DNA from: Candidatus Binatia bacterium
GTDB taxonomy: Bacteria; Desulfobacterota; Binatia; HRBIN30
DNA length: 64,000 nucleotides
Assembly: GCA_038245295.1 (NCBI GenBank)
Contig: JBBRSP010000003.1
Span: 332,354 to 396,353, forward strand
Direction: 5' to 3'
Numbering within the stretch: the stretch's first letter is position 1; each line of letters begins with the position of its first letter. This document shows positions 1 to 64,000 of the stretch, one piece after another. Below the pieces are notes generated by a model. That model was not told the origin of the DNA. It saw nothing but the letters and a program-made list of their open reading frames with translations, and ran no database searches. The position numbers and the translations under genes were made by a program.

Positions 1-264
1 GGTCCATTTTCTCTGATTCATCGTTTGAAACTACGCAAACACCTCCGTCATACCGGCGAAAGCCGGGGTATCTCCCCATCGTGTTTGGCCTTCCACTCGA
101 GGAGATCCCGGCTTCCGCCGGGATGACGTTGCTTCATTTTGGTTTTACGACAGTCTCGAAAGCCGGGATCTCCTCAAGCGGAAGCCTGGAAAGGCCGGCG
201 AGATTCCGGCGTTCGCCGGAATGACGAATCCTCGCCGCCTCGGTTTTCAAATGAACCCATTACC
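1..264. mobile_element. Composite non-autonomous element (REP hairpins, nested GAGAC-ended unit 1-157, IS1-like right end); left end outside window or ambiguous
   Basis: Hairpins CCGGC-GAAA-GCCGG; ...TTTTACGACAGTCTC|GAAA at 157; terminus GACGAATCCTCGCCGCCTCGGTTTTCAAATGAACCCATTACC nearly identical to the 57873-57914 terminus. Confidence 0.8.
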
Positions 265-2065
265 AGGAGTCCCCGCTGCCGAAAATGCACTGACCGGGCG
301 GCGGGTGCCCGTGCAGTTTGCGCTGGTCTTGACGCCGCTCGGTTATGCGAGCCTCGGTTATGCAATCGTCAAACACGACCTGTGGGACATCGACCGCATC
401 GTGCGTCGCACCTTTGCCTACGTTTTGGTGAGCATGATCGTTCTGGCAGGGTATGCCGGACTTCTCGAAGCGTCTCTTCGTTGGATGCCGGCGATTGGAA
501 GTGAGGGGCAGACTCTCCTCGGAATGGGCTTCGTTCTGGCCCTTGCCGTGTTTCTCGATCCCTTGCGTGGCGCCGTGCAATCGGTCGTGGACTCGGCGTT
601 TTTTCGCCGACGGTTGGACTATCGTGCGACGATCCGTGAGCTGAGCGCGGTGATGACGACGTTGTTGGACCTGCGCGAGATCATCGCGCAGGTCACGCGC
701 GTCGTGACCGACGGCATGCAGCTCGAGTCGATGACCACCGGCCTGACGGCCGAGCATGGACGAAGTGTGGTGTGGCAACGCTCGGCAGAGGGGGAACTAC
801 AATCGAGCGACGCCGGGCGTGAGGTTGTAGCCCTGGCCGGTGCGGCGATTCAAGCGCCGATCGCGGACGTGCGCGCCGTGACGGGTCAGATCGATGATCC
901 CGTCGAGCGAGCGGCGGCGCAGGCTCTGATTGTCGCGACCCGGGCGCAGCTGGTGATTCCGGTGAGCTTTCAAGGAACGTCGATCGGCGTGCTGCTCCTC
1001 GGCTCGCGGCGCTCCGGCTTGCCGCTGGAATCAGAGGCGATTGATCTGCTGCGGACCCTCGCGGATCAGAGCGCCATTGCGGTCCAGAACGCCCACGCAC
1101 ACGCGGCGCTGGAGGCGCTGAATCGCGACCTCGATGCGCAGGTGCGGGTGCGTACCCGTGAGCTGCGCGAAGCATACGATGAGTTGAAGAGCGCCCAGGC
1201 GCAGCTCATCCAATCTGAAAAGATGGCGTCACTCGGTCAACTGGTGGCGGGAGTCGCACACGAGCTCAACAACCCGGCCAGTTTCTTGTACGCCGGCCTC
1301 GAGAACATCGAGGAAAGTGTCGGCCGTTTACGCACCGTGTTGCAGGCGTATGAGGCGATTCCGGTCAGCGACCCGGCTGTGCGGGCTCACCTCGACGATG
1401 TTCGCGAGCGCGAACAACTCGCCTCCGTTTTGCAGGAACTTCCGGGGTTACTGAGTATCAGTGGGGAAGGGTTGGATCGGATCAAACGCATCGTCGACGA
1501 CCTGCGCGTCTTCGCGCGCGCCGATAGCGGCGAGCGCGTTCGCACGGACGTCGTGAAAGGGATCGAAGCCAGTTTGCGACTCCTGGGAAATCAGCTGTCG
1601 CGATCGCGCATCCGGGTTGTGGTGGAAGCCGAGCCGCAGCTGCCCACTATCGAGGCCAATGCGTCACAGCTCAATCAGGTCTGGATGAATCTGTTGTCGA
1701 ACGCCATTGATGCCGTGTCGGAACGCCGCGAGCCCGAGATTCGGGTCGGCGTCCGGCTTATCGCTGTGCAAGATTCGGCGCGCGTGCTGGAGGTGGAGAT
1801 CAAGGACAATGGGCGTGGCGTCGAGGCGACTCATCTACGGCGCTTGTTCGAGCCGTTCTTTACTACGAAGCCGATTGGTCAAGGCACCGGGCTCGGCCTC
1901 AGCATCGCGTACGGCGCTGTCAAAGCGCATGGCGGGACGATTGAGATCGAGAGTGAACCGGGCGGCGGGACCCGCGTCAGCGTGCGGCTCCCCGCCGAAG
2001 AGCCGACGCCACCCCCCACGCCAGAGGCGAGAAGGGTGGCGGAAGCGGTTAGGCGTGAAGCCTAG
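221..2065 (+). CDS. Membrane sensor histidine kinase (TM helices, GAF, HisKA, HATPase); N-terminus probably truncated by the repeat element
   Basis: EKMASLGQLVAGVAHELNNP H-box, NLLSNA N-box, DNGRG, FTTK, GTGLGL; the ATG lies inside the repeat and this frame has a stop at 14-16. Confidence 0.85.
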   Translation: MTNPRRLGFQMNPLPGVPAAENALTGRRVPVQFALVLTPLGYASLGYAIVKHDLWDIDRIVRRTFAYVLVSMIVLAGYAGLLEASLRWMPAIGSEGQTLLGMGFVLALAVFLDPLRGAVQSVVDSAFFRRRLDYRATIRELSAVMTTLLDLREIIAQVTRVVTDGMQLESMTTGLTAEHGRSVVWQRSAEGELQSSDAGREVVALAGAAIQAPIADVRAVTGQIDDPVERAAAQALIVATRAQLVIPVSFQGTSIGVLLLGSRRSGLPLESEAIDLLRTLADQSAIAVQNAHAHAALEALNRDLDAQVRVRTRELREAYDELKSAQAQLIQSEKMASLGQLVAGVAHELNNPASFLYAGLENIEESVGRLRTVLQAYEAIPVSDPAVRAHLDDVREREQLASVLQELPGLLSISGEGLDRIKRIVDDLRVFARADSGERVRTDVVKGIEASLRLLGNQLSRSRIRVVVEAEPQLPTIEANASQLNQVWMNLLSNAIDAVSERREPEIRVGVRLIAVQDSARVLEVEIKDNGRGVEATHLRRLFEPFFTTKPIGQGTGLGLSIAYGAVKAHGGTIEIESEPGGGTRVSVRLPAEEPTPPPTPEARRVAEAVRREA

Positions 2066-2553
2066 CGACAAGCGGTTCCGACGTTGGCCCAGTCGCCGTC
2101 GGCACACAGGAACGTCACGCCGGCTTTACAAACGGTCGAGTTGCTGGCGACGGTGACGTCGTTGAGCATGCACGTACGCGTGCCGCCGACGGCTCGCATC
2201 GGCACATCACCGACGGTACACGTCAGGCCGGTACTGATCCAAGCACCGTCGTCACAGCGCTTCTGCGTGCCAGCCTGGCAGCTCGATGAACCCGGCGAGT
2301 AGCTGATGCCGGAGAGGATACAGGCTGGGGCGATAGCCTTGGCGGAGACATCGTCGCAGGCGCGGCTGAGCGATTCCCACTTGCCGTCGTCACAGCGGTG
2401 CAGTGTGCCTGCCTGGCACATGCTGCCACCGTCGGAGGAGGTGCTTCCCTTGTATACGCAGGAGCTACCCGCCATCGCACTCGTGCAGGCGGTGCTGCTG
2501 ATCGTCAAGGCGGCTGCGAGGACCAAGCCTCGGATTCCCAGTGTCTTCATCAT
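2062..2553 (-). CDS. Secreted Cys-rich protein with three tandem DUF1496-like repeats
   Basis: AAGGAG RBS, signal peptide, three repeats of C..(Y)..S.G.S.C.AG...C.DG.W. Confidence 0.7.
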   Translation of the reverse strand: MMKTLGIRGLVLAAALTISSTACTSAMAGSSCVYKGSTSSDGGSMCQAGTLHRCDDGKWESLSRACDDVSAKAIAPACILSGISYSPGSSSCQAGTQKRCDDGAWISTGLTCTVGDVPMRAVGGTRTCMLNDVTVASNSTVCKAGVTFLCADGDWANVGTACR

Positions 2554-2780
2554 GATGCGTCTCCTTTTGCTCTGTTGACCGGCGTCCGCGGCAACCGTTG
2601 CCGTGTTGGCGGAGTCAGTGACCGCGCCCGCGAATTCCAATGGATGCGTGTGCCGGTCGTTTGGTTGCTGGTGTTGTAACTACGCGAGTCGGGGAGGCGG
2701 CGTAATCTCGGAGTACTACGCGCGTGGTTCTACGGCAGCTTCAACTCGGCATCAGCGTGCGCTGCCCATCTAGAACGAAC

Positions 2781-2823
2781 CACTCCCCCAGCCTGCAGTG
2801 CAGGCGTGGGGGACTGGGGAGTG
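2781..2823. terminator. Imperfect hairpin downstream of the adhesin gene
   Basis: CACTCCCC...GGGGAGTG inverted repeat. Confidence 0.35.
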
Positions 2824-2859
2824 CAATCAGTGTGGGTGAGAGCCGAGCGAAGCGGTGTC

Positions 2860-5800
2860 TCACCTGCACTGGAGCGTTGTCGTGGTGATGCCCGTGCGCA
2901 GCTGGCAGACGGAGAATAGAATATCCAACACGTAGCCGTCGCTGTCCGCCACGCGTACCCGAAGGGGCGCCGTCAACGTCGGCGCTTCCGGCGTCGGGAG
3001 CTTGAAGTTGATCTTCCCACGCAGCGTGGTGATGCCGTCCCGCCCGTAGACGAAGTGCATGCGATCGACGTGGACGACGTCATCATTGGTAAAGCAGTAC
3101 GAGTCCACCCCGCCCGGGCAGGATCCCTGATTCAGCGGAAGTAGCTCCAGGGTCTCCTCCAGCGTACCGCCCTGGCTGTCGCTGATCGTCAGGGTGACAG
3201 GCGCGATCGTCATCGGGCCGGTCCAAGATGTGTCGAAGCAGCCTGGTGGCGCGACGCATCGGGTCGCCGAGAAGATGACCTTGGCATGGAGCGGATCTCG
3301 GTTTGACCACAGCAACTTGAACTTCCGGTTGCCTCCACACGGCTCCGGGGTTCCGGGCGGCCGTCGGGTGCGCGTCGGGGGTGGGGTGAATGTCGATGCC
3401 CGGGTTGGGGTACTGCGGACTCCCGTTGGGGTACGTGTGGGAATCGGCGTCACGTCGGTTCCGGGGCGGGTGCGCGTCGGCGTCGCTGAAGGCACGGGTG
3501 TGAGCGGGGTGGCCGTCGGTGTCGGGCCAACACCGGAAACGGACGTTGGATCGGTCGCCGTGTTGTTCGAGATGTTCCCGTCGCCATCCGTCGTCACGCT
3601 CGCCACATTGATAGAGATCGGCGACGCCGAGCTGTCGACGCGGACGACGAGCAGGATGGAGCTGATGGAGCCCGGGGGCAACGGTGCCGTGCGTACGCAC
3701 GTCATGGTCTGCGATGCGCCCGAGCACGCGAAAGCTCCACCGCTGGCCGACACGTAAGAGAATCCCGTTGGTAAGGTGTCGATTACCGTTATGGTGCCGG
3801 TCGTCGCGAGGCTGCCGACGTTGGTCACGGTCAGGGTGTAGGTTCCGTTCTGCCCTGGTGCGAATGTCCCGGAATGCTGCTTCCGGATGGCCAAGTCGAT
3901 CGCCAGGGCCTGTATTGTGTAGGCGGTGCTGTCGGTGGCTGTGTTGCCGACTCGATCAGTGACCGTCGCCGTATTGGTGATGCGGGTACCGGCGGCGACG
4001 GCGTTGTCGATATCGACGTCAAACGTGACCGTTGCCACCTGGCCGGCTGCCATCGTGCCGAGGTTTACCGAGACGGGAGACTCCGAGACCACGGCGCCCT
4101 GACTCGTGATCACGCTGCCCGGCACGATCGTCGTGTTCGCCGGAGCTGGATCGGTGAGGAAGACGTCGATGGCCATCGCCGAGCCGGTGTTCTGCACCGT
4201 CATCTTGTAGCGCACGCGCTCGCCACCATTCGGACCGCCGCTGTTGTTGTTGTCGCCGATCAGTTGATAGGTCTTGTCGAGAATCAGTCGCGGTGTGCCA
4301 ACCGAACCCGGCGGCAGGGAGTCGATGCACGTTGGCTGCACGCCGTCCGCGATGCTGGGGTTGTTGTCTGTGAGACTTGGGCTGGTCTGTAGCGAGTCAC
4401 CACTGCCCTGGTTGCAGATAGTCCCGGTCCCGGTGACTGTGCCGATCACCGTGATCGTGACCGACGCGTTCGGCAGCAGAGTGCCAATGTCGCCGATGAA
4501 GATCGTGTTCGAGGGGGGCGGCGCTGTTCCCTGTGTAGTGCTGATTGCGGTCACGGCGATACTCGACGGCACGGTGTCGTTGAAGACGACGTTAGTAAGT
4601 ATCGACGCGCCGGTATTCTTAAGCGTGATGAGATAACGAATCACGTCGCCCGGATTGATCGTGCCGACGGGTGGAACCGTGTCACTGACAATTTCGACAT
4701 ACTTTTCGGCACGCAGGCGGTGCGCCGGGATCCCCTGGCCGGTGATGACGTCGGTGGGCTGGTCGCCGTTCTTGTCGTTGCCGTCCACGTCGGTGGGCTC
4801 CGGCACGGTCTGGTTCGAATCGACGCTGCCCTGGTTCGAAATCACGACGCCATGGGCCGTCCCGGCGAGGACGCGAGCCTCGAACGTAATGCTGACGGTC
4901 TGACCGGTGGTCATCGACCCGACATTGACGCGCAACGTCGGGCGACCGGAGTCGTTGGTCGTTCCTTGCGTTGAGGACAGAGTGCCGTTCACGTATGTCG
5001 TTTGGATCGGCACTGTATCGGTAAACACTACGCCGGTTACCGGGGCGGACGTGTTTATGAGCGTCACGGTGTACTGAAGGATGTCGCCCGGGTAGACCTC
5101 GCCGCCGTTCAGGTCGATGACGGTCTTGGTCGCGTCGATGAAGGCATTCTCGTTTGGAGTGACGGTGGCGCTGCTGCCGCTCGTGTAGTCGTTTAGCCCG
5201 CCTATACCGTCCCCGCCGTTGCGTCCGTTGTCCGGCGCTCCGGTCGCCCCAGGTATGCCTGCCCAGGTCAGCGCGACGTTGTTGGTGAGCGGCGCCCCAA
5301 TCTGTGCTCCCAGATCGATGGTTGCCTGGTAGGTGAACGTGGTGTTGCCGGCGAGCAGTGTCAGGGCCGAAATGCGGAACTGCAGGTTCTGTCCAGCCGC
5401 CGTTACGTCGGCCGCGGGCAACGTCGCCGAACCGGGTACGTAGGTGAGCCCGGGGGGCAGGACATCGTTCAATACGAGATCGTATGCATCCGCCGTGCTG
5501 CTCGGCGCATGGCGGACTTGCACCGTGTAGGTGACGATGTCGCCAAGCGACTGTGAGACCGGATCGGCACTTTTCAGGACTTCAAGGACGGGCTCGATGA
5601 GGCTGATCGGCACGCCTTGGAAGCCCGGGGTGCCGGCGTCATGGTCGAAGTTGAGAGTGGTGGAGCCGTACTGCACGGTGAGCGATGAGCCATTAGCCTG
5701 CTCGCCGTTGCGTAGAATCGTACCGCTCTGGTTCGCCAGGATGTTGTCGACGCGGGCCGTCAGCGTAATTGCGACGAAGTCGTCACTCGAGCTGGAATTG

Positions 5801-8800
5801 CCGGGATCAATGACGTTGCCGAAGTTGAACTGCACCGTTTGGCCGCTTCCCAGTCTCGTGTTGTAGCTGGCGTTGCCGGCCGTCATGCCCAGGTTGCCGA
5901 ACGCGATGCTGTGACTGACGTATGTTAGCCCGGCCGGCAGGACATCGGTGACAATCATCCCCGGGGTCGTACCTTCAACCACGGAGACACGGATATTGTA
6001 GGAGACATTCTGGCCGACCGTATACACGGAAGGCGATACGGTCTTGTCGATGGCGATAGGCGCAGCGATCGTTAGCGCCTGGCTCGCCTGTTCGGCGTAA
6101 TTGTTCAGCGTCGTATTATTGTCGTCGTCGACGGTCGCCGGGCCGCTGCTGTTGTCGCGCCCACCGCCTACCAGACTTGTGTAGTTTGCACGCGTCGCGT
6201 TGTTTAACACCTGGCCCGGGACGACCGTGTTCATGACGACGGAATCGAAATCGATCTGGAGTGTGGTCCCAGGGGCCATCTGCAACAGCGGCAGGGACAC
6301 AGTGTCATTGGTGTTGCTGGTTGTTGAGACGATGGAGTGGGTCGAGTTTACCGGAGTATTGGTAGCGTTGAGAAATACGTTGCCGCCGCTCGGCGTCACG
6401 ACGACGTTGCTGAGCTGGTAGAGGCCATTCGGCATCACGTCATTCCAGTTCAGGCGGTACGCTGTCGTGTGCCCGACGTTCTGTAGAATGACTCGCCAGC
6501 TCACCGTATCGCCGGCGTCGGCATTCGTCGCGCCGGCAAGCACCTGCTTTTGCATCTCGAGATTCGGTTCCCCGACACGCACCGGCAGATCGTTGGTCAC
6601 AGGACCAAGGGCGATCGGCGTCCCCGTCGCGGCATTGACGAAGTTCAGGCTCGCCGTGTTGGGGAGGTAGATGTTGTCCTGGTTGCCAATCACGTTTCGA
6701 ACGGTCGTCGTATACGCAATCTGGATGTTGCCGGCCGTCGGCACGGTGATGTTGCCGAAGTTGAACGTCAGGTTGTTCCCCACCAGGGTGAAGAAGGCGG
6801 CATTGCCCTCGGAGAGCGGCGCGTTTGCCGCCACCGCACCAACCGGTAGGGTGACGACCAGGGAGCCGGCATTGAAGCTCAACCCGGCGGGTAGGACGTC
6901 GGTGATGACGAAGTTGCTTGCGGAGCCAACCGGCGCGCCGACCGAGATACGAAATTGCGGCGTTTCCCCGATGGCATAGTACGGTTGCGGGTTCAGTGTC
7001 GTCTTAGTCAGCGTCGGCACGCCGACGGTCACAGCGGCCGGATCCGAGGCGGTTAGATCGTTGGCCCCGCCGGTGGCTGTGCGCTCTCCGGTTGTCGACC
7101 CCGGGGCACCTGGCGTTGCGTTGCCGGTGCCGTTCGAGCCAGGGAGACTCGACGCATTGACGGTGGCGATGTTGGGCACCGTCTGCCCGAATTGCGCCAG
7201 CGGCCCGAGAACGGCGGTGTACGTGATGGTCACCGACTCGCCCGGATCGAGTTGGTCGATCGTCCCGCTCAGGAGGTTGCCGACGAAGGCCGCGCCGGCC
7301 GTTGCCCCTGTGGCCCCGACGTTGACGCTGGTTACCAGCGGCGAGACGTATTGTACGGGTAGGGTGTCGCTGATCGTCCAGTCGAACCCACTAGCTGCAT
7401 TGGTGCCGCTGGCGGAATTAGTGACCACCAACGTGAAAGCAATCGTGTCCCCGCCGGTCGCCGATGTCGGGTTGGCGGTCTTGTCGACGCTCACTACCGG
7501 CTCGGCAATGTGGGTAAGGCGGGGGGTGGAGTCGACTTGTTGACTGACTCCGCCGGCGTTGAGGAAATGCAGACGTCCAATGTTGGACAGCGACGTGCCG
7601 GCATTGTTGGTGACGCTGTTGTCAACCACGACGCGCAGGGTGAGCAAGTACTGTTCGGCCGTCGTGTTGTCCATGTCGGCGTTCACGACATTGCCCAAAG
7701 TCAAACTAACCTCGCCCGTACTGCCCGTCAGCGTCACCGCCACAGGGCTCCCCGGCGAATTCGAGTTGATCGATCCAGGATCTGCGGCGCTGGTTAGAAG
7801 CAGCGAAGTACGGTCGAGCCTCGCCGAACCGGACACCAAGGTTGTGCCGGCTGGCAGAACGTCCGCCAAGATGACCCCATTCGTTATTCCTTCGGGGACG
7901 GTGAAGGTGACGCGGTAGGTTACTACCTCACCGATGGCGACAGGCGGGTTGCCGTTGATCCCCAGGTCGCCCGGGTCGGTTGAGTTCTCCGACGTGGCAA
8001 CGATGCTCTTGCTCACCCCGGCGTTGGGGATCGACACGTTGGCGCTGCCGGCATTGGTCGTCGCGCGTTGCTGCGCCACGACCCCGCTCTGACTGTCACC
8101 GGTCACCGACGCGGTGTTCTGGTAGGTGGTGCCCGTCACGACATCCGGACGTACTCGCGCCGTGAATGTGAACGAACGCGAGCCTCCCGGCGCAATGAAT
8201 GACGCCGGCAACATCGCGTAGGTGACTGTCGGGCTGGCGTAGCTAAACGCGAAGTCGACGGGTGTCGAACCGGCGTTGACCGAGACGACCGGCGTCAGAT
8301 CGAAAAGGCTGGACGGCAGGGGGTCGGCCAGGACAACATCGTACGCGGGAGCCGTTCCCGTATTGTTGGCAACGAGGGTGATCGTGACCACGTCGCCCGC
8401 ATCGGGATTCGCCGGCGCCATGGCCTTCGACAGCGTCAATCGCGGTTGCAGAAACGTGGTCGAGGCCGTCGAACTGAGCGGACCGCCTGGGTTCCCGGTA
8501 AAGTTGAGACGTCCCGTATTGGTCTTGGTCTGAGCCGGTATGCCGTTGTTCTGTGCCGTATCTAGGACCAGGGCCTGCAGCGTTACGGTGAAGGTATTGG
8601 TCGCGCCGTTGTTGTCGGCGGTGACATCGGTCGTCCCGAAGGTCAGAGTAATCGTCTGGCCTGTCGCCGGAGCACCGGCGACGCCGACCGTCGGGGCCAA
8701 ATTGAGAGACCCGTTAAATGTCCCCGGCAGGACCAGGACTGAACCGGGGATGAACTGGAAGCCCGTTGGCAGGATGTCGCTCAGGACGAGGCCTGGAGTG

Positions 8801-11718
8801 CGCCCCTCCGGCAGGGTGACGGCCAGCGCGTAGGTTATGACATCGCCAGCCGTGACGCTGCTGCCCTGGGTGCCATTGGGCGAGATCGCTTGGATGGATT
8901 TGGCGATCTGGGGGGTAGTGATTGTGGCGCTCGCCGTGTCGGTCTGGTCGATGGACGTAAAATCGGGGCCGCCCTCGGCGCCGGCGTAATTGAACAGCGT
9001 TGCCGTATTGGTCAGCACTTGGCGCGGCGTTACCGGCGATGCGTCGGTCGGCCCGTCCGCTTGCAGGTCATAGGTGATGACGGCGATGTTTCTGCCATTC
9101 GTCGGGTCGAAGGGGTCGATGGCTCCCGGCGGCGCTAGCGTTGGGCCCGGGTCATCAAGCTCGATGCCACCGAGCGGATCAAACAAACCACTTCCCAAGG
9201 CAGTGGTGGGAATGACGGCGCCGGTTCCATCGGTGACGCAGAGATTGAGCCCGCCACCCGGGATCGAAAACCCGCTTGGTAGCGAGTCGCGCAAACGCAC
9301 ATCGAACGCCCCAAGTATACTGTTCCCGGTGTTCTCGACGACGATGGCGAAGGTAACACGATCACCCCCGTCGATATTGCCGACGTTGCTGTTCATCGGC
9401 GTCGCCGTCAGTCCGTTCGTGCTGACGGTCGTGCCGAAGCGCGGGCAGGCGCCGCCCGGACTGGAGAACGCGACCGGCCCGACTGTGGAGGGTGCAAACG
9501 TAGCCGCAGCATTGGTGCTGGCTAAGGCACCTTTCGTGATCCGCAGGGCCGGCTCGGTGAGCTGGAACTGTACCAACGAGTCAGCCGCGGAGAGCGTGTT
9601 ACTCGTATTGTTCTCGAGTTCCTGGACCTGATTGGTCAGGAAAAGTCCGTCGGCAAACGGCTGGGTGTTGATGGTCACGGTGAAGAGAAGGTCGACGGCG
9701 ACGGGAGTGTTCGTGGGATCATCGTAGGTACCGTAGCTGAACCGGAGGAGATTGGCGGTCGCATCGCTCGACACTGTCGGCGTGATCCCGGATAGCGCAA
9801 AGAAGGTGTCTGAGGGCCCGAACTTCGCGGCTCCGGCGGCCGGCGCTGCGGCGCTGACCACCGCGCTGAAACCCGCCACCTCGGTAGCTACCAGCACAGG
9901 GAGCGGCAGGAAGTCATCGAAGCGCATGTTCTCGACGTCACCCGAGCGCATGGTGAAATGAATGCGGTAGGTGATCGTGTCGCCAGGGGCAAATTGGGTT
10001 GCCGGGCCGACGACCCCATTGCGCGCATAAATAGTCTTGGTGAGCGTACCGCCGCCGAGGCTGACGCCCGCGGTGGAACCATCGCCTTCGGCAAACCCGG
10101 TTTGCATGAGCGTCCCGTTGTCGAGAATATCGCCCGCAACGTTGGTCACGTTGCTCAATTGATCCCCTGGGTTGAGCGATGGGTTGCCCGACGGGAAGGT
10201 ATCCGTAAACGAGTCGAGGATCGTGGTCTCGAATGTGATGGTCGCGGTCGTCGGCCCATCATTGGCCGCTCCGCCGTCCGGGACGAGGCCTCCGGCGAGA
10301 CGCCCGGTAAATCCGCGAGTGATCAACTCGTCTGAAACGCGGAAAGTGAGGTCGGTGGTGCCGGTTCCGGGACTGTTCAGCACGCTGGAGGAGTTCGCCG
10401 GAGCGAGGGTGCCGCTGGAGGTAGCGCCGTTCTCGGTCACAGCGAGGGTTGGGGGTGTCAGATTGATATGTTGCCCATCGGAGAACGTGTCGGTGACGAT
10501 CAGGTTCTGGAACGTGAAAAAATCGGACACCTGGAACACGAGCGTGTAGCGCAGGGTGTCGCCGGGCGAAGCCCCTGGGGCCCCGACGTCGGTGACGATC
10601 GCCACACTCTTTTGGATAGCGATCGACTTGTCGGTGAGCGTATGCTCCGGGCCGGGCTGATCGATCACCGGATGAGCGGGTGGGTCGCGCGCATCGATCG
10701 GCGTCCAATCGCCCTCGCCGCGGGCGTTGTTGAGAGACTGGACGTCGTCGCCCGTGATCGGGCTAATGACCGGAACTGCGTTGGCATCATTCTGGGGTAC
10801 AAAGTATTCAAACGTAACCGTCGCATCGGCGGTGCCGGGGCCGCCGGTCACGGCGGGAAAACGCACAACGAGGTCGTTGTTGGGTGGGTTGGCGGCGGCT
10901 CCCACCGTAGGCGTATCGAGCACCACAGCGCCGGCCGGCGTCGTCGCGACAATCGATAGGAATGCAAGATTGTTCGGAAGGAAGTCGGTAACGTCGAGGT
11001 TGGTGATGGTCTGGCCATCGGCGATATCGACCGAAATCGTATAACGCCGCGGAAAGTTCGGGCCGGTCGCCGTTTCGGATTCTGGTCCGTTGTACGTCTT
11101 GGTAACGGTGAGGAGCGTCGGCGTCAGGTTGCCGCTCTGCGTCGTCCCGGTGATCGGTGGATCGGTCCCCGGGTTGTCTAGCGCGTCGGCGCCGTACCGG
11201 AAGCCAGGCGTCGCAAGCACTGTCAATGGTGTTCCGACATCGGCCAGGTTGCTTAGCAATGTAGTGACGCTGATCGTCGCGGGGGGCTGCGATGCGGTGA
11301 AACTGCCGAACGGCAACTGCAAAACGACGAGCTGGTCGCCGGCTGGGCATGCTACCGGCAGCCCGGTGTATGGGTGCGCGGCGACTGGACAAGTGAGAGT
11401 GATCGTGGCGACGGGAGTACCGAGGTACGTAGCGCTGACGAAGGTCAACCCATCATCGGTTGCAGCGCCGGCGCCGTCGGCACCGATGCTCGGCAGAAGG
11501 AGGTCGATATAGGGACCAAAGCCGGCGTCGGTTGCCGCGGCGTTGTCAAAGGTCAACGACAGGGTCTGCTGTTGGCCGATCATTCCTGCGGCGGGAACGG
11601 CCAGTGTGACCGACGGAATTGGTTGTCCCCAGGCGACTGAGGCCAGGGGCAGACTCGCAACAAAGGACAGCGCTGCTCCTGTGGAGAGCCTCGCCAACGA
11701 TAGAAACAGTTTGCCCAA
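2860..11718 (-). CDS. Giant secreted adhesin-like protein with tandem DUF11/isopeptide-forming Ig-like repeats, Thr/Pro linker and C-terminal domain
   Basis: TTG start with GGAGAGG RBS, signal peptide, many repeats of K...G..(V/I)TY.(I/L)...N.G...D.LP.G...N.A, PTPT linker near C-terminus. Confidence 0.85.
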   Translation of the reverse strand: MGKLFLSLARLSTGAALSFVASLPLASVAWGQPIPSVTLAVPAAGMIGQQQTLSLTFDNAAATDAGFGPYIDLLLPSIGADGAGAATDDGLTFVSATYLGTPVATITLTCPVAAHPYTGLPVACPAGDQLVVLQLPFGSFTASQPPATISVTTLLSNLADVGTPLTVLATPGFRYGADALDNPGTDPPITGTTQSGNLTPTLLTVTKTYNGPESETATGPNFPRRYTISVDIADGQTITNLDVTDFLPNNLAFLSIVATTPAGAVVLDTPTVGAAANPPNNDLVVRFPAVTGGPGTADATVTFEYFVPQNDANAVPVISPITGDDVQSLNNARGEGDWTPIDARDPPAHPVIDQPGPEHTLTDKSIAIQKSVAIVTDVGAPGASPGDTLRYTLVFQVSDFFTFQNLIVTDTFSDGQHINLTPPTLAVTENGATSSGTLAPANSSSVLNSPGTGTTDLTFRVSDELITRGFTGRLAGGLVPDGGAANDGPTTATITFETTILDSFTDTFPSGNPSLNPGDQLSNVTNVAGDILDNGTLMQTGFAEGDGSTAGVSLGGGTLTKTIYARNGVVGPATQFAPGDTITYRIHFTMRSGDVENMRFDDFLPLPVLVATEVAGFSAVVSAAAPAAGAAKFGPSDTFFALSGITPTVSSDATANLLRFSYGTYDDPTNTPVAVDLLFTVTINTQPFADGLFLTNQVQELENNTSNTLSAADSLVQFQLTEPALRITKGALASTNAAATFAPSTVGPVAFSSPGGACPRFGTTVSTNGLTATPMNSNVGNIDGGDRVTFAIVVENTGNSILGAFDVRLRDSLPSGFSIPGGGLNLCVTDGTGAVIPTTALGSGLFDPLGGIELDDPGPTLAPPGAIDPFDPTNGRNIAVITYDLQADGPTDASPVTPRQVLTNTATLFNYAGAEGGPDFTSIDQTDTASATITTPQIAKSIQAISPNGTQGSSVTAGDVITYALAVTLPEGRTPGLVLSDILPTGFQFIPGSVLVLPGTFNGSLNLAPTVGVAGAPATGQTITLTFGTTDVTADNNGATNTFTVTLQALVLDTAQNNGIPAQTKTNTGRLNFTGNPGGPLSSTASTTFLQPRLTLSKAMAPANPDAGDVVTITLVANNTGTAPAYDVVLADPLPSSLFDLTPVVSVNAGSTPVDFAFSYASPTVTYAMLPASFIAPGGSRSFTFTARVRPDVVTGTTYQNTASVTGDSQSGVVAQQRATTNAGSANVSIPNAGVSKSIVATSENSTDPGDLGINGNPPVAIGEVVTYRVTFTVPEGITNGVILADVLPAGTTLVSGSARLDRTSLLLTSAADPGSINSNSPGSPVAVTLTGSTGEVSLTLGNVVNADMDNTTAEQYLLTLRVVVDNSVTNNAGTSLSNIGRLHFLNAGGVSQQVDSTPRLTHIAEPVVSVDKTANPTSATGGDTIAFTLVVTNSASGTNAASGFDWTISDTLPVQYVSPLVTSVNVGATGATAGAAFVGNLLSGTIDQLDPGESVTITYTAVLGPLAQFGQTVPNIATVNASSLPGSNGTGNATPGAPGSTTGERTATGGANDLTASDPAAVTVGVPTLTKTTLNPQPYYAIGETPQFRISVGAPVGSASNFVITDVLPAGLSFNAGSLVVTLPVGAVAANAPLSEGNAAFFTLVGNNLTFNFGNITVPTAGNIQIAYTTTVRNVIGNQDNIYLPNTASLNFVNAATGTPIALGPVTNDLPVRVGEPNLEMQKQVLAGATNADAGDTVSWRVILQNVGHTTAYRLNWNDVMPNGLYQLSNVVVTPSGGNVFLNATNTPVNSTHSIVSTTSNTNDTVSLPLLQMAPGTTLQIDFDSVVMNTVVPGQVLNNATRANYTSLVGGGRDNSSGPATVDDDNNTTLNNYAEQASQALTIAAPIAIDKTVSPSVYTVGQNVSYNIRVSVVEGTTPGMIVTDVLPAGLTYVSHSIAFGNLGMTAGNASYNTRLGSGQTVQFNFGNVIDPGNSSSSDDFVAITLTARVDNILANQSGTILRNGEQANGSSLTVQYGSTTLNFDHDAGTPGFQGVPISLIEPVLEVLKSADPVSQSLGDIVTYTVQVRHAPSSTADAYDLVLNDVLPPGLTYVPGSATLPAADVTAAGQNLQFRISALTLLAGNTTFTYQATIDLGAQIGAPLTNNVALTWAGIPGATGAPDNGRNGGDGIGGLNDYTSGSSATVTPNENAFIDATKTVIDLNGGEVYPGDILQYTVTLINTSAPVTGVVFTDTVPIQTTYVNGTLSSTQGTTNDSGRPTLRVNVGSMTTGQTVSITFEARVLAGTAHGVVISNQGSVDSNQTVPEPTDVDGNDKNGDQPTDVITGQGIPAHRLRAEKYVEIVSDTVPPVGTINPGDVIRYLITLKNTGASILTNVVFNDTVPSSIAVTAISTTQGTAPPPSNTIFIGDIGTLLPNASVTITVIGTVTGTGTICNQGSGDSLQTSPSLTDNNPSIADGVQPTCIDSLPPGSVGTPRLILDKTYQLIGDNNNSGGPNGGERVRYKMTVQNTGSAMAIDVFLTDPAPANTTIVPGSVITSQGAVVSESPVSVNLGTMAAGQVATVTFDVDIDNAVAAGTRITNTATVTDRVGNTATDSTAYTIQALAIDLAIRKQHSGTFAPGQNGTYTLTVTNVGSLATTGTITVIDTLPTGFSYVSASGGAFACSGASQTMTCVRTAPLPPGSISSILLVVRVDSSASPISINVASVTTDGDGNISNNTATDPTSVSGVGPTPTATPLTPVPSATPTRTRPGTDVTPIPTRTPTGVRSTPTRASTFTPPPTRTRRPPGTPEPCGGNRKFKLLWSNRDPLHAKVIFSATRCVAPPGCFDTSWTGPMTIAPVTLTISDSQGGTLEETLELLPLNQGSCPGGVDSYCFTNDDVVHVDRMHFVYGRDGITTLRGKINFKLPTPEAPTLTAPLRVRVADSDGYVLDILFSVCQLRTGITTTTLQCR

Positions 11719-11911
11719 AATAGAACCTCTCCGCTCGTTCCGGTAGCGAACCGTGGGCCATCCGGGAGTAGGGCGCCGGGGTTAGGGAATCGTGCTGCTC
11801 GACGCGTTCAGAATGTCTCAATGGTGTTTCACGAGCGTACGCATGGTCTTCGTCCCGTGGGGGAATTCCCACCGGTGCGACGGGCAGGTAGCTGCGCCGG
11901 GCGGCTGATTT

Positions 11912-13798
11912 TTATTTCAGACTGAGCTGACCGTTGACGGGATTCTTCTTGAACCGCCAGTTGTACATGTCGGTATCCGGGCCGACCTGGACGATCATCG
12001 TCATACTCACATCGGTGCCGGTGTCGAATTCGGAGAGATCACCGTCTTTGGCCGACAGGCTTACCGAGGTCGAGCCGTCGAGGCGATTGACGACGCGTAG
12101 CTTGGTGAAGAAGCCGTCGAAGGTTCCCTTGATCGTCCCGTAGGCGCCGAAGTTCTCGAGCAAGCCGAAGTCGAAGATCTGGTCGACATTGCCGTCGGTG
12201 AATCGCACTTTGACAGGCCCGCTGGCGGAGCGCGGATGGCCGAGGCGGGCGCCGAGGTAGAGGCGGCTGCCGGCACCGTTGATCGGCTTCAAGCGGGCTA
12301 CACGGCGCACGAATCCCTGGTTACCGAAGCCAAGCGTTGTGCCTCCGAGGTTTGCCACGGTGCCGTTGGCGAGGCTGGTGTTGACGTCGTTGATCGTCGC
12401 GTCGACGGTGATTGCGTCGCTCGCCGTGGCGCCGGCTTCGGCGATCACCTCGATCAAATAGCGACCCTCGACCGCCAACGGGATCGTAACGCGATCCTCG
12501 CCGATGCTGTCCATGTCGAAGTCACCTTCGGTGTAAGCGACGTTCGGAATCGTGCTGGTCGTCGCGGAGGCGGTCAAGCCATTCGGATCCGTGACCAGGA
12601 GATTCACCGGTCCTTCCGAGTGAATCTCCAGGTTGAGCGCCGGGTTGTCGGCGACGAAGACCTCGTAGGTCTTGTCCGCATTGCCGCCGGTCGGATTGCA
12701 GTTCGACTGGTAGGCGAGCTTGGCGCCGTTGGCACTCAGTTTCGGATAGAGATTGAGGCAGGTGCTCGGGCCGTCGGTGATCTGCGTGAAGGTTTTGCGC
12801 GTGCGGTTGTAGAGCAGGATCTCGTTGCTGTGATCGGGGTTGTTGCCGGTGGCGTCGAAGCCGGAGGTGAAGGCGATCCACTTGCCGTCGTCGTTGATCG
12901 TCGGAGTGTCGCCATCGAAGGGGCCGTCCGGCGTGCCGGATACCAGTGTCGTGTAGCCGGTCTTGCTGCGCAGATAGACCGCCGATGCGCCGTCCGGGTT
13001 GAGGCCTGCGACGTTACTCGACGAGATGTAGGTGATGAAACGGCCGTCGCCACTGACTGCCGGCACGCTGGAATCGCCGTTGCCTTCCGGGTCGTTGGTG
13101 ATCTGATCGAGATTGCGCGCCGTCAGATCGTAGACGAATAGCTCCTGGCTGAAGTCGGCGTTGCGACCGGTGAGATCGCTGGTGCTGACGAAAGCGATCG
13201 TCTTGCCGTCGCCGCTGAGCGCCGGGTTGTGGCTTTCCCCGTCGCCATTGGGATCCCGCGATAAGGCCATGTTGCCGCTGCGGTTGTACAGATAGACCTC
13301 GTTGCTGAAGTCGTTGTTGGCGCCGCGCAGGTTGCTGCTGGTCTCGAAGCCAACGCGTTTGCCGTCGCCGCTGATCGCCGGCACCAGGCTCGAGCCGTCG
13401 CCTTCCTTATCACGCGTAAGCTGAGAGAAGCGTTTGCGGGTGCGGTCATAGCGGAAGATCTCGTCGCTGCCGTCGTCGTTGCGGCCGACATAATCGGACG
13501 AGGATTCGAAGGCGATATAGCGGCCGTCCGCCGAGATGACCGGATTCGTCGAGCCATCGGCGGTGATGCGCACGAACTGACCGGTGAGCAGGTCGTAGGT
13601 GAAGGTGTTGGCCACCGGCGTCGCGTTGGTCCCGCCGAGGTTGCCGTTCGAGCCGAGAACAACGATTCGCCCGTCGCCGCTGATCCCCGGTGGGCTGGTG
13701 AATTTGCCGACCGGAAGGTTGGTAACTTGCACAGTGCCGGCGTTGGCGGTGCCGACGAGAGCCGCCAGGATGAGTAGGGCGAGGTTTGAGTGTCGCAT
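11912..13798 (-). CDS. Secreted TolB-like (PD40) beta-propeller protein with C-terminal beta-sandwich domains
   Basis: Signal peptide; repeated P.ISGDGR.IAF.S..DL.G.N.D.S.EIF.YD blades. Confidence 0.85.
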   Translation of the reverse strand: MRHSNLALLILAALVGTANAGTVQVTNLPVGKFTSPPGISGDGRIVVLGSNGNLGGTNATPVANTFTYDLLTGQFVRITADGSTNPVISADGRYIAFESSSDYVGRNDDGSDEIFRYDRTRKRFSQLTRDKEGDGSSLVPAISGDGKRVGFETSSNLRGANNDFSNEVYLYNRSGNMALSRDPNGDGESHNPALSGDGKTIAFVSTSDLTGRNADFSQELFVYDLTARNLDQITNDPEGNGDSSVPAVSGDGRFITYISSSNVAGLNPDGASAVYLRSKTGYTTLVSGTPDGPFDGDTPTINDDGKWIAFTSGFDATGNNPDHSNEILLYNRTRKTFTQITDGPSTCLNLYPKLSANGAKLAYQSNCNPTGGNADKTYEVFVADNPALNLEIHSEGPVNLLVTDPNGLTASATTSTIPNVAYTEGDFDMDSIGEDRVTIPLAVEGRYLIEVIAEAGATASDAITVDATINDVNTSLANGTVANLGGTTLGFGNQGFVRRVARLKPINGAGSRLYLGARLGHPRSASGPVKVRFTDGNVDQIFDFGLLENFGAYGTIKGTFDGFFTKLRVVNRLDGSTSVSLSAKDGDLSEFDTGTDVSMTMIVQVGPDTDMYNWRFKKNPVNGQLSLK

Positions 13799-13855
13799 CA
13801 GCTCTATGGTCGCCTCAGACCCGGGAGGCTGTCAATCAACAATTCTCGGGCCGCG

Positions 13856-14398
13856 CTATTCGTCCAGAAGCGCCAAAGCGGCACGATGCGCGGCCTCGAA
13901 CGGATCGCGCTCCGCCTGCAACCCAGTCGGCAAGCCCTCATCGGCGGCGATGAGAAAAAAGAAACTCTGCACCAGCAGGTATCCCCATAACGCGGTACTC
14001 GTCGCCGCGAGGGGCGGAGCGCTCAACCAGCGCGCCAGGAGCAACCCGCCAAGTTGCAATACGCCTTCGATCGTGACCGCGCGTGCGGTGCTGTTGCGGT
14101 AGAGGAAGGCGCTTCTGGCAATACCCAGCGTTAGCCCCAACCCAAGGCCGAGCTCCGTTGGGTTGCGCGCGACCAACGCTGCGACGACGGCGACTCCGCC
14201 GGCGCAGCCTGCGACGATGAGACTGCGTGAGCGGTTGCGGCTCAGGCCGCTGACATAGAGCACGATCGCGAGGATGAGGTAGAGCTGCCTCGCGGCGTTT
14301 GCGCCAAGTAGCGGTCCGACGACGACCAACCATGGAACCCAGGCCGCGGCCGCCAAAGCCGCGAACAGAACGCTGCGTCCAAACGTGTTCCAGGTCAT
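13856..14398 (-). CDS. Multi-pass membrane protein, last gene of the vWA-PspA operon
   Basis: About 6 hydrophobic segments; ATGA overlap with the upstream stop. Confidence 0.75.
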   Translation of the reverse strand: MTWNTFGRSVLFAALAAAAWVPWLVVVGPLLGANAARQLYLILAIVLYVSGLSRNRSRSLIVAGCAGGVAVVAALVARNPTELGLGLGLTLGIARSAFLYRNSTARAVTIEGVLQLGGLLLARWLSAPPLAATSTALWGYLLVQSFFFLIAADEGLPTGLQAERDPFEAAHRAALALLDE

Positions 14399-14943
14399 GA
14401 CGGCTCTCCTGTTGATCCCGGCGCGGACTGACGTCGCCGCAACAATTCGATCTCGATCTCCTCGTCGCGAACCTCGTACCCGCTCGGCGGTAGGCTGCCG
14501 AACGCGCCATCGTGCGACCGCGCCACGGCCAAGCGTACGCGGCCGCGTAACACCTCGAATTCGCTCTGCTGGGTTGCCAGTTGCGCGGCCAGCGTGTCGA
14601 TCTCCGTCCGCAGTCTGGTCTGTATGACGTGGCGCTGGCCCGCCTCGTGACGGCGCGGCAACAGCCGGCGAATGGCGAAACGCGCCAGGTCGTCCTTCCC
14701 ACCAGCCAGCGCAAGGCCGATGTCTTCCTCCAGCGCCTGCATCTCACGCCCACCCGTTGCCTCAACCTCGTGCAACCGCCGGCATTCGTCGTGTAGCGCT
14801 TCGATCCGTGCCCGTTTTCGGTCGAGCTCTAACTCGGCTTCGCGCAGATGTTGCTTGAGCAACAAGGCGCGATCCTCGAGCGATTCGACGACGCCGTGAG
14901 CGTCGGCTTTGAGAAGGATGGCAATTCGAGTCAACAGTTTCAT
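14395..14943 (-). CDS. PspA/IM30 family protein
   Basis: MKLLTRIAILLKADAHGVVESLED..LLKQHLRE N-terminus, ALAGGKDDLARFA motif, coiled coil, EIEIEL tail; AAAGGA RBS. Confidence 0.85.
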   Translation of the reverse strand: MKLLTRIAILLKADAHGVVESLEDRALLLKQHLREAELELDRKRARIEALHDECRRLHEVEATGGREMQALEEDIGLALAGGKDDLARFAIRRLLPRRHEAGQRHVIQTRLRTEIDTLAAQLATQQSEFEVLRGRVRLAVARSHDGAFGSLPPSGYEVRDEEIEIELLRRRQSAPGSTGEPS

Positions 14944-14981
14944 GATGTTGTCCTTTCCTGTCAGGCCGAACGGTGCTCCAG

Positions 14982-16400
14982 CTACTTCTTGCTACCGGCA
15001 CGTCGGGCATCGAGCGCTTGGGCGCTTGCAGCCTTGCTCAGCTCGTTGCGCTGTCGCTCTTGACCAGGCCCGTTGAAGGCGGCGGCGACGTTGTCCTTGA
15101 GCTTGTCGGCCTCCTTGAGCTGAGCGCTGACGGCCGGCGAACTGAGGTGGGCGTTCATGCGCTCCGCGTCGGCGCGGAACTCTTCGACGCTTTTGATTGC
15201 GCCGTCGCGATCTCCGGCTTGCACCTGCCGCGCCACCGCATCTTGCATCTTGTTGTAACTGTCGACGATGACGGCTCGGCCCCAGGCGCCCGGTTCTACA
15301 TGGTCGTAGAACTCGCCTTCGCCGGCGACACAGGCGATTTTCGGGAGCGCGTCGAGATTCAGTACGGCTCGCGTCGCGCCGTTGCCGTATGACAAGGCGA
15401 ACACGCCGAGGTCGGCCTCGCCGAGGACAGCGTGTGGCACGGCGAGCGTCACCCAGACGCGGCGTTGCTGGCCGGCAAAGAGCGACCCGGGGTGGAAGGT
15501 GACTTGTCCATCATGTGTTTCAATCGGGTAGCCGGCCGCGTCGAGTACGCGTACTCCCGGAGCCGGATGAATCTCTACGGCCAGACCGCTCGCGATCGTC
15601 TCGCGCGCCGCCTGGAACTCGCGGGCGAAGACGTCGGAGAGCGTGTTTGTGTTCTGGACGTAATAGTAGTTGCCGGTTCCCGCGTCGGCGAGCGATGTCA
15701 TCAGTTGCTCGTTGAAGTCGGTACCGACGCCGACGGTCGACAGCATGAACTCGCCCTGCGCCGCGCGGGCCGCACGGCGGCGCAAGCCTTCGGGGCTGGC
15801 GTCACCCTGATTCGCCAGACCATCGGAGATGAGCAGCATATGAGGAACGTGGTCGCTCTGCCGATTCGCTTCTATGAGAGCGAAGGCGCGGTCGAGCCCA
15901 CTCGACACGTTGGTGCCGCCGTCGGGTGTCACGGCGGCGAGCCTCCCGAGGAGCTCTGCCCGTGTGCCGTCATCGACCGTCGTCAAACTGATCGGCACTT
16001 CGGAAGTGGTGCTGTAGGTGACCAGGGCGAAGCGGTCGCCGGTGGTCAATTGCGCCAACAATTCGCGCACCGCGGCTCGGGCGTGGTCGATCTTCTCACC
16101 CGACATCGAGCCGGAGCGGTCGAGCACCACGACGAGGTCGGTGGCGTGGCGGTGGGGCGATTCTGCGGCGGACGCGGCGCCGGCCATGACCAGCTCGAGG
16201 CGCACGACACCGTCGGCGCCGCGCAGGACGGCGGTGCGATCCAGTGTGCCGGTGAACGACACGGGGCCGTTGCCCGCAGCCGCGATTCGCTGCGGCGGCG
16301 GTGGCGGTTGACTGCCGACCCCGCGGCCGACGAATCCGGCGAAGCCGGTCAGCAGCAGTAACCCCGTGGCGATCATGAATTGTACTCGGCGCGATTTCAT
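14982..16400 (-). CDS. Exported/membrane-anchored von Willebrand factor A (YfbK-like) protein
   Basis: N-terminal hydrophobic segment, MIDAS DRSGS, GGTN, LISDGLANQG, GVG.DFNE.LM..LA..G.GNYYY. Confidence 0.9.
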   Translation of the reverse strand: MKSRRVQFMIATGLLLLTGFAGFVGRGVGSQPPPPPQRIAAAGNGPVSFTGTLDRTAVLRGADGVVRLELVMAGAASAAESPHRHATDLVVVLDRSGSMSGEKIDHARAAVRELLAQLTTGDRFALVTYSTTSEVPISLTTVDDGTRAELLGRLAAVTPDGGTNVSSGLDRAFALIEANRQSDHVPHMLLISDGLANQGDASPEGLRRRAARAAQGEFMLSTVGVGTDFNEQLMTSLADAGTGNYYYVQNTNTLSDVFAREFQAARETIASGLAVEIHPAPGVRVLDAAGYPIETHDGQVTFHPGSLFAGQQRRVWVTLAVPHAVLGEADLGVFALSYGNGATRAVLNLDALPKIACVAGEGEFYDHVEPGAWGRAVIVDSYNKMQDAVARQVQAGDRDGAIKSVEEFRADAERMNAHLSSPAVSAQLKEADKLKDNVAAAFNGPGQERQRNELSKAASAQALDARRAGSKK

Positions 16401-16480
16401 AAGCGTCTCCCTTCGTTCCGTGGTGCGGCGAGCTGTCGCCGTCACTCGCCGACTACATACGCCCGAGAGCGCGATTCGTT

Positions 16481-16499
16481 TGTAAAAGGACTGTAAAAG
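16481..16499. promoter_or_regulatory. Putative OmpR/PhoB-family binding site
   Basis: TGTAAAAG direct repeat at 16481 and 16492 (11-bp period) between divergent operons. Confidence 0.6.
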
Positions 16500-16539
16500 C
16501 GGGCAGGGCAGAGTGCGGCGCGTTTACTGTAGCCGCGAA

Positions 16540-17244
16540 ATGCGTACACTCGTGGCCGTGTCAGCCGAGATTCTCATCGTCGAAGACGAAGCGGTGATTC
16601 GCAGCGGCCTGTGTGATCTCCTCGCCCTGCAGGGATACGTCCCCGTCGCAGTTGGCAACGGCGAACAAGGTCTCGCGCAGGCCCGCGCCAAGGAGCACGC
16701 GCTGGTGATTCTCGATGTGATGTTGCCCGAGATGAGCGGCCTCGATGTCTGCCGGCTGTTACGCGCCGAACGGCCGACGCAGGCAATCCTGCTGCTTACG
16801 GCGCGTGGCTCCGAGAGCGATGTGCTCGACGGCTTTCGCAGCGGTGCCGATGACTACGTCACGAAACCATTCTCTGTCGCCGAGTTGTTGGCGCGTGTTG
16901 CCGCGCTGTTGCGGCGCAGCGCTGCGACAACAGCGGACCCTGTCGCCACCTTTGTGTTCGGCGCGTGGGCCGTCGATCCACACCAACGGACGGCCTGTAG
17001 CGCGGAGTCGAGTGTTGTCTTGAGCAGCCGTGAAGTGGCGCTGCTGGCATTGCTGGCGCGCGAACGGGGCCGCATCGTCGGTCGGCGGCAGCTGCTCGCG
17101 GAAGTCTGGGGCATGCAGCATGTGGAAGCGATCGAGACGCGCACCGTCGATATGCACGTCGCCAAACTTCGCAAGAAGCTGGCGGCCGGTGGCGTCGACC
17201 CGATCGCAACCGTGCGTGGTGAGGGATACCGCTACGGCGGTTGA
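16540..17244 (+). CDS. OmpR-family response regulator
   Basis: ILIVEDE, LDVMLP, GADDYVTKPF, winged helix with TRTVDMHVAKLRKKL and TVRGEGY; start could be GTG 16558. Confidence 0.95.
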   Translation: MRTLVAVSAEILIVEDEAVIRSGLCDLLALQGYVPVAVGNGEQGLAQARAKEHALVILDVMLPEMSGLDVCRLLRAERPTQAILLLTARGSESDVLDGFRSGADDYVTKPFSVAELLARVAALLRRSAATTADPVATFVFGAWAVDPHQRTACSAESSVVLSSREVALLALLARERGRIVGRRQLLAEVWGMQHVEAIETRTVDMHVAKLRKKLAAGGVDPIATVRGEGYRYGG

Positions 17245-17247
17245 GGC

Positions 17248-19008
17248 ATGCGCCGCCTTCGCCTGCGATTCGTCCTATTCGCCCTCGGGCTCTTCGCTCC
17301 GATCGCGCTCTTGGTGGAACGCGCCATCAACAGCGTAGCGCTCGAACGCAACCTGCGGCACCAGGTGCTCGCCGAGCGTGTCTTCGATGAGACGGAACGG
17401 GTCTTGTCGCAATTTCTCGAGCCGCAAGAGCGACAGCCTTTCGACGGCTACACGCAAACCTCGCACGCCGCGGCTCCCGGGTTTGTCCTCGGCTACTTCG
17501 AGATCGGTCCGCAAGGGACAATTCGCACGCAACCGGCGCGCTCGGAAGCGGCACAACAGGGGCTACTGGCTGCGGTCGAGATTGCGCGCAGGCATTTCGG
17601 CGCCGAGCCACGCGCGAACGCAGACGCGGGCCCAGCGCATCTGGCCCAGGCGCCCGGAACAACCGTGACAGTCGGCAAGGATGCCGACGCGGGCAACGAA
17701 GCGCGCGCGCCAGTGTCGGCACCGGCGATCGATGCCTTGCGCTCCCTCAATAAGGCGGCGGCCGAGCGGCTCGATCGGTTTCGTTCAAGCGACGGGAACG
17801 AGTCGATGCAGAAGGCGCGCGGGCAGGGCGAGCCGGGCCCGCGGCAGGGAGAGAAACAATCCGCCGCGCAATCCGCCGCCGGGGCTGACGAGTTGCCGCC
17901 GATGCTCGGCCAGTTGGTCGATGCGCAGACTCTGCTGCTGTACCGCACCGTGATTAGAACCACGCAGGGATATCGGCAGGGTGTGATCCTCTCCGTCGCG
18001 GCGCTGTGCGCTTCGTTGCGCGAGCAAACGGTGACCGCGCCGGAGCTCGAGGGATACGCTGAGCTGCAGTGCGGGGCCGCCGGTGAGCTGCCGGCGAAGC
18101 GCCTCGGTTATGCCTACGAGCATCGCTTCGCCGATCCCTTCGATGCCCTGCGGGCCCGATTGCTCTTGCAGCCGCTGCCTGGTGTCGGCGGGGCCGCATA
18201 CATTTACGCCTTGTGCACCCTGCTCGTGTTGATTGGATCGGTCGGACTGCTGGCGCTGTACCGCATGGTGGCGGTGACCATGCGGTACGCCGAGCAGCGG
18301 AGCAACTTCGTTGCCGCCGTGTCGCACGAACTGAAGACACCGCTGACCGCCATCCGCATGTACGGCGAGATGCTGCGCGACGGGTTGGTGGCGTCCGACG
18401 GGAAGCGTCATGAGTATTACCGGCACATCACCGGCGAGGCGGAGCGGCTCAGTCGACTCATCACCAACGTGCTGGAATTTGCCCGACTCGAGAAAGGCGC
18501 GGTGCAACGTGCACCGACCAATGGCAACATCAATGCCGTGGTCGACGAAGTCGCCGTTTTGCTGCAGCCGCGCCTCGAAGCGGAAGGGTTCACTCTCGTG
18601 GTGACCTCGACCGATGGACTGCCGGCCGTGCCGTTCGATCGTGATGGACTCATCCAGGTGCTTGCCAACCTCGTCGACAACGCCGCCAAGTATGGCCGCG
18701 ACGCCGTCGACAAGCGCATCGAGTTGCACACCCAGGTTCGTGACAGCCGCGTGCGTCTTGCGGTGCGTGATCACGGCCCGGGCGTCACACCGACACAACT
18801 CAAAAGGATCTTTGAGGCGTTCTACCGCGGTGAGAACGAGCTGACGCGCCGGCACAAAGGTACCGGGATCGGCTTGGCTCTGGTGCGTAGCCTGTGCGAC
18901 GCCATGCAGGCGCAGGTGGAGGCACGCAACCACCCGGACGGCGGTCTGGTGGTCGAGATCAGCTGGGACAGTGCGGAGCGCGCCGCTCCGCGGCGCCCAG
19001 CGCCGTGA
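17248..19008 (+). CDS. Sensor histidine kinase with periplasmic domain
   Basis: Two TM helices, VSHELKTPLT, NLVDNAAKY, DHGPG, GTGIGL. Confidence 0.95.
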   Translation: MRRLRLRFVLFALGLFAPIALLVERAINSVALERNLRHQVLAERVFDETERVLSQFLEPQERQPFDGYTQTSHAAAPGFVLGYFEIGPQGTIRTQPARSEAAQQGLLAAVEIARRHFGAEPRANADAGPAHLAQAPGTTVTVGKDADAGNEARAPVSAPAIDALRSLNKAAAERLDRFRSSDGNESMQKARGQGEPGPRQGEKQSAAQSAAGADELPPMLGQLVDAQTLLLYRTVIRTTQGYRQGVILSVAALCASLREQTVTAPELEGYAELQCGAAGELPAKRLGYAYEHRFADPFDALRARLLLQPLPGVGGAAYIYALCTLLVLIGSVGLLALYRMVAVTMRYAEQRSNFVAAVSHELKTPLTAIRMYGEMLRDGLVASDGKRHEYYRHITGEAERLSRLITNVLEFARLEKGAVQRAPTNGNINAVVDEVAVLLQPRLEAEGFTLVVTSTDGLPAVPFDRDGLIQVLANLVDNAAKYGRDAVDKRIELHTQVRDSRVRLAVRDHGPGVTPTQLKRIFEAFYRGENELTRRHKGTGIGLALVRSLCDAMQAQVEARNHPDGGLVVEISWDSAERAAPRRPAP

Positions 19009-19061
19009 AACCCACCAATCTCGACTCGACGACGGCCCGCAGCTTGTGGCATAGGAGCCGC

Positions 19062-19514
19062 ATGCTGAAAGTTGGAGACCGGGTTCCCGATGTAGAAGCT
19101 GTGCGCGCCGACGGCAAACCATTTCGCCTGAAGGACTACCGCGGCAAACGCAGCGTCGTGTTGTACTTCTTCCCCAAAGACTTCACGCCCGGCTGCACTA
19201 AAGAGGCGTGTACGTTCCGCGACCGCAACGCCGAAGTGGGCGAACTCGACGCCGAAGTGATCGGTGTCAGCACCGACACGGCCGACAAGCACGCTGAGTT
19301 CGCCAAGCACTACAACCTGCCGTTCACGCTGGTGAGCGATCGTGATGCCTCACTGGCGGCGGCGTTTGGTGTCTCGCGCCTGGGCGGCTGGCTACCCAGC
19401 AAGCGCGTGACGTTCGTCATCGACAAGGATGGCGTCGTGCGCAACGTCATCCAGAGCGAGTTCAACATCGACAAGCACGTGCAGGAAGCCATCGACTCGC
19501 TCAAGATCGTGTGA
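19062..19514 (+). CDS. bcp: Peroxiredoxin (Bcp/PrxQ family)
   Basis: LYFFPKDFTPGCTKEAC. Confidence 0.9.
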   Translation: MLKVGDRVPDVEAVRADGKPFRLKDYRGKRSVVLYFFPKDFTPGCTKEACTFRDRNAEVGELDAEVIGVSTDTADKHAEFAKHYNLPFTLVSDRDASLAAAFGVSRLGGWLPSKRVTFVIDKDGVVRNVIQSEFNIDKHVQEAIDSLKIV

Positions 19515-19570
19515 GACTGCCCCCGGCAGGGAGCGTCCCCTCTGCCGGCTCGAATGGACCGACAACACCT

Positions 19571-19591
19571 GGGAGAGGGTTGGGGTGAGGG
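19571..19591. repeat. GGGAGAGGG/GGGTGAGGG-type extragenic repeat half-site
   Basis: GGGAGAGGGTTGGGGTGAGGG between convergent genes. Confidence 0.5.
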
Positions 19592-19655
19592 TTGGTCGGC
19601 GGATCCAATCTGCATCGGCTCCGGACCCTCACTGCTAACGACTCCCCACTGCCGA

Positions 19656-19985
19656 CTACCGAGCGTTCTTGTTTCTGCGCCGCTTGGCACCCTTCGGCAT
19701 GGCCGAAGTCCCATTGGCCGCCACACCGATCGCCGGTAGCACGTCACTGGCGGCGAACACACGCACACGCAACGTCGGACCATAGTGCAAGACGAAGGCA
19801 TTGAGCGCTTCGACTGACGCGGCCTCTATGATGGCGACACCGCGGAACGGCGGATCGCGATCGGCCCACACGTATTCGCCGACGAACTGGAAGCCTTCCG
19901 GCATCTGGTCGGCCCACTCGATACGCTTGGCGATAGCTGCGTCCATCATGTCCCAGGTGAGATCGTACTCGGCAACGAACAGCAT
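19656..19985 (-). CDS. Small DUF3303/GYD-like protein
   Basis: MLFVAEY...EG...VGEY...GVAIIEA pattern; GGAG RBS. Confidence 0.6.
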   Translation of the reverse strand: MLFVAEYDLTWDMMDAAIAKRIEWADQMPEGFQFVGEYVWADRDPPFRGVAIIEAASVEALNAFVLHYGPTLRVRVFAASDVLPAIGVAANGTSAMPKGAKRRRNKNAR

Positions 19986-19998
19986 GCGTCAGCTCCGA

Positions 19999-21183
19999 TC
20001 AGGCAGTGGCGGGCAGCGATGATTTGCGACTCCGGGGCCGACGGCTGCGCGTCGGCGAGCGGCGGCTACTGCCGCTGGTGGCTGGTGTACGATGCGTCGA
20101 GCGCAGCGCGGAGCGCTTGCTGAGCCAATCGGCAGCGACGTCCCACACCAACTCTGGCGCACTGGCGCCGGCAAAGACGCCCATGTGACCACCCGACACG
20201 AGCTTGTAGGTCTTGTCCTTGGACGCCGTCGCCTCGAGCAAGGCTTGAACGGTGGCGCGCGGCGCGACCTGATCGCTCTTGCCGGCGAAGACGAGCAGCG
20301 AAGCGTGAATGTTGTGGAGATCGGCCACGCGGTCGCCGAACTTCATCTGGGCCCGCGCCAGCTTGTTGCGTTGCATGATCTCCTTGTTGAACTGCACGAA
20401 TGCCGCCTGCGGGTAGTCGATAAACTGGCTCGTCCACTGGTTCATCGCGTCGAAGCCGTTCACGTACTCTTCGTTGTACATGTTCATGAACAGGTCGGCG
20501 TAACGCGTGACGTTTTTCATCGGGGTCAGCAGGCGGAACGCCATGCTCGACAAACCGCCCGGCACGTTGCCGATGCGCTTGGCGAGTGCCTCGACCTGAT
20601 TTCCGGCGAGCTTCGAGAACCAGGCAAAGAGTCCCATCTTGCTCATATCGACGGGCGTGGCGATGCTGACGATATTGCGCACCGAGTCGTCGCGATTCGC
20701 CGCGACGTGGCTGAGCGCGAAGATGCCGCCCATGCAATAGCCCAGCACGGACAATTCATCGCTGCCCGCGTCGGCCTTGACGGCGCGGCAGGCCGTCGGC
20801 ATCCAATCGAGGACATAATCGTCGAGGCTAACAAAGGAGTCTGCGTCGTCGGGTTCGCCGAAGTCGACCAGGTAAACCGCGAAGCCACGCTTGAGGAGGT
20901 GCGCCACCATGCTGCGGCCGGGAAACAGGTCGAAGATGAACGGCTTGACCATCAACGGCGGCACGAGCAACACCGGCAGGGCATAACGCGGCGGCACCGA
21001 GCCGGCGTGATAGCGGCGCACTTCCAGCTTCTGATGCTTGTAGACGACATCGTAGGGTGTGCGTCCGACGACTGCCTTCGGGTCGCGGATGAGCCAGTCG
21101 ATGCCGTTGACGAAGCGGAGCAGCGCCCGGTTGGCCTCGACGCGCGCCAGTTGCTCACCCCTTTGTAGGAGATTGTCGAACAT
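19999..21183 (-). CDS. phaC: Polyhydroxyalkanoate synthase (class III PhaC-like alpha/beta hydrolase)
   Basis: PVLLVPPLM.KP.IFDL.PGRS, LGYCMGG catalytic Cys box, GKSD, GGHMG. Confidence 0.8.
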   Translation of the reverse strand: MFDNLLQRGEQLARVEANRALLRFVNGIDWLIRDPKAVVGRTPYDVVYKHQKLEVRRYHAGSVPPRYALPVLLVPPLMVKPFIFDLFPGRSMVAHLLKRGFAVYLVDFGEPDDADSFVSLDDYVLDWMPTACRAVKADAGSDELSVLGYCMGGIFALSHVAANRDDSVRNIVSIATPVDMSKMGLFAWFSKLAGNQVEALAKRIGNVPGGLSSMAFRLLTPMKNVTRYADLFMNMYNEEYVNGFDAMNQWTSQFIDYPQAAFVQFNKEIMQRNKLARAQMKFGDRVADLHNIHASLLVFAGKSDQVAPRATVQALLEATASKDKTYKLVSGGHMGVFAGASAPELVWDVAADWLSKRSALRSTHRTPATSGSSRRSPTRSRRPRSRKSSLPATA

Positions 21184-21368
21184 GCGTCCGCACCGTACGA
21201 ACGTAGCGCTCGCCTGTCAACGCGAGTCCTGGTCTGGGTAGTTGCTCAATTTGGGATCCACGCCCGGCCAGCTGCCGACAGGTCGAACTGAGACACTACC
21301 CCTGTCTGATCCCCCTCGCGCCGACGCGCCCGCTCCGATAGAGACGGGCCACACAAACGGAGGCTCGC

Positions 21369-22289
21369 ATGCGTATCGGAATGATGATCGGTGACGGCAG
21401 CAATCTCGGCGGCTCGGTCGACTCACTCGTCGCGAAGATCAAGGAAGCGGAGGAGATGGGGCTGCACACCGCATGGCTGCCGCAGATCTTCGGTGTCGAC
21501 GCGATGACGGTCATGGCCATCGCCGGGCGAGAGACATCGCGCATCGAGCTCGGCACCGCGGTTGTTCCCACGTATCCGCGCCACCCCGTGACGATGGCGC
21601 AACAGGCGCTCACGGTCCAGGCGGCAAGCCGCAATCGTTTCACCCTCGGCATTGGGCTGTCGCATCAGGTGGTGATCGAGGGCATGTTCGGTCTGTCGTT
21701 TGCCAAATCGTACACCCACATGAAGGAGTATCTCGGCGTCCTCGCACCCCTCATCCGCGAGCGCTCCGTCTCGTTTCAAGGGGACAGTTACCGCGTCAAC
21801 GCCAATATTACCGTTCCCAACGCCGAGGCCTGCCCGATCCTTCTGGCAGCGCTGGCGCCCAAGATGCTGGGGCTCGCTGGCAGCATCGGCAACGGCACGA
21901 TTACCTGGATGACCGGGCCGAAAACCCTGCGCGAACACACCATCCCGACGCTACAGGCAGCGGCCGCGGCGGCCGGCAGGCCGACGGCTCGCGTCGTGGT
22001 GGGCTTGCCCATCGCGATTACCGACGATGTGGCGGCGGCGCGCGCCGTCGCGGCGCAACACTTTCAGATCTACGGCATGCTGCCGTCGTACCGCGCCATG
22101 CTCGATCGTGAAGGTGTTGCAGGCCCGGGCGATGTGGTGATTGCCGGTGACGAAGCGACGGTCGAGGCCCAGCTCGCGGAATTGCGAGGCATGGGAGTGA
22201 CGGACTTTCTTGCCGCGCCGTTCCCGGTTGGGGATGCTCCGGCGAAGTCTCTCGATCGTACGACGCAGTTCCTGCGACGGCAGGTTTGA
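21369..22289 (+). CDS. LLM class oxidoreductase, probably F420-dependent
   Basis: IELGTAVVPTYPRHP, RFTLGIGLSH, AALAPKML, LPSYRAMLDREG. Confidence 0.85.
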   Translation: MRIGMMIGDGSNLGGSVDSLVAKIKEAEEMGLHTAWLPQIFGVDAMTVMAIAGRETSRIELGTAVVPTYPRHPVTMAQQALTVQAASRNRFTLGIGLSHQVVIEGMFGLSFAKSYTHMKEYLGVLAPLIRERSVSFQGDSYRVNANITVPNAEACPILLAALAPKMLGLAGSIGNGTITWMTGPKTLREHTIPTLQAAAAAAGRPTARVVVGLPIAITDDVAAARAVAAQHFQIYGMLPSYRAMLDREGVAGPGDVVIAGDEATVEAQLAELRGMGVTDFLAAPFPVGDAPAKSLDRTTQFLRRQV

Positions 22290-22412
22290 CGGGGAGCAAC
22301 CTCGTCGGTGGGTATCGGACGGCCTCGCCGTCAGAACGCGATCAGATCGTGAACAAAAAATTGCGCCACCTTTGGTCGTGACAACAACGGCGGCATGCTA
22401 GCAGCCGAGGGC

Positions 22413-23747
22413 ATGCGTAGAGTTCTCCTCGCGAGTTCACTCCTCTTTCTGGCCACGGCCGGAGCCGCCGTCCCTCAACCGACCTTTCGTTTCCTCGGCA
22501 GTCTTCTGAATGCCGACGGACCGTATCACCTGACGGGTGCTCACGGCATCGCGTTGAGCCCGGACAACGAGCACGTCTACGTCGCCACGTTTACGGATCA
22601 CGCCGTCGTGGTTCTCGACCGCAGCGCCAGTACCGGTCTTCCGACCTACGTCGAAGCGCAGATCGACCAGCAGGGTGGCGTGACAGGCATCATGTCGGCG
22701 AGCGCCGTGACGGTCAGCCCGGACGGCGCCGATGTGTACGTGGTCGGCTACTTCGGCAACGGGCTGGCGGCCTTTCACCGCAATGCGGACACTGGTCGCC
22801 TCGAGTTTCTGCAATCGCTGATCGGCGCCGACTTCGGCCTCATGGGTCCGAACGCTATCGCCGGCAGCGCCGACGGCAAACATCTTTATGTCAGCAGCTT
22901 CATCGAAGACGGCGTCAGTGTTTTCGCCCGTGCTGCGGATGGCCGTGTTGGTTATCTGGAAACAGAGCGCGACGGCGTCGGGGGTGTGGTCGGGCTGTTC
23001 AAGCCGACGTCGGTCACGGTGACACCCGACGACAGCCAGGTCTTGGCCTTGAGCGGTAGCGACAACAGCCTCGTCGTCTTCGGGCGCAACAAGGACTCGG
23101 GCCTCCTGACCTACCAGCAGACAGTGCAGGACGGCGTCGACGGCGTAACCGGGTTGCTCGGGGCAATCGACGTCGCGGTGACGCCCGATGGAACCTCCGT
23201 CTACGCGATCGGCGAAGGGGCGCTGGTCACGTTCACGCGCAATACAAGCACCGGGCTTGTGACCTTCGTGAGCGCGCGCTTCGATGTTGCGGGTCCCGAG
23301 GAGCAGGGCAGCCCAAGCGCCCTGACGATCAGTGCCGACGGCCAACGGGTACTCATGACCCGCGCCGGCGACGATACCCTCGTCGTCTTCGGTCGTGATC
23401 AAACCAGCGGGGCGCTTACCACCCAGCAGACCTTCCAAGAAGGAATCGCCGGCGTACGCGGCCTCGAGGGCGCCAACGATGTCGTGCTGACCAGCGACGG
23501 CCGCTACGCGTACGTGGCGGCCCAGTTCTCCGACGCGGTCACCACCTTCGGCCCACCATCAGCGTGCGCCGGCGACTGTAACGGCGACGGCGAAGTGACC
23601 ATCGACGAAATCATCGTCGCCGTGAACATCTCCCTGGGCTCACAGGCAGTAGGCAGCTGTATTGCCGTCGACTTCGACGGCAGCGGCGAAGTGACCGTCG
23701 ACGAGCTCATTCGCGCCGTGCGCGCCAGTCTCGAAGGATGCGGGTGA
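22413..23747 (+). CDS. Secreted lactonase-family beta-propeller with C-terminal dockerin-like domain
   Basis: Repeated SPDG..VYV blades; tail CAGDCNGDGEVTIDE...DFDGSGEVTVDE. Confidence 0.85.
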   Translation: MRRVLLASSLLFLATAGAAVPQPTFRFLGSLLNADGPYHLTGAHGIALSPDNEHVYVATFTDHAVVVLDRSASTGLPTYVEAQIDQQGGVTGIMSASAVTVSPDGADVYVVGYFGNGLAAFHRNADTGRLEFLQSLIGADFGLMGPNAIAGSADGKHLYVSSFIEDGVSVFARAADGRVGYLETERDGVGGVVGLFKPTSVTVTPDDSQVLALSGSDNSLVVFGRNKDSGLLTYQQTVQDGVDGVTGLLGAIDVAVTPDGTSVYAIGEGALVTFTRNTSTGLVTFVSARFDVAGPEEQGSPSALTISADGQRVLMTRAGDDTLVVFGRDQTSGALTTQQTFQEGIAGVRGLEGANDVVLTSDGRYAYVAAQFSDAVTTFGPPSACAGDCNGDGEVTIDEIIVAVNISLGSQAVGSCIAVDFDGSGEVTVDELIRAVRASLEGCG

Positions 23748-23943
23748 GAGTGAAGAGTGAACGTGGGACTGAAGAGTGAAACAGAACCATGAGTGCAGAG
23801 CGAAACGATGAGCGAACGCAAGACGCGTCGTTTCACTAGAAAAGCGAAGCGGTAGGTGGCGAACCGCTTGATTGCGAGGATCTTTCCGTCCGCCCCGTCG
23901 CGTGCCCCTTCTTTCGCTCTTCACTCTTCACCCTTCACTCTTC
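23744..23943. repeat. Inverted heptamer repeats (GTGAAGA / TCTTCAC)
   Basis: GTGAAGAGTGAA runs at the left, TCTTCACTCTTCAC runs at the right. Confidence 0.55.
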
Positions 23944-24020
23944 GACGAGGGTTGACCTTCTCAGCGCTGACTCGTAATGTCCGGCCCCATCCAAGTGGGC
24001 TTACTTTTTAGGAGGATTAG

Positions 24021-25016
24021 ATGATTCGTTGGATTCCGGTGCTCGCCGCCGCACTGCTCGCCGCTTCTTGCGTGCCGGCGCTCGCCGAAACTGTTGCAAC
24101 CGTCGGCTCGACCAACATCAGCCGTGAAGATCTCGACAAACACGTCAGCTCGAAGATCAGCGCGCTCGAGGATCAGCGTTTTGAAATCCTCAACCAGGGC
24201 GTCGAGGAGCTCATCACCCAGCAGCTCGTCGAGATGGAAGCCAAGACCCGTGGCGTTACGGTCGAAGAGCTTGGCAAAAAAGAGATCGAAGCCAAGATCA
24301 AGGAACCGACCGACGCAGAGATCAAGAAGGTCTACGAGGAGAACAAGGAAGACCTCGAAGGGGCCACACTCGAGTCGGTTAAGCAGCAGCTGGTCGACTA
24401 CATCAAGCAGAACAAACAGGGCGAGTTGGGGCAGAAGTTCATCGCCGAGCTCAAGAAGAAGTACAAGACCACCAACAATCTGAAGCCGCCGAAGGTGGAT
24501 GTCTCCGACGCCGGCCGCCCTTCGAAGGGCCCGGCATCGGCTCCGGTGACGATCATTGAATTCTCCGACTACGAGTGCCCGTTCTGCAAGCGCGCCGAAC
24601 CGGCCGTCGAGCAGGTGGTGAAGACCTATGGCGACAAGGTGCGCCTGGTTTACCGCAACTTCCCGCTACCGATGCACCAGAATGCACGTCCCGCCGCCGA
24701 GGCCGCCGCCTGCGCCAATGCGCAGGGCAAGTTTTGGGAATACCACGCCAAGCTCTTCGCGGCGGATACTCTAAGCACCGACAAGTACAAGGCGATTGCC
24801 AAGGAGACGGGTCTGGCCGCCGACAAGTTCGATGAATGCTTGACCAAGAAGCCGTTCGGTGATGCCATCGACAAGGACATGGCCGACGGCAGCGCCGCCG
24901 GAGTCAGCGGCACGCCGGCGTTTTTCATCAACGGTCGCAAGCTCTCGGGGGCGCAGCCGTTCGAGAAGTTCAAAGAGTTGATCGACGACGAGTTGAACCG
25001 CGCTGGCAAGTCCTGA
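24021..25016 (+). CDS. DsbA-family thiol-disulfide oxidoreductase with N-terminal SurA-like helical domain
   Basis: Signal peptide, EFSDYECPFC, GVSGTPAFFING; AGGAGG RBS. Confidence 0.9.
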   Translation: MIRWIPVLAAALLAASCVPALAETVATVGSTNISREDLDKHVSSKISALEDQRFEILNQGVEELITQQLVEMEAKTRGVTVEELGKKEIEAKIKEPTDAEIKKVYEENKEDLEGATLESVKQQLVDYIKQNKQGELGQKFIAELKKKYKTTNNLKPPKVDVSDAGRPSKGPASAPVTIIEFSDYECPFCKRAEPAVEQVVKTYGDKVRLVYRNFPLPMHQNARPAAEAAACANAQGKFWEYHAKLFAADTLSTDKYKAIAKETGLAADKFDECLTKKPFGDAIDKDMADGSAAGVSGTPAFFINGRKLSGAQPFEKFKELIDDELNRAGKS

Positions 25017-25048
25017 GTCACCGCCGCGCCGGAAAAGGGGACCCAACA

Positions 25049-25801
25049 ATGAAACGCTGGATACGTGCAGCCGTCGGCCTCGCCTTCGTTGCAATGCCGC
25101 TGGTCGCGTCGGCTGACGAAGAAGGCTCGGCGTTGGTCAAGAAGATGTTCGATGCCTTGCCATCGAAGCCGTTCAAGGCAAAGGTCAAGATGACCTCGGA
25201 TCGCGGCTGGACGCGCGAGTTGACGATGATCCGCCAGAACACCGACGGCGTCGACAAGATCTACCTTGAGGTAACCGCTCCGAGTGATCTGAAGGATACG
25301 CGTTTTCTGCTGATCGACCGTGTTGTCGGCAAGGACGAACAACAAATGTTCGTGCCGCAAATGAAGCGCGTCGTGTTGCTCAACAACGAGACCCGCAAGC
25401 AGGAATTCCTCGGCTCGGATTTCCTGGTCACCGATCTGGTACGTCCTGATCTCGATGCGTTCACGTACACGATCACCGGCAAGGAGACTGTCGGCAGCAA
25501 GCCCTGTACGGTCGTCGAGGCTGTGCCGAAAAATCCGGCCGACGAGGCCTACTCGAAGTTCCAGCTGTGCATCGATCCGGATGACGTTTTGGCCGTCCGT
25601 GTCGTGTACTTCGATCCGGCGGGCAAGCCGCTGAAAACGATGACGCTCGACAAGGTCGAGCGCATTGATGGAGAGCTGACTCCGGTCATACAACGCATGG
25701 TCACCCAAAGCGGCCACTCGTCGCAGATGGAATTGCTGGAGATGAAGTACGGCGCCGAGCTGCCGGGCGACGTCTTTAGCAAGACGTACCTGACGCGATA
25801 A
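25049..25801 (+). CDS. Outer membrane lipoprotein-sorting (LolA-like) protein
   Basis: Signal peptide, P.DLKDTRFL, FLGSDF..DL, G.PLKT, FSKTYL. Confidence 0.8.
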   Translation: MKRWIRAAVGLAFVAMPLVASADEEGSALVKKMFDALPSKPFKAKVKMTSDRGWTRELTMIRQNTDGVDKIYLEVTAPSDLKDTRFLLIDRVVGKDEQQMFVPQMKRVVLLNNETRKQEFLGSDFLVTDLVRPDLDAFTYTITGKETVGSKPCTVVEAVPKNPADEAYSKFQLCIDPDDVLAVRVVYFDPAGKPLKTMTLDKVERIDGELTPVIQRMVTQSGHSSQMELLEMKYGAELPGDVFSKTYLTR

Positions 25802-25836
25802 ATACACGTGCCAGACAAAACGCGGGGGGTGGTTGA

Positions 25837-26958
25837 ATGGGCTCGTTGAAAGCGATGATGCGCAAGGAGTTCCTGCACGTCTCGCGTGATCCGACGCTGA
25901 TCGGTTTCGTGATCGGTTTGCCGCTGCTGCTCATCATCCTGTTCGGATACGCCCTGCGGCTGCGGGTCGATCACCTGCCGGTCGCCGTGCTCGACGCGGA
26001 TCGCACGTTCTTCAGCGTCACGATCACCGACAAGCTGGAGAAGAATGGTCAGTTTTTGGTGCGTAAGGTCGAGTCGGAAGACGACATCCAACGCTTGCTT
26101 AAATCCGGCGAAGTGCGCGTCGGCTTGATCATTCCCAAGGGCTTTACCGAAAACCTCGGAAATCAGAAGACAACCGAGTTTCCGTTTTACGTCGACGGCA
26201 GCATGCCGACGCTGGCCCAAGCGGCGTTGTATGGCGCGCGCCTGCTGACCGAAGACGACTTCCTGTCGACCTTGCAGATGGACGATCCGGACAACCCTTC
26301 GGGGCCTCCGCGCAAGGCGGCGATCCGCATCTCCGAGCACATCTTGTTCAACCCGGAGATGCGCGACGCCGACTTCTTCCTGCCCGGTACGATCGGCATC
26401 GTCTTGATGATTGTCGTTCTGACCTTGTCGCTCGGCCTGGTGCGCGAAAAGGAGCAGGCAACCATCGAGCAACTGATGGTGACGCCGATCACGCGCCTGC
26501 CCCTGATTGCCGGCAAGATGATTCCGTACGGCATCATCGCGCTGGGCGACTGGGTTCTGGTGTGTCTGCTGGCGCGTCTGCTGTTCGGCGTACCGATCGA
26601 ACACGCCTTCTTTCAGGTGTTGCTGCTCTCCGTGTTGTTCATCGCTGCGCTCCTGGCCCTCGGCGCGTTGATGTCGACGATGTCGAGTACCCAACTGCAG
26701 GCGACGTTCATGGGCATCTTCGTCATCGTTACATCCGTCTTGATGTCGGGCTTCGTCTTTCCAATCGAGGCGATCCCCTCGTGGTTGCGTCCGGTCGCCT
26801 GGGCTCTGCCGATGACTTACTTCATCGACGGCATCCGCGCCTTTCTGTTGAAGGACGCGACCATCGCCAGCCAGTGGTTCAACCTCGGTATGTTGATGAT
26901 GTTCATCGTCGTGCTGACGAGCCTCAGTCTGCTGGGGTTCCGCAAGCAGTTAGCGTAA
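25837..26958 (+). CDS. ABC-2 type transporter permease (YbhS-like)
   Basis: KEFLH..RD, FNP.M, FLPG.IG, VREKE.ATIEQL.VTP, SGFVFPIE. Confidence 0.9.
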   Translation: MGSLKAMMRKEFLHVSRDPTLIGFVIGLPLLLIILFGYALRLRVDHLPVAVLDADRTFFSVTITDKLEKNGQFLVRKVESEDDIQRLLKSGEVRVGLIIPKGFTENLGNQKTTEFPFYVDGSMPTLAQAALYGARLLTEDDFLSTLQMDDPDNPSGPPRKAAIRISEHILFNPEMRDADFFLPGTIGIVLMIVVLTLSLGLVREKEQATIEQLMVTPITRLPLIAGKMIPYGIIALGDWVLVCLLARLLFGVPIEHAFFQVLLLSVLFIAALLALGALMSTMSSTQLQATFMGIFVIVTSVLMSGFVFPIEAIPSWLRPVAWALPMTYFIDGIRAFLLKDATIASQWFNLGMLMMFIVVLTSLSLLGFRKQLA

Positions 26959-26968
26959 GGGGGAGCCA

Positions 26969-27580
26969 GTGCCGTCAGCCGCAGCACCGACGCAGCGTCA
27001 GTTGTCAAAGGGCGAAATGATCTTCCGTCAGGGAGATCCGGGCCATTGCATGTACATCATGCTCCAGGGGCGGGTCCGCCTGATCCTCGGCGAACCAGGT
27101 CGCGAGCGCGAGCTTACGACCTTCCAGACCGGCGACTTCTTCGGCGAATTGGCCGTATTGAGCGGCGAGCCGCGCAGCGCCTCCGCCGAAGTCACCGAGG
27201 ATGCCACCGTTCTCGAGATCGGCCCGGAAACGTTTCAGATGATGGTGCACGACGACTTGGCCATCGTACGCCGCATCATGGAGGTTCAGGGGCAACGCGT
27301 GGCGCGGACCAACCAGCCGATCCAGGAGCTCAGTAAGCGGCTGCGTACGGTTGGTGTGGCGGTGGTGTGCTTGCGCGCCCTGCGCGCCGGGGCCACGTCG
27401 CTCTCCCTTGCGGACCTCGAAAAGCGCTCCGGCCTGGCCGGGGCAAGCCTGAGTGAAACAACGTCGAGCCTGGAGCAGTTGGGTGCCGGCCGAGTCGAAG
27501 GCTCGCAATGGATCTTCGCCACGCCGGATGCCGACGTGAAATTTCTCGACGCCATGTCCAAGCTGTCCGCCGGCGAGTAG
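26969..27580 (+). CDS. Cyclic-nucleotide-binding (Crp/Fnr-like) protein
   Basis: IFRQGDPG..MY, GDFFGELA...EPRSASA, degenerate C-terminal HTH-like segment. Confidence 0.85.
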   Translation: MPSAAAPTQRQLSKGEMIFRQGDPGHCMYIMLQGRVRLILGEPGRERELTTFQTGDFFGELAVLSGEPRSASAEVTEDATVLEIGPETFQMMVHDDLAIVRRIMEVQGQRVARTNQPIQELSKRLRTVGVAVVCLRALRAGATSLSLADLEKRSGLAGASLSETTSSLEQLGAGRVEGSQWIFATPDADVKFLDAMSKLSAGE

Positions 27581-27600
27581 GGGCGGTTCGCGAACCGCCC
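27577..27600 (+). repeat. GTAG-type REP
   Basis: GTAGGGGCGGTTCGCGAACCGCCC overlapping the stop codon. Confidence 0.7.
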
Positions 27601-27630
27601 GAATCCGTCCACGGCGGCCATGCCGAGGGC

Positions 27631-28650
27631 TCAGGGCTGACGACTCTTCAAATCCATTTCGCGGGTAAAGCTGACGAAGATGTCCTCGAGGCTCGGGCTC
27701 ACCGAGCGCACGTCCGACTGATCACCGGGCTGAATCACTCCCGCCGTCACCAGACGGCTGCGCAGGTGATGCATGACTGAGGCGCGTTCGGCCGCGGTGG
27801 TGAACTGTCCCAACGTATCGTTCCGATCCGGTTCGGGCGGTAGGCCTTTGACCCGGATGTGCAACGCCTGGCCGAAGACGCTGATGTCATCGACGATCGG
27901 ATCGTCCTTCAACACCGCCAGCGCGCGCATCAGTTCGTTACAGACGATTTCGATACGCCGGTTGGTCGCCTTGATTTCGTCGGCCTTCATCGAGTTCGGA
28001 TCGCCGCTGACGAGCAGCTGGCCATAGTAGATGTAGGCAGCCTTGGTGCAACGCTCCGCCTCGTCCATGTAGTGCGTCGTGACGAACAGCGTGGTGCCTT
28101 GCTGGGCCAACGAGAAGAGCAGATCCCACATCTGGCGTCGCGCCACCGGATCGACTCCGGCCGTCGGTTCATCGAGAAAGACAATGTTGGGCCCGTGAAT
28201 CAATGCACAAGCCAGGGCAAGGCGCTGTTTGAGGCCACCAGACAGACGACCCGCCTGCTGCTGTTCGCGATTGTCGAGGCCGCAAAGCTCGATGAGCTCG
28301 CGCTTGCGCGGCGTCGAGCGCTCGCGCGGCACACGGTACACGTCGCCGAAGAAATCGAGATTCTCCTGCACCGTAAGGTCGGGATAGAGACTGAACTTTT
28401 GCGACACGTAGCCGATGCTCTGCTTGATACGTTCCGGCTCGCGCATGACGTCAAAGCCACCCACCGTGGCACTGCCGGCGCTAGGCGTCAGCAGGCCGCA
28501 CAACATGCGGATCAACGTGGTCTTCCCCGACCCGTTGGGACCGAGCATTCCGAAGATCTCGCCCTTGCCGATGCGCATGGTGATCGGCTTCACGGCTTCG
28601 CGATCTCCAAACCGCTTACACAAACCCTCTGTAACGATTGCGTCTGCCAT
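27631..28650 (-). CDS. ABC transporter ATP-binding protein (YbhF-like)
   Basis: GPNGSGKT, LSGG, FLDEPT, TTHYMDEAE. Confidence 0.95.
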   Translation of the reverse strand: MADAIVTEGLCKRFGDREAVKPITMRIGKGEIFGMLGPNGSGKTTLIRMLCGLLTPSAGSATVGGFDVMREPERIKQSIGYVSQKFSLYPDLTVQENLDFFGDVYRVPRERSTPRKRELIELCGLDNREQQQAGRLSGGLKQRLALACALIHGPNIVFLDEPTAGVDPVARRQMWDLLFSLAQQGTTLFVTTHYMDEAERCTKAAYIYYGQLLVSGDPNSMKADEIKATNRRIEIVCNELMRALAVLKDDPIVDDISVFGQALHIRVKGLPPEPDRNDTLGQFTTAAERASVMHHLRSRLVTAGVIQPGDQSDVRSVSPSLEDIFVSFTREMDLKSRQP

Positions 28651-28871
28651 ACGTGTGTCGCGCGTCATACGATTTGGCGGGCGCAAAAGCTAGCGTCGGC
28701 GCTGCGATCCGTGGAGGGCGGCAAGAAGGACACCATCTCCCCCCGGCGACAGTTACCGAGCGCTACGTTCATCCAAGGATCTGATCTCACGGCACAATCG
28801 CCGAGTCTTGTGGGTGGGTGTCCAACAATCGCGGGTCACTGGATTGTGACGGTCCGGCATCGAGGCGGTGA

Positions 28872-28952
28872 GGTAGGCGCAGGTCTTTAGCCTGCGCCGG
28901 ATCGAGTGGTTCAGCATGGATATTCCGCCGCAAGCTAAAGCTTGCGCCTACC
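28872..28952. repeat. Inverted pair of GTAG-type REPs (REPIN-like)
   Basis: GGTAGGCGCAGGTCTTTAGCCTGCG ... CGCAAGCTAAAGCTTGCGCCTACC; a related copy lies at 62324-62347. Confidence 0.7.
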
Positions 28953-29134
28953 CGTGACGGCTTCCGCATCGGGCATTCGCCGGGACACCCGCGATTGTGC
29001 GCCGAAGCGTTGGCGAAGGCGCGAGCAACCGCCAATGGAAAATTCCGAATGGAGAATTGAGAAACGGTCAACCGCAGGGGACTTAGTCCAAGCCCGCCAA
29101 TTGCATCAAAACGGTCCATCCAACCCCGCCGCCG

Positions 29135-29374
29135 TCAGTGCCGCGCATCGCTGAGGACCTCACATTTCATTTCCTGCAGCAGATCCGCCAACGACTTGAG
29201 GGCGCGGTCGGGCCAGTTGTCGCCCATCGCCAGGGCCGACAAGGCCGTCGCGACGGCACAGCGCAGCAGCGCTGTCGCGCCGTTCTGGTCGAGCGCGGCA
29301 CGAACGGTGGGATTGTCGACATTGATCTCGATGCGTACTTGCACGTCTTCTTCGAGTCGGGTGATCTGAATCAT
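29135..29374 (-). CDS. Small hypothetical protein (79 aa)
   Basis: Strong AAGGAGGAG RBS before ATG, GC3-rich codons. Confidence 0.6.
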   Translation of the reverse strand: MIQITRLEEDVQVRIEINVDNPTVRAALDQNGATALLRCAVATALSALAMGDNWPDRALKSLADLLQEMKCEVLSDARH

Positions 29375-29572
29375 TCGCTCCTCCTTGCCCGCCACGCAAC
29401 GCAAGCGTCGTGCCGCCCGGTGAGAGGCGACGGATCATCGAAGGAGAGGACAGCGTGTACTCACTGTGAGTCGGGGCATGTTGTCAGGCCGAAGCCTTTT
29501 GTGCAGGTAGTGCGGCGGCCTGCTTGACGGCCGCGCGTGCGGCTCGATAAGAGCGACGCCACCAAGCCTACT

Positions 29573-30820
29573 ATGGAAACCTCACACACAGGCAATCTCG
29601 CCGGCGTTCGCGTGCTCGACTTGTCGCGCGAGTCCGGCTTCTTGACGGGTAAGCTGTTGGCCGAGCTCGGTGCCGATGTGATCAAGGTGGAGGACCCGGA
29701 AGGTGATCCGGCTCGCCTGCGGCCTCCCTTTGTCCAGGGCGTCGCGGCACCCGAGGCATCGGTGCTTTGGCTGGCGCTCAATACAAGTAAGCGCGGCATC
29801 ACACTTGACCTTCGTAAGCCGGCCGGCGCGCGCGCCTTCGAAGCATTGTGCCGCACCGCCGACGTGGTGTTCGAGACGGCTGGACCGAGTGAAGCCCACG
29901 CCCTCCGCCATGCCGGCTTCGACCTGGCGCGTCTACACGCTCTCAACCCGCGTCTGATCGTGTGCAACTTGAGCCCATTCGGCCAGACCGGCCCGTACGG
30001 CTCGTATCGCGGCTCGGATCTGACGGCGATGGCGCTGGGCGGCAACATGTACCCGACAGGGAACCCGGAGCGCGCGCCGGTGCGTTGCTCGTTGCCGGTG
30101 TCGTACTACCATGGGTCGATCGAGGCGGCCGCCGGCATCAGCTTCGCTCTGTGGGGCCGCGAGACCAGCGGGCAGGGCCAGTTCATCGATGTGTCGCTGC
30201 AGGAAGTGATGAACGTCCCGAACATGACGACACCGATGCAACTGCCGTTCACCGGCTTCAAAGGCGGCCGCGTCGGTGGCGGCTTCCGCGGCAATAAGGC
30301 ATTCTTCCACGAGTTGTGGCCGTGCAAGGACGGCTACGTGTCGTTTGCGCTGCGCGGCGGACCAGCACGTATCCCCGGCATCATCGCGCTGGTCGAGTAC
30401 ATGGACGAGAACGGCATGGCGCCGCCGGTCCTCAAAGAGCGGGACTGGAAGGCCTACAACCACAATACCGTGACGCAGGAAGAGGTCGATGCCATCGAGG
30501 TCGCCCTGGCAGCGTTCTTCCAGGGCAAGACGATGGAGGAGTTGTTCGCGACGGCGTGCGACCGCAACCTCATGCTGGCGCCCGGCAACACCGCCAAACA
30601 GATCCATGGCTCGAGGCAGTTGGCGGCGCGATCGTTCTTCGTCGATTTGGAAGATGCCGGTCGCGGCGTGACGCTGTCGTATCCCGGCGCGTTCGCCATC
30701 AGCTCGCTTGGCGGCATCGGCGTGCGCTCGCCGGCGCCCTGTCTGGGACAACACAACGCCGAAGTCTATGCCGAGATCGGCCTCGATGCCGAGGCACTGA
30801 GAGCCCAAGGGGTCGCTTGA
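29573..30820 (+). CDS. CoA transferase family III (CaiB/BaiF)
   Basis: LAGVRVLDL, GADVIKVE, N.SKRGITLDL, FGQTGPY, GQFIDVSL, AP.LGQH. Confidence 0.95.
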   Translation: METSHTGNLAGVRVLDLSRESGFLTGKLLAELGADVIKVEDPEGDPARLRPPFVQGVAAPEASVLWLALNTSKRGITLDLRKPAGARAFEALCRTADVVFETAGPSEAHALRHAGFDLARLHALNPRLIVCNLSPFGQTGPYGSYRGSDLTAMALGGNMYPTGNPERAPVRCSLPVSYYHGSIEAAAGISFALWGRETSGQGQFIDVSLQEVMNVPNMTTPMQLPFTGFKGGRVGGGFRGNKAFFHELWPCKDGYVSFALRGGPARIPGIIALVEYMDENGMAPPVLKERDWKAYNHNTVTQEEVDAIEVALAAFFQGKTMEELFATACDRNLMLAPGNTAKQIHGSRQLAARSFFVDLEDAGRGVTLSYPGAFAISSLGGIGVRSPAPCLGQHNAEVYAEIGLDAEALRAQGVA

Positions 30821-30889
30821 TGCCGGCAGAGTGCCGCTGAGCGCGAGGCGGATGGAGCCAGGCGGACCGACCAGATGAAAGCCCTGGCC

Positions 30890-31107
30890 GAGACTGTCGA
30901 TAAACTGAAATGAAGCTACGTCATCCCGGCGAAAGCGACTGTCGATAAACTCGGATGCTATCCCGTCATCCCGGCGAAAGAGTGTGTCGATTTACTCGGA
31001 AACCATATTCAAAACCGAGCAGACCTATCCATCATACCGGCTTTCGCCGGTATGACGGGGGTGTCTGCGTTCTTTGAAACGATGAATCAGCGAAAATCGA
31101 CAGTCTC
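30890..31107. mobile_element. GAGAC-ended MITE with nested copies, 4-bp TSD GGCC
   Basis: GGCC|GAGACTGTCGAT...ATCGACAGTCTC|GGCC; further ends at 30935 and 30980 each directly after CCGGCGAAA. Confidence 0.85.
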
Positions 31108-31349
31108 GGCCCGGGGGAACGAGGTGACGGTCCGTGGGGTGCCCGTGGCTGCTGGCCGACCGCCAGACAACAAGCATTGTTGCGTGCCGTGTTGCTCCCC
31201 GGCGACGTCGTGCGCCGACGCCACGGCCACGGCGCTTTGTTGGGCTTCGCCTCTGCGTTGGCGACAACCTGGGAATGCGCCAGCCTTGGCGCCGCGATGG
31301 TGCAGATTCCGCGCCGGCTCGTCCGGCGGCTCGCACACACGGGGGCGGC

Positions 31350-31645
31350 GTGAAGATTCTGCATTGGACAGAGTTGTTCTGGCCGCATATCGGCGGCGTC
31401 GAGACATTTACGGCGCAGCTGCTGAAGCGGCAGCAGCAGGTTGGCCACGAGGTGAGCATCGTCACCTCGCACAGCGGCGTTCGGCTGCCGGATGAGGATC
31501 AGCACGACGGCATCCCGAGTCGGCGGTTTCCCTTCAACGCGATTCTCGCCGATTGCGATCTGCCGCGAATCGCCGTCGTGCGCGGTAAGGTAGCGGCGCT
31601 CAAGAATCGCCTCACGCCCGATGTGATTCACGTGCACAGTAGCCC
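31350..31645 (+). pseudogene. Glycosyltransferase family 4 N-terminal fragment
   Basis: MKILHWTELFWPHIGGVET...GHEVSIVT...PDVIHVH followed by unrelated sequence. Confidence 0.7.
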
Positions 31646-32333
31646 CGTTGCTCGCCGCTGTCGGCGGCTGGAGCGCCATTGCCATGGCTGGGTGGCGTGC
31701 CGCAAGTCCACGTCGACGTCGTTTCCTTCCTCTTACGGTTGCATCCCTCTTTCTCGTTGCCTCGACGCGCGGAGCAACGGGACAGGGTGCCGCACCCGAT
31801 CGACTTCCGGAGGCTTCACTGCGGGGAGCCCATCCGCCGGCAACGCCGCCTGCCGTGATGGATCGTCTTCCTGATCGGATGCTACGCAGTGCGTTCGCGA
31901 CCCCGACTGCCTCGCCGCCCGCGCCTACCATTGTTCCGCCGTTTGTGAAGGTTGGCCTCCGCAACGATCGATCGACGGGTGTGGCGTCCCCTATCGTCTA
32001 CGTCGGGTTGACGTCGGATGGGACATCCTTCTCACTCGGCGAAGGCGGAGGGTTGATCGACCGAACGGGCGAAAAGACGACTATGGCGCCGAACAGCTGT
32101 TGCTGTTGCGCTACGCCTCAACGCGGTGGGAACTGGCCTTCGTGTGGAAGAACGGTACGGAGTCGACCATTGGGCCGATGGATCATCAGACCTGGGCGCA
32201 ATTCAAATCCGCGATGGCGCAGTATTTCCCCGGTGGTCTTGTCCCGTTGGTCGAAGTGGATCGGTGAATCGAGGCGGTAGTCGAGGCCGAGGTTGACCGT
32301 CACGTACGCCTGAGGGTATTTCGGTCGGCACCA

Positions 32334-33602
32334 ATGACAGAGCAAGGCACGGCAGGGGAAGCGGTGCGGTCGACGGCAAAGCCGCGGCTGTTTGATGGAT
32401 TGAAGGTTCTCGAATTCGGCGGCGGTGCCGCCGGGCCGCTGGGGACGCGTTACTTCGCCGATCAGGGCGCGACGGTGATTCGTGTCGAGTCGAAACAGCG
32501 CCCCGACTTCATTCGTTTGTTGCGCTACACGCCCGGCGACCCGGCCGGATTGGATGGCAGCCACATGTTCGCCATGGTGAACATCAACAAGCTCGGCATC
32601 GCGCTCAACATGAGTCACCCGAAGGCCATCGGCCTGGCGCGGCGCCTGGTCGATTGGTGTGATGTGTTGGCTGAAAACTTCGCCCCGAAGGCGATGGCGA
32701 AGTGGAGTCTCGATTACGCCACTCTGAGCCAGAGCAAACCCGATCTGGTGATGATCAGTACATGTCTGAACGGACAGACGGGGCCGGATCGTAACTATCC
32801 GGGCTTCGGTGGGCAGGGCTCGGCGATCAGCGGCTTCAATCACCTGACCGGCTGGCCCGACCTCGAGCCGCTCGGTCCCTACGGAACCATCACCGACTCC
32901 TTGTCGCCACGCTACGTGGCGTTGCTCGTCGCTTCGGCGCTCCTGCATCGTCGGCGCACCGGGCACGGGCAGTATATCGACCTCTCCCAGGTCGAAGGCG
33001 GCGTCGTCTGCCTCAGTGAAAACCTGCTGACCTACACGGCAACCGGCGAGTTGCTGGAACGCATCGGCAACCGCTCACGTCATGCCGCTCCACACGGGGT
33101 GTTTCGTTGCGCCGCCAAGGGCGACGACGATGATCGATGGATCGCAATTTCCATCCAGAGCGACGAGCAGTGGTTTGCTTTGCGGCGCGCCATGGGGGAT
33201 CCGGCGTGGGCGACCAAGCCGGATTGGTCGTCGACGGCCGGCCGTCTGGCGCAGGTCGATCAGATCGAGGCCGCGGTCGGCGAGTGGACTCGCACGAAGA
33301 CTGCCGAAGAGCTGATGCGCAAACTGCAGGCCGCCGGTGTCGAAGCCGGTCTGGTCAACAACTTCGAAGACCTGCTCAACGACCCACAGTTGCGGCATCG
33401 CAACCACTACCGCGAGGTGACGCATCCGGTGATCGGCAAACATCTCTGTGAGACCAACGGCATGCGGTTCTCCGCGACGCCCGATGCCGTGACACGGCCG
33501 GCGCCACGGCTCGGCGAACACACATCGGAGGTGTTCCAGAACATCTTGGGTCTGAGCGAAGCGGAGTATGCCGAGCTGAACGCCGAGGGCGTATTTCAAT
33601 GA
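32334..33602 (+). CDS. CoA transferase family III (CaiB/BaiF)
   Basis: GLKVLEF, AGP, GATVIRVES, NK..IALN, ENF.P, GQTGP, APRLGEHT. Confidence 0.95.
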   Translation: MTEQGTAGEAVRSTAKPRLFDGLKVLEFGGGAAGPLGTRYFADQGATVIRVESKQRPDFIRLLRYTPGDPAGLDGSHMFAMVNINKLGIALNMSHPKAIGLARRLVDWCDVLAENFAPKAMAKWSLDYATLSQSKPDLVMISTCLNGQTGPDRNYPGFGGQGSAISGFNHLTGWPDLEPLGPYGTITDSLSPRYVALLVASALLHRRRTGHGQYIDLSQVEGGVVCLSENLLTYTATGELLERIGNRSRHAAPHGVFRCAAKGDDDDRWIAISIQSDEQWFALRRAMGDPAWATKPDWSSTAGRLAQVDQIEAAVGEWTRTKTAEELMRKLQAAGVEAGLVNNFEDLLNDPQLRHRNHYREVTHPVIGKHLCETNGMRFSATPDAVTRPAPRLGEHTSEVFQNILGLSEAEYAELNAEGVFQ

Positions 33603-34228
33603 GCCCGCTGGAGCCGGTTGCCTTCGATGTTGGTCGTGCCGCGTTGTGCATCGTCGAGATGCAGAACGATATCGTGCACGAATCGAACATCGGCAAACGT
33701 GGCATCGGTGGGGTGCTCGCGGCGCAGGTGCAGAAGCGCGGCGTCGTCGGATGTTTGCAGGCGGTGCTGGCGGCAGCGCGCCAGCGCCGCGTTCCCGTGC
33801 TGTACATCAACTTCGCCTTGAAGCCGGGCTTTCCAAAGCCCAACACGAAACTGCACAACCGCTCGCGCAGTCAGCCGACCCTGATCGAGGGAACCTGGGG
33901 TGTGCAGGTGCACGAGGGCCTGACGCCACAACCGAGCGACTTTGTTCTCGAGCGTACCGTCGGCATCGACGGTTCGTATGGCACGCAGCTCTATCCGGTA
34001 CTGCGATCGCTGCAACGCAACGTCATGATCATGAGTGGCGTGTCGACCAATCTCGCGGTCGAGGGCGTGGTGCGCGCCTCGGTCAACCGCGGCTTCGATG
34101 TTGTCGTGATGGAAGATTGCTGCGCCAGCTATCCCGACGAGTGGCATCGCTTCTCGATCGACAACATTCTGCCTCTGATTGCCACGGTCACCGACAGCGT
34201 GGCAATCCTGGAGCGCCTTCGTTCCTGA
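33599..34228 (+). CDS. Isochorismatase-family cysteine hydrolase
   Basis: ALCIVEMQND, GTWG, GVSTNLAVE..R...RGF.V.V.EDCC; ATGA overlap with the upstream gene. Confidence 0.85.
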   Translation: MSPLEPVAFDVGRAALCIVEMQNDIVHESNIGKRGIGGVLAAQVQKRGVVGCLQAVLAAARQRRVPVLYINFALKPGFPKPNTKLHNRSRSQPTLIEGTWGVQVHEGLTPQPSDFVLERTVGIDGSYGTQLYPVLRSLQRNVMIMSGVSTNLAVEGVVRASVNRGFDVVVMEDCCASYPDEWHRFSIDNILPLIATVTDSVAILERLRS

Positions 34229-34237
34229 GTGCTCTGC

Positions 34238-36661
34238 CTATTCAGCCACGACGCTCCCGCGCTGACGCGGCAGTTGGCGCGACGACGTGTCGCTGCCGCC
34301 CTCGATGTAGAGCACGGGCTGGCCGGGAGCGAGCGCGGTTGCGGAGGCAAGGGCAACGCGCAGGTTGCCTTGGGCGTCGTGATGATAGGCCACTAGGGCG
34401 CCCGGCGCGCCGGGGCCGCGGCGAACCCGTAGCTTGCCGACCAGGCTCGCATCTGTCGGGAGAACGACTTCGAGCGAGTGCGTTGCGGGGGCGTCGGCGT
34501 CCAAGGTGAGCGGCAGCCGCCAGTGGCCGGAGCGCGAATGGCGTGCCGTCGCGAAGTGGGCTGCAGCAAGGCTGCGGCGAGCCGCACCGCCACCGCCCGC
34601 GGGTGGGGTCCAATTGCCGTTGACGTCGCCGAACAGGATGCCGAGGAAATCCTGATTCTGGGCTGCCGGTTGTCCGCCCGGAGTCAGCGCCACGAGCGGG
34701 CTGTAGCTGATGCTGCCGGGTTGGCAGGGCAGGGTGGTGGCGGAGAAAGACGTGATGCCCTGATTGCTGACCGCCGCCGGTACGGGCAGGAACGCCCAGG
34801 ACGAATTGCAGCGGCTCGCGGCGGTGATGGGCAACTCGGTGATGAGGTTGACGCGATACTGTAAGATGAGCGACGCGTCGATGCTCGAGATACCGCCACT
34901 ACCGTTGACGTCGGCGGCAATCAGTTGCGCCGGTGCCAAGGTCGTCAGGCTCACCGCCGCTTGCAGCACCAACACGGCATCAAGCGAGCTGATCGCGGCG
35001 GCTGCGTTTGAATCCCTCAAGCCCGGGGCAACCGCCCATGTATCGCTCGCGAGGCCGGCGAAAGCGTACAGGCCGGAGGCCGATGTCGTCGTGTTCGCTG
35101 TCCCGGCACCGCTGAGCGCCAGCGCCACGTTCGGCACCGGAACGGCGTTGGCAAAGAAGTAGATGTGGCCACTAATGCCGTCGGCCGGCGTCGGCTCCGA
35201 CGTGGCCGTGACAGTGGGGGTCGAGGTGGGGGTCTTTGTTGCTACCGGCGTCGGGCTGAGGGTCGGGGTGTTCGTATTGGTTGGTGTGTTGGTGAGCGTA
35301 GACGTAACGGTCGGTGTCGATGTGAGCGAGGCGGTCCCGGTAGGGGTCGCCGTTCGCGTTGCGGTTCCGGTGCGAGTTTGGGTTGGCGTTTGAGTGCCCG
35401 TGCGTGTTGGCGTCGAGGTGCTTGTCGGCGCGATCGTCGGCGTGTAGGTGGGCCCGACGAACGGGTAGATGAACTCCATACCGCTGATGTCGTCCGAGCG
35501 AATGCTGGCACAGCGTTGCGGGCTCTCGGAGCTGAAGTGCGCCGAGGCATACATCGTCGCGGTTGGATCGGCGGAGTGGCCGAAGCCGATGGTGTGGCCG
35601 ATCTCGTGTGTCAGCAGCTCTCCGAGACTGCATTGGTTCCATGGCGAGCAAGTGCTCAGACCGTTCTGGATCACCACCTTGGCTTCGGTGATCGCCGTGA
35701 AGGATTGGCCGTTTACCACCTTGGTCGGCGACGACGTGCTGCAGTAGCCGCCCTGACCGATGACGCCGGGACAACCAGCGCCGGCGATGTCGTTGTACGG
35801 ATCATTGAACAGTATGCGGTTGATGCCCTGACAGCCGGCGAAGAGCGGCAAGGGAAGGCTTAGCGCCCCACCATTCTGGAGGATCAGTGATGCTGTCGGA
35901 ACATTGGTCCAGGCACCCATGGCATCCACGACCGCTGCCCACGAGGTCGTCGCCCCGAGGGCGGTGTCGCCGGCCGGGTCAAGGAAATAGGAAACCGGCG
36001 TGTTGGTGTCCGCCTGGTGCCAGCGCGACGGGGTCGAGGGTGCCAGGAAAGTAAACGGTGACATGAACTCGTCCAGCTGAACCGAGCGCTGGGTTTGCAC
36101 CGGCAGATGTCGTGTGCGTCGATGCGCCAGGCGTTGCAGCCGGCGTAGCAAGCGGTCGAGCGGAATTGTCTCGACCTCGGGCTCGTAGAATTTCCCACTC
36201 GTCGGATCCACGAATGTCGTTTCGCGTAGGGCCCGTCGGGCCACCGTGTTACCGGCAGAGTCGGTCAGCAGGAAGTATTGGCCGAGGCCGGCCTGCGTGG
36301 TCTCGAGGCGGCCGTCATCGGTGAGCCGCGCGAAGACCAGCACCCGATCGCCAACGTGATACTCTGGCATTCCGAAGAGAACCTCGGTCACGGTTCCATC
36401 CGTCCCGCCGGGCTGCTGCAGTTCCACCTGTGGGCTATCCAGGGTACCAAGCAGCACCCGCTCAGGATCGAGGGTCACCCGCGTGATGAGGCGCTGCGTG
36501 CCGGGGAGACGACCCGAATCGACCTTGGTTACGGTGGCGATGAGCACCAGGTCGGATTGCGACGCCATCCGGGTATCGGAGATCGGGATCATCGTTGTGG
36601 CGTGTGCGAGGGCGGGTACGACGAACACCAGGACTGTTGCCAGACGTGCTGAAAAACTCAT
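34238..36661 (-). CDS. Secreted matrixin-family (metzincin) metalloprotease with Thr/Pro linker, CnaB-like and dockerin-type domains
   Basis: [12 protein letters not shown] + ATMY Met-turn; [28 protein letters not shown]. Confidence 0.85.
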
Positions 36662-36886
36662 TCTGCCTGCAAGTATTCCTGCAAACCGGTGCCTTGCCCA
36701 GCGGAAAGTGCGGGCCGCGACTTCTCGCGTTTATTGGACGTCGTACGGAGAGTCTGCGAAGCACGAATCGACGATGGAACACCTGCGGCGATCAACCGAC
36801 GCTCAGCCTGCGGAGTCCGCCAATGCGAATTGCCGTGCCAAGCCCACGCACCCGGAACCCTCCACTTGCGTCCCCCCTTGGCTCCC

Positions 36887-39040
36887 TCACTGAACTCCAG
36901 GGACGCTAGTGAAGATACACGCCCCATCCGGTCCGGTGCAGAAGTTCTCGACCCGTCCGTCGGTTCGCAAGAAGGCATCGATCTGCGCCTGCGTCTCGGC
37001 GAGTTTACGCACCGCCCCGTGAACTCCGTTCTCGAAGGCAGGCGGCGTGTTTGTCAGGGGATTAGCGGTGCCGCCAACATTGTACGCGACAAACGCCGAG
37101 CCATCGAAAGGTGCGGCGATCTCCGGAACGCCGAACACGGGATAGACGGTCGGGGCCACAGCCGGGATGCCAAGGCTGCGTACCTGGATGCCGGCGGCGA
37201 TGGGTGACACCTGTGAGTCGTTGACGCCAATCTGCAGGAGAACCTTTTTGAGCGGATTACCCGGGAACGGGTTGCTGACAATGTGGTGCATGTACCCGTT
37301 CGGCTCGCCGCGATCCCAGAGCTGCTGGATCAACGGGAAGATCAGGACCCGATTGAGCTCGTCGGGATAAGCCTGGTTGGCAGCGAAGCTGAACGGGTTG
37401 AAGTCGATGCTGCGCTGCAGGAGTGTACTGTAGTTGGCGCCGACGACGCCGAGCACGCCGCGCTTGATGTCTGGCGACAACGCAACGACAGGGCCGCCTT
37501 CGACGCCGCCCTGGCTGTTGCCGTAATAGAATACTTCCTGCGTGTTGAGGACACCGTGCCCGTTCACCTGGAAGGCCGCGTGTGAGTTGAAACCGTTGGC
37601 CGAGTTCATGAGGCGGCCGAGGAAGATGAAGTTCAGGAACGCCTGCTGCAGGCGATCCGGCAGCTGGCGGAAGTTGCTGAAGTCGCCGATGAGGCGCAGC
37701 GTGTTGGTGACGTCGCCTTCCGACAAGCCGATGAAGTAGGTGCCGGCCGCCACGAAGTTGTAGCGATTGCTGAGCTGCTGCAGGTGGCCGGAGTTGACTT
37801 CGCTGGGGCTGCCGAGAAGGCCGTGACCGTAGACCATGGGACGAGCCGGCTGCGGGTCTGCACCTTCCAAAGCGACGCGCGGGATGTTGGCGATGAAGGT
37901 CGCCTCCATGGTGCCGTTCTGTACCGGCAGGCCGTTGGCGTCGAGGTTGTAGGTCGCCGGCGGTGTCGTCTTGGTCATGAAGTTCGGCACGGTGAACGTG
38001 CCGGTCACGCGGCGGGCGATGTTTTCGTTTACGTTGTCTTCTACCTGAGTGACGGTGAACGGCGGTGCCCCCGGACCGTTGGCGGCGATCGCTTGTTCAC
38101 GGATCGACAACATGCGCCCGGTGATCGCTTCATCGCTGGCCGTGACGAAATCCCAGGCGATGACCAGGTCGTTGCGCGTCACGTTGGCATTCCCCAGACG
38201 GGTGAAGATGTCTTCGAAGTGGCCGCGGCGAGCATTGATGGCCTGCACCGGCGTGTTGAGCTGGTCGCGGAGAATCTGGAAGGCGCGGCTCGGCTGAATC
38301 GAAGCGCCGGCGTCGTTCTTCAGATGGCGGATCGCCACGATGTAGCGATGCGCATTCTTCAAACGAATGCCGGGCCGAATGATGAACGCTCGTGTGGCCA
38401 CTTCCATCGCCTGCGCATCGAGCTCGGTGAAGTGGATGATATGCTCGCCGGTTTCGGCATCGATGAGGATGGTTGGGCTATCGGCATCGAGGGAGCGCTG
38501 GAAGTTGGTGACGCTGGCCGTCGCGGAAGCGGTTGTGTCGACGCCGGTCGGGAAGAGGGCGACAATCATCGAGCCCGGGCTGAAGCCGTCGAGCGTATTC
38601 CACTCGACCGGGTTGATGTGTACGCCACGCACATTGGCCGGCATCGATTCGCGCACGTAGTTCATCTTGTAGCCGGTTGGCGTCGACGCATCGGTCTTGA
38701 GGAAGTACGACGAGGGGTAGGGCAGCAGGCAGTTGCCGGTGTTGAGGAACTCACAGGGGACGGTGGCCGAGTCGAGGGCGCAGAGCGGCTCGGCGGCGGC
38801 GACGATGGGGCTCTCACAACCTGGGATCGCCGTCCATGTCGGCGTGGCAGACGGCTGCGGCGTGCGTGTCAGGGTCTGGGTGCTGGTGGCGGTGGTCGTT
38901 GCGGTCGACGTCGCCGTGATCGTAGCCGTAGCGGCGGCCGGCACGGATGCGGCATCGTCATCACCGCAGCCGGCAAGCGTCAACGCGAGCAAGCCACAAC
39001 ACACCCAAGCGGCCAAGCCGCGATACGTAGTCTGCTTCAT
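36887..39040 (-). CDS. Lipoprotein, putative extracellular alpha/beta hydrolase
   Basis: Lipobox LAGC, Thr-rich linker, LDGFS, YGHGLLG, nucleophile elbow YYGNSQGG. Confidence 0.75.
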   Translation of the reverse strand: MKQTTYRGLAAWVCCGLLALTLAGCGDDDAASVPAAATATITATSTATTTATSTQTLTRTPQPSATPTWTAIPGCESPIVAAAEPLCALDSATVPCEFLNTGNCLLPYPSSYFLKTDASTPTGYKMNYVRESMPANVRGVHINPVEWNTLDGFSPGSMIVALFPTGVDTTASATASVTNFQRSLDADSPTILIDAETGEHIIHFTELDAQAMEVATRAFIIRPGIRLKNAHRYIVAIRHLKNDAGASIQPSRAFQILRDQLNTPVQAINARRGHFEDIFTRLGNANVTRNDLVIAWDFVTASDEAITGRMLSIREQAIAANGPGAPPFTVTQVEDNVNENIARRVTGTFTVPNFMTKTTPPATYNLDANGLPVQNGTMEATFIANIPRVALEGADPQPARPMVYGHGLLGSPSEVNSGHLQQLSNRYNFVAAGTYFIGLSEGDVTNTLRLIGDFSNFRQLPDRLQQAFLNFIFLGRLMNSANGFNSHAAFQVNGHGVLNTQEVFYYGNSQGGVEGGPVVALSPDIKRGVLGVVGANYSTLLQRSIDFNPFSFAANQAYPDELNRVLIFPLIQQLWDRGEPNGYMHHIVSNPFPGNPLKKVLLQIGVNDSQVSPIAAGIQVRSLGIPAVAPTVYPVFGVPEIAAPFDGSAFVAYNVGGTANPLTNTPPAFENGVHGAVRKLAETQAQIDAFLRTDGRVENFCTGPDGACIFTSVPGVQ

Positions 39041-39198
39041 GGTTCGGGCCTCCTCAGTTGATTGGACGCGGCTCAGTATCACGAACGCCAAGCCGCTGGC
39101 CATTGTCGCGTCACTGTCCGGTCGAGGTTGGCGGCTGTGCGGGATGGTTCGCCGATCAATCGGGAATCCCGCATGCCCGCCATTTACGGCGCAGGCGA

Positions 39199-40122
39199 CT
39201 AGCTGCGGGTCACCGAGGATACGCCCGACGGATGGGCTTCGTGTGTAACCTTGGTGTGGGGTGGCACCGACTCGACGATCCACATGTTGCCGCCGATCAC
39301 CGAGCCCTCACCGATGACCGTGTCGCCGCCGAGAATCGTGGCGCCGGAGTAGATCGTCACGTTGTTCTCGAGCGTCGGATGGCGCTTGCGATTACGCACC
39401 AAGGCGCCATCGCGATCACGCGGCAGGCTGATCGCCCCCAACGTTACGCCTTGGTAGAGCTTGACGTTGTCGCCGATCACGGCGGTCTCACCGATGACCA
39501 CGGCCGTACCGTGGTCGATGAAGAAGCTCTTGCCGATCTTGGCGCCGGGGTGAATGTCGATGCCCGTTTTTCCGTGGGCGTGTTCGGCGAGAATGCGCGG
39601 CACCATCGGGACCTGCTCCTCGAACAACTCATGGGCGATGCGATAGGTCGTAATCGCTTGAATGGTCGGATAGCTGAAGATGATTTCTTCGACGCTCTTG
39701 GCCGCTGGGTCGCCCTCGAAGGCGGCGCGCACGTCGAGGTTCAGCAGCTCCCGGAGATGTGGCAACTTATTGAAGATGCGTAACACGACCTGCTCGGCCC
39801 ACGCCGGGTCGGGCGGCACCGTGCCGCGCGAGCATTGGCATTCCCAGTTCTGGGCCCTGGCAATTTGCTCGACGAGGATCTCATAGGCCGGGTGCAGGTG
39901 CTCGCTGAGAGCATAACGCAGGTTGCCCTTGTTCAGCGGGCGCCTGCTGTAGAAGCCCATGTAGATGACCGGCTTCAGGTGATTGAGCGCTTCGATTACG
40001 GCGCGTCGGTTCGGCAGAGCGGCGCTTTCGAGGCTGTCGATCTCGTGGCCGCTGTTGTAGCTGTCGGCGACCTGGTCGATGACGCCCTCGAGATCGGCGT
40101 AGCGGCTAAGGGTGGTGCTCAT
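39199..40122 (-). CDS. cysE: Serine O-acetyltransferase
   Basis: GDPAA, TGIDIHPGA, FFIDHGT, YQGVTLG, KRHPT. Confidence 0.95.
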   Translation of the reverse strand: MSTTLSRYADLEGVIDQVADSYNSGHEIDSLESAALPNRRAVIEALNHLKPVIYMGFYSRRPLNKGNLRYALSEHLHPAYEILVEQIARAQNWECQCSRGTVPPDPAWAEQVVLRIFNKLPHLRELLNLDVRAAFEGDPAAKSVEEIIFSYPTIQAITTYRIAHELFEEQVPMVPRILAEHAHGKTGIDIHPGAKIGKSFFIDHGTAVVIGETAVIGDNVKLYQGVTLGAISLPRDRDGALVRNRKRHPTLENNVTIYSGATILGGDTVIGEGSVIGGNMWIVESVPPHTKVTHEAHPSGVSSVTRS

Positions 40123-40213
40123 CGGTTCGCTCCCTTGTGTTGGGCCTCGGTGGGGTGAGGCGGCGACGGCAGGGACAGCAAGGCATGCATGGACGGCAAC
40201 GAATCCGGATGCA

Positions 40214-40990
40214 TCAGTAGTTATCTTTCATCTCGCGTGTCTTGGCGAAGATGCCTACGTCGTCGAGGGTTTCGTTCGGAAACCGTTCTTGGATGGTGGC
40301 GCGCAGTTCCGGACTGACCCAGCGGAAGAATGGGTTGGTGTCTTTCTCCGAAGCGATGCTTGTCGGCGTCGTCGCGTTGCCGGTGCCAACCTGTTGTTGG
40401 ATCCAGGCGTACTTGTCCTGAAGTCGACGATTGCTTGGCTCGAGGGTGAGGGCGAAACGCAGATTCTTCTCCGTGTATTCGTGACCGAAGTACACCTGCG
40501 TGTCGTCCGGCAGAGCCATGAGTTTGCTGAGCGACTGCAGCATCATGGCCGGGTTGCCTTCGAACAGGCGGCCGCAGCCGCCGGCGAAGAGAGTATCTCC
40601 GGTGAACACAGCCTTGTCCTCTTCGAAGTAGTAGGCGACGTGGCCGGTAGTGTGGGCTGGGATGAAGACGATGCGGGCATGCAGTGTGCCGACGGAAATG
40701 CTGTCGCCCTCGGCGACTTCGTCGGTCGCACCGGGGATCCGGTCGCGCTGGCCGCTGTAGGCGTACACGCGCAACCCGGGGAAGTGTTGCAGCAGGTCGA
40801 GGTTACCGCCGACATGGTCGAAGTGGTGGTGCGTCGGCAAGATCGACTTCAGGGTGCAACCCTCGCGGCGCACCGCTTCGATCACCGCAGGGGCCTCGGC
40901 GCAGTCGACCACGGCGGCCTCCTGGGTCGCCTCGTCGATGATCAGATACGCGAAGTTGTCGGACAGTTGTTTCACCACGACGACACGCAT
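40214..40990 (-). CDS. gloB: Hydroxyacylglutathione hydrolase (glyoxalase II)
   Basis: DNFAY, THHHFDHVGG, GDTLF.GGCGR.FEG, GHEYT, EK.TNPF. Confidence 0.95.
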   Translation of the reverse strand: MRVVVVKQLSDNFAYLIIDEATQEAAVVDCAEAPAVIEAVRREGCTLKSILPTHHHFDHVGGNLDLLQHFPGLRVYAYSGQRDRIPGATDEVAEGDSISVGTLHARIVFIPAHTTGHVAYYFEEDKAVFTGDTLFAGGCGRLFEGNPAMMLQSLSKLMALPDDTQVYFGHEYTEKNLRFALTLEPSNRRLQDKYAWIQQQVGTGNATTPTSIASEKDTNPFFRWVSPELRATIQERFPNETLDDVGIFAKTREMKDNY

Positions 40991-41084
40991 GCGTTCCTCC
41001 TTTCGTGATCCATGCCGCAGTGCCTACGTAGGCACAAGATGAGCCCCTTCGGGAAGGAGGAATGCTCTTTCCCGCTTTCACGCT

Positions 41085-42092
41085 TCACTCTTCCCCCTTC
41101 TTCTCCAGCCGTCGTACCCGCCGTAGCAGCTCGGGCAGCTTGAGCACGGCTGCCGAGACGCGACGGAAAGCGTGGATATCCATGGCCGGATATCCCGAGA
41201 CAATGGCGCCGGGTGCCACATCATTGGGAACACCGGCCTGGGCTCCAACCTGCGCCCCGTCGCCGATGTTCAAATGCCCGGCCATGCCGGCCTGACCACC
41301 AACGCGCACGAATCGGCCGATGCGTGTGCTGCCGGAGAGGCCGACCTGGGCTGCCAGCGCCGAGCCTTCGCCGATCGAACAACCGTGGGCAATCTGCACC
41401 AGGTTGTCGATCTTGACGCCGCGGCGCAGGATCGTGGCGCCGACCGCGGCGCGGTCGATTGTCGTATTGGCGCCGATCTCGACGTCGTCCTCGAGAACGA
41501 CATGACCAGCCTGGGTGATCTTGCGGACGCTGCCGTCGTTGCCGAGGACGTAGCCGAAGCCGTCGCCGCCGATGACGGCGCCGCATTGTAAAATAACTCG
41601 ATCCCCGAGGACGACGCGCTCGCGCACCACGACGTTGGCGAAGGCGCGGAAGTCATGGCCAACCCGCACCTCGGGATAGAGTACGACATGGGCATCGAGG
41701 CGGGCGTTGTCGCCGAGCACGCAGCCTTCGCCGATGACGCAATAGGGCCCGACACGCGGGTTGGCTCCGAGCCGGGCGGTTGGCGCAATGACGGCGCTCG
41801 GGTGGATCCCGATGAAGCTTGGTGGCGGCGTGTAGAACACGTCGATGGCGTCGGCGAAGCTGAGATATGGATTGTCGGCGCGCAGGCAGGGAAGGGGAAC
41901 ATTTGCTTCGGAATGTCCGACGATCACCGCCGCCGCGGCCGTATCACTCAGATACTTGCGGTAACGCGGATTGGCTACAAAGCTGATCTCGCCCGCCTGC
42001 GCGTTTTCGATCGGCCCGACTCCCTTGATGTCGATGCCGCCATCGCCGTCGAGCTTGCAGCCGAGGCGCTGTGCCAATTCACCAAGCTTCAT
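41085..42092 (-). CDS. lpxD: UDP-3-O-(3-hydroxyacyl)glucosamine N-acyltransferase
   Basis: MKLGELA, hexapeptide repeats, GGDGFGY, EIGANTTIDR, KIDNLVQIAH. Confidence 0.97.
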   Translation of the reverse strand: MKLGELAQRLGCKLDGDGGIDIKGVGPIENAQAGEISFVANPRYRKYLSDTAAAAVIVGHSEANVPLPCLRADNPYLSFADAIDVFYTPPPSFIGIHPSAVIAPTARLGANPRVGPYCVIGEGCVLGDNARLDAHVVLYPEVRVGHDFRAFANVVVRERVVLGDRVILQCGAVIGGDGFGYVLGNDGSVRKITQAGHVVLEDDVEIGANTTIDRAAVGATILRRGVKIDNLVQIAHGCSIGEGSALAAQVGLSGSTRIGRFVRVGGQAGMAGHLNIGDGAQVGAQAGVPNDVAPGAIVSGYPAMDIHAFRRVSAAVLKLPELLRRVRRLEKKGEE

Positions 42093-42246
42093 CAAACCCT
42101 CCCCGACGGCTTTGGTCCCGCCCGTTCGATCATCGGAGCCGCGACCTTAGCCCGCCGCCCGCCGCAGCTGTAGGCCACCCGGGAAAACGCTTCTGGCCCT
42201 TCGATTGGCGGGTGACGTTGACCAGCGGCCCCGCCAACGGGTAGGC

Positions 42247-43622
42247 ATGGCCGGTGCGTTGCAGAAGCCTGAGGTTACCGCGGCACCGATGAAACCAGCC
42301 TCGCTGCGTGTGCTCCTCCTGAAGCCAAGCAAATACGGCGTCGACGGATACGTCGAGCGTTTCCGGCGCGGCTTCATGCCGAACAGCACGTTGCCGCACC
42401 TCAACAGTCTAACCCCGCCGCGCCACAACGATTGTGTCATCACGACACAGGCGATCGATGAGTATGTCGAAACCGATCTCGATTACTTGCGATTGCTGCA
42501 GCGCGACCGCGATCGACCGACGTTGTTGGCCCTGGTGGGTGTTCAGAGTCATCAGTTTCATCGCGCCCTCGACCTCGCGGCGTATGCGCGGCGGCATGGG
42601 GTCGAACACGTCGTTCTGGGCGGCCCCCATCCGATGACCTGCGACACCGAGTCGCTTCACGGGCGCGGCGTCAGTTTCGCCGCGGCGGAGGCGGAGATCG
42701 TCTGGCCAACGATTCTCGAGCATGCGATGGGGGAAGGGCTGCGGCCATTCTACGGCGACGACGAGCGTTGGATCGCAACGTTGGATCCGCCGGCCCTCAT
42801 CCCACCGCCGGAAAGCAACATGCGCAAGTACGCCGTGCAGATGCTCGGCATCTATCCGGCGCGTGGCTGTCCTTACCGGTGCAGTTTCTGCTCGGTGATC
42901 AAGATCGCCGGCCAGCGTATGCGCGGCCAGCCGGTCGAGACGACGAATGCGGTCGCTACGCGCGGCAAAACAGGCAGGCATCCTGCTCATCATGTTCACC
43001 AGCGACAATTTCAACAAATACCCCGAGGCTGCGGAGCTCTTGCAAGCAATGATCGACGAGCGCCTTGAGCTACCATTCTTCGTTCAATGTGACGCGCAAG
43101 TCGTCGATCAACCCGAGCTCGTCGCGCTTCTTGGACGAGCCGGCTGTTACCAGATGTTTGTCGGTGTCGAGTCGCTCGATCGGCGCACACTGATGAGTGT
43201 GCACAAGTCGCAAAATCTTCCGCAACGCTACGGCGAGCTCGTCGAGCTCTGTCGGCGCAGCGGCATCGCGGCGCACTTCTCCAACATTCTCGGCTTCCCC
43301 AGTGATACCGCCGCCAGCATCCGAGGACACATCGACGCCTTGCGGCAGCTGCGCCCGGATGTCGCGTCTTTCTACATCCTCACACCCATTCCCGGCACCG
43401 AGCAGTGCGACTATTGCCACGCCGGCATACTCGTTCCTGTCGCGATACAATGCGGCTCGACGCAGGCATCCGATGGCGGGCGGGTTGGGGCGCGTCAGTC
43501 TCGATCACGTGAACGATTACCTGCCACTGCGGCGCTCGACGTTCGACATCGAGCTGGCGCCGCTGCCGCGTAGTTTGCCGGTCGAACGGCAGGTCGTCGG
43601 CCGGCTCGCCGCACGGCGGTAG
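42247..43622 (+). pseudogene. B12-binding-type radical SAM enzyme, disrupted (frameshift near 42946, frame break near 43410)
   Basis: RGCPYRCSFC in one frame; SDNF, FVGVES, LTPIPGT in a second; HPMAGG C-terminus in a third. Confidence 0.75.
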
Positions 43623-43632
43623 GCGCGGGCTT

Positions 43633-44905
43633 TTAGCCGGCGCTGCGTTTGAAGCCGACGCGGCGTTGTCGGATGTCATCACGCGCCAGAACCAGCAGCG
43701 GAACGAGAACGCACAGGAGCCCGAATGCATCGCCGAAGCGGGCGTAGAAAGTGAGATCGCTATGCGGCTCGATGGTGCCGCGCACAGTGACGGCGTGGCC
43801 GGGGGCCGAGTGCACCGCGATGTCGCCGGTCGGCGTGATGATCGCCGATGGTCCCGACGTCGAGGCGCGGATCAGGTAGCGTCGCTGTTCGACGGCGCGC
43901 AGCCGGCCATCGGGTCCGAGCAGGAAGGCCGAGTTGAAGTGCTGCTCCGGCGTCGCGCCGAGGCGCGGTCCGCCGGCGATCAAGTCGCTGCCGTAGTGGT
44001 CGAGTAAGGAAGCCAACGCCGCCCGATAGGATGGCTCGGTTTCGATCAGGAACGTCATGGCGCTTTCCGGCCAGACTACGAGGGCGGCGGGATGATCGCG
44101 GAGGGCGTTGGCTGTCAGCCGCATGTAGGCGTCGAGGTTGGTGCCATAGAACTCGCGTTTCCACTGTGCGCCGAGATCGAGATTGCCTTGCGCAATGACG
44201 ACCGTGCCGCTCGCCTCAGCCACGGATGTGAGTTGGCGCAGGCGCAGCTGGCCATACGCGGCGACAATCGCCACGGTAGCGGCGACCGTCAGAAGGCCGC
44301 CGACGGCGGCGCGCTGCGCGGCGTCGGACGCGGCATGTCGCGCAAGCAGCAGTTCGACGATGACAATGTTCGCGGCGGCGAGGACGGCGCTGATGCCATA
44401 GACGCCGGTGATGTCGGCGACCTGCACCAACCACAGCTGCTCCACCTGTGAATATCCGAAGAGGCCGAACGGATCGCCGATGAACAATCGCGTGCGGGCC
44501 AGCTCCATGCCGGCCCACGCCATCCCGCCGAGCAACGGTAGGAGGATGCGCGGTCGCCGTGCGAGGCGCCGATAGAGCAGTGCGAAGGCGACGACGTATG
44601 GTCCGACGGTGAGAGCCCAGACGCCACCGAAAAGCAGCAGGCCGAGGATCAACGGCTGTTGGTAGTAGTCAGCAACCGCACGCGGCAGCCAAGGTGTGCA
44701 GTAGTAGCTACCGAGAAGTGTCGTGACGCCGGAAAGCACGACGGCCGCCAGCGGCCCACTCACCCTCAGCGCGCAGAACCACGGAACAAACGCGATCCAT
44801 TCAATCCACCAAACACGGGCGAGTGGGAAGCCGAGTCCATGCAAGGGCGGGCGTGATCAGCACGGCGGCGAGCCAGACGCCGAAGAGGCGGTGAGTCTTT
44901 TCCAT
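43633..44905 (-). pseudogene. lnt: Apolipoprotein N-acyltransferase with 5' frameshift and internal deletion
   Basis: GYSQ, Q.ADITGVYG.S, QGN, VVWPES, FNSA, RAVE.RR present; the YxK.LVPFGE, ICYE and NDxWF segments are absent. Confidence 0.8.
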
Positions 44906-45397
44906 GGTCGAAGCGCGAGCCCTCAGAGCATGGCGCGGGGTCGGTCCGCAAGCCGCGAGCCGGTGAGCGGACGGTCCAGCCAAGTTCAGGAAGATCCCAT
45001 GCGAAACCGCAAAGAAGCGCGCGCGGCAAGTTTTCGCCGTTCTTGCCACAGCGCTACGACGCAATAGGAGGCCCGCAGAGCCCCGCTCGGCAGCCGGGAT
45101 GGCTTACCCTACGCACCCAAACTCAACGTTTTTCGGCAATCTGCGACGACACGCGCTGAAATGATTGAGCTTTCAAGCCGCTCGACGAAGCGATGGGCGG
45201 CGATCTCAGGAAGAGGGGACGGCGGAATGGGCCATGACTGATATCCTGCTGGAACGCCCGACGGCCTGCGCGGCTTTGCCCCAGGTAAAGCCGCCCTGCG
45301 CGAACCCCCTAACGTTATGACCCATCGTTCACTTTCCGCTCGTCACGCGGTGTGGCCACCTTGACCCGCGGCGTCTGGGCTGGCACGACCGGCGGCG

Positions 45398-45889
45398 GTG
45401 GAGGCAATCGACAAACAAGAGGTGCTGCGGTTGCTGCGGCAGCGACTGGCGGATCAGTTGGCGACGCTGACGGCGTCGCAACATGCGGCGCAGTCCGGCG
45501 CCACCCACGAGGAGAGTCGGCAGGAGCATCCGAAGGACACCCGCGCCATCGAAGCGCAGTACCTGGCGCGCGGCCTGGCCAGTCGCGTCGAAACATTGCA
45601 CGCGGCCGTGACCCGACTGACGAATCTGCGCCTCGACAAGTTTGGCGAGGCGGACGAGATCGGCCTTACCGCCCTGGTGGGTGTGTCGAACGACCAAGGC
45701 GAGCCGGCGGTCTACTTCGTCGTGCCGGTCGGCGGTGGCGAGACGATCCCCATCGGTGGCTCCTCGGTGCAGGCGGTTACACCCACCTCGCCGATCGGCC
45801 GTGCGTTGATCGATCGACAGGTCGGCGACGAAGCGACCGTCGAGCTGCCCGGCGGACGTTCGGTGCTGGCCATCGACTGGGTCGCCTAG
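45398..45889 (+). CDS. GreA/GreB-family elongation factor-like protein
   Basis: ATHEE...DTRA.EA.YLA.G; TP.SPIGRAL.....GD C-terminal motif. Confidence 0.8.
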   Translation: MEAIDKQEVLRLLRQRLADQLATLTASQHAAQSGATHEESRQEHPKDTRAIEAQYLARGLASRVETLHAAVTRLTNLRLDKFGEADEIGLTALVGVSNDQGEPAVYFVVPVGGGETIPIGGSSVQAVTPTSPIGRALIDRQVGDEATVELPGGRSVLAIDWVA

Positions 45890-46134
45890 TTCTATGAGGC
45901 TGGCGGAACCCGGCTAAAGAGACTGTCGTAAAACCAAAGTAGAGCAACGTCATCCCGGTGAAAACCGGGATCTCCCAGTGCTGGAAGCCTCGAGATCTGG
46001 CGAGATACCGGCTTTCGCCGGTATGACGGATAGGTCTGCTCGGTTTTAAATATGGTTTTCGAGTAAATCGACACACTCTAAACGCGGAACGCGCAAACCT
46101 ACCGAGTTGCAAACACGCCCTCGTGGCTCAGATG
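45886..46134 (+). repeat. Duplicated tRNA leader plus first 18 nt of tRNA-Arg (att-like site), interrupted by a MITE
   Basis: 46088-46134 matches 48528-48574 at 45/47 nt; CTAGTTC(T)TATGAGGCTGGC shared upstream. Confidence 0.85.
45919..46078. mobile_element. 160-bp GAGAC-ended MITE, 4-bp TSD TAAA
   Basis: TAAA|GAGACTGTCGTAAAA...GTAAATCGACACACTC|TAAA; one internal inverted REP pair; absent from the paralogous 48487 copy. Confidence 0.9.
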
Positions 46135-46887
46135 TTTACGCGGTCAAAGCGATTCTCAGATCAAAGTCGAAGTCGTTCTCAAAGCCCGGTGCCTCCGAGA
46201 AGATCGGCAGAAGTTCGATTGCTTCTAGGCACGCTGCCGCCACTGATTCCGCGCTACCGACATTGGTTATGTACCACCAGCTTTCCCCACCTGCCTCAGG
46301 CGGCCCGGCGACCCAAATTGTCACCCAGGGAACCCGGCGGGGGTTCAGCTTGCGGTCCAGAATGATGCCAAGCTGCCAGAGATCTTCGCTTGGCTGCGTC
46401 GGGTCAGGGAAGCGCCGTCGCTTCGATTCACGCCTCCATCTACTTCTGCCCCCGCGCTGGTCATGACGGGCTTCGCTACCAGCGGCCGCGGATGAGTACA
46501 AGCCGAGCCGTCCGCGGGTCGTGCTCTAGTTTGAATTGGTCCTCGCCGATGGTGCATCTGGACAGGGACCAGCGAGTGCGAAGCCAACGGTCCCGACCGT
46601 TTCGGGAATCCCGACGCTATTCATGCAACACTCAGCGCTTGCAGAAGGACATGCCGAGCCAGGAGTGGTGCCGAGATTGATTGCAACCATGGCGGCCCGT
46701 TCATCAATCGTAACGTCACCATCCCACCCTCGCTATCGCTGCAAGGCACTCGCGAGATTGACATCGCTCCGCTTCTGAAGGCAAGGGAGCGCACGCCAAC
46801 TGGGACGGCAGCTGAACCAGTGACTTTCCATCTGGAATCTCCGGCAACGGCAGTCGTTCTGCGACGCAGACACGAGGGGGGAAGACC

Positions 46888-48327
46888 ATGTTCATCAGAA
46901 TGCTGCGCGAGTGCGCTTTCGGATTCACCTGTTTGGCCATGCTGTTGTGGGCGGTGCCGGCAGTTTACGCCGCACCGGTCTCGACGATGACCTGGCGCAC
47001 CGAAGCCGCCCCGAGCGGATTCTGCGTACTCGGAACTTTCGACAACGCCGCGTTCAACGTCTTCGGAACGACGGTGAATTTTGGTACGCAGGCGGGCGGT
47101 TTCTCCTGCACCGGTAGTCTGGTCGGCCCGGCCTTCATCGGCCACTGCGACTCGCAGCCGGATGCCAGCCAATGGGGCTTCGACTTTTCGGTCCCGGCAT
47201 CGCTAACGTTTCAGCCCGGGATACCCACTCCCTTCGTCGGCATTTCGTCGAACGTCACCGGCACCATTGCTACGGCGCTGGGCAATCTGACGTACACGCT
47301 CGACGGCACGGATACGCAGCGGGGTGTAATGTTCCCTGCGACGACCATTCCCGGCTGCCCGATCGTCGGAGCGGTGGACGTGCACGACGGCATCGGCGGT
47401 CTGAACGCCTTCCAGAGCACGGCTACCGGAACCGGGACCAACGTGGCGCTCAGCACCACCAGCACGTATACCGATCCCAACACCGGCAACCCGACTTCCG
47501 CCGCCGTCGATATCACCTTCGACAATGTTACCAGCGGTGGCAGCACCCTCGTCACCGCCACCTCGAATGCCGCCGGCGATCTCACCAACAACTTCAAGGT
47601 CGACATCGGTGGCTATCAGGCGACGTTCATCGACGTCACCACCACCGCCTCCTTCAGCAACAACATCACCATCTGCCAGCACTACAACGATGCGGACAAC
47701 GATGGCTACGTGGACGGCACCGGCGTGCTCGAAACCAGCCTGCGCTTCCTGCACAGCGAAGGTGGTACGTTCGTCGATCGTACCTTGAATCCGCCGGACC
47801 CGATGAACAACATCATCTGCGCGCAGGTAACCAGCTTGTCGCCGTTCGTGATCGGTGTGGCCGTGGCGATGCAGTCCACACACGATGGGGTGGTGCTACC
47901 GCCGTTGCCGCTCAAGGTTACCATCCCCAAGGGCAAGACGGAGCTGGCCAAGACTCTCAAGGTGAAAGTGCAAAATGCGGATTTCAGCGACTCGACGGGG
48001 CATACGGCGCATCTGTCGATCAGCGCCAGCACGTGCCCGGCCAGTCTGTTGCTCGATACGCTGCACGCCGCCGTCGTCCCTGATTTCAATGCCAAGAGCG
48101 CCGGTTCGCAGGATTCGACCAACGTGCTCCCCGGCAAAGTGGTAACCGCTCGAGTGGCGCTGACCCTCAAGCGCGACGACTTCACCAGCGCCAGTGCCAA
48201 ATCACCGCTGCGTTGCACGATTACCTTCACCACAAGCACCATCGCGCCCGGTACGGTAATCGACCCGAATGTGTCGAACAACACGGCAAAGGTGGAGATC
48301 GACGTGATCGATCGGAACGATTTCTAA
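46888..48327 (+). CDS. Secreted multidomain protein of unknown function
   Basis: GAGGGGG RBS, signal peptide, beta-rich domains, DADNDGYVD Ca-binding-like loop. Confidence 0.8.
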   Translation: MFIRMLRECAFGFTCLAMLLWAVPAVYAAPVSTMTWRTEAAPSGFCVLGTFDNAAFNVFGTTVNFGTQAGGFSCTGSLVGPAFIGHCDSQPDASQWGFDFSVPASLTFQPGIPTPFVGISSNVTGTIATALGNLTYTLDGTDTQRGVMFPATTIPGCPIVGAVDVHDGIGGLNAFQSTATGTGTNVALSTTSTYTDPNTGNPTSAAVDITFDNVTSGGSTLVTATSNAAGDLTNNFKVDIGGYQATFIDVTTTASFSNNITICQHYNDADNDGYVDGTGVLETSLRFLHSEGGTFVDRTLNPPDPMNNIICAQVTSLSPFVIGVAVAMQSTHDGVVLPPLPLKVTIPKGKTELAKTLKVKVQNADFSDSTGHTAHLSISASTCPASLLLDTLHAAVVPDFNAKSAGSQDSTNVLPGKVVTARVALTLKRDDFTSASAKSPLRCTITFTTSTIAPGTVIDPNVSNNTAKVEIDVIDRNDF

Positions 48328-48556
48328 TGAGGTAGGCGGATAGCCAGCATTGACGCCCGATTTGATTGTGAGCCACACAAGGTAGAGCGTTTGATCCGCC
48401 TTGATTCTTCGTTCAAAACGAGGCGTGTGTGCAGTGGTTATCACGGATGGGGCCGATGCCTTGGATCTCCACGTGAAGTTTCCGGGCTAGTTCTTATGAG
48501 GCTGGCATCCCCCGCCCAAACGGGGTAAACGCGCAAACCTACCGAGTTGCACACAC

Positions 48557-48630
48557 GCCCTCGTAGCTCAGATGGATAGAGCACAGGATTCCTAATCCTG
48601 GGGCCGCGCGTTCGAATCGCGCCGAGGGCA
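48557..48630 (+). tRNA. tRNA-Arg(CCT)
   Basis: Acceptor GCCCTCG/CGAGGGC, D-arm GCTC/GAGC, anticodon arm CAGGA-TTCCTAA-TCCTG, TTCGAAT T-loop; CCA not encoded. Confidence 0.97.
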
Positions 48631-48640
48631 AGCCTTTTCT

Positions 48641-48712
48641 CAATTGACAGTGGATAGTGGACAATTGACAACGGGCGCTTGCTGTCAATTGTCCACTATC
48701 CTTTGTCCACTG
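48641..48712. repeat. Inverted heptamer-based repeat/hairpin downstream of tRNA
   Basis: GGATAGTGGACAATTGACA...TGTCAATTGTCCACTATCC. Confidence 0.7.
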
Positions 48713-48760
48713 CCGCACGGTGCTTGCAAGGTTGGCGGCGATCCGATACCCGGGCCGCCT

Positions 48761-49675
48761 ATGCGGTGGCGATCGGTGGTTCTCGGGGTGGCATTGGCGG
48801 CGGTGTTTACCGCCTGTGGTGAGGAGACGGCGGCGCCGGTGCCGCAGCTCAGTGCCGCGGCAGCGGCGGATCGCGGCGGCGTCGCCTTCTACGATACGCT
48901 GTTCGGCGTGCGCGATGCCGGTGACGAGACGATTGATCTGCTGCGCCACGCGACGCGCCTTAACCCTCAGGACGGCGTGTCGCTGTTCCGTCTCGGCATG
49001 ATCCAATTTTTTCTGTACGCGCAGAGCGTCAACGACAATCAGCTCAATAAGACTCCGGCCCAGCTCGGTCGGCTCGACGAGGCGCAGCGCAACCTCGACG
49101 CCGCTGTGCCACTGCTTCCCGAGGACCGGCGGGTCCCCGGCTTTCGTGCCGCTATAACGTTTACCCGCGGCTTTGCGGCGCAGAACGAGTCACTGAAGCA
49201 AGTCGGCCTGCAGCAGCTGCGCGCCGCGGTCGATTTGTACCCGGAATTCAATAATTTCGATTTTATTGGCACCGTAGCTCCGGTGGTCAGTCCGAGCGAT
49301 CCGTTGTTTGCTGAAGCGCTGGGGTATGTTGGCGATCCGTTGACCAGCGCCTGCTCGCCGTTCACCGAGCCGATCATCTGCGGCAACCTGGGCAAGGCAG
49401 CGCACAACGTCGAGGGTGCCCTCGTGCTTTTCGGCGATCTCTACGCCAAGGCTGGCGATACCGATCGCGCCAAAGGGTTCTATCGCTTGGCGCAGGCGTC
49501 GGGAGCGAGCTTTCCGACCAGCGGCGGCACGTGGCCGTTTGCCTACCTGGTAGCGGAGCGCCTGCGCACGGCATCCGAACGCGTGCGGCTCTATCGCGAC
49601 GATGACCCATCGAATGACCCCTTGCTCGTCGGCTATGGGAAGGAATCATGCGCTGTTTGCCACTACAAAGGTTGA
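48761..49675 (+). CDS. Lipoprotein, helical/TPR-like, with C-terminal CxxCH motif
   Basis: Lipobox FTAC; ends in SCAVCHYKG. Confidence 0.75.
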   Translation: MRWRSVVLGVALAAVFTACGEETAAPVPQLSAAAAADRGGVAFYDTLFGVRDAGDETIDLLRHATRLNPQDGVSLFRLGMIQFFLYAQSVNDNQLNKTPAQLGRLDEAQRNLDAAVPLLPEDRRVPGFRAAITFTRGFAAQNESLKQVGLQQLRAAVDLYPEFNNFDFIGTVAPVVSPSDPLFAEALGYVGDPLTSACSPFTEPIICGNLGKAAHNVEGALVLFGDLYAKAGDTDRAKGFYRLAQASGASFPTSGGTWPFAYLVAERLRTASERVRLYRDDDPSNDPLLVGYGKESCAVCHYKG

Positions 49676-50439
49676 TCGTCTCGGCGATCGTGAGTGTCGG
49701 GATTCTCGGGGCAGAGGGGCGACATGCCGCGGCGCAACCGTCGCTGATCTTGTCGCAGGTGAGTGGCGCTCCGGGGACAAGGGTTACCTTCTCCGGTTCG
49801 CTTGCGGCCGGCGGTAGCGATGTTGCCGCCGTGCAAGGAGATATCACCTTCGATCCCTTGGCCGTTCCGATTGCCGGTGCGGCGGTCGGTAATCCGTTCT
49901 GCGGCCTCAACCCAGGACTCAGCGAGCATTGGCAAGGCGTCTTCTCCTTGCCGCTGGCTGGTTGCAGCGACGGCACTTGCAATATCCTCCGCGCGATTGT
50001 TCTCCCCCTTCAGCAAGGTCCTATTTTGGCACTGCCGCAGGTCACCCAGCTTTTCACATGCGACATCGATATCGCGCCGGACGCGATGTTGGATACTTAT
50101 CCCTTGAGTCTGAGTCGCGTGCGGTTCGGCGATCCGGAGGGCCTCAACATCGACGGCGCTGGGGTAGGCGGCTCGGTCGACGTGGTCGCCGCGGCTACAC
50201 CAACACCGAGCCCAAGCCCGAGCCCAACGGCTACACCAACACCACGTCCCTGCGCCGGCGATTGCAATGGTGATCGCGACGTCCCGATCAACGAGCTGAT
50301 TGCCATCGTCAACATCGCGCTCGGCAATCTGCCGCTCAGCAGTTGCGGCGCCGGCGACGTCAGCGGCAACGGCGAAATCACCATCGACGAAATCCTGCAG
50401 GCCGTGAATGTCGCGCTGGCCGGCTGCCCGGCGCCGTAG
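49648..50439 (+). CDS. Secreted protein: cohesin-like domain, Pro/Thr linker, dockerin-like domain
   Basis: G.PG..VTF...L......VAAVQ.DI.FDP...LF.C...IA.DA...YPL pattern; CAGDCNGD...GDVSGNGEITIDE tail. Confidence 0.75.
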   Translation: MRCLPLQRLIVSAIVSVGILGAEGRHAAAQPSLILSQVSGAPGTRVTFSGSLAAGGSDVAAVQGDITFDPLAVPIAGAAVGNPFCGLNPGLSEHWQGVFSLPLAGCSDGTCNILRAIVLPLQQGPILALPQVTQLFTCDIDIAPDAMLDTYPLSLSRVRFGDPEGLNIDGAGVGGSVDVVAAATPTPSPSPSPTATPTPRPCAGDCNGDRDVPINELIAIVNIALGNLPLSSCGAGDVSGNGEITIDEILQAVNVALAGCPAP

Positions 50440-50440
50440 G

Positions 50441-51301
50441 CTATTTGCGCTTCGTCAGCTTCTTGTAGGTGAGCAAGTGGCGCAGCGCCTGGGTGCGACG
50501 GCCGACTCGATCGAGCACGCGCGCCAGGTTGAAGTGTGCATCGGCAAACTTCGGCTCGGTGCGTAGTGCGTCTTGATAGTGGCCGATGGCTTCGTGGACT
50601 CGTTCGAGGTCTTCGAGGGCGATTGCCATGTTGTAGTGGGCGATCGCGTCATCGGGCTGCATACTGATCGCCTTGCCGTAGAACTGCGCGGCCTCGCGCA
50701 GCTTACCCTGCTGATGCTCCAGGCGACCGAGGTTGACGTAGGCGTCGGCGAACTGCGGATCGAGCGCCAGGGTGCGATCGTACGCGGCACCGGCGCCAAC
50801 CATGTCGCCGCGTTGCTCGCGCTCGAGGCCGCGCTCGAACCACTCGCTGGCATCTCCGGCAAAGTCAGGGGTGACTGTCTTGTTCGTCGCGGCGAACGCC
50901 TTGGCGGACCGCGCCAGCGGTAGCACATCGAAGTCGAACACCAACTGGCCGTTCGACGGATCCCAGGCGCTGCCGCCCTTTCGCACCACCACGTCCTTGC
51001 CGTCGTTGCCGATACGCACGCCGGTCAGCGGCTGATCGGACGGCAGCTGTTTGGTTAGCTCTGACAACGCGCGGCGAACCCGGCGCACGGGGATGTTCGC
51101 TTCGAGCAGCCCTTGCGCCGTTCGCAGCAACACGAGATCCTGAAAATTGAAGCGGAAGTGCCGATTGGCCAGGCGCCGCGGTCGGCATAAGCCGGCGTGC
51201 ACGAGTTCGCGCACGCGGCGTGGGTCAACGCCAATCAGGCGCGCCACGTCGCGGGTTGCGAAACGATCTTCCGTCGCTGGCGCCTCTGGTTGCTCCACCA
51301 C
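50441..51301 (-). CDS. MerR-like HTH + tetratricopeptide repeat protein
   Basis: FATRDVARLIGV..R.VR.L...GL..P...F.FQDL.LLR N-terminus; TPRs (DAYVNLG, AHYNMA, AHFNLA). Confidence 0.85.
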   Translation of the reverse strand: MVEQPEAPATEDRFATRDVARLIGVDPRRVRELVHAGLCRPRRLANRHFRFNFQDLVLLRTAQGLLEANIPVRRVRRALSELTKQLPSDQPLTGVRIGNDGKDVVVRKGGSAWDPSNGQLVFDFDVLPLARSAKAFAATNKTVTPDFAGDASEWFERGLEREQRGDMVGAGAAYDRTLALDPQFADAYVNLGRLEHQQGKLREAAQFYGKAISMQPDDAIAHYNMAIALEDLERVHEAIGHYQDALRTEPKFADAHFNLARVLDRVGRRTQALRHLLTYKKLTKRK

Positions 51302-51332
51302 ACCACAATCTGGGTCTCGCGACCCTGTCGAC

Positions 51333-52193
51333 TCAACGCCCCTTGGCGTTGGCGCGCTTCGGAACGGCGGCGAGGGCGCGCGGCTTGGCGGCCTTGCGCA
51401 TCGGCGCCGTCTCTTCTTGCTGCTTCGCCGCCAGGCTTGCCTTGAGTGCTTCCATCAAGTCGACGATCTGCACCTTCGGCGCCTGCGGCGTGGCGGCAAC
51501 GATTTCCTCGCCAGCCACCTTCTTCTCGATCAATCCCAGGACTCGTTCGCGGTAGTCGTCCTTGTATTGCTCCGGTTGGAAACGATCGCTTGCCAACTGC
51601 CCGATGAGTTGCACGGCCAGGTCGAGCTCGCCCGGTTTGCTGTTGACCGTCTCGCCGCGATCGACGTCGTCGAATGTGCGCACCTCGTCGAAGTAGTGCA
51701 GGGCGTGCAACATCAGGCCGTCCTGCGCTTGGCGGATGACCACAAGTTGCTGCTGTCCGCGCGTCGAAAAGCGCGCCACCGCGGCTTGCTTGGCCTTGGC
51801 CATGGCTTCGCCGAGCAGCTTGTACGCTTTGGCGCCGCCCTTGTCCGGACCGAGCAGATAACTTTTCTCGAAATAGACCGGGTCGACCGTATCGAGCGGC
51901 ACGAACTGCTCGATCTCGATCGACTGATCCGACTTCTGATCGAGGGCCTTGATCTCTTCGTCGTTGAGCACGACGTATTGATCCTTGCTGAACTCGTAGC
52001 CTTTGACCATTGCCGAGCGCTCGACGATTTCGGCACAACCAGCGCAGGTGTACTGCTGGCGCAGGCGCGACTTGTCTTTCGCGTGCAGCAGATTGAAGGA
52101 GACGGACTTCGAACGCGTTGCCGAATAGAGCTTTACCGGCACCGAGACGAGCCCGAAACTGATCGTTCCTGATCCGATTGAATGTGCAGCCAT
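51333..52193 (-). CDS. ku: Non-homologous end joining protein Ku
   Basis: G.ISFGLVSVPVKLYSAT, KGYE, YFEKSY.L.P, Y.D.YRE, VDLMEALKASL. Confidence 0.97.
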   Translation of the reverse strand: MAAHSIGSGTISFGLVSVPVKLYSATRSKSVSFNLLHAKDKSRLRQQYTCAGCAEIVERSAMVKGYEFSKDQYVVLNDEEIKALDQKSDQSIEIEQFVPLDTVDPVYFEKSYLLGPDKGGAKAYKLLGEAMAKAKQAAVARFSTRGQQQLVVIRQAQDGLMLHALHYFDEVRTFDDVDRGETVNSKPGELDLAVQLIGQLASDRFQPEQYKDDYRERVLGLIEKKVAGEEIVAATPQAPKVQIVDLMEALKASLAAKQQEETAPMRKAAKPRALAAVPKRANAKGR

Positions 52194-52204
52194 AGGGAAA
52201 CCCT

Positions 52205-52234
52205 TTGCAATTCCTTGGCTCGGCCCAATATCAT
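52205..52234 (+). promoter_or_regulatory. Putative sigma70 promoter for ligD (likely leaderless)
   Basis: TTGCAA-18nt-TATCAT ending 7 nt before the ATG at 52242; no SD. Confidence 0.45.
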
Positions 52235-52241
52235 CGTTTTG

Positions 52242-54776
52242 ATGGCAGGGCGAGTCGAAACACAGCAAGACCGGGACGACGCTTTAAGCGAGTACCGTCG
52301 CAAGCGTCAGCCGCGGGGAACCCCAGAGCCGTTCGCGAAAGTGGCGAGCGGCGCCGACAGCAGTCGCGGCATCTTCGTCGTTCAACAACATGCGGCGCGG
52401 CGGTTACATTGGGATCTGCGCCTCGAGGTGCGTGGCACCCTGGCGAGCTGGGCGGTCCCACGTGGTCCGACGTTCGACCCGAAGGAGCGACGCCTCGCGG
52501 TGCGAACCGAAGACCATCCGATCGAGTACGCCGACTTCGAGGGCATCATCCCGGCAGGCAATTACGGAGCCGGCGCGATGATCGTCTGGGATCGCGGCAG
52601 CTTCGAAACGGTCGACGGCCAGCCGGCAAGTGGTGCCGTCGACAAGGGCAAGTTCGACGCGATTCTCGCCGGCTGCAAGCTGCAGGGCCGATTCACGCTG
52701 GTGCAGACCAAGGAGGCGGGCGGCAAGCACTGGCTGTTGCTTTGTAAACACTCGTCGCGTGGTGTGGGTGATCCGGTGGTCAGCGAACCGGAATCCGTTC
52801 TCTCGGGGTTGACCGTCGAGGAGTTGCGCGACCAGGTGAGCCGCGATGCCGCATTGCGTGAGGCGGCGCAGCGTCACGGCGCCAGCGCGCCGGCGCGCGC
52901 CAGACCAGCGGCGATGCACGCCGAGACGGCCGAGGCCGCATTCGCCGACCCAGCCTGGGGCTTCGAAATCAAATGGGATGGCGCCCGAATCCTGGCGCGC
53001 CGTCGTGGATCGGTGGTGAATCTCCGTTACCGCAGTGGCCGTGATGCAACCGCGGCTTTTCCCGAGATCGTTGCGGCCCTGGAGCATCTGCCGTGCAGCC
53101 AGTTCACTCTCGACGGCGAGGTGGTGTGCCTCGATGCCACCGGGGTAAGCCGCTTCGAGCTGCTGCAGCCGCGTTTCGCCGATGTCGATCCTCGCCGCGC
53201 CCAACGCGCGGCGCAGCAGAGCCCGGCGCGTTTTCTCGCCTTCGACCTATTGGACATCGACGACTTCGATCTCACCGGCCTGCCGTTGCGCGCGCGTGTC
53301 GATCTGCTGCGGCAACTGCTGCCGCCGCGCGGCGCGATGGTGCGCCGCAGCGAGATGCTTGGCAACGATGGGGCGCAACTGTTGGAAGCAGTGCGAGCCC
53401 ATGGCGGTGAAGGCATCGTCGGCAAACGATTGGAGTCGGTCTACCAGCCCGGGCGTCGCAGTCGCGATTGGTTGAAGATCAAGCTGCGGCCGACGGCCGA
53501 TCTGGTAGTCATCGGATACCTGCCGAGCGAGCGACAGAGCGCTGGCGTCGCGTCGCTGTTGTTGGCGTGGTGGCGCGACGGCCACCTGACCTACGCCGGC
53601 AATGCCGGCAGCGGGTTCAACGCCGAGGCTCGGGTGGTGGCGCGGCAGGCACTCGATCCGCTGCGCGGCGCGCCGTGTTGTCCGCTGCCGGCGCGGGGGC
53701 TGCGTCGGGCGGTCTGCGTCGATCCGCGCCTGGTGGTCGAAGTAAGCTATCAGGAAGTGACGTCGGGTGGCCTGCTGCGGGCCCCGGTGATCGAGCGTTG
53801 GCGACCCGACAAATTGCCGGCGGAGTGTTTGGCACCCAGCCAAACGGCTGCAACGCCAAACCCGAAGCCGGAGATTCCGCAACCCGAGGCGCCGCTGGAA
53901 GCGCGCCGAACGGTCTTCACCAACGTCGATAAAGTGTTCTGGCCGGAGCGTCGATTTACCAAGGGTGATCTGATCGAGTACTACCGCGGCGTGTGGCCGT
54001 GGCTGCAGCCCTACTTGAAGGATCGGCCATTGGTGCTGACGCGTTATCCCGACGGTATCGCGGGCAAGAACTTCTTTCAGCGCAACGCTCCGGCCTTTAC
54101 GCCTCCATGGGTTGAAACGGCGAACATCGACGATACCGACTTCTTCCTGTGCAACGATCTCGACTCGTTGCTGTACGTTGCCAATTCCGCCTGCATTCCG
54201 ATTCATGTCTGGAACGCGCGCTTGGGGAGTCTCGATCAGCCCGATTGGTGTGTGCTCGATCTCGATCCCAAGAGCGCGCCATTCGACTGGGTGGTGCGAG
54301 TGGCGCAAGAGATCCATCGCCTGCTCGATCGTCTGGCTTTGCCTGGCTTCGCCAAAACCTCGGGGCAGAGTGGGCTGCATGTGATGGTGCCGCTCAGCGA
54401 GCAACTATCGCAGAGCGAGACGAAGATGTTCGGTGAGCTGCTGGCCCATGCCGTGGTCGCTGCCTGTCCCGATATCGCGACCACGGCGCGTGCGATCAGC
54501 AGCCGCGGTGATCGCGTCTACGTCGACTTTCTGCAGAACGGTCGCGGCAAGACGATCGTTGCGCCGTTTTCCTTGCGGCCGGTTGCGGCCGCTACGGCAT
54601 CGGCGCCGTTGGCTTGGCAGGAAGTCCGGCGCGGGCTCGACCCGCAGCGCTTCGATCTGCGTTCCATGCTGCCGCGGTTGCAGAAGCGCGGTGACGAAAT
54701 GACGGGGTTATTGGTCGAGCACGCCGACATCCTCAACGCACTAACCGTCCTGACGAGTGAATTGGGCCTCGAGTGA
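52242..54776 (+). CDS. ligD: DNA ligase D (phosphoesterase-ligase-polymerase)
   Basis: FVVQ.H.ARRLHWDLRLE, EIKWDG, EGIVGKR, WLKIK, RYPDG...FFQ, DLDP, KTSG..GLH. Confidence 0.97.
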   Translation: MAGRVETQQDRDDALSEYRRKRQPRGTPEPFAKVASGADSSRGIFVVQQHAARRLHWDLRLEVRGTLASWAVPRGPTFDPKERRLAVRTEDHPIEYADFEGIIPAGNYGAGAMIVWDRGSFETVDGQPASGAVDKGKFDAILAGCKLQGRFTLVQTKEAGGKHWLLLCKHSSRGVGDPVVSEPESVLSGLTVEELRDQVSRDAALREAAQRHGASAPARARPAAMHAETAEAAFADPAWGFEIKWDGARILARRRGSVVNLRYRSGRDATAAFPEIVAALEHLPCSQFTLDGEVVCLDATGVSRFELLQPRFADVDPRRAQRAAQQSPARFLAFDLLDIDDFDLTGLPLRARVDLLRQLLPPRGAMVRRSEMLGNDGAQLLEAVRAHGGEGIVGKRLESVYQPGRRSRDWLKIKLRPTADLVVIGYLPSERQSAGVASLLLAWWRDGHLTYAGNAGSGFNAEARVVARQALDPLRGAPCCPLPARGLRRAVCVDPRLVVEVSYQEVTSGGLLRAPVIERWRPDKLPAECLAPSQTAATPNPKPEIPQPEAPLEARRTVFTNVDKVFWPERRFTKGDLIEYYRGVWPWLQPYLKDRPLVLTRYPDGIAGKNFFQRNAPAFTPPWVETANIDDTDFFLCNDLDSLLYVANSACIPIHVWNARLGSLDQPDWCVLDLDPKSAPFDWVVRVAQEIHRLLDRLALPGFAKTSGQSGLHVMVPLSEQLSQSETKMFGELLAHAVVAACPDIATTARAISSRGDRVYVDFLQNGRGKTIVAPFSLRPVAAATASAPLAWQEVRRGLDPQRFDLRSMLPRLQKRGDEMTGLLVEHADILNALTVLTSELGLE

Positions 54777-54963
54777 CAATCCGTGAAGAGTTCGTTCGGG
54801 CTCTTCCCTTCTGATCAAATGCCAAGTAGAAGCGACGCAACCGCCTGGAAAACACTCCGTCCCGCCGCGCGAGCGGTGCATGGACAGAGTACGGTTGGAA
54901 GACTCCAAGAGGATGTTGCCCAACGCGACGGCGAAGCTAGACGAAGCAAAAGGAGACTATCGG

Positions 54964-55434
54964 ATGTCGAGCGACGATCGGGGCGCTGCAGGCGGTGCCC
55001 CGCGTTATGCCGCCGGAGACGGATCATTCGGCTCAGGACGGCAGGGGGGCGGCAGCAACGGGGGCGGCGGCGGGCAGGGCCGCAATAACAACAAGAAGCG
55101 AAGACGGCAGCGCGCTCAACGCGGCAAGCGGCCGCGCGGTGGCGGCGGCGGTGGTGGTGGTGGTGGGCACTCGAGTTCACCGCACGGTGAGATGGCCAAC
55201 AAGGAGAGGATCTTTCAGGACATCGAAGGACTCTTGCGTCAGATCCGTGAGGCCGCCGACGAAGAAAATGCGTTTTCCGAAGCGCAGGTGGGGGATTACG
55301 TGCAGGCGGTCACCGGCCTGCAGAAGGCCTTCGAATCCGAAGCGACGATGGTTTCGGATCGTGCCTTCAGCGAATATCAGCGCGTGCGCGATAAGCTGCA
55401 GAACGCGCTGCGCAATCACAATCCAAATTTCTGA
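54964..55434 (+). CDS. Hypothetical protein with Gly/Arg-rich disordered N-terminus and helical C-terminal domain
   Basis: AAAGGAG RBS; GGGSNGGGGGQGRNNNKKRRRQRAQRGKRPRGGGG. Confidence 0.7.
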   Translation: MSSDDRGAAGGAPRYAAGDGSFGSGRQGGGSNGGGGGQGRNNNKKRRRQRAQRGKRPRGGGGGGGGGGHSSSPHGEMANKERIFQDIEGLLRQIREAADEENAFSEAQVGDYVQAVTGLQKAFESEATMVSDRAFSEYQRVRDKLQNALRNHNPNF

Positions 55435-55477
55435 AATAGCGGCCGTCTGAACGACGGTGCGACAGGGCTGCAAAAAT

Positions 55478-55508
55478 CCGGCGAGAGTGTTTCCGACACT
55501 CTCGCCGG
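55478..55508. terminator. Perfect 13-bp hairpin between convergent genes
   Basis: CCGGCGAGAGTGT-TTCCG-ACACTCTCGCCGG with an A-run 5' (U-tract on the minus strand). Confidence 0.7.
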
Positions 55509-55524
55509 CGACCCAGGCTTTCGC

Positions 55525-55893
55525 CTACTCGCCGAGATCACTGGCCGAGATCAAACTCCCATCGTTCAATTCGACGGCGCGACATACGCGCAACGAGAGA
55601 TCCGCCATCGTCCATGCGCGGCCGTCAAGGAACTGGGCAGCGTCTACGGAGAAAATCGGCCTCGTACGTCCCGAAGCCGCGGCGAACCGCTCGGCTACCT
55701 GTTCGGCGACCGCGAGAGCCGCGCCCCGACGTGCGGGCACAGGATTCACCTGGAATAGGCGAGGAACCGCTTCATACGGACGCTCCGACTTTGGCCAGCG
55801 GAAATGCTGCAGCGTCTCTTCCATTCCGTCACGTTCCATCAGAATCACCTCGCTCTGGCGCCAACCGGACAGTCCAAACTGGCCTATGCCCAT
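55525..55893 (-). CDS. Hypothetical protein (start uncertain)
   Basis: Open frame ending just before the terminator; GAGGTG RBS before an internal ATG. Confidence 0.5.
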   Translation of the reverse strand: MGIGQFGLSGWRQSEVILMERDGMEETLQHFRWPKSERPYEAVPRLFQVNPVPARRGAALAVAEQVAERFAAASGRTRPIFSVDAAQFLDGRAWTMADLSLRVCRAVELNDGSLISASDLGE

Positions 55894-56050
55894 GAACCCA
55901 GGGGCTTGGCCCGTGTAACGCAAGCCACATGCCAGACGGTTGGGGGATACCAGGGTGTTCCAAGTCGCTCTTGAACAAGGGGTGACGGCGCGGGGAAGCG
56001 TCGACAATTTGCCGCGACGCCAATTTTGGCCCGCGTGCGCGGCGAGCCGC

Positions 56051-57415
56051 CTACTTGTGGGCGATGCCGTATTTGTCGAGGCGATAGCGCAACGCGCCGC
56101 GGCCGATCCCGAGGATACGCGCCGCTTCGCTCAAGTTGTTCCCGGCCCGCTGCAGGGCTTTGAGAAGCATGCTGCGCTCCGCCTCGGTCAGATCGAGATC
56201 CGTGCCGACGGCAACGGCCGGCGGGGCGGTGGGGCGCTCGACGCTCCCGAGATACTGCGGAAAGTCGTTTGCGGCGATGAGCTGCCCGCGGCTGACGATG
56301 ACCGCGCGCTCGATGGCGTTGGCGAGCTCGCGAACGTTGCCCTCCCAGGGCGCCGAGTGCAGATAGTCCGTCGCTTCGTTCGAGAATCCGGGAACGTCCT
56401 TGCCGACCTGTTGCGCCAGGTTGGCGAGAATGCCCTGGGCCAATGGCAAGATATCCTCGCGGCGTTCGCGCAGCGGCGGTACATGGATGGGAAAGACGCT
56501 GAGGCGGAAGAACAGGTCTTCGCGAAACAACCGATCGCGGGCGCGCTGCCGCAGGTCGACATTGGTCGCGGCAATCAAGCGCGCGGTGAAGCTTGTTGGT
56601 TTCGTGCCGCCGAGCGGAATGACTTCACGTGTTTCGATGACGCGTAGCAACTTGGCTTGGACCGAGATCGGCACGTCGCCGATTTCATCAAGCAGCAGTG
56701 TGCCACCGTTGGCTTGGTGCAACAAACCCTCCTTGGCTTGCTGCGCCCCGGAGAACGCACCGCGTTCGTATCCGAAGAGCTCGCTTTCCATGAGCGCTTC
56801 CGGGATGGCGGCGGCGTTTATGCCGAAAAAAGGCTTGGCACTGCGCTCGCTATTGTAGTGGATCGCCCGCGCCAACACTTCCTTGCCGACGCCGCTTTCG
56901 CCGGTGATCAATACCGTAACCTCACGTTGCGCCGCTTCCCTGGCGAGGTGGATGACTTCGGCCATGGCGCGCGAGCGAGAGATGATATTGGAAAAGTCGT
57001 AACGCCCGCCGACGGCGGCGCGCAGCCGGCGGTTCTCCTGCACCAGCGAGGTCAGGTGAACAGCCTTCTCCAGCTGCGCCAGGAGCACTTCCGAACGTAC
57101 CGGCTTGGTCAGGAAGTCGGTGGCTCCCGCCTTCATCGCCTCGACGGCGCGTTCAATGGACCCGTGAGCCGTCACGACGATGGCCTGGAAGGACGGATCT
57201 CGCTCGCGCAGCAGTCGCAGGAGAGCGAGACCGTCCATCACCGGCATCGAGAGATCGAGCAAGCCGATCGCCATCTGATCCTCGCTGTGAGCCTGCAGCG
57301 CCTCGGCGCCGGAGGCCACGCAACGCGGGATATAGCCGGCCCGTTCGAGGGTGATCTCAAGGATCCGACGGTTATCTGGATTGTCGTCGACGACGAGTAC
57401 GCAGGGTTTTTCCAT
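56051..57415 (-). CDS. Sigma54-dependent response regulator (NtrC/AtoC family)
   Basis: Receiver, GESGVGKE, ESELFG..GAFSGA, LLDEIG, FREDLFFRL, GNVREL, Fis HTH. Confidence 0.95.
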   Translation of the reverse strand: MEKPCVLVVDDNPDNRRILEITLERAGYIPRCVASGAEALQAHSEDQMAIGLLDLSMPVMDGLALLRLLRERDPSFQAIVVTAHGSIERAVEAMKAGATDFLTKPVRSEVLLAQLEKAVHLTSLVQENRRLRAAVGGRYDFSNIISRSRAMAEVIHLAREAAQREVTVLITGESGVGKEVLARAIHYNSERSAKPFFGINAAAIPEALMESELFGYERGAFSGAQQAKEGLLHQANGGTLLLDEIGDVPISVQAKLLRVIETREVIPLGGTKPTSFTARLIAATNVDLRQRARDRLFREDLFFRLSVFPIHVPPLRERREDILPLAQGILANLAQQVGKDVPGFSNEATDYLHSAPWEGNVRELANAIERAVIVSRGQLIAANDFPQYLGSVERPTAPPAVAVGTDLDLTEAERSMLLKALQRAGNNLSEAARILGIGRGALRYRLDKYGIAHK

Positions 57416-57472
57416 GGCGCGGCGGCCGGATAGTATCAGATGTCGGCTCGCCTTCAACCGACTGTGCTGAGT

Positions 57473-57914
57473 GGTGGTGGGTCCGTTTGCTTCCCAAGGC
57501 TGGGCAACGTCATCCCGGCGAAGGAGACCGTCGTAAAGCCAAAGTGGAGCAACGTCATCCCGGTGAAAACCGGGATCTCCCCTGCTGGAAGCCTCGAAAG
57601 CTGGCGAGATACCGGCTTTCGCCGGTATGATGGAGGTGTTTGCGCAGTTTCGAACGATGAATCAGGGACACACTCGAAAGCCGGGATCTCCTCGAGCGGA
57701 AGGCCAAAAATGTCGGGGAGATTCCGGCTTTCGCCGGTATGACGGGGGTGTTCGCGCTGCTTCAAACGATGAATCAGAGAAAATCGACAGTCTCCTTCGC
57801 CGGAATGATGGAGATGTTTGAATGCTTTCACACGTGCGATCAGAGACAATCGACAGTCTCTTTCGCCGCAATGACGAATCCTCGCTGCCTCGGTTTTCAG
57901 ATAGAACCACTACC
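57473..57914. mobile_element. 442-bp non-autonomous element with IS1-like ends and 8-bp TSD, containing nested GAGAC-ended units and REP hairpins
   Basis: TGCTGAGT|GGTGGTGGGTCCGTTTG...CAGATAGAACCACTACC|TGCTGAGT. Confidence 0.9.
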
Positions 57915-57959
57915 TGCTGAGTTGCGACGCGCTACCCGCCGGGGGTATGTGCCAACGCG

Positions 57960-58163
57960 ATGGAAGCGATTCGGCGCGGCTGCGTGTGGTTGGGGGTCGC
58001 CAGCCTCATCTCTTTCCTCCTGTCGTTGCTGGTACTCACGCTGTTCGTCGAAGCCCCGGCGGTCCTGCGTTGGTTTGCGGCGTCCGGCGCCCTGTGTTTC
58101 CTCGCCTTCGGCGTTGCGGCGCTGACAACATTGCTCGAGCAGCGAGGCAGCAACAGTGATTAG
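57960..58163 (+). CDS. Small two-helix membrane protein
   Basis: Two hydrophobic segments; overlaps the start of the permease. Confidence 0.5.
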   Translation: MEAIRRGCVWLGVASLISFLLSLLVLTLFVEAPAVLRWFAASGALCFLAFGVAALTTLLEQRGSNSD

Positions 58164-59073
58164 GGCGCTGGCGCGCCGCGCCGCGGCCAGTGTCATCGTC
58201 CTCATCGGTGTGGCGACTCTGACGTTCATCGTGGCATTCGTCGTACCGAGCGATCCGGCGCGCGCCGTCGCCGGGCCGAAAGCCGACGCCGCCACAGTCG
58301 CCCAGATTCGCCACGAGCTCGGGCTCGATCGCTCGCTGCCGATCCAATACTTGTCCTACCTCGGACGGCTGGCTCGCGGCGACCTCGGGCGTTCGTACAT
58401 CACACGTGAGCCGGTGGTGCGCGCCATCGCCCAGCGCCTGCCCGCAACCGCGGCTTTGGCGGTGACGAGCATCGCGCTGGCCGCTCTGTTGGGGGCTATC
58501 GCCGGTGTCGGTATCGCGGCGCTGAACGACCAGCGCGCCGACACGGTGCTGTTGCTGCTGTCGATCTTCGGCCTTTCGCTGCCGATCTTCTGGATTGGCA
58601 TTCTGCTGTTGCAGGTGTTCGCCTATCGCTGGCGCCTCCTGCCGCTCGGCGGCTACGGGCTGGCCAATGCCATCCTTCCCGTGACGGCGCTTACCGTACA
58701 CCTTGGTTCATCGTATGCGCGCCTTGCCCATTCCAGCCTGCGTCAGGTGATGGAACAAGACTATGTGCGGACGGCGTTCGCGAAAGGCCTGCCGGCGTGG
58801 CGCGTCTATAGTATCCACGCCGCCCGCAACGGGATGTTGCCGCTGTTGACCCTCATCGGTATCGACTTCGCCGGGCTCATGGGTGGTGTCGTGCTCACCG
58901 AAACCGTTTTCAACTGGCCGGGGCTTGGGCGTCTCGCCGTCGACGCCGTATTCAATCAGGACATTCCTCTGCTGATGGGCACCGTGCTGTTTGCCGCCAT
59001 TTTGGTGGTTGCCAGCAATGCCTGTGTCGACGTGTTGTACGCCTTGGCCGACCCGCGCATTCGACAGGAATGA
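58156..59073 (+). CDS. Peptide/nickel ABC permease (OppB/DppB-like)
   Basis: DPAR, LGLD..L..QY, GDLG.S, DYVRTA.AKGL, ETVFNWPGLG. Confidence 0.95.
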   Translation: MIRALARRAAASVIVLIGVATLTFIVAFVVPSDPARAVAGPKADAATVAQIRHELGLDRSLPIQYLSYLGRLARGDLGRSYITREPVVRAIAQRLPATAALAVTSIALAALLGAIAGVGIAALNDQRADTVLLLLSIFGLSLPIFWIGILLLQVFAYRWRLLPLGGYGLANAILPVTALTVHLGSSYARLAHSSLRQVMEQDYVRTAFAKGLPAWRVYSIHAARNGMLPLLTLIGIDFAGLMGGVVLTETVFNWPGLGRLAVDAVFNQDIPLLMGTVLFAAILVVASNACVDVLYALADPRIRQE

Positions 59074-59900
59074 GCGCCATGAACGACGTCGGCAACCCAT
59101 TTTTGAAAACCGGTCTGATCCTGGTGCTGCTCTTGGCGGCCATCGCCATCCTGGCGCCGTGGATCGCGCCGTACGACGCGGTGGCGCCGGTTGCCGACAG
59201 CTTTGGCGAGCCCTGGCCACCGTCGGCGCAATATCTCTGTGGTACCGACGAGCTCGGACGCGACGTCCTCAGTCGACTGATCTTCGGAACCCAGATCTCG
59301 CTGCTAGTCGCCGTCGTGGCGACGATTCTGACGCTGGTCATCGGTGTCGGCGTCGGCGCGGTTGCCGGCTATCTGGGCGGCCGTGTCGACACGGCCCTGA
59401 TGCGCGCCACCGATGTCGTTCTGGCTTTCCCGGGGCTGCTGCTGGCGATCGCCCTGGCGGCGGTATTGCGGCCGGGCCTGACCTCGATGTTCACGGTGAT
59501 CGCGCTGGTGAGTTGGACCGGCGTGGCGCGTTCGGTGCGCAGCGAAATTCTTTCGCTGCGCGAGCGCGACTACGTCCTTGCCAGCCGAGCTCTGGGCGCA
59601 ACCGACTGGCGCGTCGTCAGTCGCCATCTCATTCCGAACACGATGCCGACGATTTTGACCTTGGCGGCTCTGAGCACATGCGCGACATTGCTGCTCGACG
59701 CCGGCCTGAGTTTTCTCGGTCTTGGTGTTCCCGTACCGACGCCGAGTTGGGGCCGCATGCTGAGTGACAGCCAGAGCTACTATCGCGTCGCTCCGTGGTT
59801 GATGATCTTTCCCGGCCTGGCGATCGTCACCGCGGTGCTGTCCTTCAATCTCCTCGGCTACGGGTTGCTGCGCCTATCCGAGCAGAAGCAGCGTCGATGA
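59070..59900 (+). CDS. Peptide/nickel ABC permease (OppC/DppC-like)
   Basis: GTDELGRDVLSRL, RHLIPN, LSFLGLG..P.PSWG.ML. Confidence 0.95.
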   Translation: MSAMNDVGNPFLKTGLILVLLLAAIAILAPWIAPYDAVAPVADSFGEPWPPSAQYLCGTDELGRDVLSRLIFGTQISLLVAVVATILTLVIGVGVGAVAGYLGGRVDTALMRATDVVLAFPGLLLAIALAAVLRPGLTSMFTVIALVSWTGVARSVRSEILSLRERDYVLASRALGATDWRVVSRHLIPNTMPTILTLAALSTCATLLLDAGLSFLGLGVPVPTPSWGRMLSDSQSYYRVAPWLMIFPGLAIVTAVLSFNLLGYGLLRLSEQKQRR

Positions 59901-61474
59901 ACGGGGAGAGGCTGTTCATCGGATTGCTCCTCGTGCTGTCGATGGGCTGCCATGGCCCAACGGCGCAGGGCAGTGACGACCGCCGATTCTTGCGGGTTGC
60001 CAGCCGTGAGGACGTGCCGAGCCTCGATCCGGCGCGTGGGTACGACACGGTGTCGTGGCAATTTGAGGACATGCTGTTCTCGACCTTGGTCGATTACGAC
60101 TACGACTCGAAACTGGTGAGGGAGCTGGCCCTGAGTTGGACGGCCAGCCCGGATGGTCTCACCTACACCTTCCAATTGCGCCCGGACGTACACTTCAGCA
60201 ACGGTCGTTTGATGACGGCCGCCGACGTTCGCTACGCCATCGAACGCGTGCTGACGCCGGCAAGCAAATCGCCGGGAGCCGAGTTCTACCGCGGCATCGA
60301 AGGCGCGGAGAGTTGTGCCACGGGGCCGTGTCGTGTCGATGGCATCGAAGTGGTCGCCGATGATCAGGTGCGCTTCCATCTGCGCGACAGCGATCCGCTG
60401 TTCTTGCACAAACTCGCCATGCCGTTTGCGGCGCCGGTGCCGCGTGAAGTGGTTGAGCAGTGGGGTGAAGACTTCGGTCGCCACCCGGTGGGAACAGGGC
60501 CGTTCCAGCTCCAGGATTGGCGCGCCGGCCAACGACTCGTCGTCGTTCGCAACCCGCTCTTCTATGACAAGACGCGGCCGCACATCGCAGGGGTCGTGCA
60601 GAGTGTTGGTGTCAACCGCGACCTGGAATGGATGCGCTACGATATCGGCGAGCTCGATCTGAGTGCCATCCCACCCCCCGAGTATCCTTTGGTGGTGCGG
60701 CAGCCGCGTTATCAACCGCTCTTGCGACAGGTCACCACGATGCGGACCCAATACCTGGGGCTCAATTGCAATCGCCCGCCGTTTGATGACGTACGTATCC
60801 GCCGGGCCCTGAACCTGGCCATCGACAAGGATAAACTGCTGCGGCTGGTGAACCGTCGCGGTGTCGCGGCGCGCGGCATCCTGCCGCCGACCATGCCCGG
60901 TTACAACGCCAATCTGCCTGGCTACGAGTACTCGCCGACCAAGGCGCGTGAGATGCTGCGTGAAACCGGATGGCACCAGACCGAGGCTATCGAGTTGTGG
61001 CTGCGCAACGACGAAACGACCGTGCGCTTGGCGCAGGCCCTGCAACAAGATCTGGCGGCGATTGGGTTCGTGGTGCAGCTCAAGCCGGTGGCCTGGGGAC
61101 CATTTCTGGACGCCGTGAAGTCGAACGACCTGGTGCCAATGTTCTTGCTCGGTTGGGAAGCGGACTTCCCCGATCCGAGCAATTTTCTCGACGTATTATT
61201 CCACTCACGCTTCATTGGGACGAACAACAACACGAACTATCGCAGTGCCGAGGTGGATGAGTGGCTCGACCGCGCCGCCCGCATGACCGACGCCAACGAA
61301 CGTCTCGAGCTGCTCGGTCGTGTCGAAGAACGAATTATTGCCGATGCGCCATGGGTGCCGTTGTACCACCCGGTCGATGTCGAGATCATTTCGACGCGCG
61401 TCCACGACTTTCGGCTGCATCCACTGCGCCCGGCACGATTTGACGAACTATCGTTGAGCGATACAGGTTCGTAG
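59897..61474 (+). CDS. ABC substrate-binding lipoprotein (OppA/DppA family 5)
   Basis: Lipobox SMGC, LA.SW..S.DG.TYTF.LR.DV.F, PVGTGPF, GW.ADFPDP. Confidence 0.95.
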   Translation: MNGERLFIGLLLVLSMGCHGPTAQGSDDRRFLRVASREDVPSLDPARGYDTVSWQFEDMLFSTLVDYDYDSKLVRELALSWTASPDGLTYTFQLRPDVHFSNGRLMTAADVRYAIERVLTPASKSPGAEFYRGIEGAESCATGPCRVDGIEVVADDQVRFHLRDSDPLFLHKLAMPFAAPVPREVVEQWGEDFGRHPVGTGPFQLQDWRAGQRLVVVRNPLFYDKTRPHIAGVVQSVGVNRDLEWMRYDIGELDLSAIPPPEYPLVVRQPRYQPLLRQVTTMRTQYLGLNCNRPPFDDVRIRRALNLAIDKDKLLRLVNRRGVAARGILPPTMPGYNANLPGYEYSPTKAREMLRETGWHQTEAIELWLRNDETTVRLAQALQQDLAAIGFVVQLKPVAWGPFLDAVKSNDLVPMFLLGWEADFPDPSNFLDVLFHSRFIGTNNNTNYRSAEVDEWLDRAARMTDANERLELLGRVEERIIADAPWVPLYHPVDVEIISTRVHDFRLHPLRPARFDELSLSDTGS

Positions 61475-61487
61475 CCGCGTGTGACCA

Positions 61488-61630
61488 AAGAAAAACACCC
61501 CCGGCCTGCATCGGGGGGCTACCGATGCAGACCGGGGGCTGTGCTGAAAGGAGGGGGGCGCGCCGATGATCTTGCAGGACCATCGGCGCAGCAGCGGGCG
61601 GAGGGGGGAGTCCGCTAATGCTACTGCTGG
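61488..61630 (-). ncRNA. Candidate small RNA with C-rich anti-SD-like motifs and intrinsic terminator
   Basis: Minus strand: CTCCCCCCTCC, hairpin, CCCCCCTCCTTT, long hairpin followed by TGTTTTTCTTT; no convincing CDS upstream. Confidence 0.55.
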
Positions 61631-61853
61631 GTATCGACGCGGCGATTTGAGGTTCATTCAAGAATTTCGATCGCCTCAAAAGTTTTTCCTGAGTGGTCGG
61701 ATTGGCGCACGTCGGTGAGTCTCCTCGCCAACCCGGCTTTCGCCGCGGATCAGGCGCGGCGGCGGACTTCCACTGCGAAGCATAGATGATCAAACGAGCC
61801 CGTCGCCAACCGGCGCATGCAGCCGCCTGTTCGGCCCGAGAGCAACGCTTCAT

Positions 61854-62210
61854 CCACAGATGAACACAGCCCGGCCGTTGGCCGGAACTAACTCAGGCCA
61901 ACCCAAAAGCCCTCCCTCCGTCATTCCGGCGAAAGCCGGAATCTCCCCCTGCTGGAAGCCTCGAAAGCTGGCGAGACACCGGCTTTCGAGACTGTCGATA
62001 GACAGGGGGCACCCTTCGACGGGCTCAGGGTGAGCGGAAAAACATCTGCACGATCAACACAGCAACCGCTCAGGCTGAGCCCGTCGAAGCCGAGTTTACC
62101 GGTTTATCGACAGACCCTTTCGCCGGTATGATGGATAGATCGGCTCGGCAACACGGATGCAGACCATGGCCGTTGGCAAGCCATCTGTGTTCATCGGTGT
62201 TCATCCTTGG
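61854..62210. repeat. Three-layer nested repeat cluster
   Basis: Outer CAGATGAACACAG/ATCTGTGTTCATC arms; middle CGTCATTCCGGCGAAAGCCGG REP pair; inner MITE. Confidence 0.75.
61988..62117. mobile_element. 130-bp GAGAC-ended MITE, TSD TTTC, carrying a different REP pair
   Basis: CCGGC-TTTC|GAGACTGTCGATAGAC...GTTTATCGACAGACCC|TTTC-GCCGG; cargo CTTCGACGGGCTCAGGGTGAGCGG...CCGCTCAGGCTGAGCCCGTCGAAG. Confidence 0.85.
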
Positions 62211-62521
62211 CAAGGAACGCAAGCTGGTTTCAAGCTCGCCAGATCATTTCGCGCGCCGCGACGACTTCGAACGTAAGTAAGACGAAGCTTCAGCGGCTGT
62301 TCGGGAGCATTGGGCTCACGCGCCGCAGGCTGAAGCCTGCGCCTACCAGACTGCACCCTAGTGCCCCCATTTCGATGCTTAGCGCCGTGTTTTCAGTGCA
62401 GTTGCCGTGCCCGTAAGGCGCGGGTGATTCGCGCAAAAGGTAGCCACCTTCGCACGCGTCCATGGTGCGAGGTCGAGTTACGAGGCCGGGGAATTGGTGA
62501 CGTAGTAGCAACGCTCCGGGG

Positions 62522-63973
62522 GTGGTGTCGGCGACTTGCCGACAGGTGACCGCCTCGGAGTTGCGGACACGCATCGACGTCGACCAGGGCGACCGCCGTC
62601 TCGTCCTCACTTTTCCCGACACCGACGCGATCCTGGCGCCCGACAACGACGACGCGACGCTCTCCGGTCCGGTCGCCATCGGCGTCACGGCCGCGGGTGC
62701 GCCGCTTGCCTGCGGCCTCGCGACCGGTCCCTGCTCCAGCCAGACGGGGCTCATCGCCTGCATCGATTATCTCTACGCCAACGACGGCGCTTGCGGCACC
62801 GCCGCCCCGGACTTCCGTTTCTCGCATTTCACCGCGCTGCCGCCGCCGAACGACTTCCAGGCGGCCTGCTTCCGCGAGGGACCGCCCTGCACGGCTACGG
62901 CGACGTCGGCGCGTGCCGCTGTCGACGCCGCCGGAAACCTCCTCATCCCCATGGGCTGGGGTGGCGTGCTGGTACGCGACGCGAACATTCCGGTGCCGCG
63001 CCTGATCCGTACACAGATGGCATCGCCTTCGGCGATTAGCGTGCCGAGCCAGGTCTTCTTGCACTCGTTCACGCCCGAGGGCGGCCTCCTGCCGCCCATC
63101 CTCGAGCCGCAACTCGACCCTACCGCGGCCGCCCCCAACCTCGTGACGTTCTTCGGCTCGGTCGATGCGCCCTACACCATTATCGAGGTCGCCAACCATC
63201 ACGGCACGTGTGCCGGCGGCGACGAGGCGGGGGCGCGCTGTACGAGTGATCTCGACTGCAAGGGGGGCACCTGCGGCACGTCGTGCGTCGACGCGCCGGC
63301 AACGCCGTGTACGATTGACGCGCAGTGCCCGAGTGGCGCTTGCGGCCGACTGTTCGACTTCTCTCCATTGGTTGCGAGCGGCGGCCCGATGGTGCTGCCG
63401 CGTAGTCAGGCGGGATTTTGCCAACTGCCACCGCACGTGGCGTGCACGCTTCCCGGCGATTGCTCGGGGGTCGGCAACGCGTGTGTGTCCTATGCCTATG
63501 AGGCGACGACGCCGGTACCGTTGGACGGACTGGTGGCTAGTCAACTCACGCGCACGTTCGCGATCAGCGAATCAATCGACGGCGTCGACCGCAACGGCGA
63601 CGGCGACACCAACGACACGGTCATGACCCTGAGCGATCGTGCCAGCGGCGTCGGCGACATCCTCGGTGCACCGTCGAGCTGCGGCCTGGCGGTCGGCCCT
63701 GCGGGGCGCGCCATTATGCGCATCGGCGACGCGCCGTTCCGCTTCCCGGCAGTAGCTGTCGAGAACGACGTCGTAGCCTTCCTCGAGTCGGAGACCGGTC
63801 AGTTGCGTTGCGACGAGAACGGTGACGCCGATGTCAGCGACGGCATCTTGCGCATCTTCCGCCTAGCCCGGACTATTCATGAGGGCCTCGGCGCTCGTCG
63901 AGTGAAGGGGTGGCGATCGTGTAAATGCCAGCGCCGGGCGATTGATCGTCACGAGGGGTCAAATCGACGGTGA
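62522..63973 (+). pseudogene. Fragment of a large Cys-rich secreted protein, probably truncated at both ends
   Basis: Cys-rich C.GG...G..C..D.DC..G.C modules and DRNGDGDTND loops; no signal peptide; composition changes after 63863. Confidence 0.6.
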
Positions 63974-64000
63974 TCAGCTGTCGGATACGGCTCGGTAATC

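Follow-up and report, generated by a model that had tools for sequence, protein, structure and literature searches.

The window, the whole 64,000-nt stretch of the Candidatus Binatia bacterium genome GCA_038245295.1 that was analysed, contains five loci of a gene-less element of about 160 bases that is present at some 130 sites genome-wide. In agreement with the initial annotation, the five loci have common ends, and three of them carry 4-bp target-site duplications: GGCC at 30890-31107, TAAA at 45919-46078 and TTTC at 61988-62117. An Rfam search of the window revealed one tRNA and nothing else. The copy at 45919..46078 (+ strand) is intact, 160 bp long and of subfamily B-D; its REP1 at 45948 has the compensated stem CCGGT/ACCGG, and its REP2 ends at 46028. 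An ORF with a GreA/GreB domain lies immediately upstream. At the left edge of the window, the MITE copy at 1..157 (- strand) has a short arm of type B at 157 and a long arm of type C, and is nested in a D arm; its left end, a degenerate C tip, falls 5 bases outside the window, and the enclosing D arm starts 73 bases before it. The adjoining 158..264 is the rest of a host mini-element from a different family, with GGTAGTGG-type terminal inverted repeats (TIRs) and a terminus at 264, and comprises the duplicated loop GAAA, a REP tail, a spacer, a second REP and an arm.

The other three loci are composite. At 30886..31111 (+) an unbalanced nest with three inward ends on the left and one on the right occupies a non-REP site, the outer GGCC duplication being at 30886-30889 and 31108-31111. 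Its first 45-bp unit (30890..30934, +) consists of a type A short arm of 29 bp, a REP head half and the loop GAAA; a second 45-bp unit (30935..30979, +), whose short arm is of type E and likewise leads into a REP head half and the loop GAAA, is placed in the loop of the first. These are followed by a copy of 128 bp (30980..31107, +) in which both arms are long, of types D and C, and the REP pair has collapsed to one hybrid hairpin at 31030-31057. A second nest replaces the middle of the REP pair of a host mini-element of the other family, again with GGTAGTGG-type TIRs (57473..57914). Here an inner copy (57524..57675, +) with a B arm and a REP pair is flanked by GAAG and GAAA, its 57675 end being shortened and degenerate; next come the remainder of an outer A-C-type copy (57676..57794, +: loop, REP tail, type-A spacer, REP2 and a C arm ending at 57794) and a 66-bp unit (57795..57860, -) of loop, REP head half and a long arm of type Cx ending at 57860. 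The last locus lies in a host REP pair (61919..62133), whose head at 61919 is intact and whose second REP is split by a 130-bp element (61988..62117, +) with MITE-family ends and the TTTC duplication. The cargo of this element is a different palindrome pair, of the type found in a second MITE family, and not the CGTC REP.

The nine ends listed in the initial annotation as adjoining GAAA/TTTC or a one-base variant were each confirmed from the letters: GAAA at 157, 30935, 30980 and 57675, GAAG at 57524, CTTC at 57794, and TTTC at 57860, 61988 and 62117. The further claim, that the hairpins involved are the family's own, holds clearly for only four of the nine, 30935, 30980, 57675 and 57794. Ends 157, 57524 and 57860 are in REPs of the different mini-element with other TIRs (-124..264; 57473-57914), and 61988 and 62117 are within a hybrid REP pair that is not clearly the family's own hairpin.

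A genome-wide census gave 313 MITE ends in 132 loci, with a 16-base end consensus. About 30 ends belonging to the second MITE family were excluded before a tally of 316 ends, which was used for target context, and removal of three doubtful ends from this tally gave the 313 of the locus census; the 16-base end pattern matches the genome 184 times, and its reversed control 0 times. The elements are short (158-163 bp in 77 of 103 facing end pairs), non-coding and bounded by TIRs, between which lies an inverted pair of REP hairpins. Both the cargo and the target hairpin have a CGTC tag, an 8-bp stem, a 4-base loop and a short tail and stand in head-to-head pairs, and were assigned to the CGTC type by comparing the sequence with the written description in PMC3733652. 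Since the interior is REP cargo and not IS-derived (in one comparison, similarity to the parent IS stops after the terminal 15-18 bases), these are type II MITEs. Subfamilies A-C and B-D are about equally diverged, with 2-19 and 3-11 differences from their own consensus, and no two of the full-length copies compared are identical, the differences amounting to at least 3 bases. The family looks dormant. It is non-coding selfish DNA, and its multi-end loci total about 23 kb.

The proposed link between REP spread and DDE-type MITE ends is supported, as most CGTC REP heads in this genome are inside TIR-bounded mini-elements: 355 of 558 (~64%) in a stricter census (a looser first scan gave 806), 294 of them in this family and 61 in two other families. 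Alternatively, the REP pair itself could have been mobile, as a REPIN that an HUH/RAYT-type enzyme moved into several unrelated mini-elements, with the MITE a mere host that adds little to REP spread. The cargo was indeed acquired repeatedly, since no fewer than three unrelated frames contain the same REP pair and the same ends surround other palindrome pairs both here and in other genomes; there are five Y1_Tnp matches in the genome, and 158 of the 558 REP heads lack a recognised carrier. Nevertheless, no empty frame exists among the 103 facing end pairs, of which 96 hold CGTC REPs and seven another palindrome pair, and the arm lengths of 29 and 50 are constant across diverged subfamilies, as after a single capture. 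The 4-bp duplications adjoin the MITE ends and not the REP pair. No RAYT gene flanked by the same REPs was found either: the CGTC REP nearest to any of the Y1_Tnp matches is 2.9 kb off, though four of the five matches lie near contig ends. We therefore regard a REPIN as the mobile unit as improbable.

Results of the genome-wide scan confirmed that the ends are enriched at hairpin loops. A CGTC-type REP half adjoins 235 of the 316 ends, compared with 0.4% of 200,000 random positions; a head half precedes 187 ends (random 0.195%) and a tail half is found at 48 (random 0.194%). These counts are not all independent: one end variant has 16 copies, of which 10 share host family and orientation, pointing to one insertion that was probably copied along with its host. 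Of the remaining ends, 42 are on a CCGGC core and 39 are elsewhere, with no recognisable target. Exact outer 4-bp duplications are present in 42 of 101 two-ended loci, and where an element is flanked by a REP head and a REP tail (n=31) the loop is duplicated exactly in 21 and with one mismatch in nine.

It is conceivable, if rather unlikely, that hairpin shape alone is recognised, as argued for IS1272, and that the apparent choice of sequence reflects stability, abundance or selection after insertion. The structure-not-sequence targeting reported for IS1272 in PMC5678879 and PMC4923244 would fit the variable loop letters at the target hairpins and the use by the same ends of CCCTCTCCC-type palindromes in other genomes, with both classes in one genome. 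Against this, 0 of 313 ends lie exactly at GCAGGC-N4, despite 239 intact GCAGGC hairpins in the genome, and a second IS1182-type MITE family does use these hairpins (66 of its 94 ends). The REP1 of A and E arms is filled in 28 of 62 cases vs. 3 of 70 for the REP2 of C arms; B arms with CCGGT are filled in 1 of 64 cases vs. 4 of 9 for B arms with C, although the compensated CCGGT/ACCGG stem is still paired in 58 of 63 intact copies. A CCGGC-like bias also persists at the non-REP insertion sites. The strong CCGGC-N4 consensus and frequent duplications in this genome differ from what structure-only targeting of the IS1272 type would give, for which neither target consensus nor duplication is expected. 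Youth alone was considered as the source of B-D immunity and was rejected, given the similar divergence of both subfamilies.

Nesting was seen in 52 of the 132 loci. Spacings between same-direction ends are within 1 base of 45, 66, 98 or 119 in 69 of 76 cases, and these are the values predicted for insertion into REP1 or REP2 of a 160-bp copy. Among inner copies enclosed on both sides (n=14), the element's own 4-bp duplication is exact in eight, has one mismatch in three and is absent in three. Nests occur in both orientations, an A arm being followed by B 14 times and by D five times. The self-targeting "matryoshka" behaviour proposed in the initial annotation is thus real as insertion into own-family hairpins, but preference for them and runaway recursion are absent: own-family hairpins are filled in 47 of 271 cases vs. 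128 of 287 for other hairpins, because three of the four delivered hairpin types are poor targets. Many loci are not straightforward nests: they lack one outer half or have the middle of a REP pair replaced.

In many copies no loop is duplicated, and the element instead takes the place of the central part of a REP pair; reverse-complement 4-mers flank 21 of the 39 head-head loci. The whole 160-bp element is absent from close relatives, 9 of 40 having partial matches only; with no relative carrying the whole element, orthologous empty sites were not comparable, and paralogous empty hosts were therefore used. Such hosts are present, with loops GAAA...TTTC. Slippage was rejected as the source of the head-head loci with reverse-complement 4-mers, as stem-to-stem slippage would retain the first loop; retention of this kind is visible in a host family with GGAG/GGAG.

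Slippage has also to be weighed for the stacked 45-bp and 66-bp units, which could be tandem duplications, like the 25-bp left-end duplication of IS1272L described in PMC5678879, and not insertions. Unequal numbers of ends on the two sides of many loci and three successive A units at one locus on contig C9 agree with this. However, in 21 of 24 cases the arm after an A unit belongs to another type, and in five it is a long arm, in reverse orientation. Balanced nests, such as the one at C19:66564-66873, where GAAG/TTTC/TTTC/GAAG make two separate duplications, have already refuted slippage as the general cause; as an account of the stacked units it is very unlikely, and it may explain a minority of loci. 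That the nests are artefacts of a metagenome-assembled genome is the least probable account, for although the assembly is in 129 contigs, copies differ by at least 3 bases, an independent assembly crosses 57779-60769 without difference, inner and outer duplications agree in balanced nests, and comparable nests are found in other genomes (L063, L103, L105 and L107). Contigs of a public run, probably from the source sample, cross the 57794 and 57860 junctions into unique DNA with zero differences and also bridge the junctions at 57524, 45919 and 46078; the interior stretch 57560-57778 is spanned by no single piece among those listed.

An autonomous IS with the same ends, expected to be IS1182- or IS5-like, was found in related genomes, where IS1182-family elements agree with the MITE in their terminal 15-18 bases. 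A 538-aa transposase with Pfam domains DUF772 and DDE_Tnp_1_6 is encoded between ends that match the MITE for 18 and 15 bases. L048 and L079 are the partners sharing these 18 and 15 terminal bases, the ends of L048 equalling the C tip over 18 bases and the A tip over 15. The NCBIfam IS1182 model NF033551 was the best family for L048, L080 and L081, with scores of 245, 269.6 and 278 bits; at a cut-off of 270, L081 passes and the other two fall short. The MITE ends are IS1182-family ends, and it is by the ends that the enzyme is putatively assigned. Among 151 genomes of the class, just two contain close matches to the transposase profile. The full-length relatives lie in purine/pyrimidine palindromes, with a 4-bp duplication for six of eight copies in one genome; this is a palindrome class other than the CGTC REP, in which none of the full-length elements found lies, and none of seven checked loci has a CGTC REP head. 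In L111 the IS sits in a palindrome on a MITE-like arm, preceded by a 41-bp arm plus half-palindrome unit with the same end.

The driving transposase that had been supposed to be encoded elsewhere in the genome was not found in this assembly, which is incomplete: the L048 protein gave three weak hits, the best with 29% identity, and the DUF772 (six hits) and DDE_Tnp_1_6 (six hits) proteins have other ends. A candidate collapsed IS near the end of contig C27 was rejected: beyond a tip of 14 bases, the sequence is an unrelated repeat common to C48 and C81.

Taken together, we consider it highly probable that these are REP-pair MITEs of about 160 bases with IS1182-family ends, inserted by a cognate transposase at CCGGC-N4-GCCGG centres. 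The enzyme, now likely lost or unassembled, would hit the 4-base palindrome centre wherever CCGGC-N4-GCCGG occurs, reading the stem sequence, with (C/T)CCGGC as the best, and not hairpin shape alone. Ordinary insertion would duplicate one loop. In a second outcome, each of the two ends would be joined to one loop of a REP pair, with loss of the intervening DNA, by adjacent deletion, two-site attack or two insertions plus recombination. Lopsided nests may stem from recombination between inner and outer copies, from slippage, or from transposition events that pair an outer with an inner end. Nesting would limit itself, since A-C offers a good target in its REP1 alone and both hairpins of B-D are poor ones. 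We offer more tentatively, as a possibility that we hold to be less likely than its opposite, a joint reading in which CGTC REPs spread as cargo of DDE mini-elements and for this reason have no transposase of their own, B-D escaped via its stem change, and the spacer is replaced in one step. If true, the subfamilies would be in a contest in which B-D avoids self-insertion by a compensated base-pair change and piles into A-C, and the enzyme would attach one end at each loop of a REP pair, replacing the spacer.

It is already published that members of the IS1182 family target hairpins and that MITEs can carry REPs. IS1111 is an IS110-family recombinase element, and IS1397, IS621, IS1594 and ISPpu9 belong to transposase families other than the IS1182 type. 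Our literature search, with most subscription papers outside its reach, returned no IS1182-type MITE that both carries and targets CGTC REPs. As described in PMC5678879 and PMC4923244, IS1272/TnSha1 and the IS1182 family resemble our elements in several respects: the transposase belongs to one and the same family, the ends measure about 16 bp, the targets are palindromic, and insertions remove part of the target without duplication. Loop-only duplication corresponds to pathway c of the model in PMC5678879, where the tandem extra left end of IS1272L is also described. IS1272, as portrayed in these papers, reads structure and not sequence, and cuts single hairpins at the stem or within it. Our elements, in contrast, lack genes and bring their own target with them; their joins are at the loop edge, with duplication as well as in two-loop replacement, and the sequence of the stem appears to be important. 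The system of QMITE2 and IS1111 is similar in that a REP-containing MITE of 150-190 bp offers its REP as an IS target, and truncated QMITE2 copies resemble free REPs, as here; but that REP is of the GTAG type and the invader is IS1111, not the MITE's own family, and there is no self-nesting in the accounts available (PMC5896051, PMC10969869). REPs also serve as insertion sites for IS1397, IS621, IS1594 and ISPpu9 (PMC3184786, PMC1525189, PMC12288879), yet these are autonomous and, in the available text of PMC3184786, are not described as carrying the targeted REP. A bioRxiv preprint on IS insertion into breaks has, in the part available, little bearing on the MITE family.

The CGTC-tagged REPs described in PMC3733652 have the same tag, 8-bp stem, 4-base loop and head-to-head, intergenic pairs, and for two species the paper notes pairs inside longer palindromes, no unlinked target being noted; the enclosing repeats here, by comparison, are transposon ends with their own duplications. 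The MITE family likely helped to spread these hairpin repeats, a class with no known mover, and would provide a concrete, testable vehicle for their movement, which PMC3733652, in the part available, left open. The genome also provides natural data on how IS1182 enzymes, a group with few mechanistic descriptions, choose their targets, with two end families having separate hairpin targets, a near-immune stem variant, and both loop-duplicating and spacer-replacing outcomes.

Re-reading of the window (C3:332354-396353 of the 6.63-Mb, 129-contig, 62.7% G+C assembly of G000) at 1-157, 30890-31107, 45919-46078, 57524-57860 and 61988-62117 agreed with the initial annotation, which had described five loci of a MITE family with shared inverted ends, most copies carrying an inverted pair of CGTC-type REP hairpins. 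Over the whole genome, a strict scan gave 232 ends of this first family; a profile scan raised this to 346. Taking out a second family left 316, and dropping three doubtful ends left 313, distributed over 132 loci. With the same classifier applied to the 316 ends and to 200,000 random positions, 187 ends were placed directly after a REP head (first hairpin half) plus four bases (random 0.195%) and 48 directly after a tail half plus four bases (random 0.194%); a CCGGC-like core alone adjoined 42 (random 3.7%), and 39 had no recognisable target. Hairpin loops are thus strongly enriched for ends over random positions, and therefore the proposal of loop insertion does not fall on this point. We are confident that the first family is genuine: a type II MITE derived from the IS1182 family that carries REPs as cargo and partly targets itself.

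The standard element of 160 bp is built of a short arm of 29 bp (types A, B and E), a CGTC REP, a spacer, an inverse second REP and a long arm of 50 bp (types C, D and Cx). Most facing end pairs (77 of 103) span 158-163 bp; 96 of the 103 contain CGTC REP heads and seven another palindrome pair, with no empty frames among them. The single-strand fold of the copy at 45919 is one long hairpin (z -7.05). The two dominant subfamilies are B-spacerB-D, with 33 copies counted, and A-spacerA-C, with 16; their consensus sequences are distinguished by 36 of the 160 positions, and arm-swapped mosaics also occur. Copies diverge from their own consensus by 2-19 bases in A-C (n = 11) and 3-11 bases in B-D (n = 28), and no identical pairs were found among those compared, so the spread of the family probably ended some time ago.

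Two ends in the same direction were found at 52 of the 132 loci, and 69 of 76 same-direction spacings equal 45, 66, 98 or 119 within one base; 45 and 66 correspond to an arm, a half-REP and the loop (29+16 and 50+16), and 98 and 119 are the complementary remainders. Fourteen inner copies are enclosed by family ends to the left and right; among them, the 4-bp duplication is exact in eight, has a one-base mismatch in three and is lacking in three; the nest at C19:66564-66873 has GAAG as its outer and TTTC as its inner duplication. Hairpins of A arms contain B (14 cases), D (5), A (3) or other (2) ends, so both orientations are present, as expected from insertion and unlike tandem duplication. 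Lopsided nests are common, such as 30890-31107 with three ends on the left, one on the right and GGCC outside, and one at locus L063 of a related genome involves another palindrome class. They could stem from recombination or slippage involving the inner and the outer copy; alternatively, transposition could have used one outer and one inner end.

The second family (134 bp, ends GAGGCTGTCTCAAAA, on many contigs of G000) has ends which we take to be of the same IS1182 type. Its 22 full copies, many of them at contig ends, lie 0-6 bases off consensus and include four identical pairs; the family has likely been active recently. It carries a different palindrome pair and targets GTAG-type hairpin loops (66 of 94 ends), with an empty target in the window at 62327-62346. 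None of the 313 first-family ends lies exactly at a GTAG-type hairpin, though 239 intact ones exist, and three second-family ends lie at CCGGC; these separate targets fit a reading of stem sequence by the enzyme. Among 99 second-family ends there were no same-direction neighbours, which fits nesting requiring an element that carries its own target. GTAG-type hairpin repeats free of insertions, one inverted pair included, are found at window 28873-28951 and 43619. The window also holds a 64-bp stretch between inward-facing GGTAGT-type ends (21237-21300; like ends at C36:10512 and C44:1519), a 2952-aa ORF at 2860-11718 on the minus strand with eight DUF11 matches and pilin-like domains, likely encoding a large surface protein, and a tRNA gene at 48557-48630, its sole Rfam match.

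Two outcomes were seen at the target. At 31 loci where one flank is a REP head and the opposite flank a tail, the loop duplication is exact in 21 and has one mismatch in nine. At 39 loci heads stand on both sides, 21 of them with reverse-complement 4-mers (e.g. GAAA...TTTC). Empty host paralogues (6 of 14 empty REP pairs were assigned to recognised hosts) retain both REPs, a 26-bp spacer and the GAAA and TTTC loops, so the inserted element replaced both tails and the spacer. Stem-stem slippage as the origin of such joins would retain the first loop, so the head-head joins with reverse-complement 4-mers were probably made by the transposase. Spacer replacement could have come about by adjacent deletion, by attack on two sites, or by recombination after two insertions. 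Exact duplications occur at 10 head-head loci, seven in one host family and one (61988) actually tail-head. Full-length relatives likewise have mixed flanks, some duplicated and some not.

A stricter census of G000 counted 558 REP heads. Of these, 383 are intact and 175 are filled, with the loop occupied by a MITE; the reversed genome gave 26 intact-like sites. On first-family arms 47 of 271 heads are filled vs. 128 of 287 elsewhere. The latter rate is inflated by one host family with 21 of 25 heads filled, which seems to have multiplied with a single insertion already in place; it adjoins 10 of the 16 copies of one end variant. REP1 of A and E arms (CCCGGC) is filled in 28 of 62 cases vs. 3 of 70 for REP2 of C (ACCGGC), and B arms in 1 of 64 with CCGGT vs. 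4 of 9 with the C variant (p = 5.5e-4, the copies not being independent). A compensating ACCGG is present in 58 of 63 intact CCGGT heads; the stem change may have been selected as an escape, or may reflect palindrome correction and drift. Every new B-D copy thus brings two poor targets with it, which makes growth self-limiting. The recursive growth through newly delivered targets envisaged by the initial annotation is not supported by these fill rates.

An insertion sequence with the MITE ends had been expected, and such elements exist in relatives, but no close homologue of their transposase (that of locus L048) was found in the G000 assembly. Of 40 relatives, 21 contain the 16-base end pattern, and four of these have 57-81 matches each (control, at most one). 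In L048, from the DUF772 loci of relatives, an ORF of 538 aa is flanked by ends that match the C tip without a difference over 18 bases and the A tip over 15; its protein shows DUF772, DDE_Tnp_1 and DDE_Tnp_1_6 domains, and its best family is NF033551 (IS1182 family) at 245 bits (relatives 270 and 278; cut-off 270). Collection scans for parent-type elements gave 11 and 10 loci. Full-length elements of relatives (1725-1733 bp) are located in CCCTCTCCC- or CCCCTCCTT-type palindromes, with 4-bp duplications at 6 of 8 copies of one genome. At L111, a 41-bp unit of end, arm and half-palindrome precedes the IS, and its geometry matches the 45-bp units of G000. CGTC REPs contained none of these full-length elements, and the enzyme variant active in G000 is therefore inferred rather than found; no first-family end in G000 runs into an assembly gap, as one from a collapsed IS would. 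One palindrome, at L115:183-300, contains both a 110-bp MITE and a full-length IS that share their ends and are separated by 7 bases. Other DUF772 transposases of G000, with different ends, are at C18:19-1311, C10:118732-119928, C20:98689-99744, C3:194106-195533 and C95:657-1640; one multi-copy IS (ends CCCGGACTATTC/CCCGGATAATTC) interrupts 14 contig ends. Contigs C12 and C30 have CRISPR repeats at their ends.

The proposed link of REP spread to MITE ends is supported by the census: 294 of the 558 CGTC heads lie on first-family arms, 23 of these with the end lost. Two other TIR-bounded families account for 36 and 25, a conserved frame without definable ends for 45, and 158 have no recognised carrier; no Y1 transposase match of G000 is flanked by CGTC REPs. 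A third family (about 154 bp, TIR starting GGTAGTGGGTCC; window 57473-57914 and -124..264, C5:63980-64133, C7:26074-26227) carries the same REP pair and has 39 TIR-pattern matches, a few from other elements. A fourth (C53:11142-11404, C2:210009-210435 and others; TIR starting CAATGTCGTTAAGTT, 30 matches), presumably IS4-like, also carries a CGTC REP pair, is located in CCCTCACCC/CCCTCTCCC repeats and was apparently copied together with one MITE that had inserted into it. The host of the 61988 element (window 61855-62199) lies inside a further repeat of CACAGATGAACAC type with a 10-base word on both sides; no terminal repeat of the conserved frame around its REP pair was found there. In G001, first-family ends carry and target CGTC REPs, nests included (L103, L105, L107). 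In relatives, first-family ends surround other palindrome pairs or inverted simple repeats, the whole elements measuring 130-170 bp in most cases (L056-L075 in G033, G037 and G038; L021 in G015; L095-L099 in G002). This suggests that IS1182-type ends have captured cargo repeatedly, perhaps under a length constraint.

Published accounts describe IS1272, an IS1182 member, as replacing hairpin targets without duplication (PMC5678879, PMC4923244), with a loop-duplicating path in its model and a doubled-left-end form (PMC5678879). QMITE2 is a MITE with a GTAG REP, and IS1111 targets that REP (PMC5896051, PMC10969869); REP-targeting IS are reviewed in PMC3184786. CGTC REPs were defined in PMC3733652, which remarks on REP pairs within longer palindromes and by whose account a dedicated transposase is apparently absent. 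No report of an IS1182-type MITE both carrying and targeting CGTC REPs was found in the literature searched. Bench tests would be worthwhile for three features: the stem variant that is nearly immune, replacement across two loops, and the possible role of the MITE as a vehicle for CGTC REPs.
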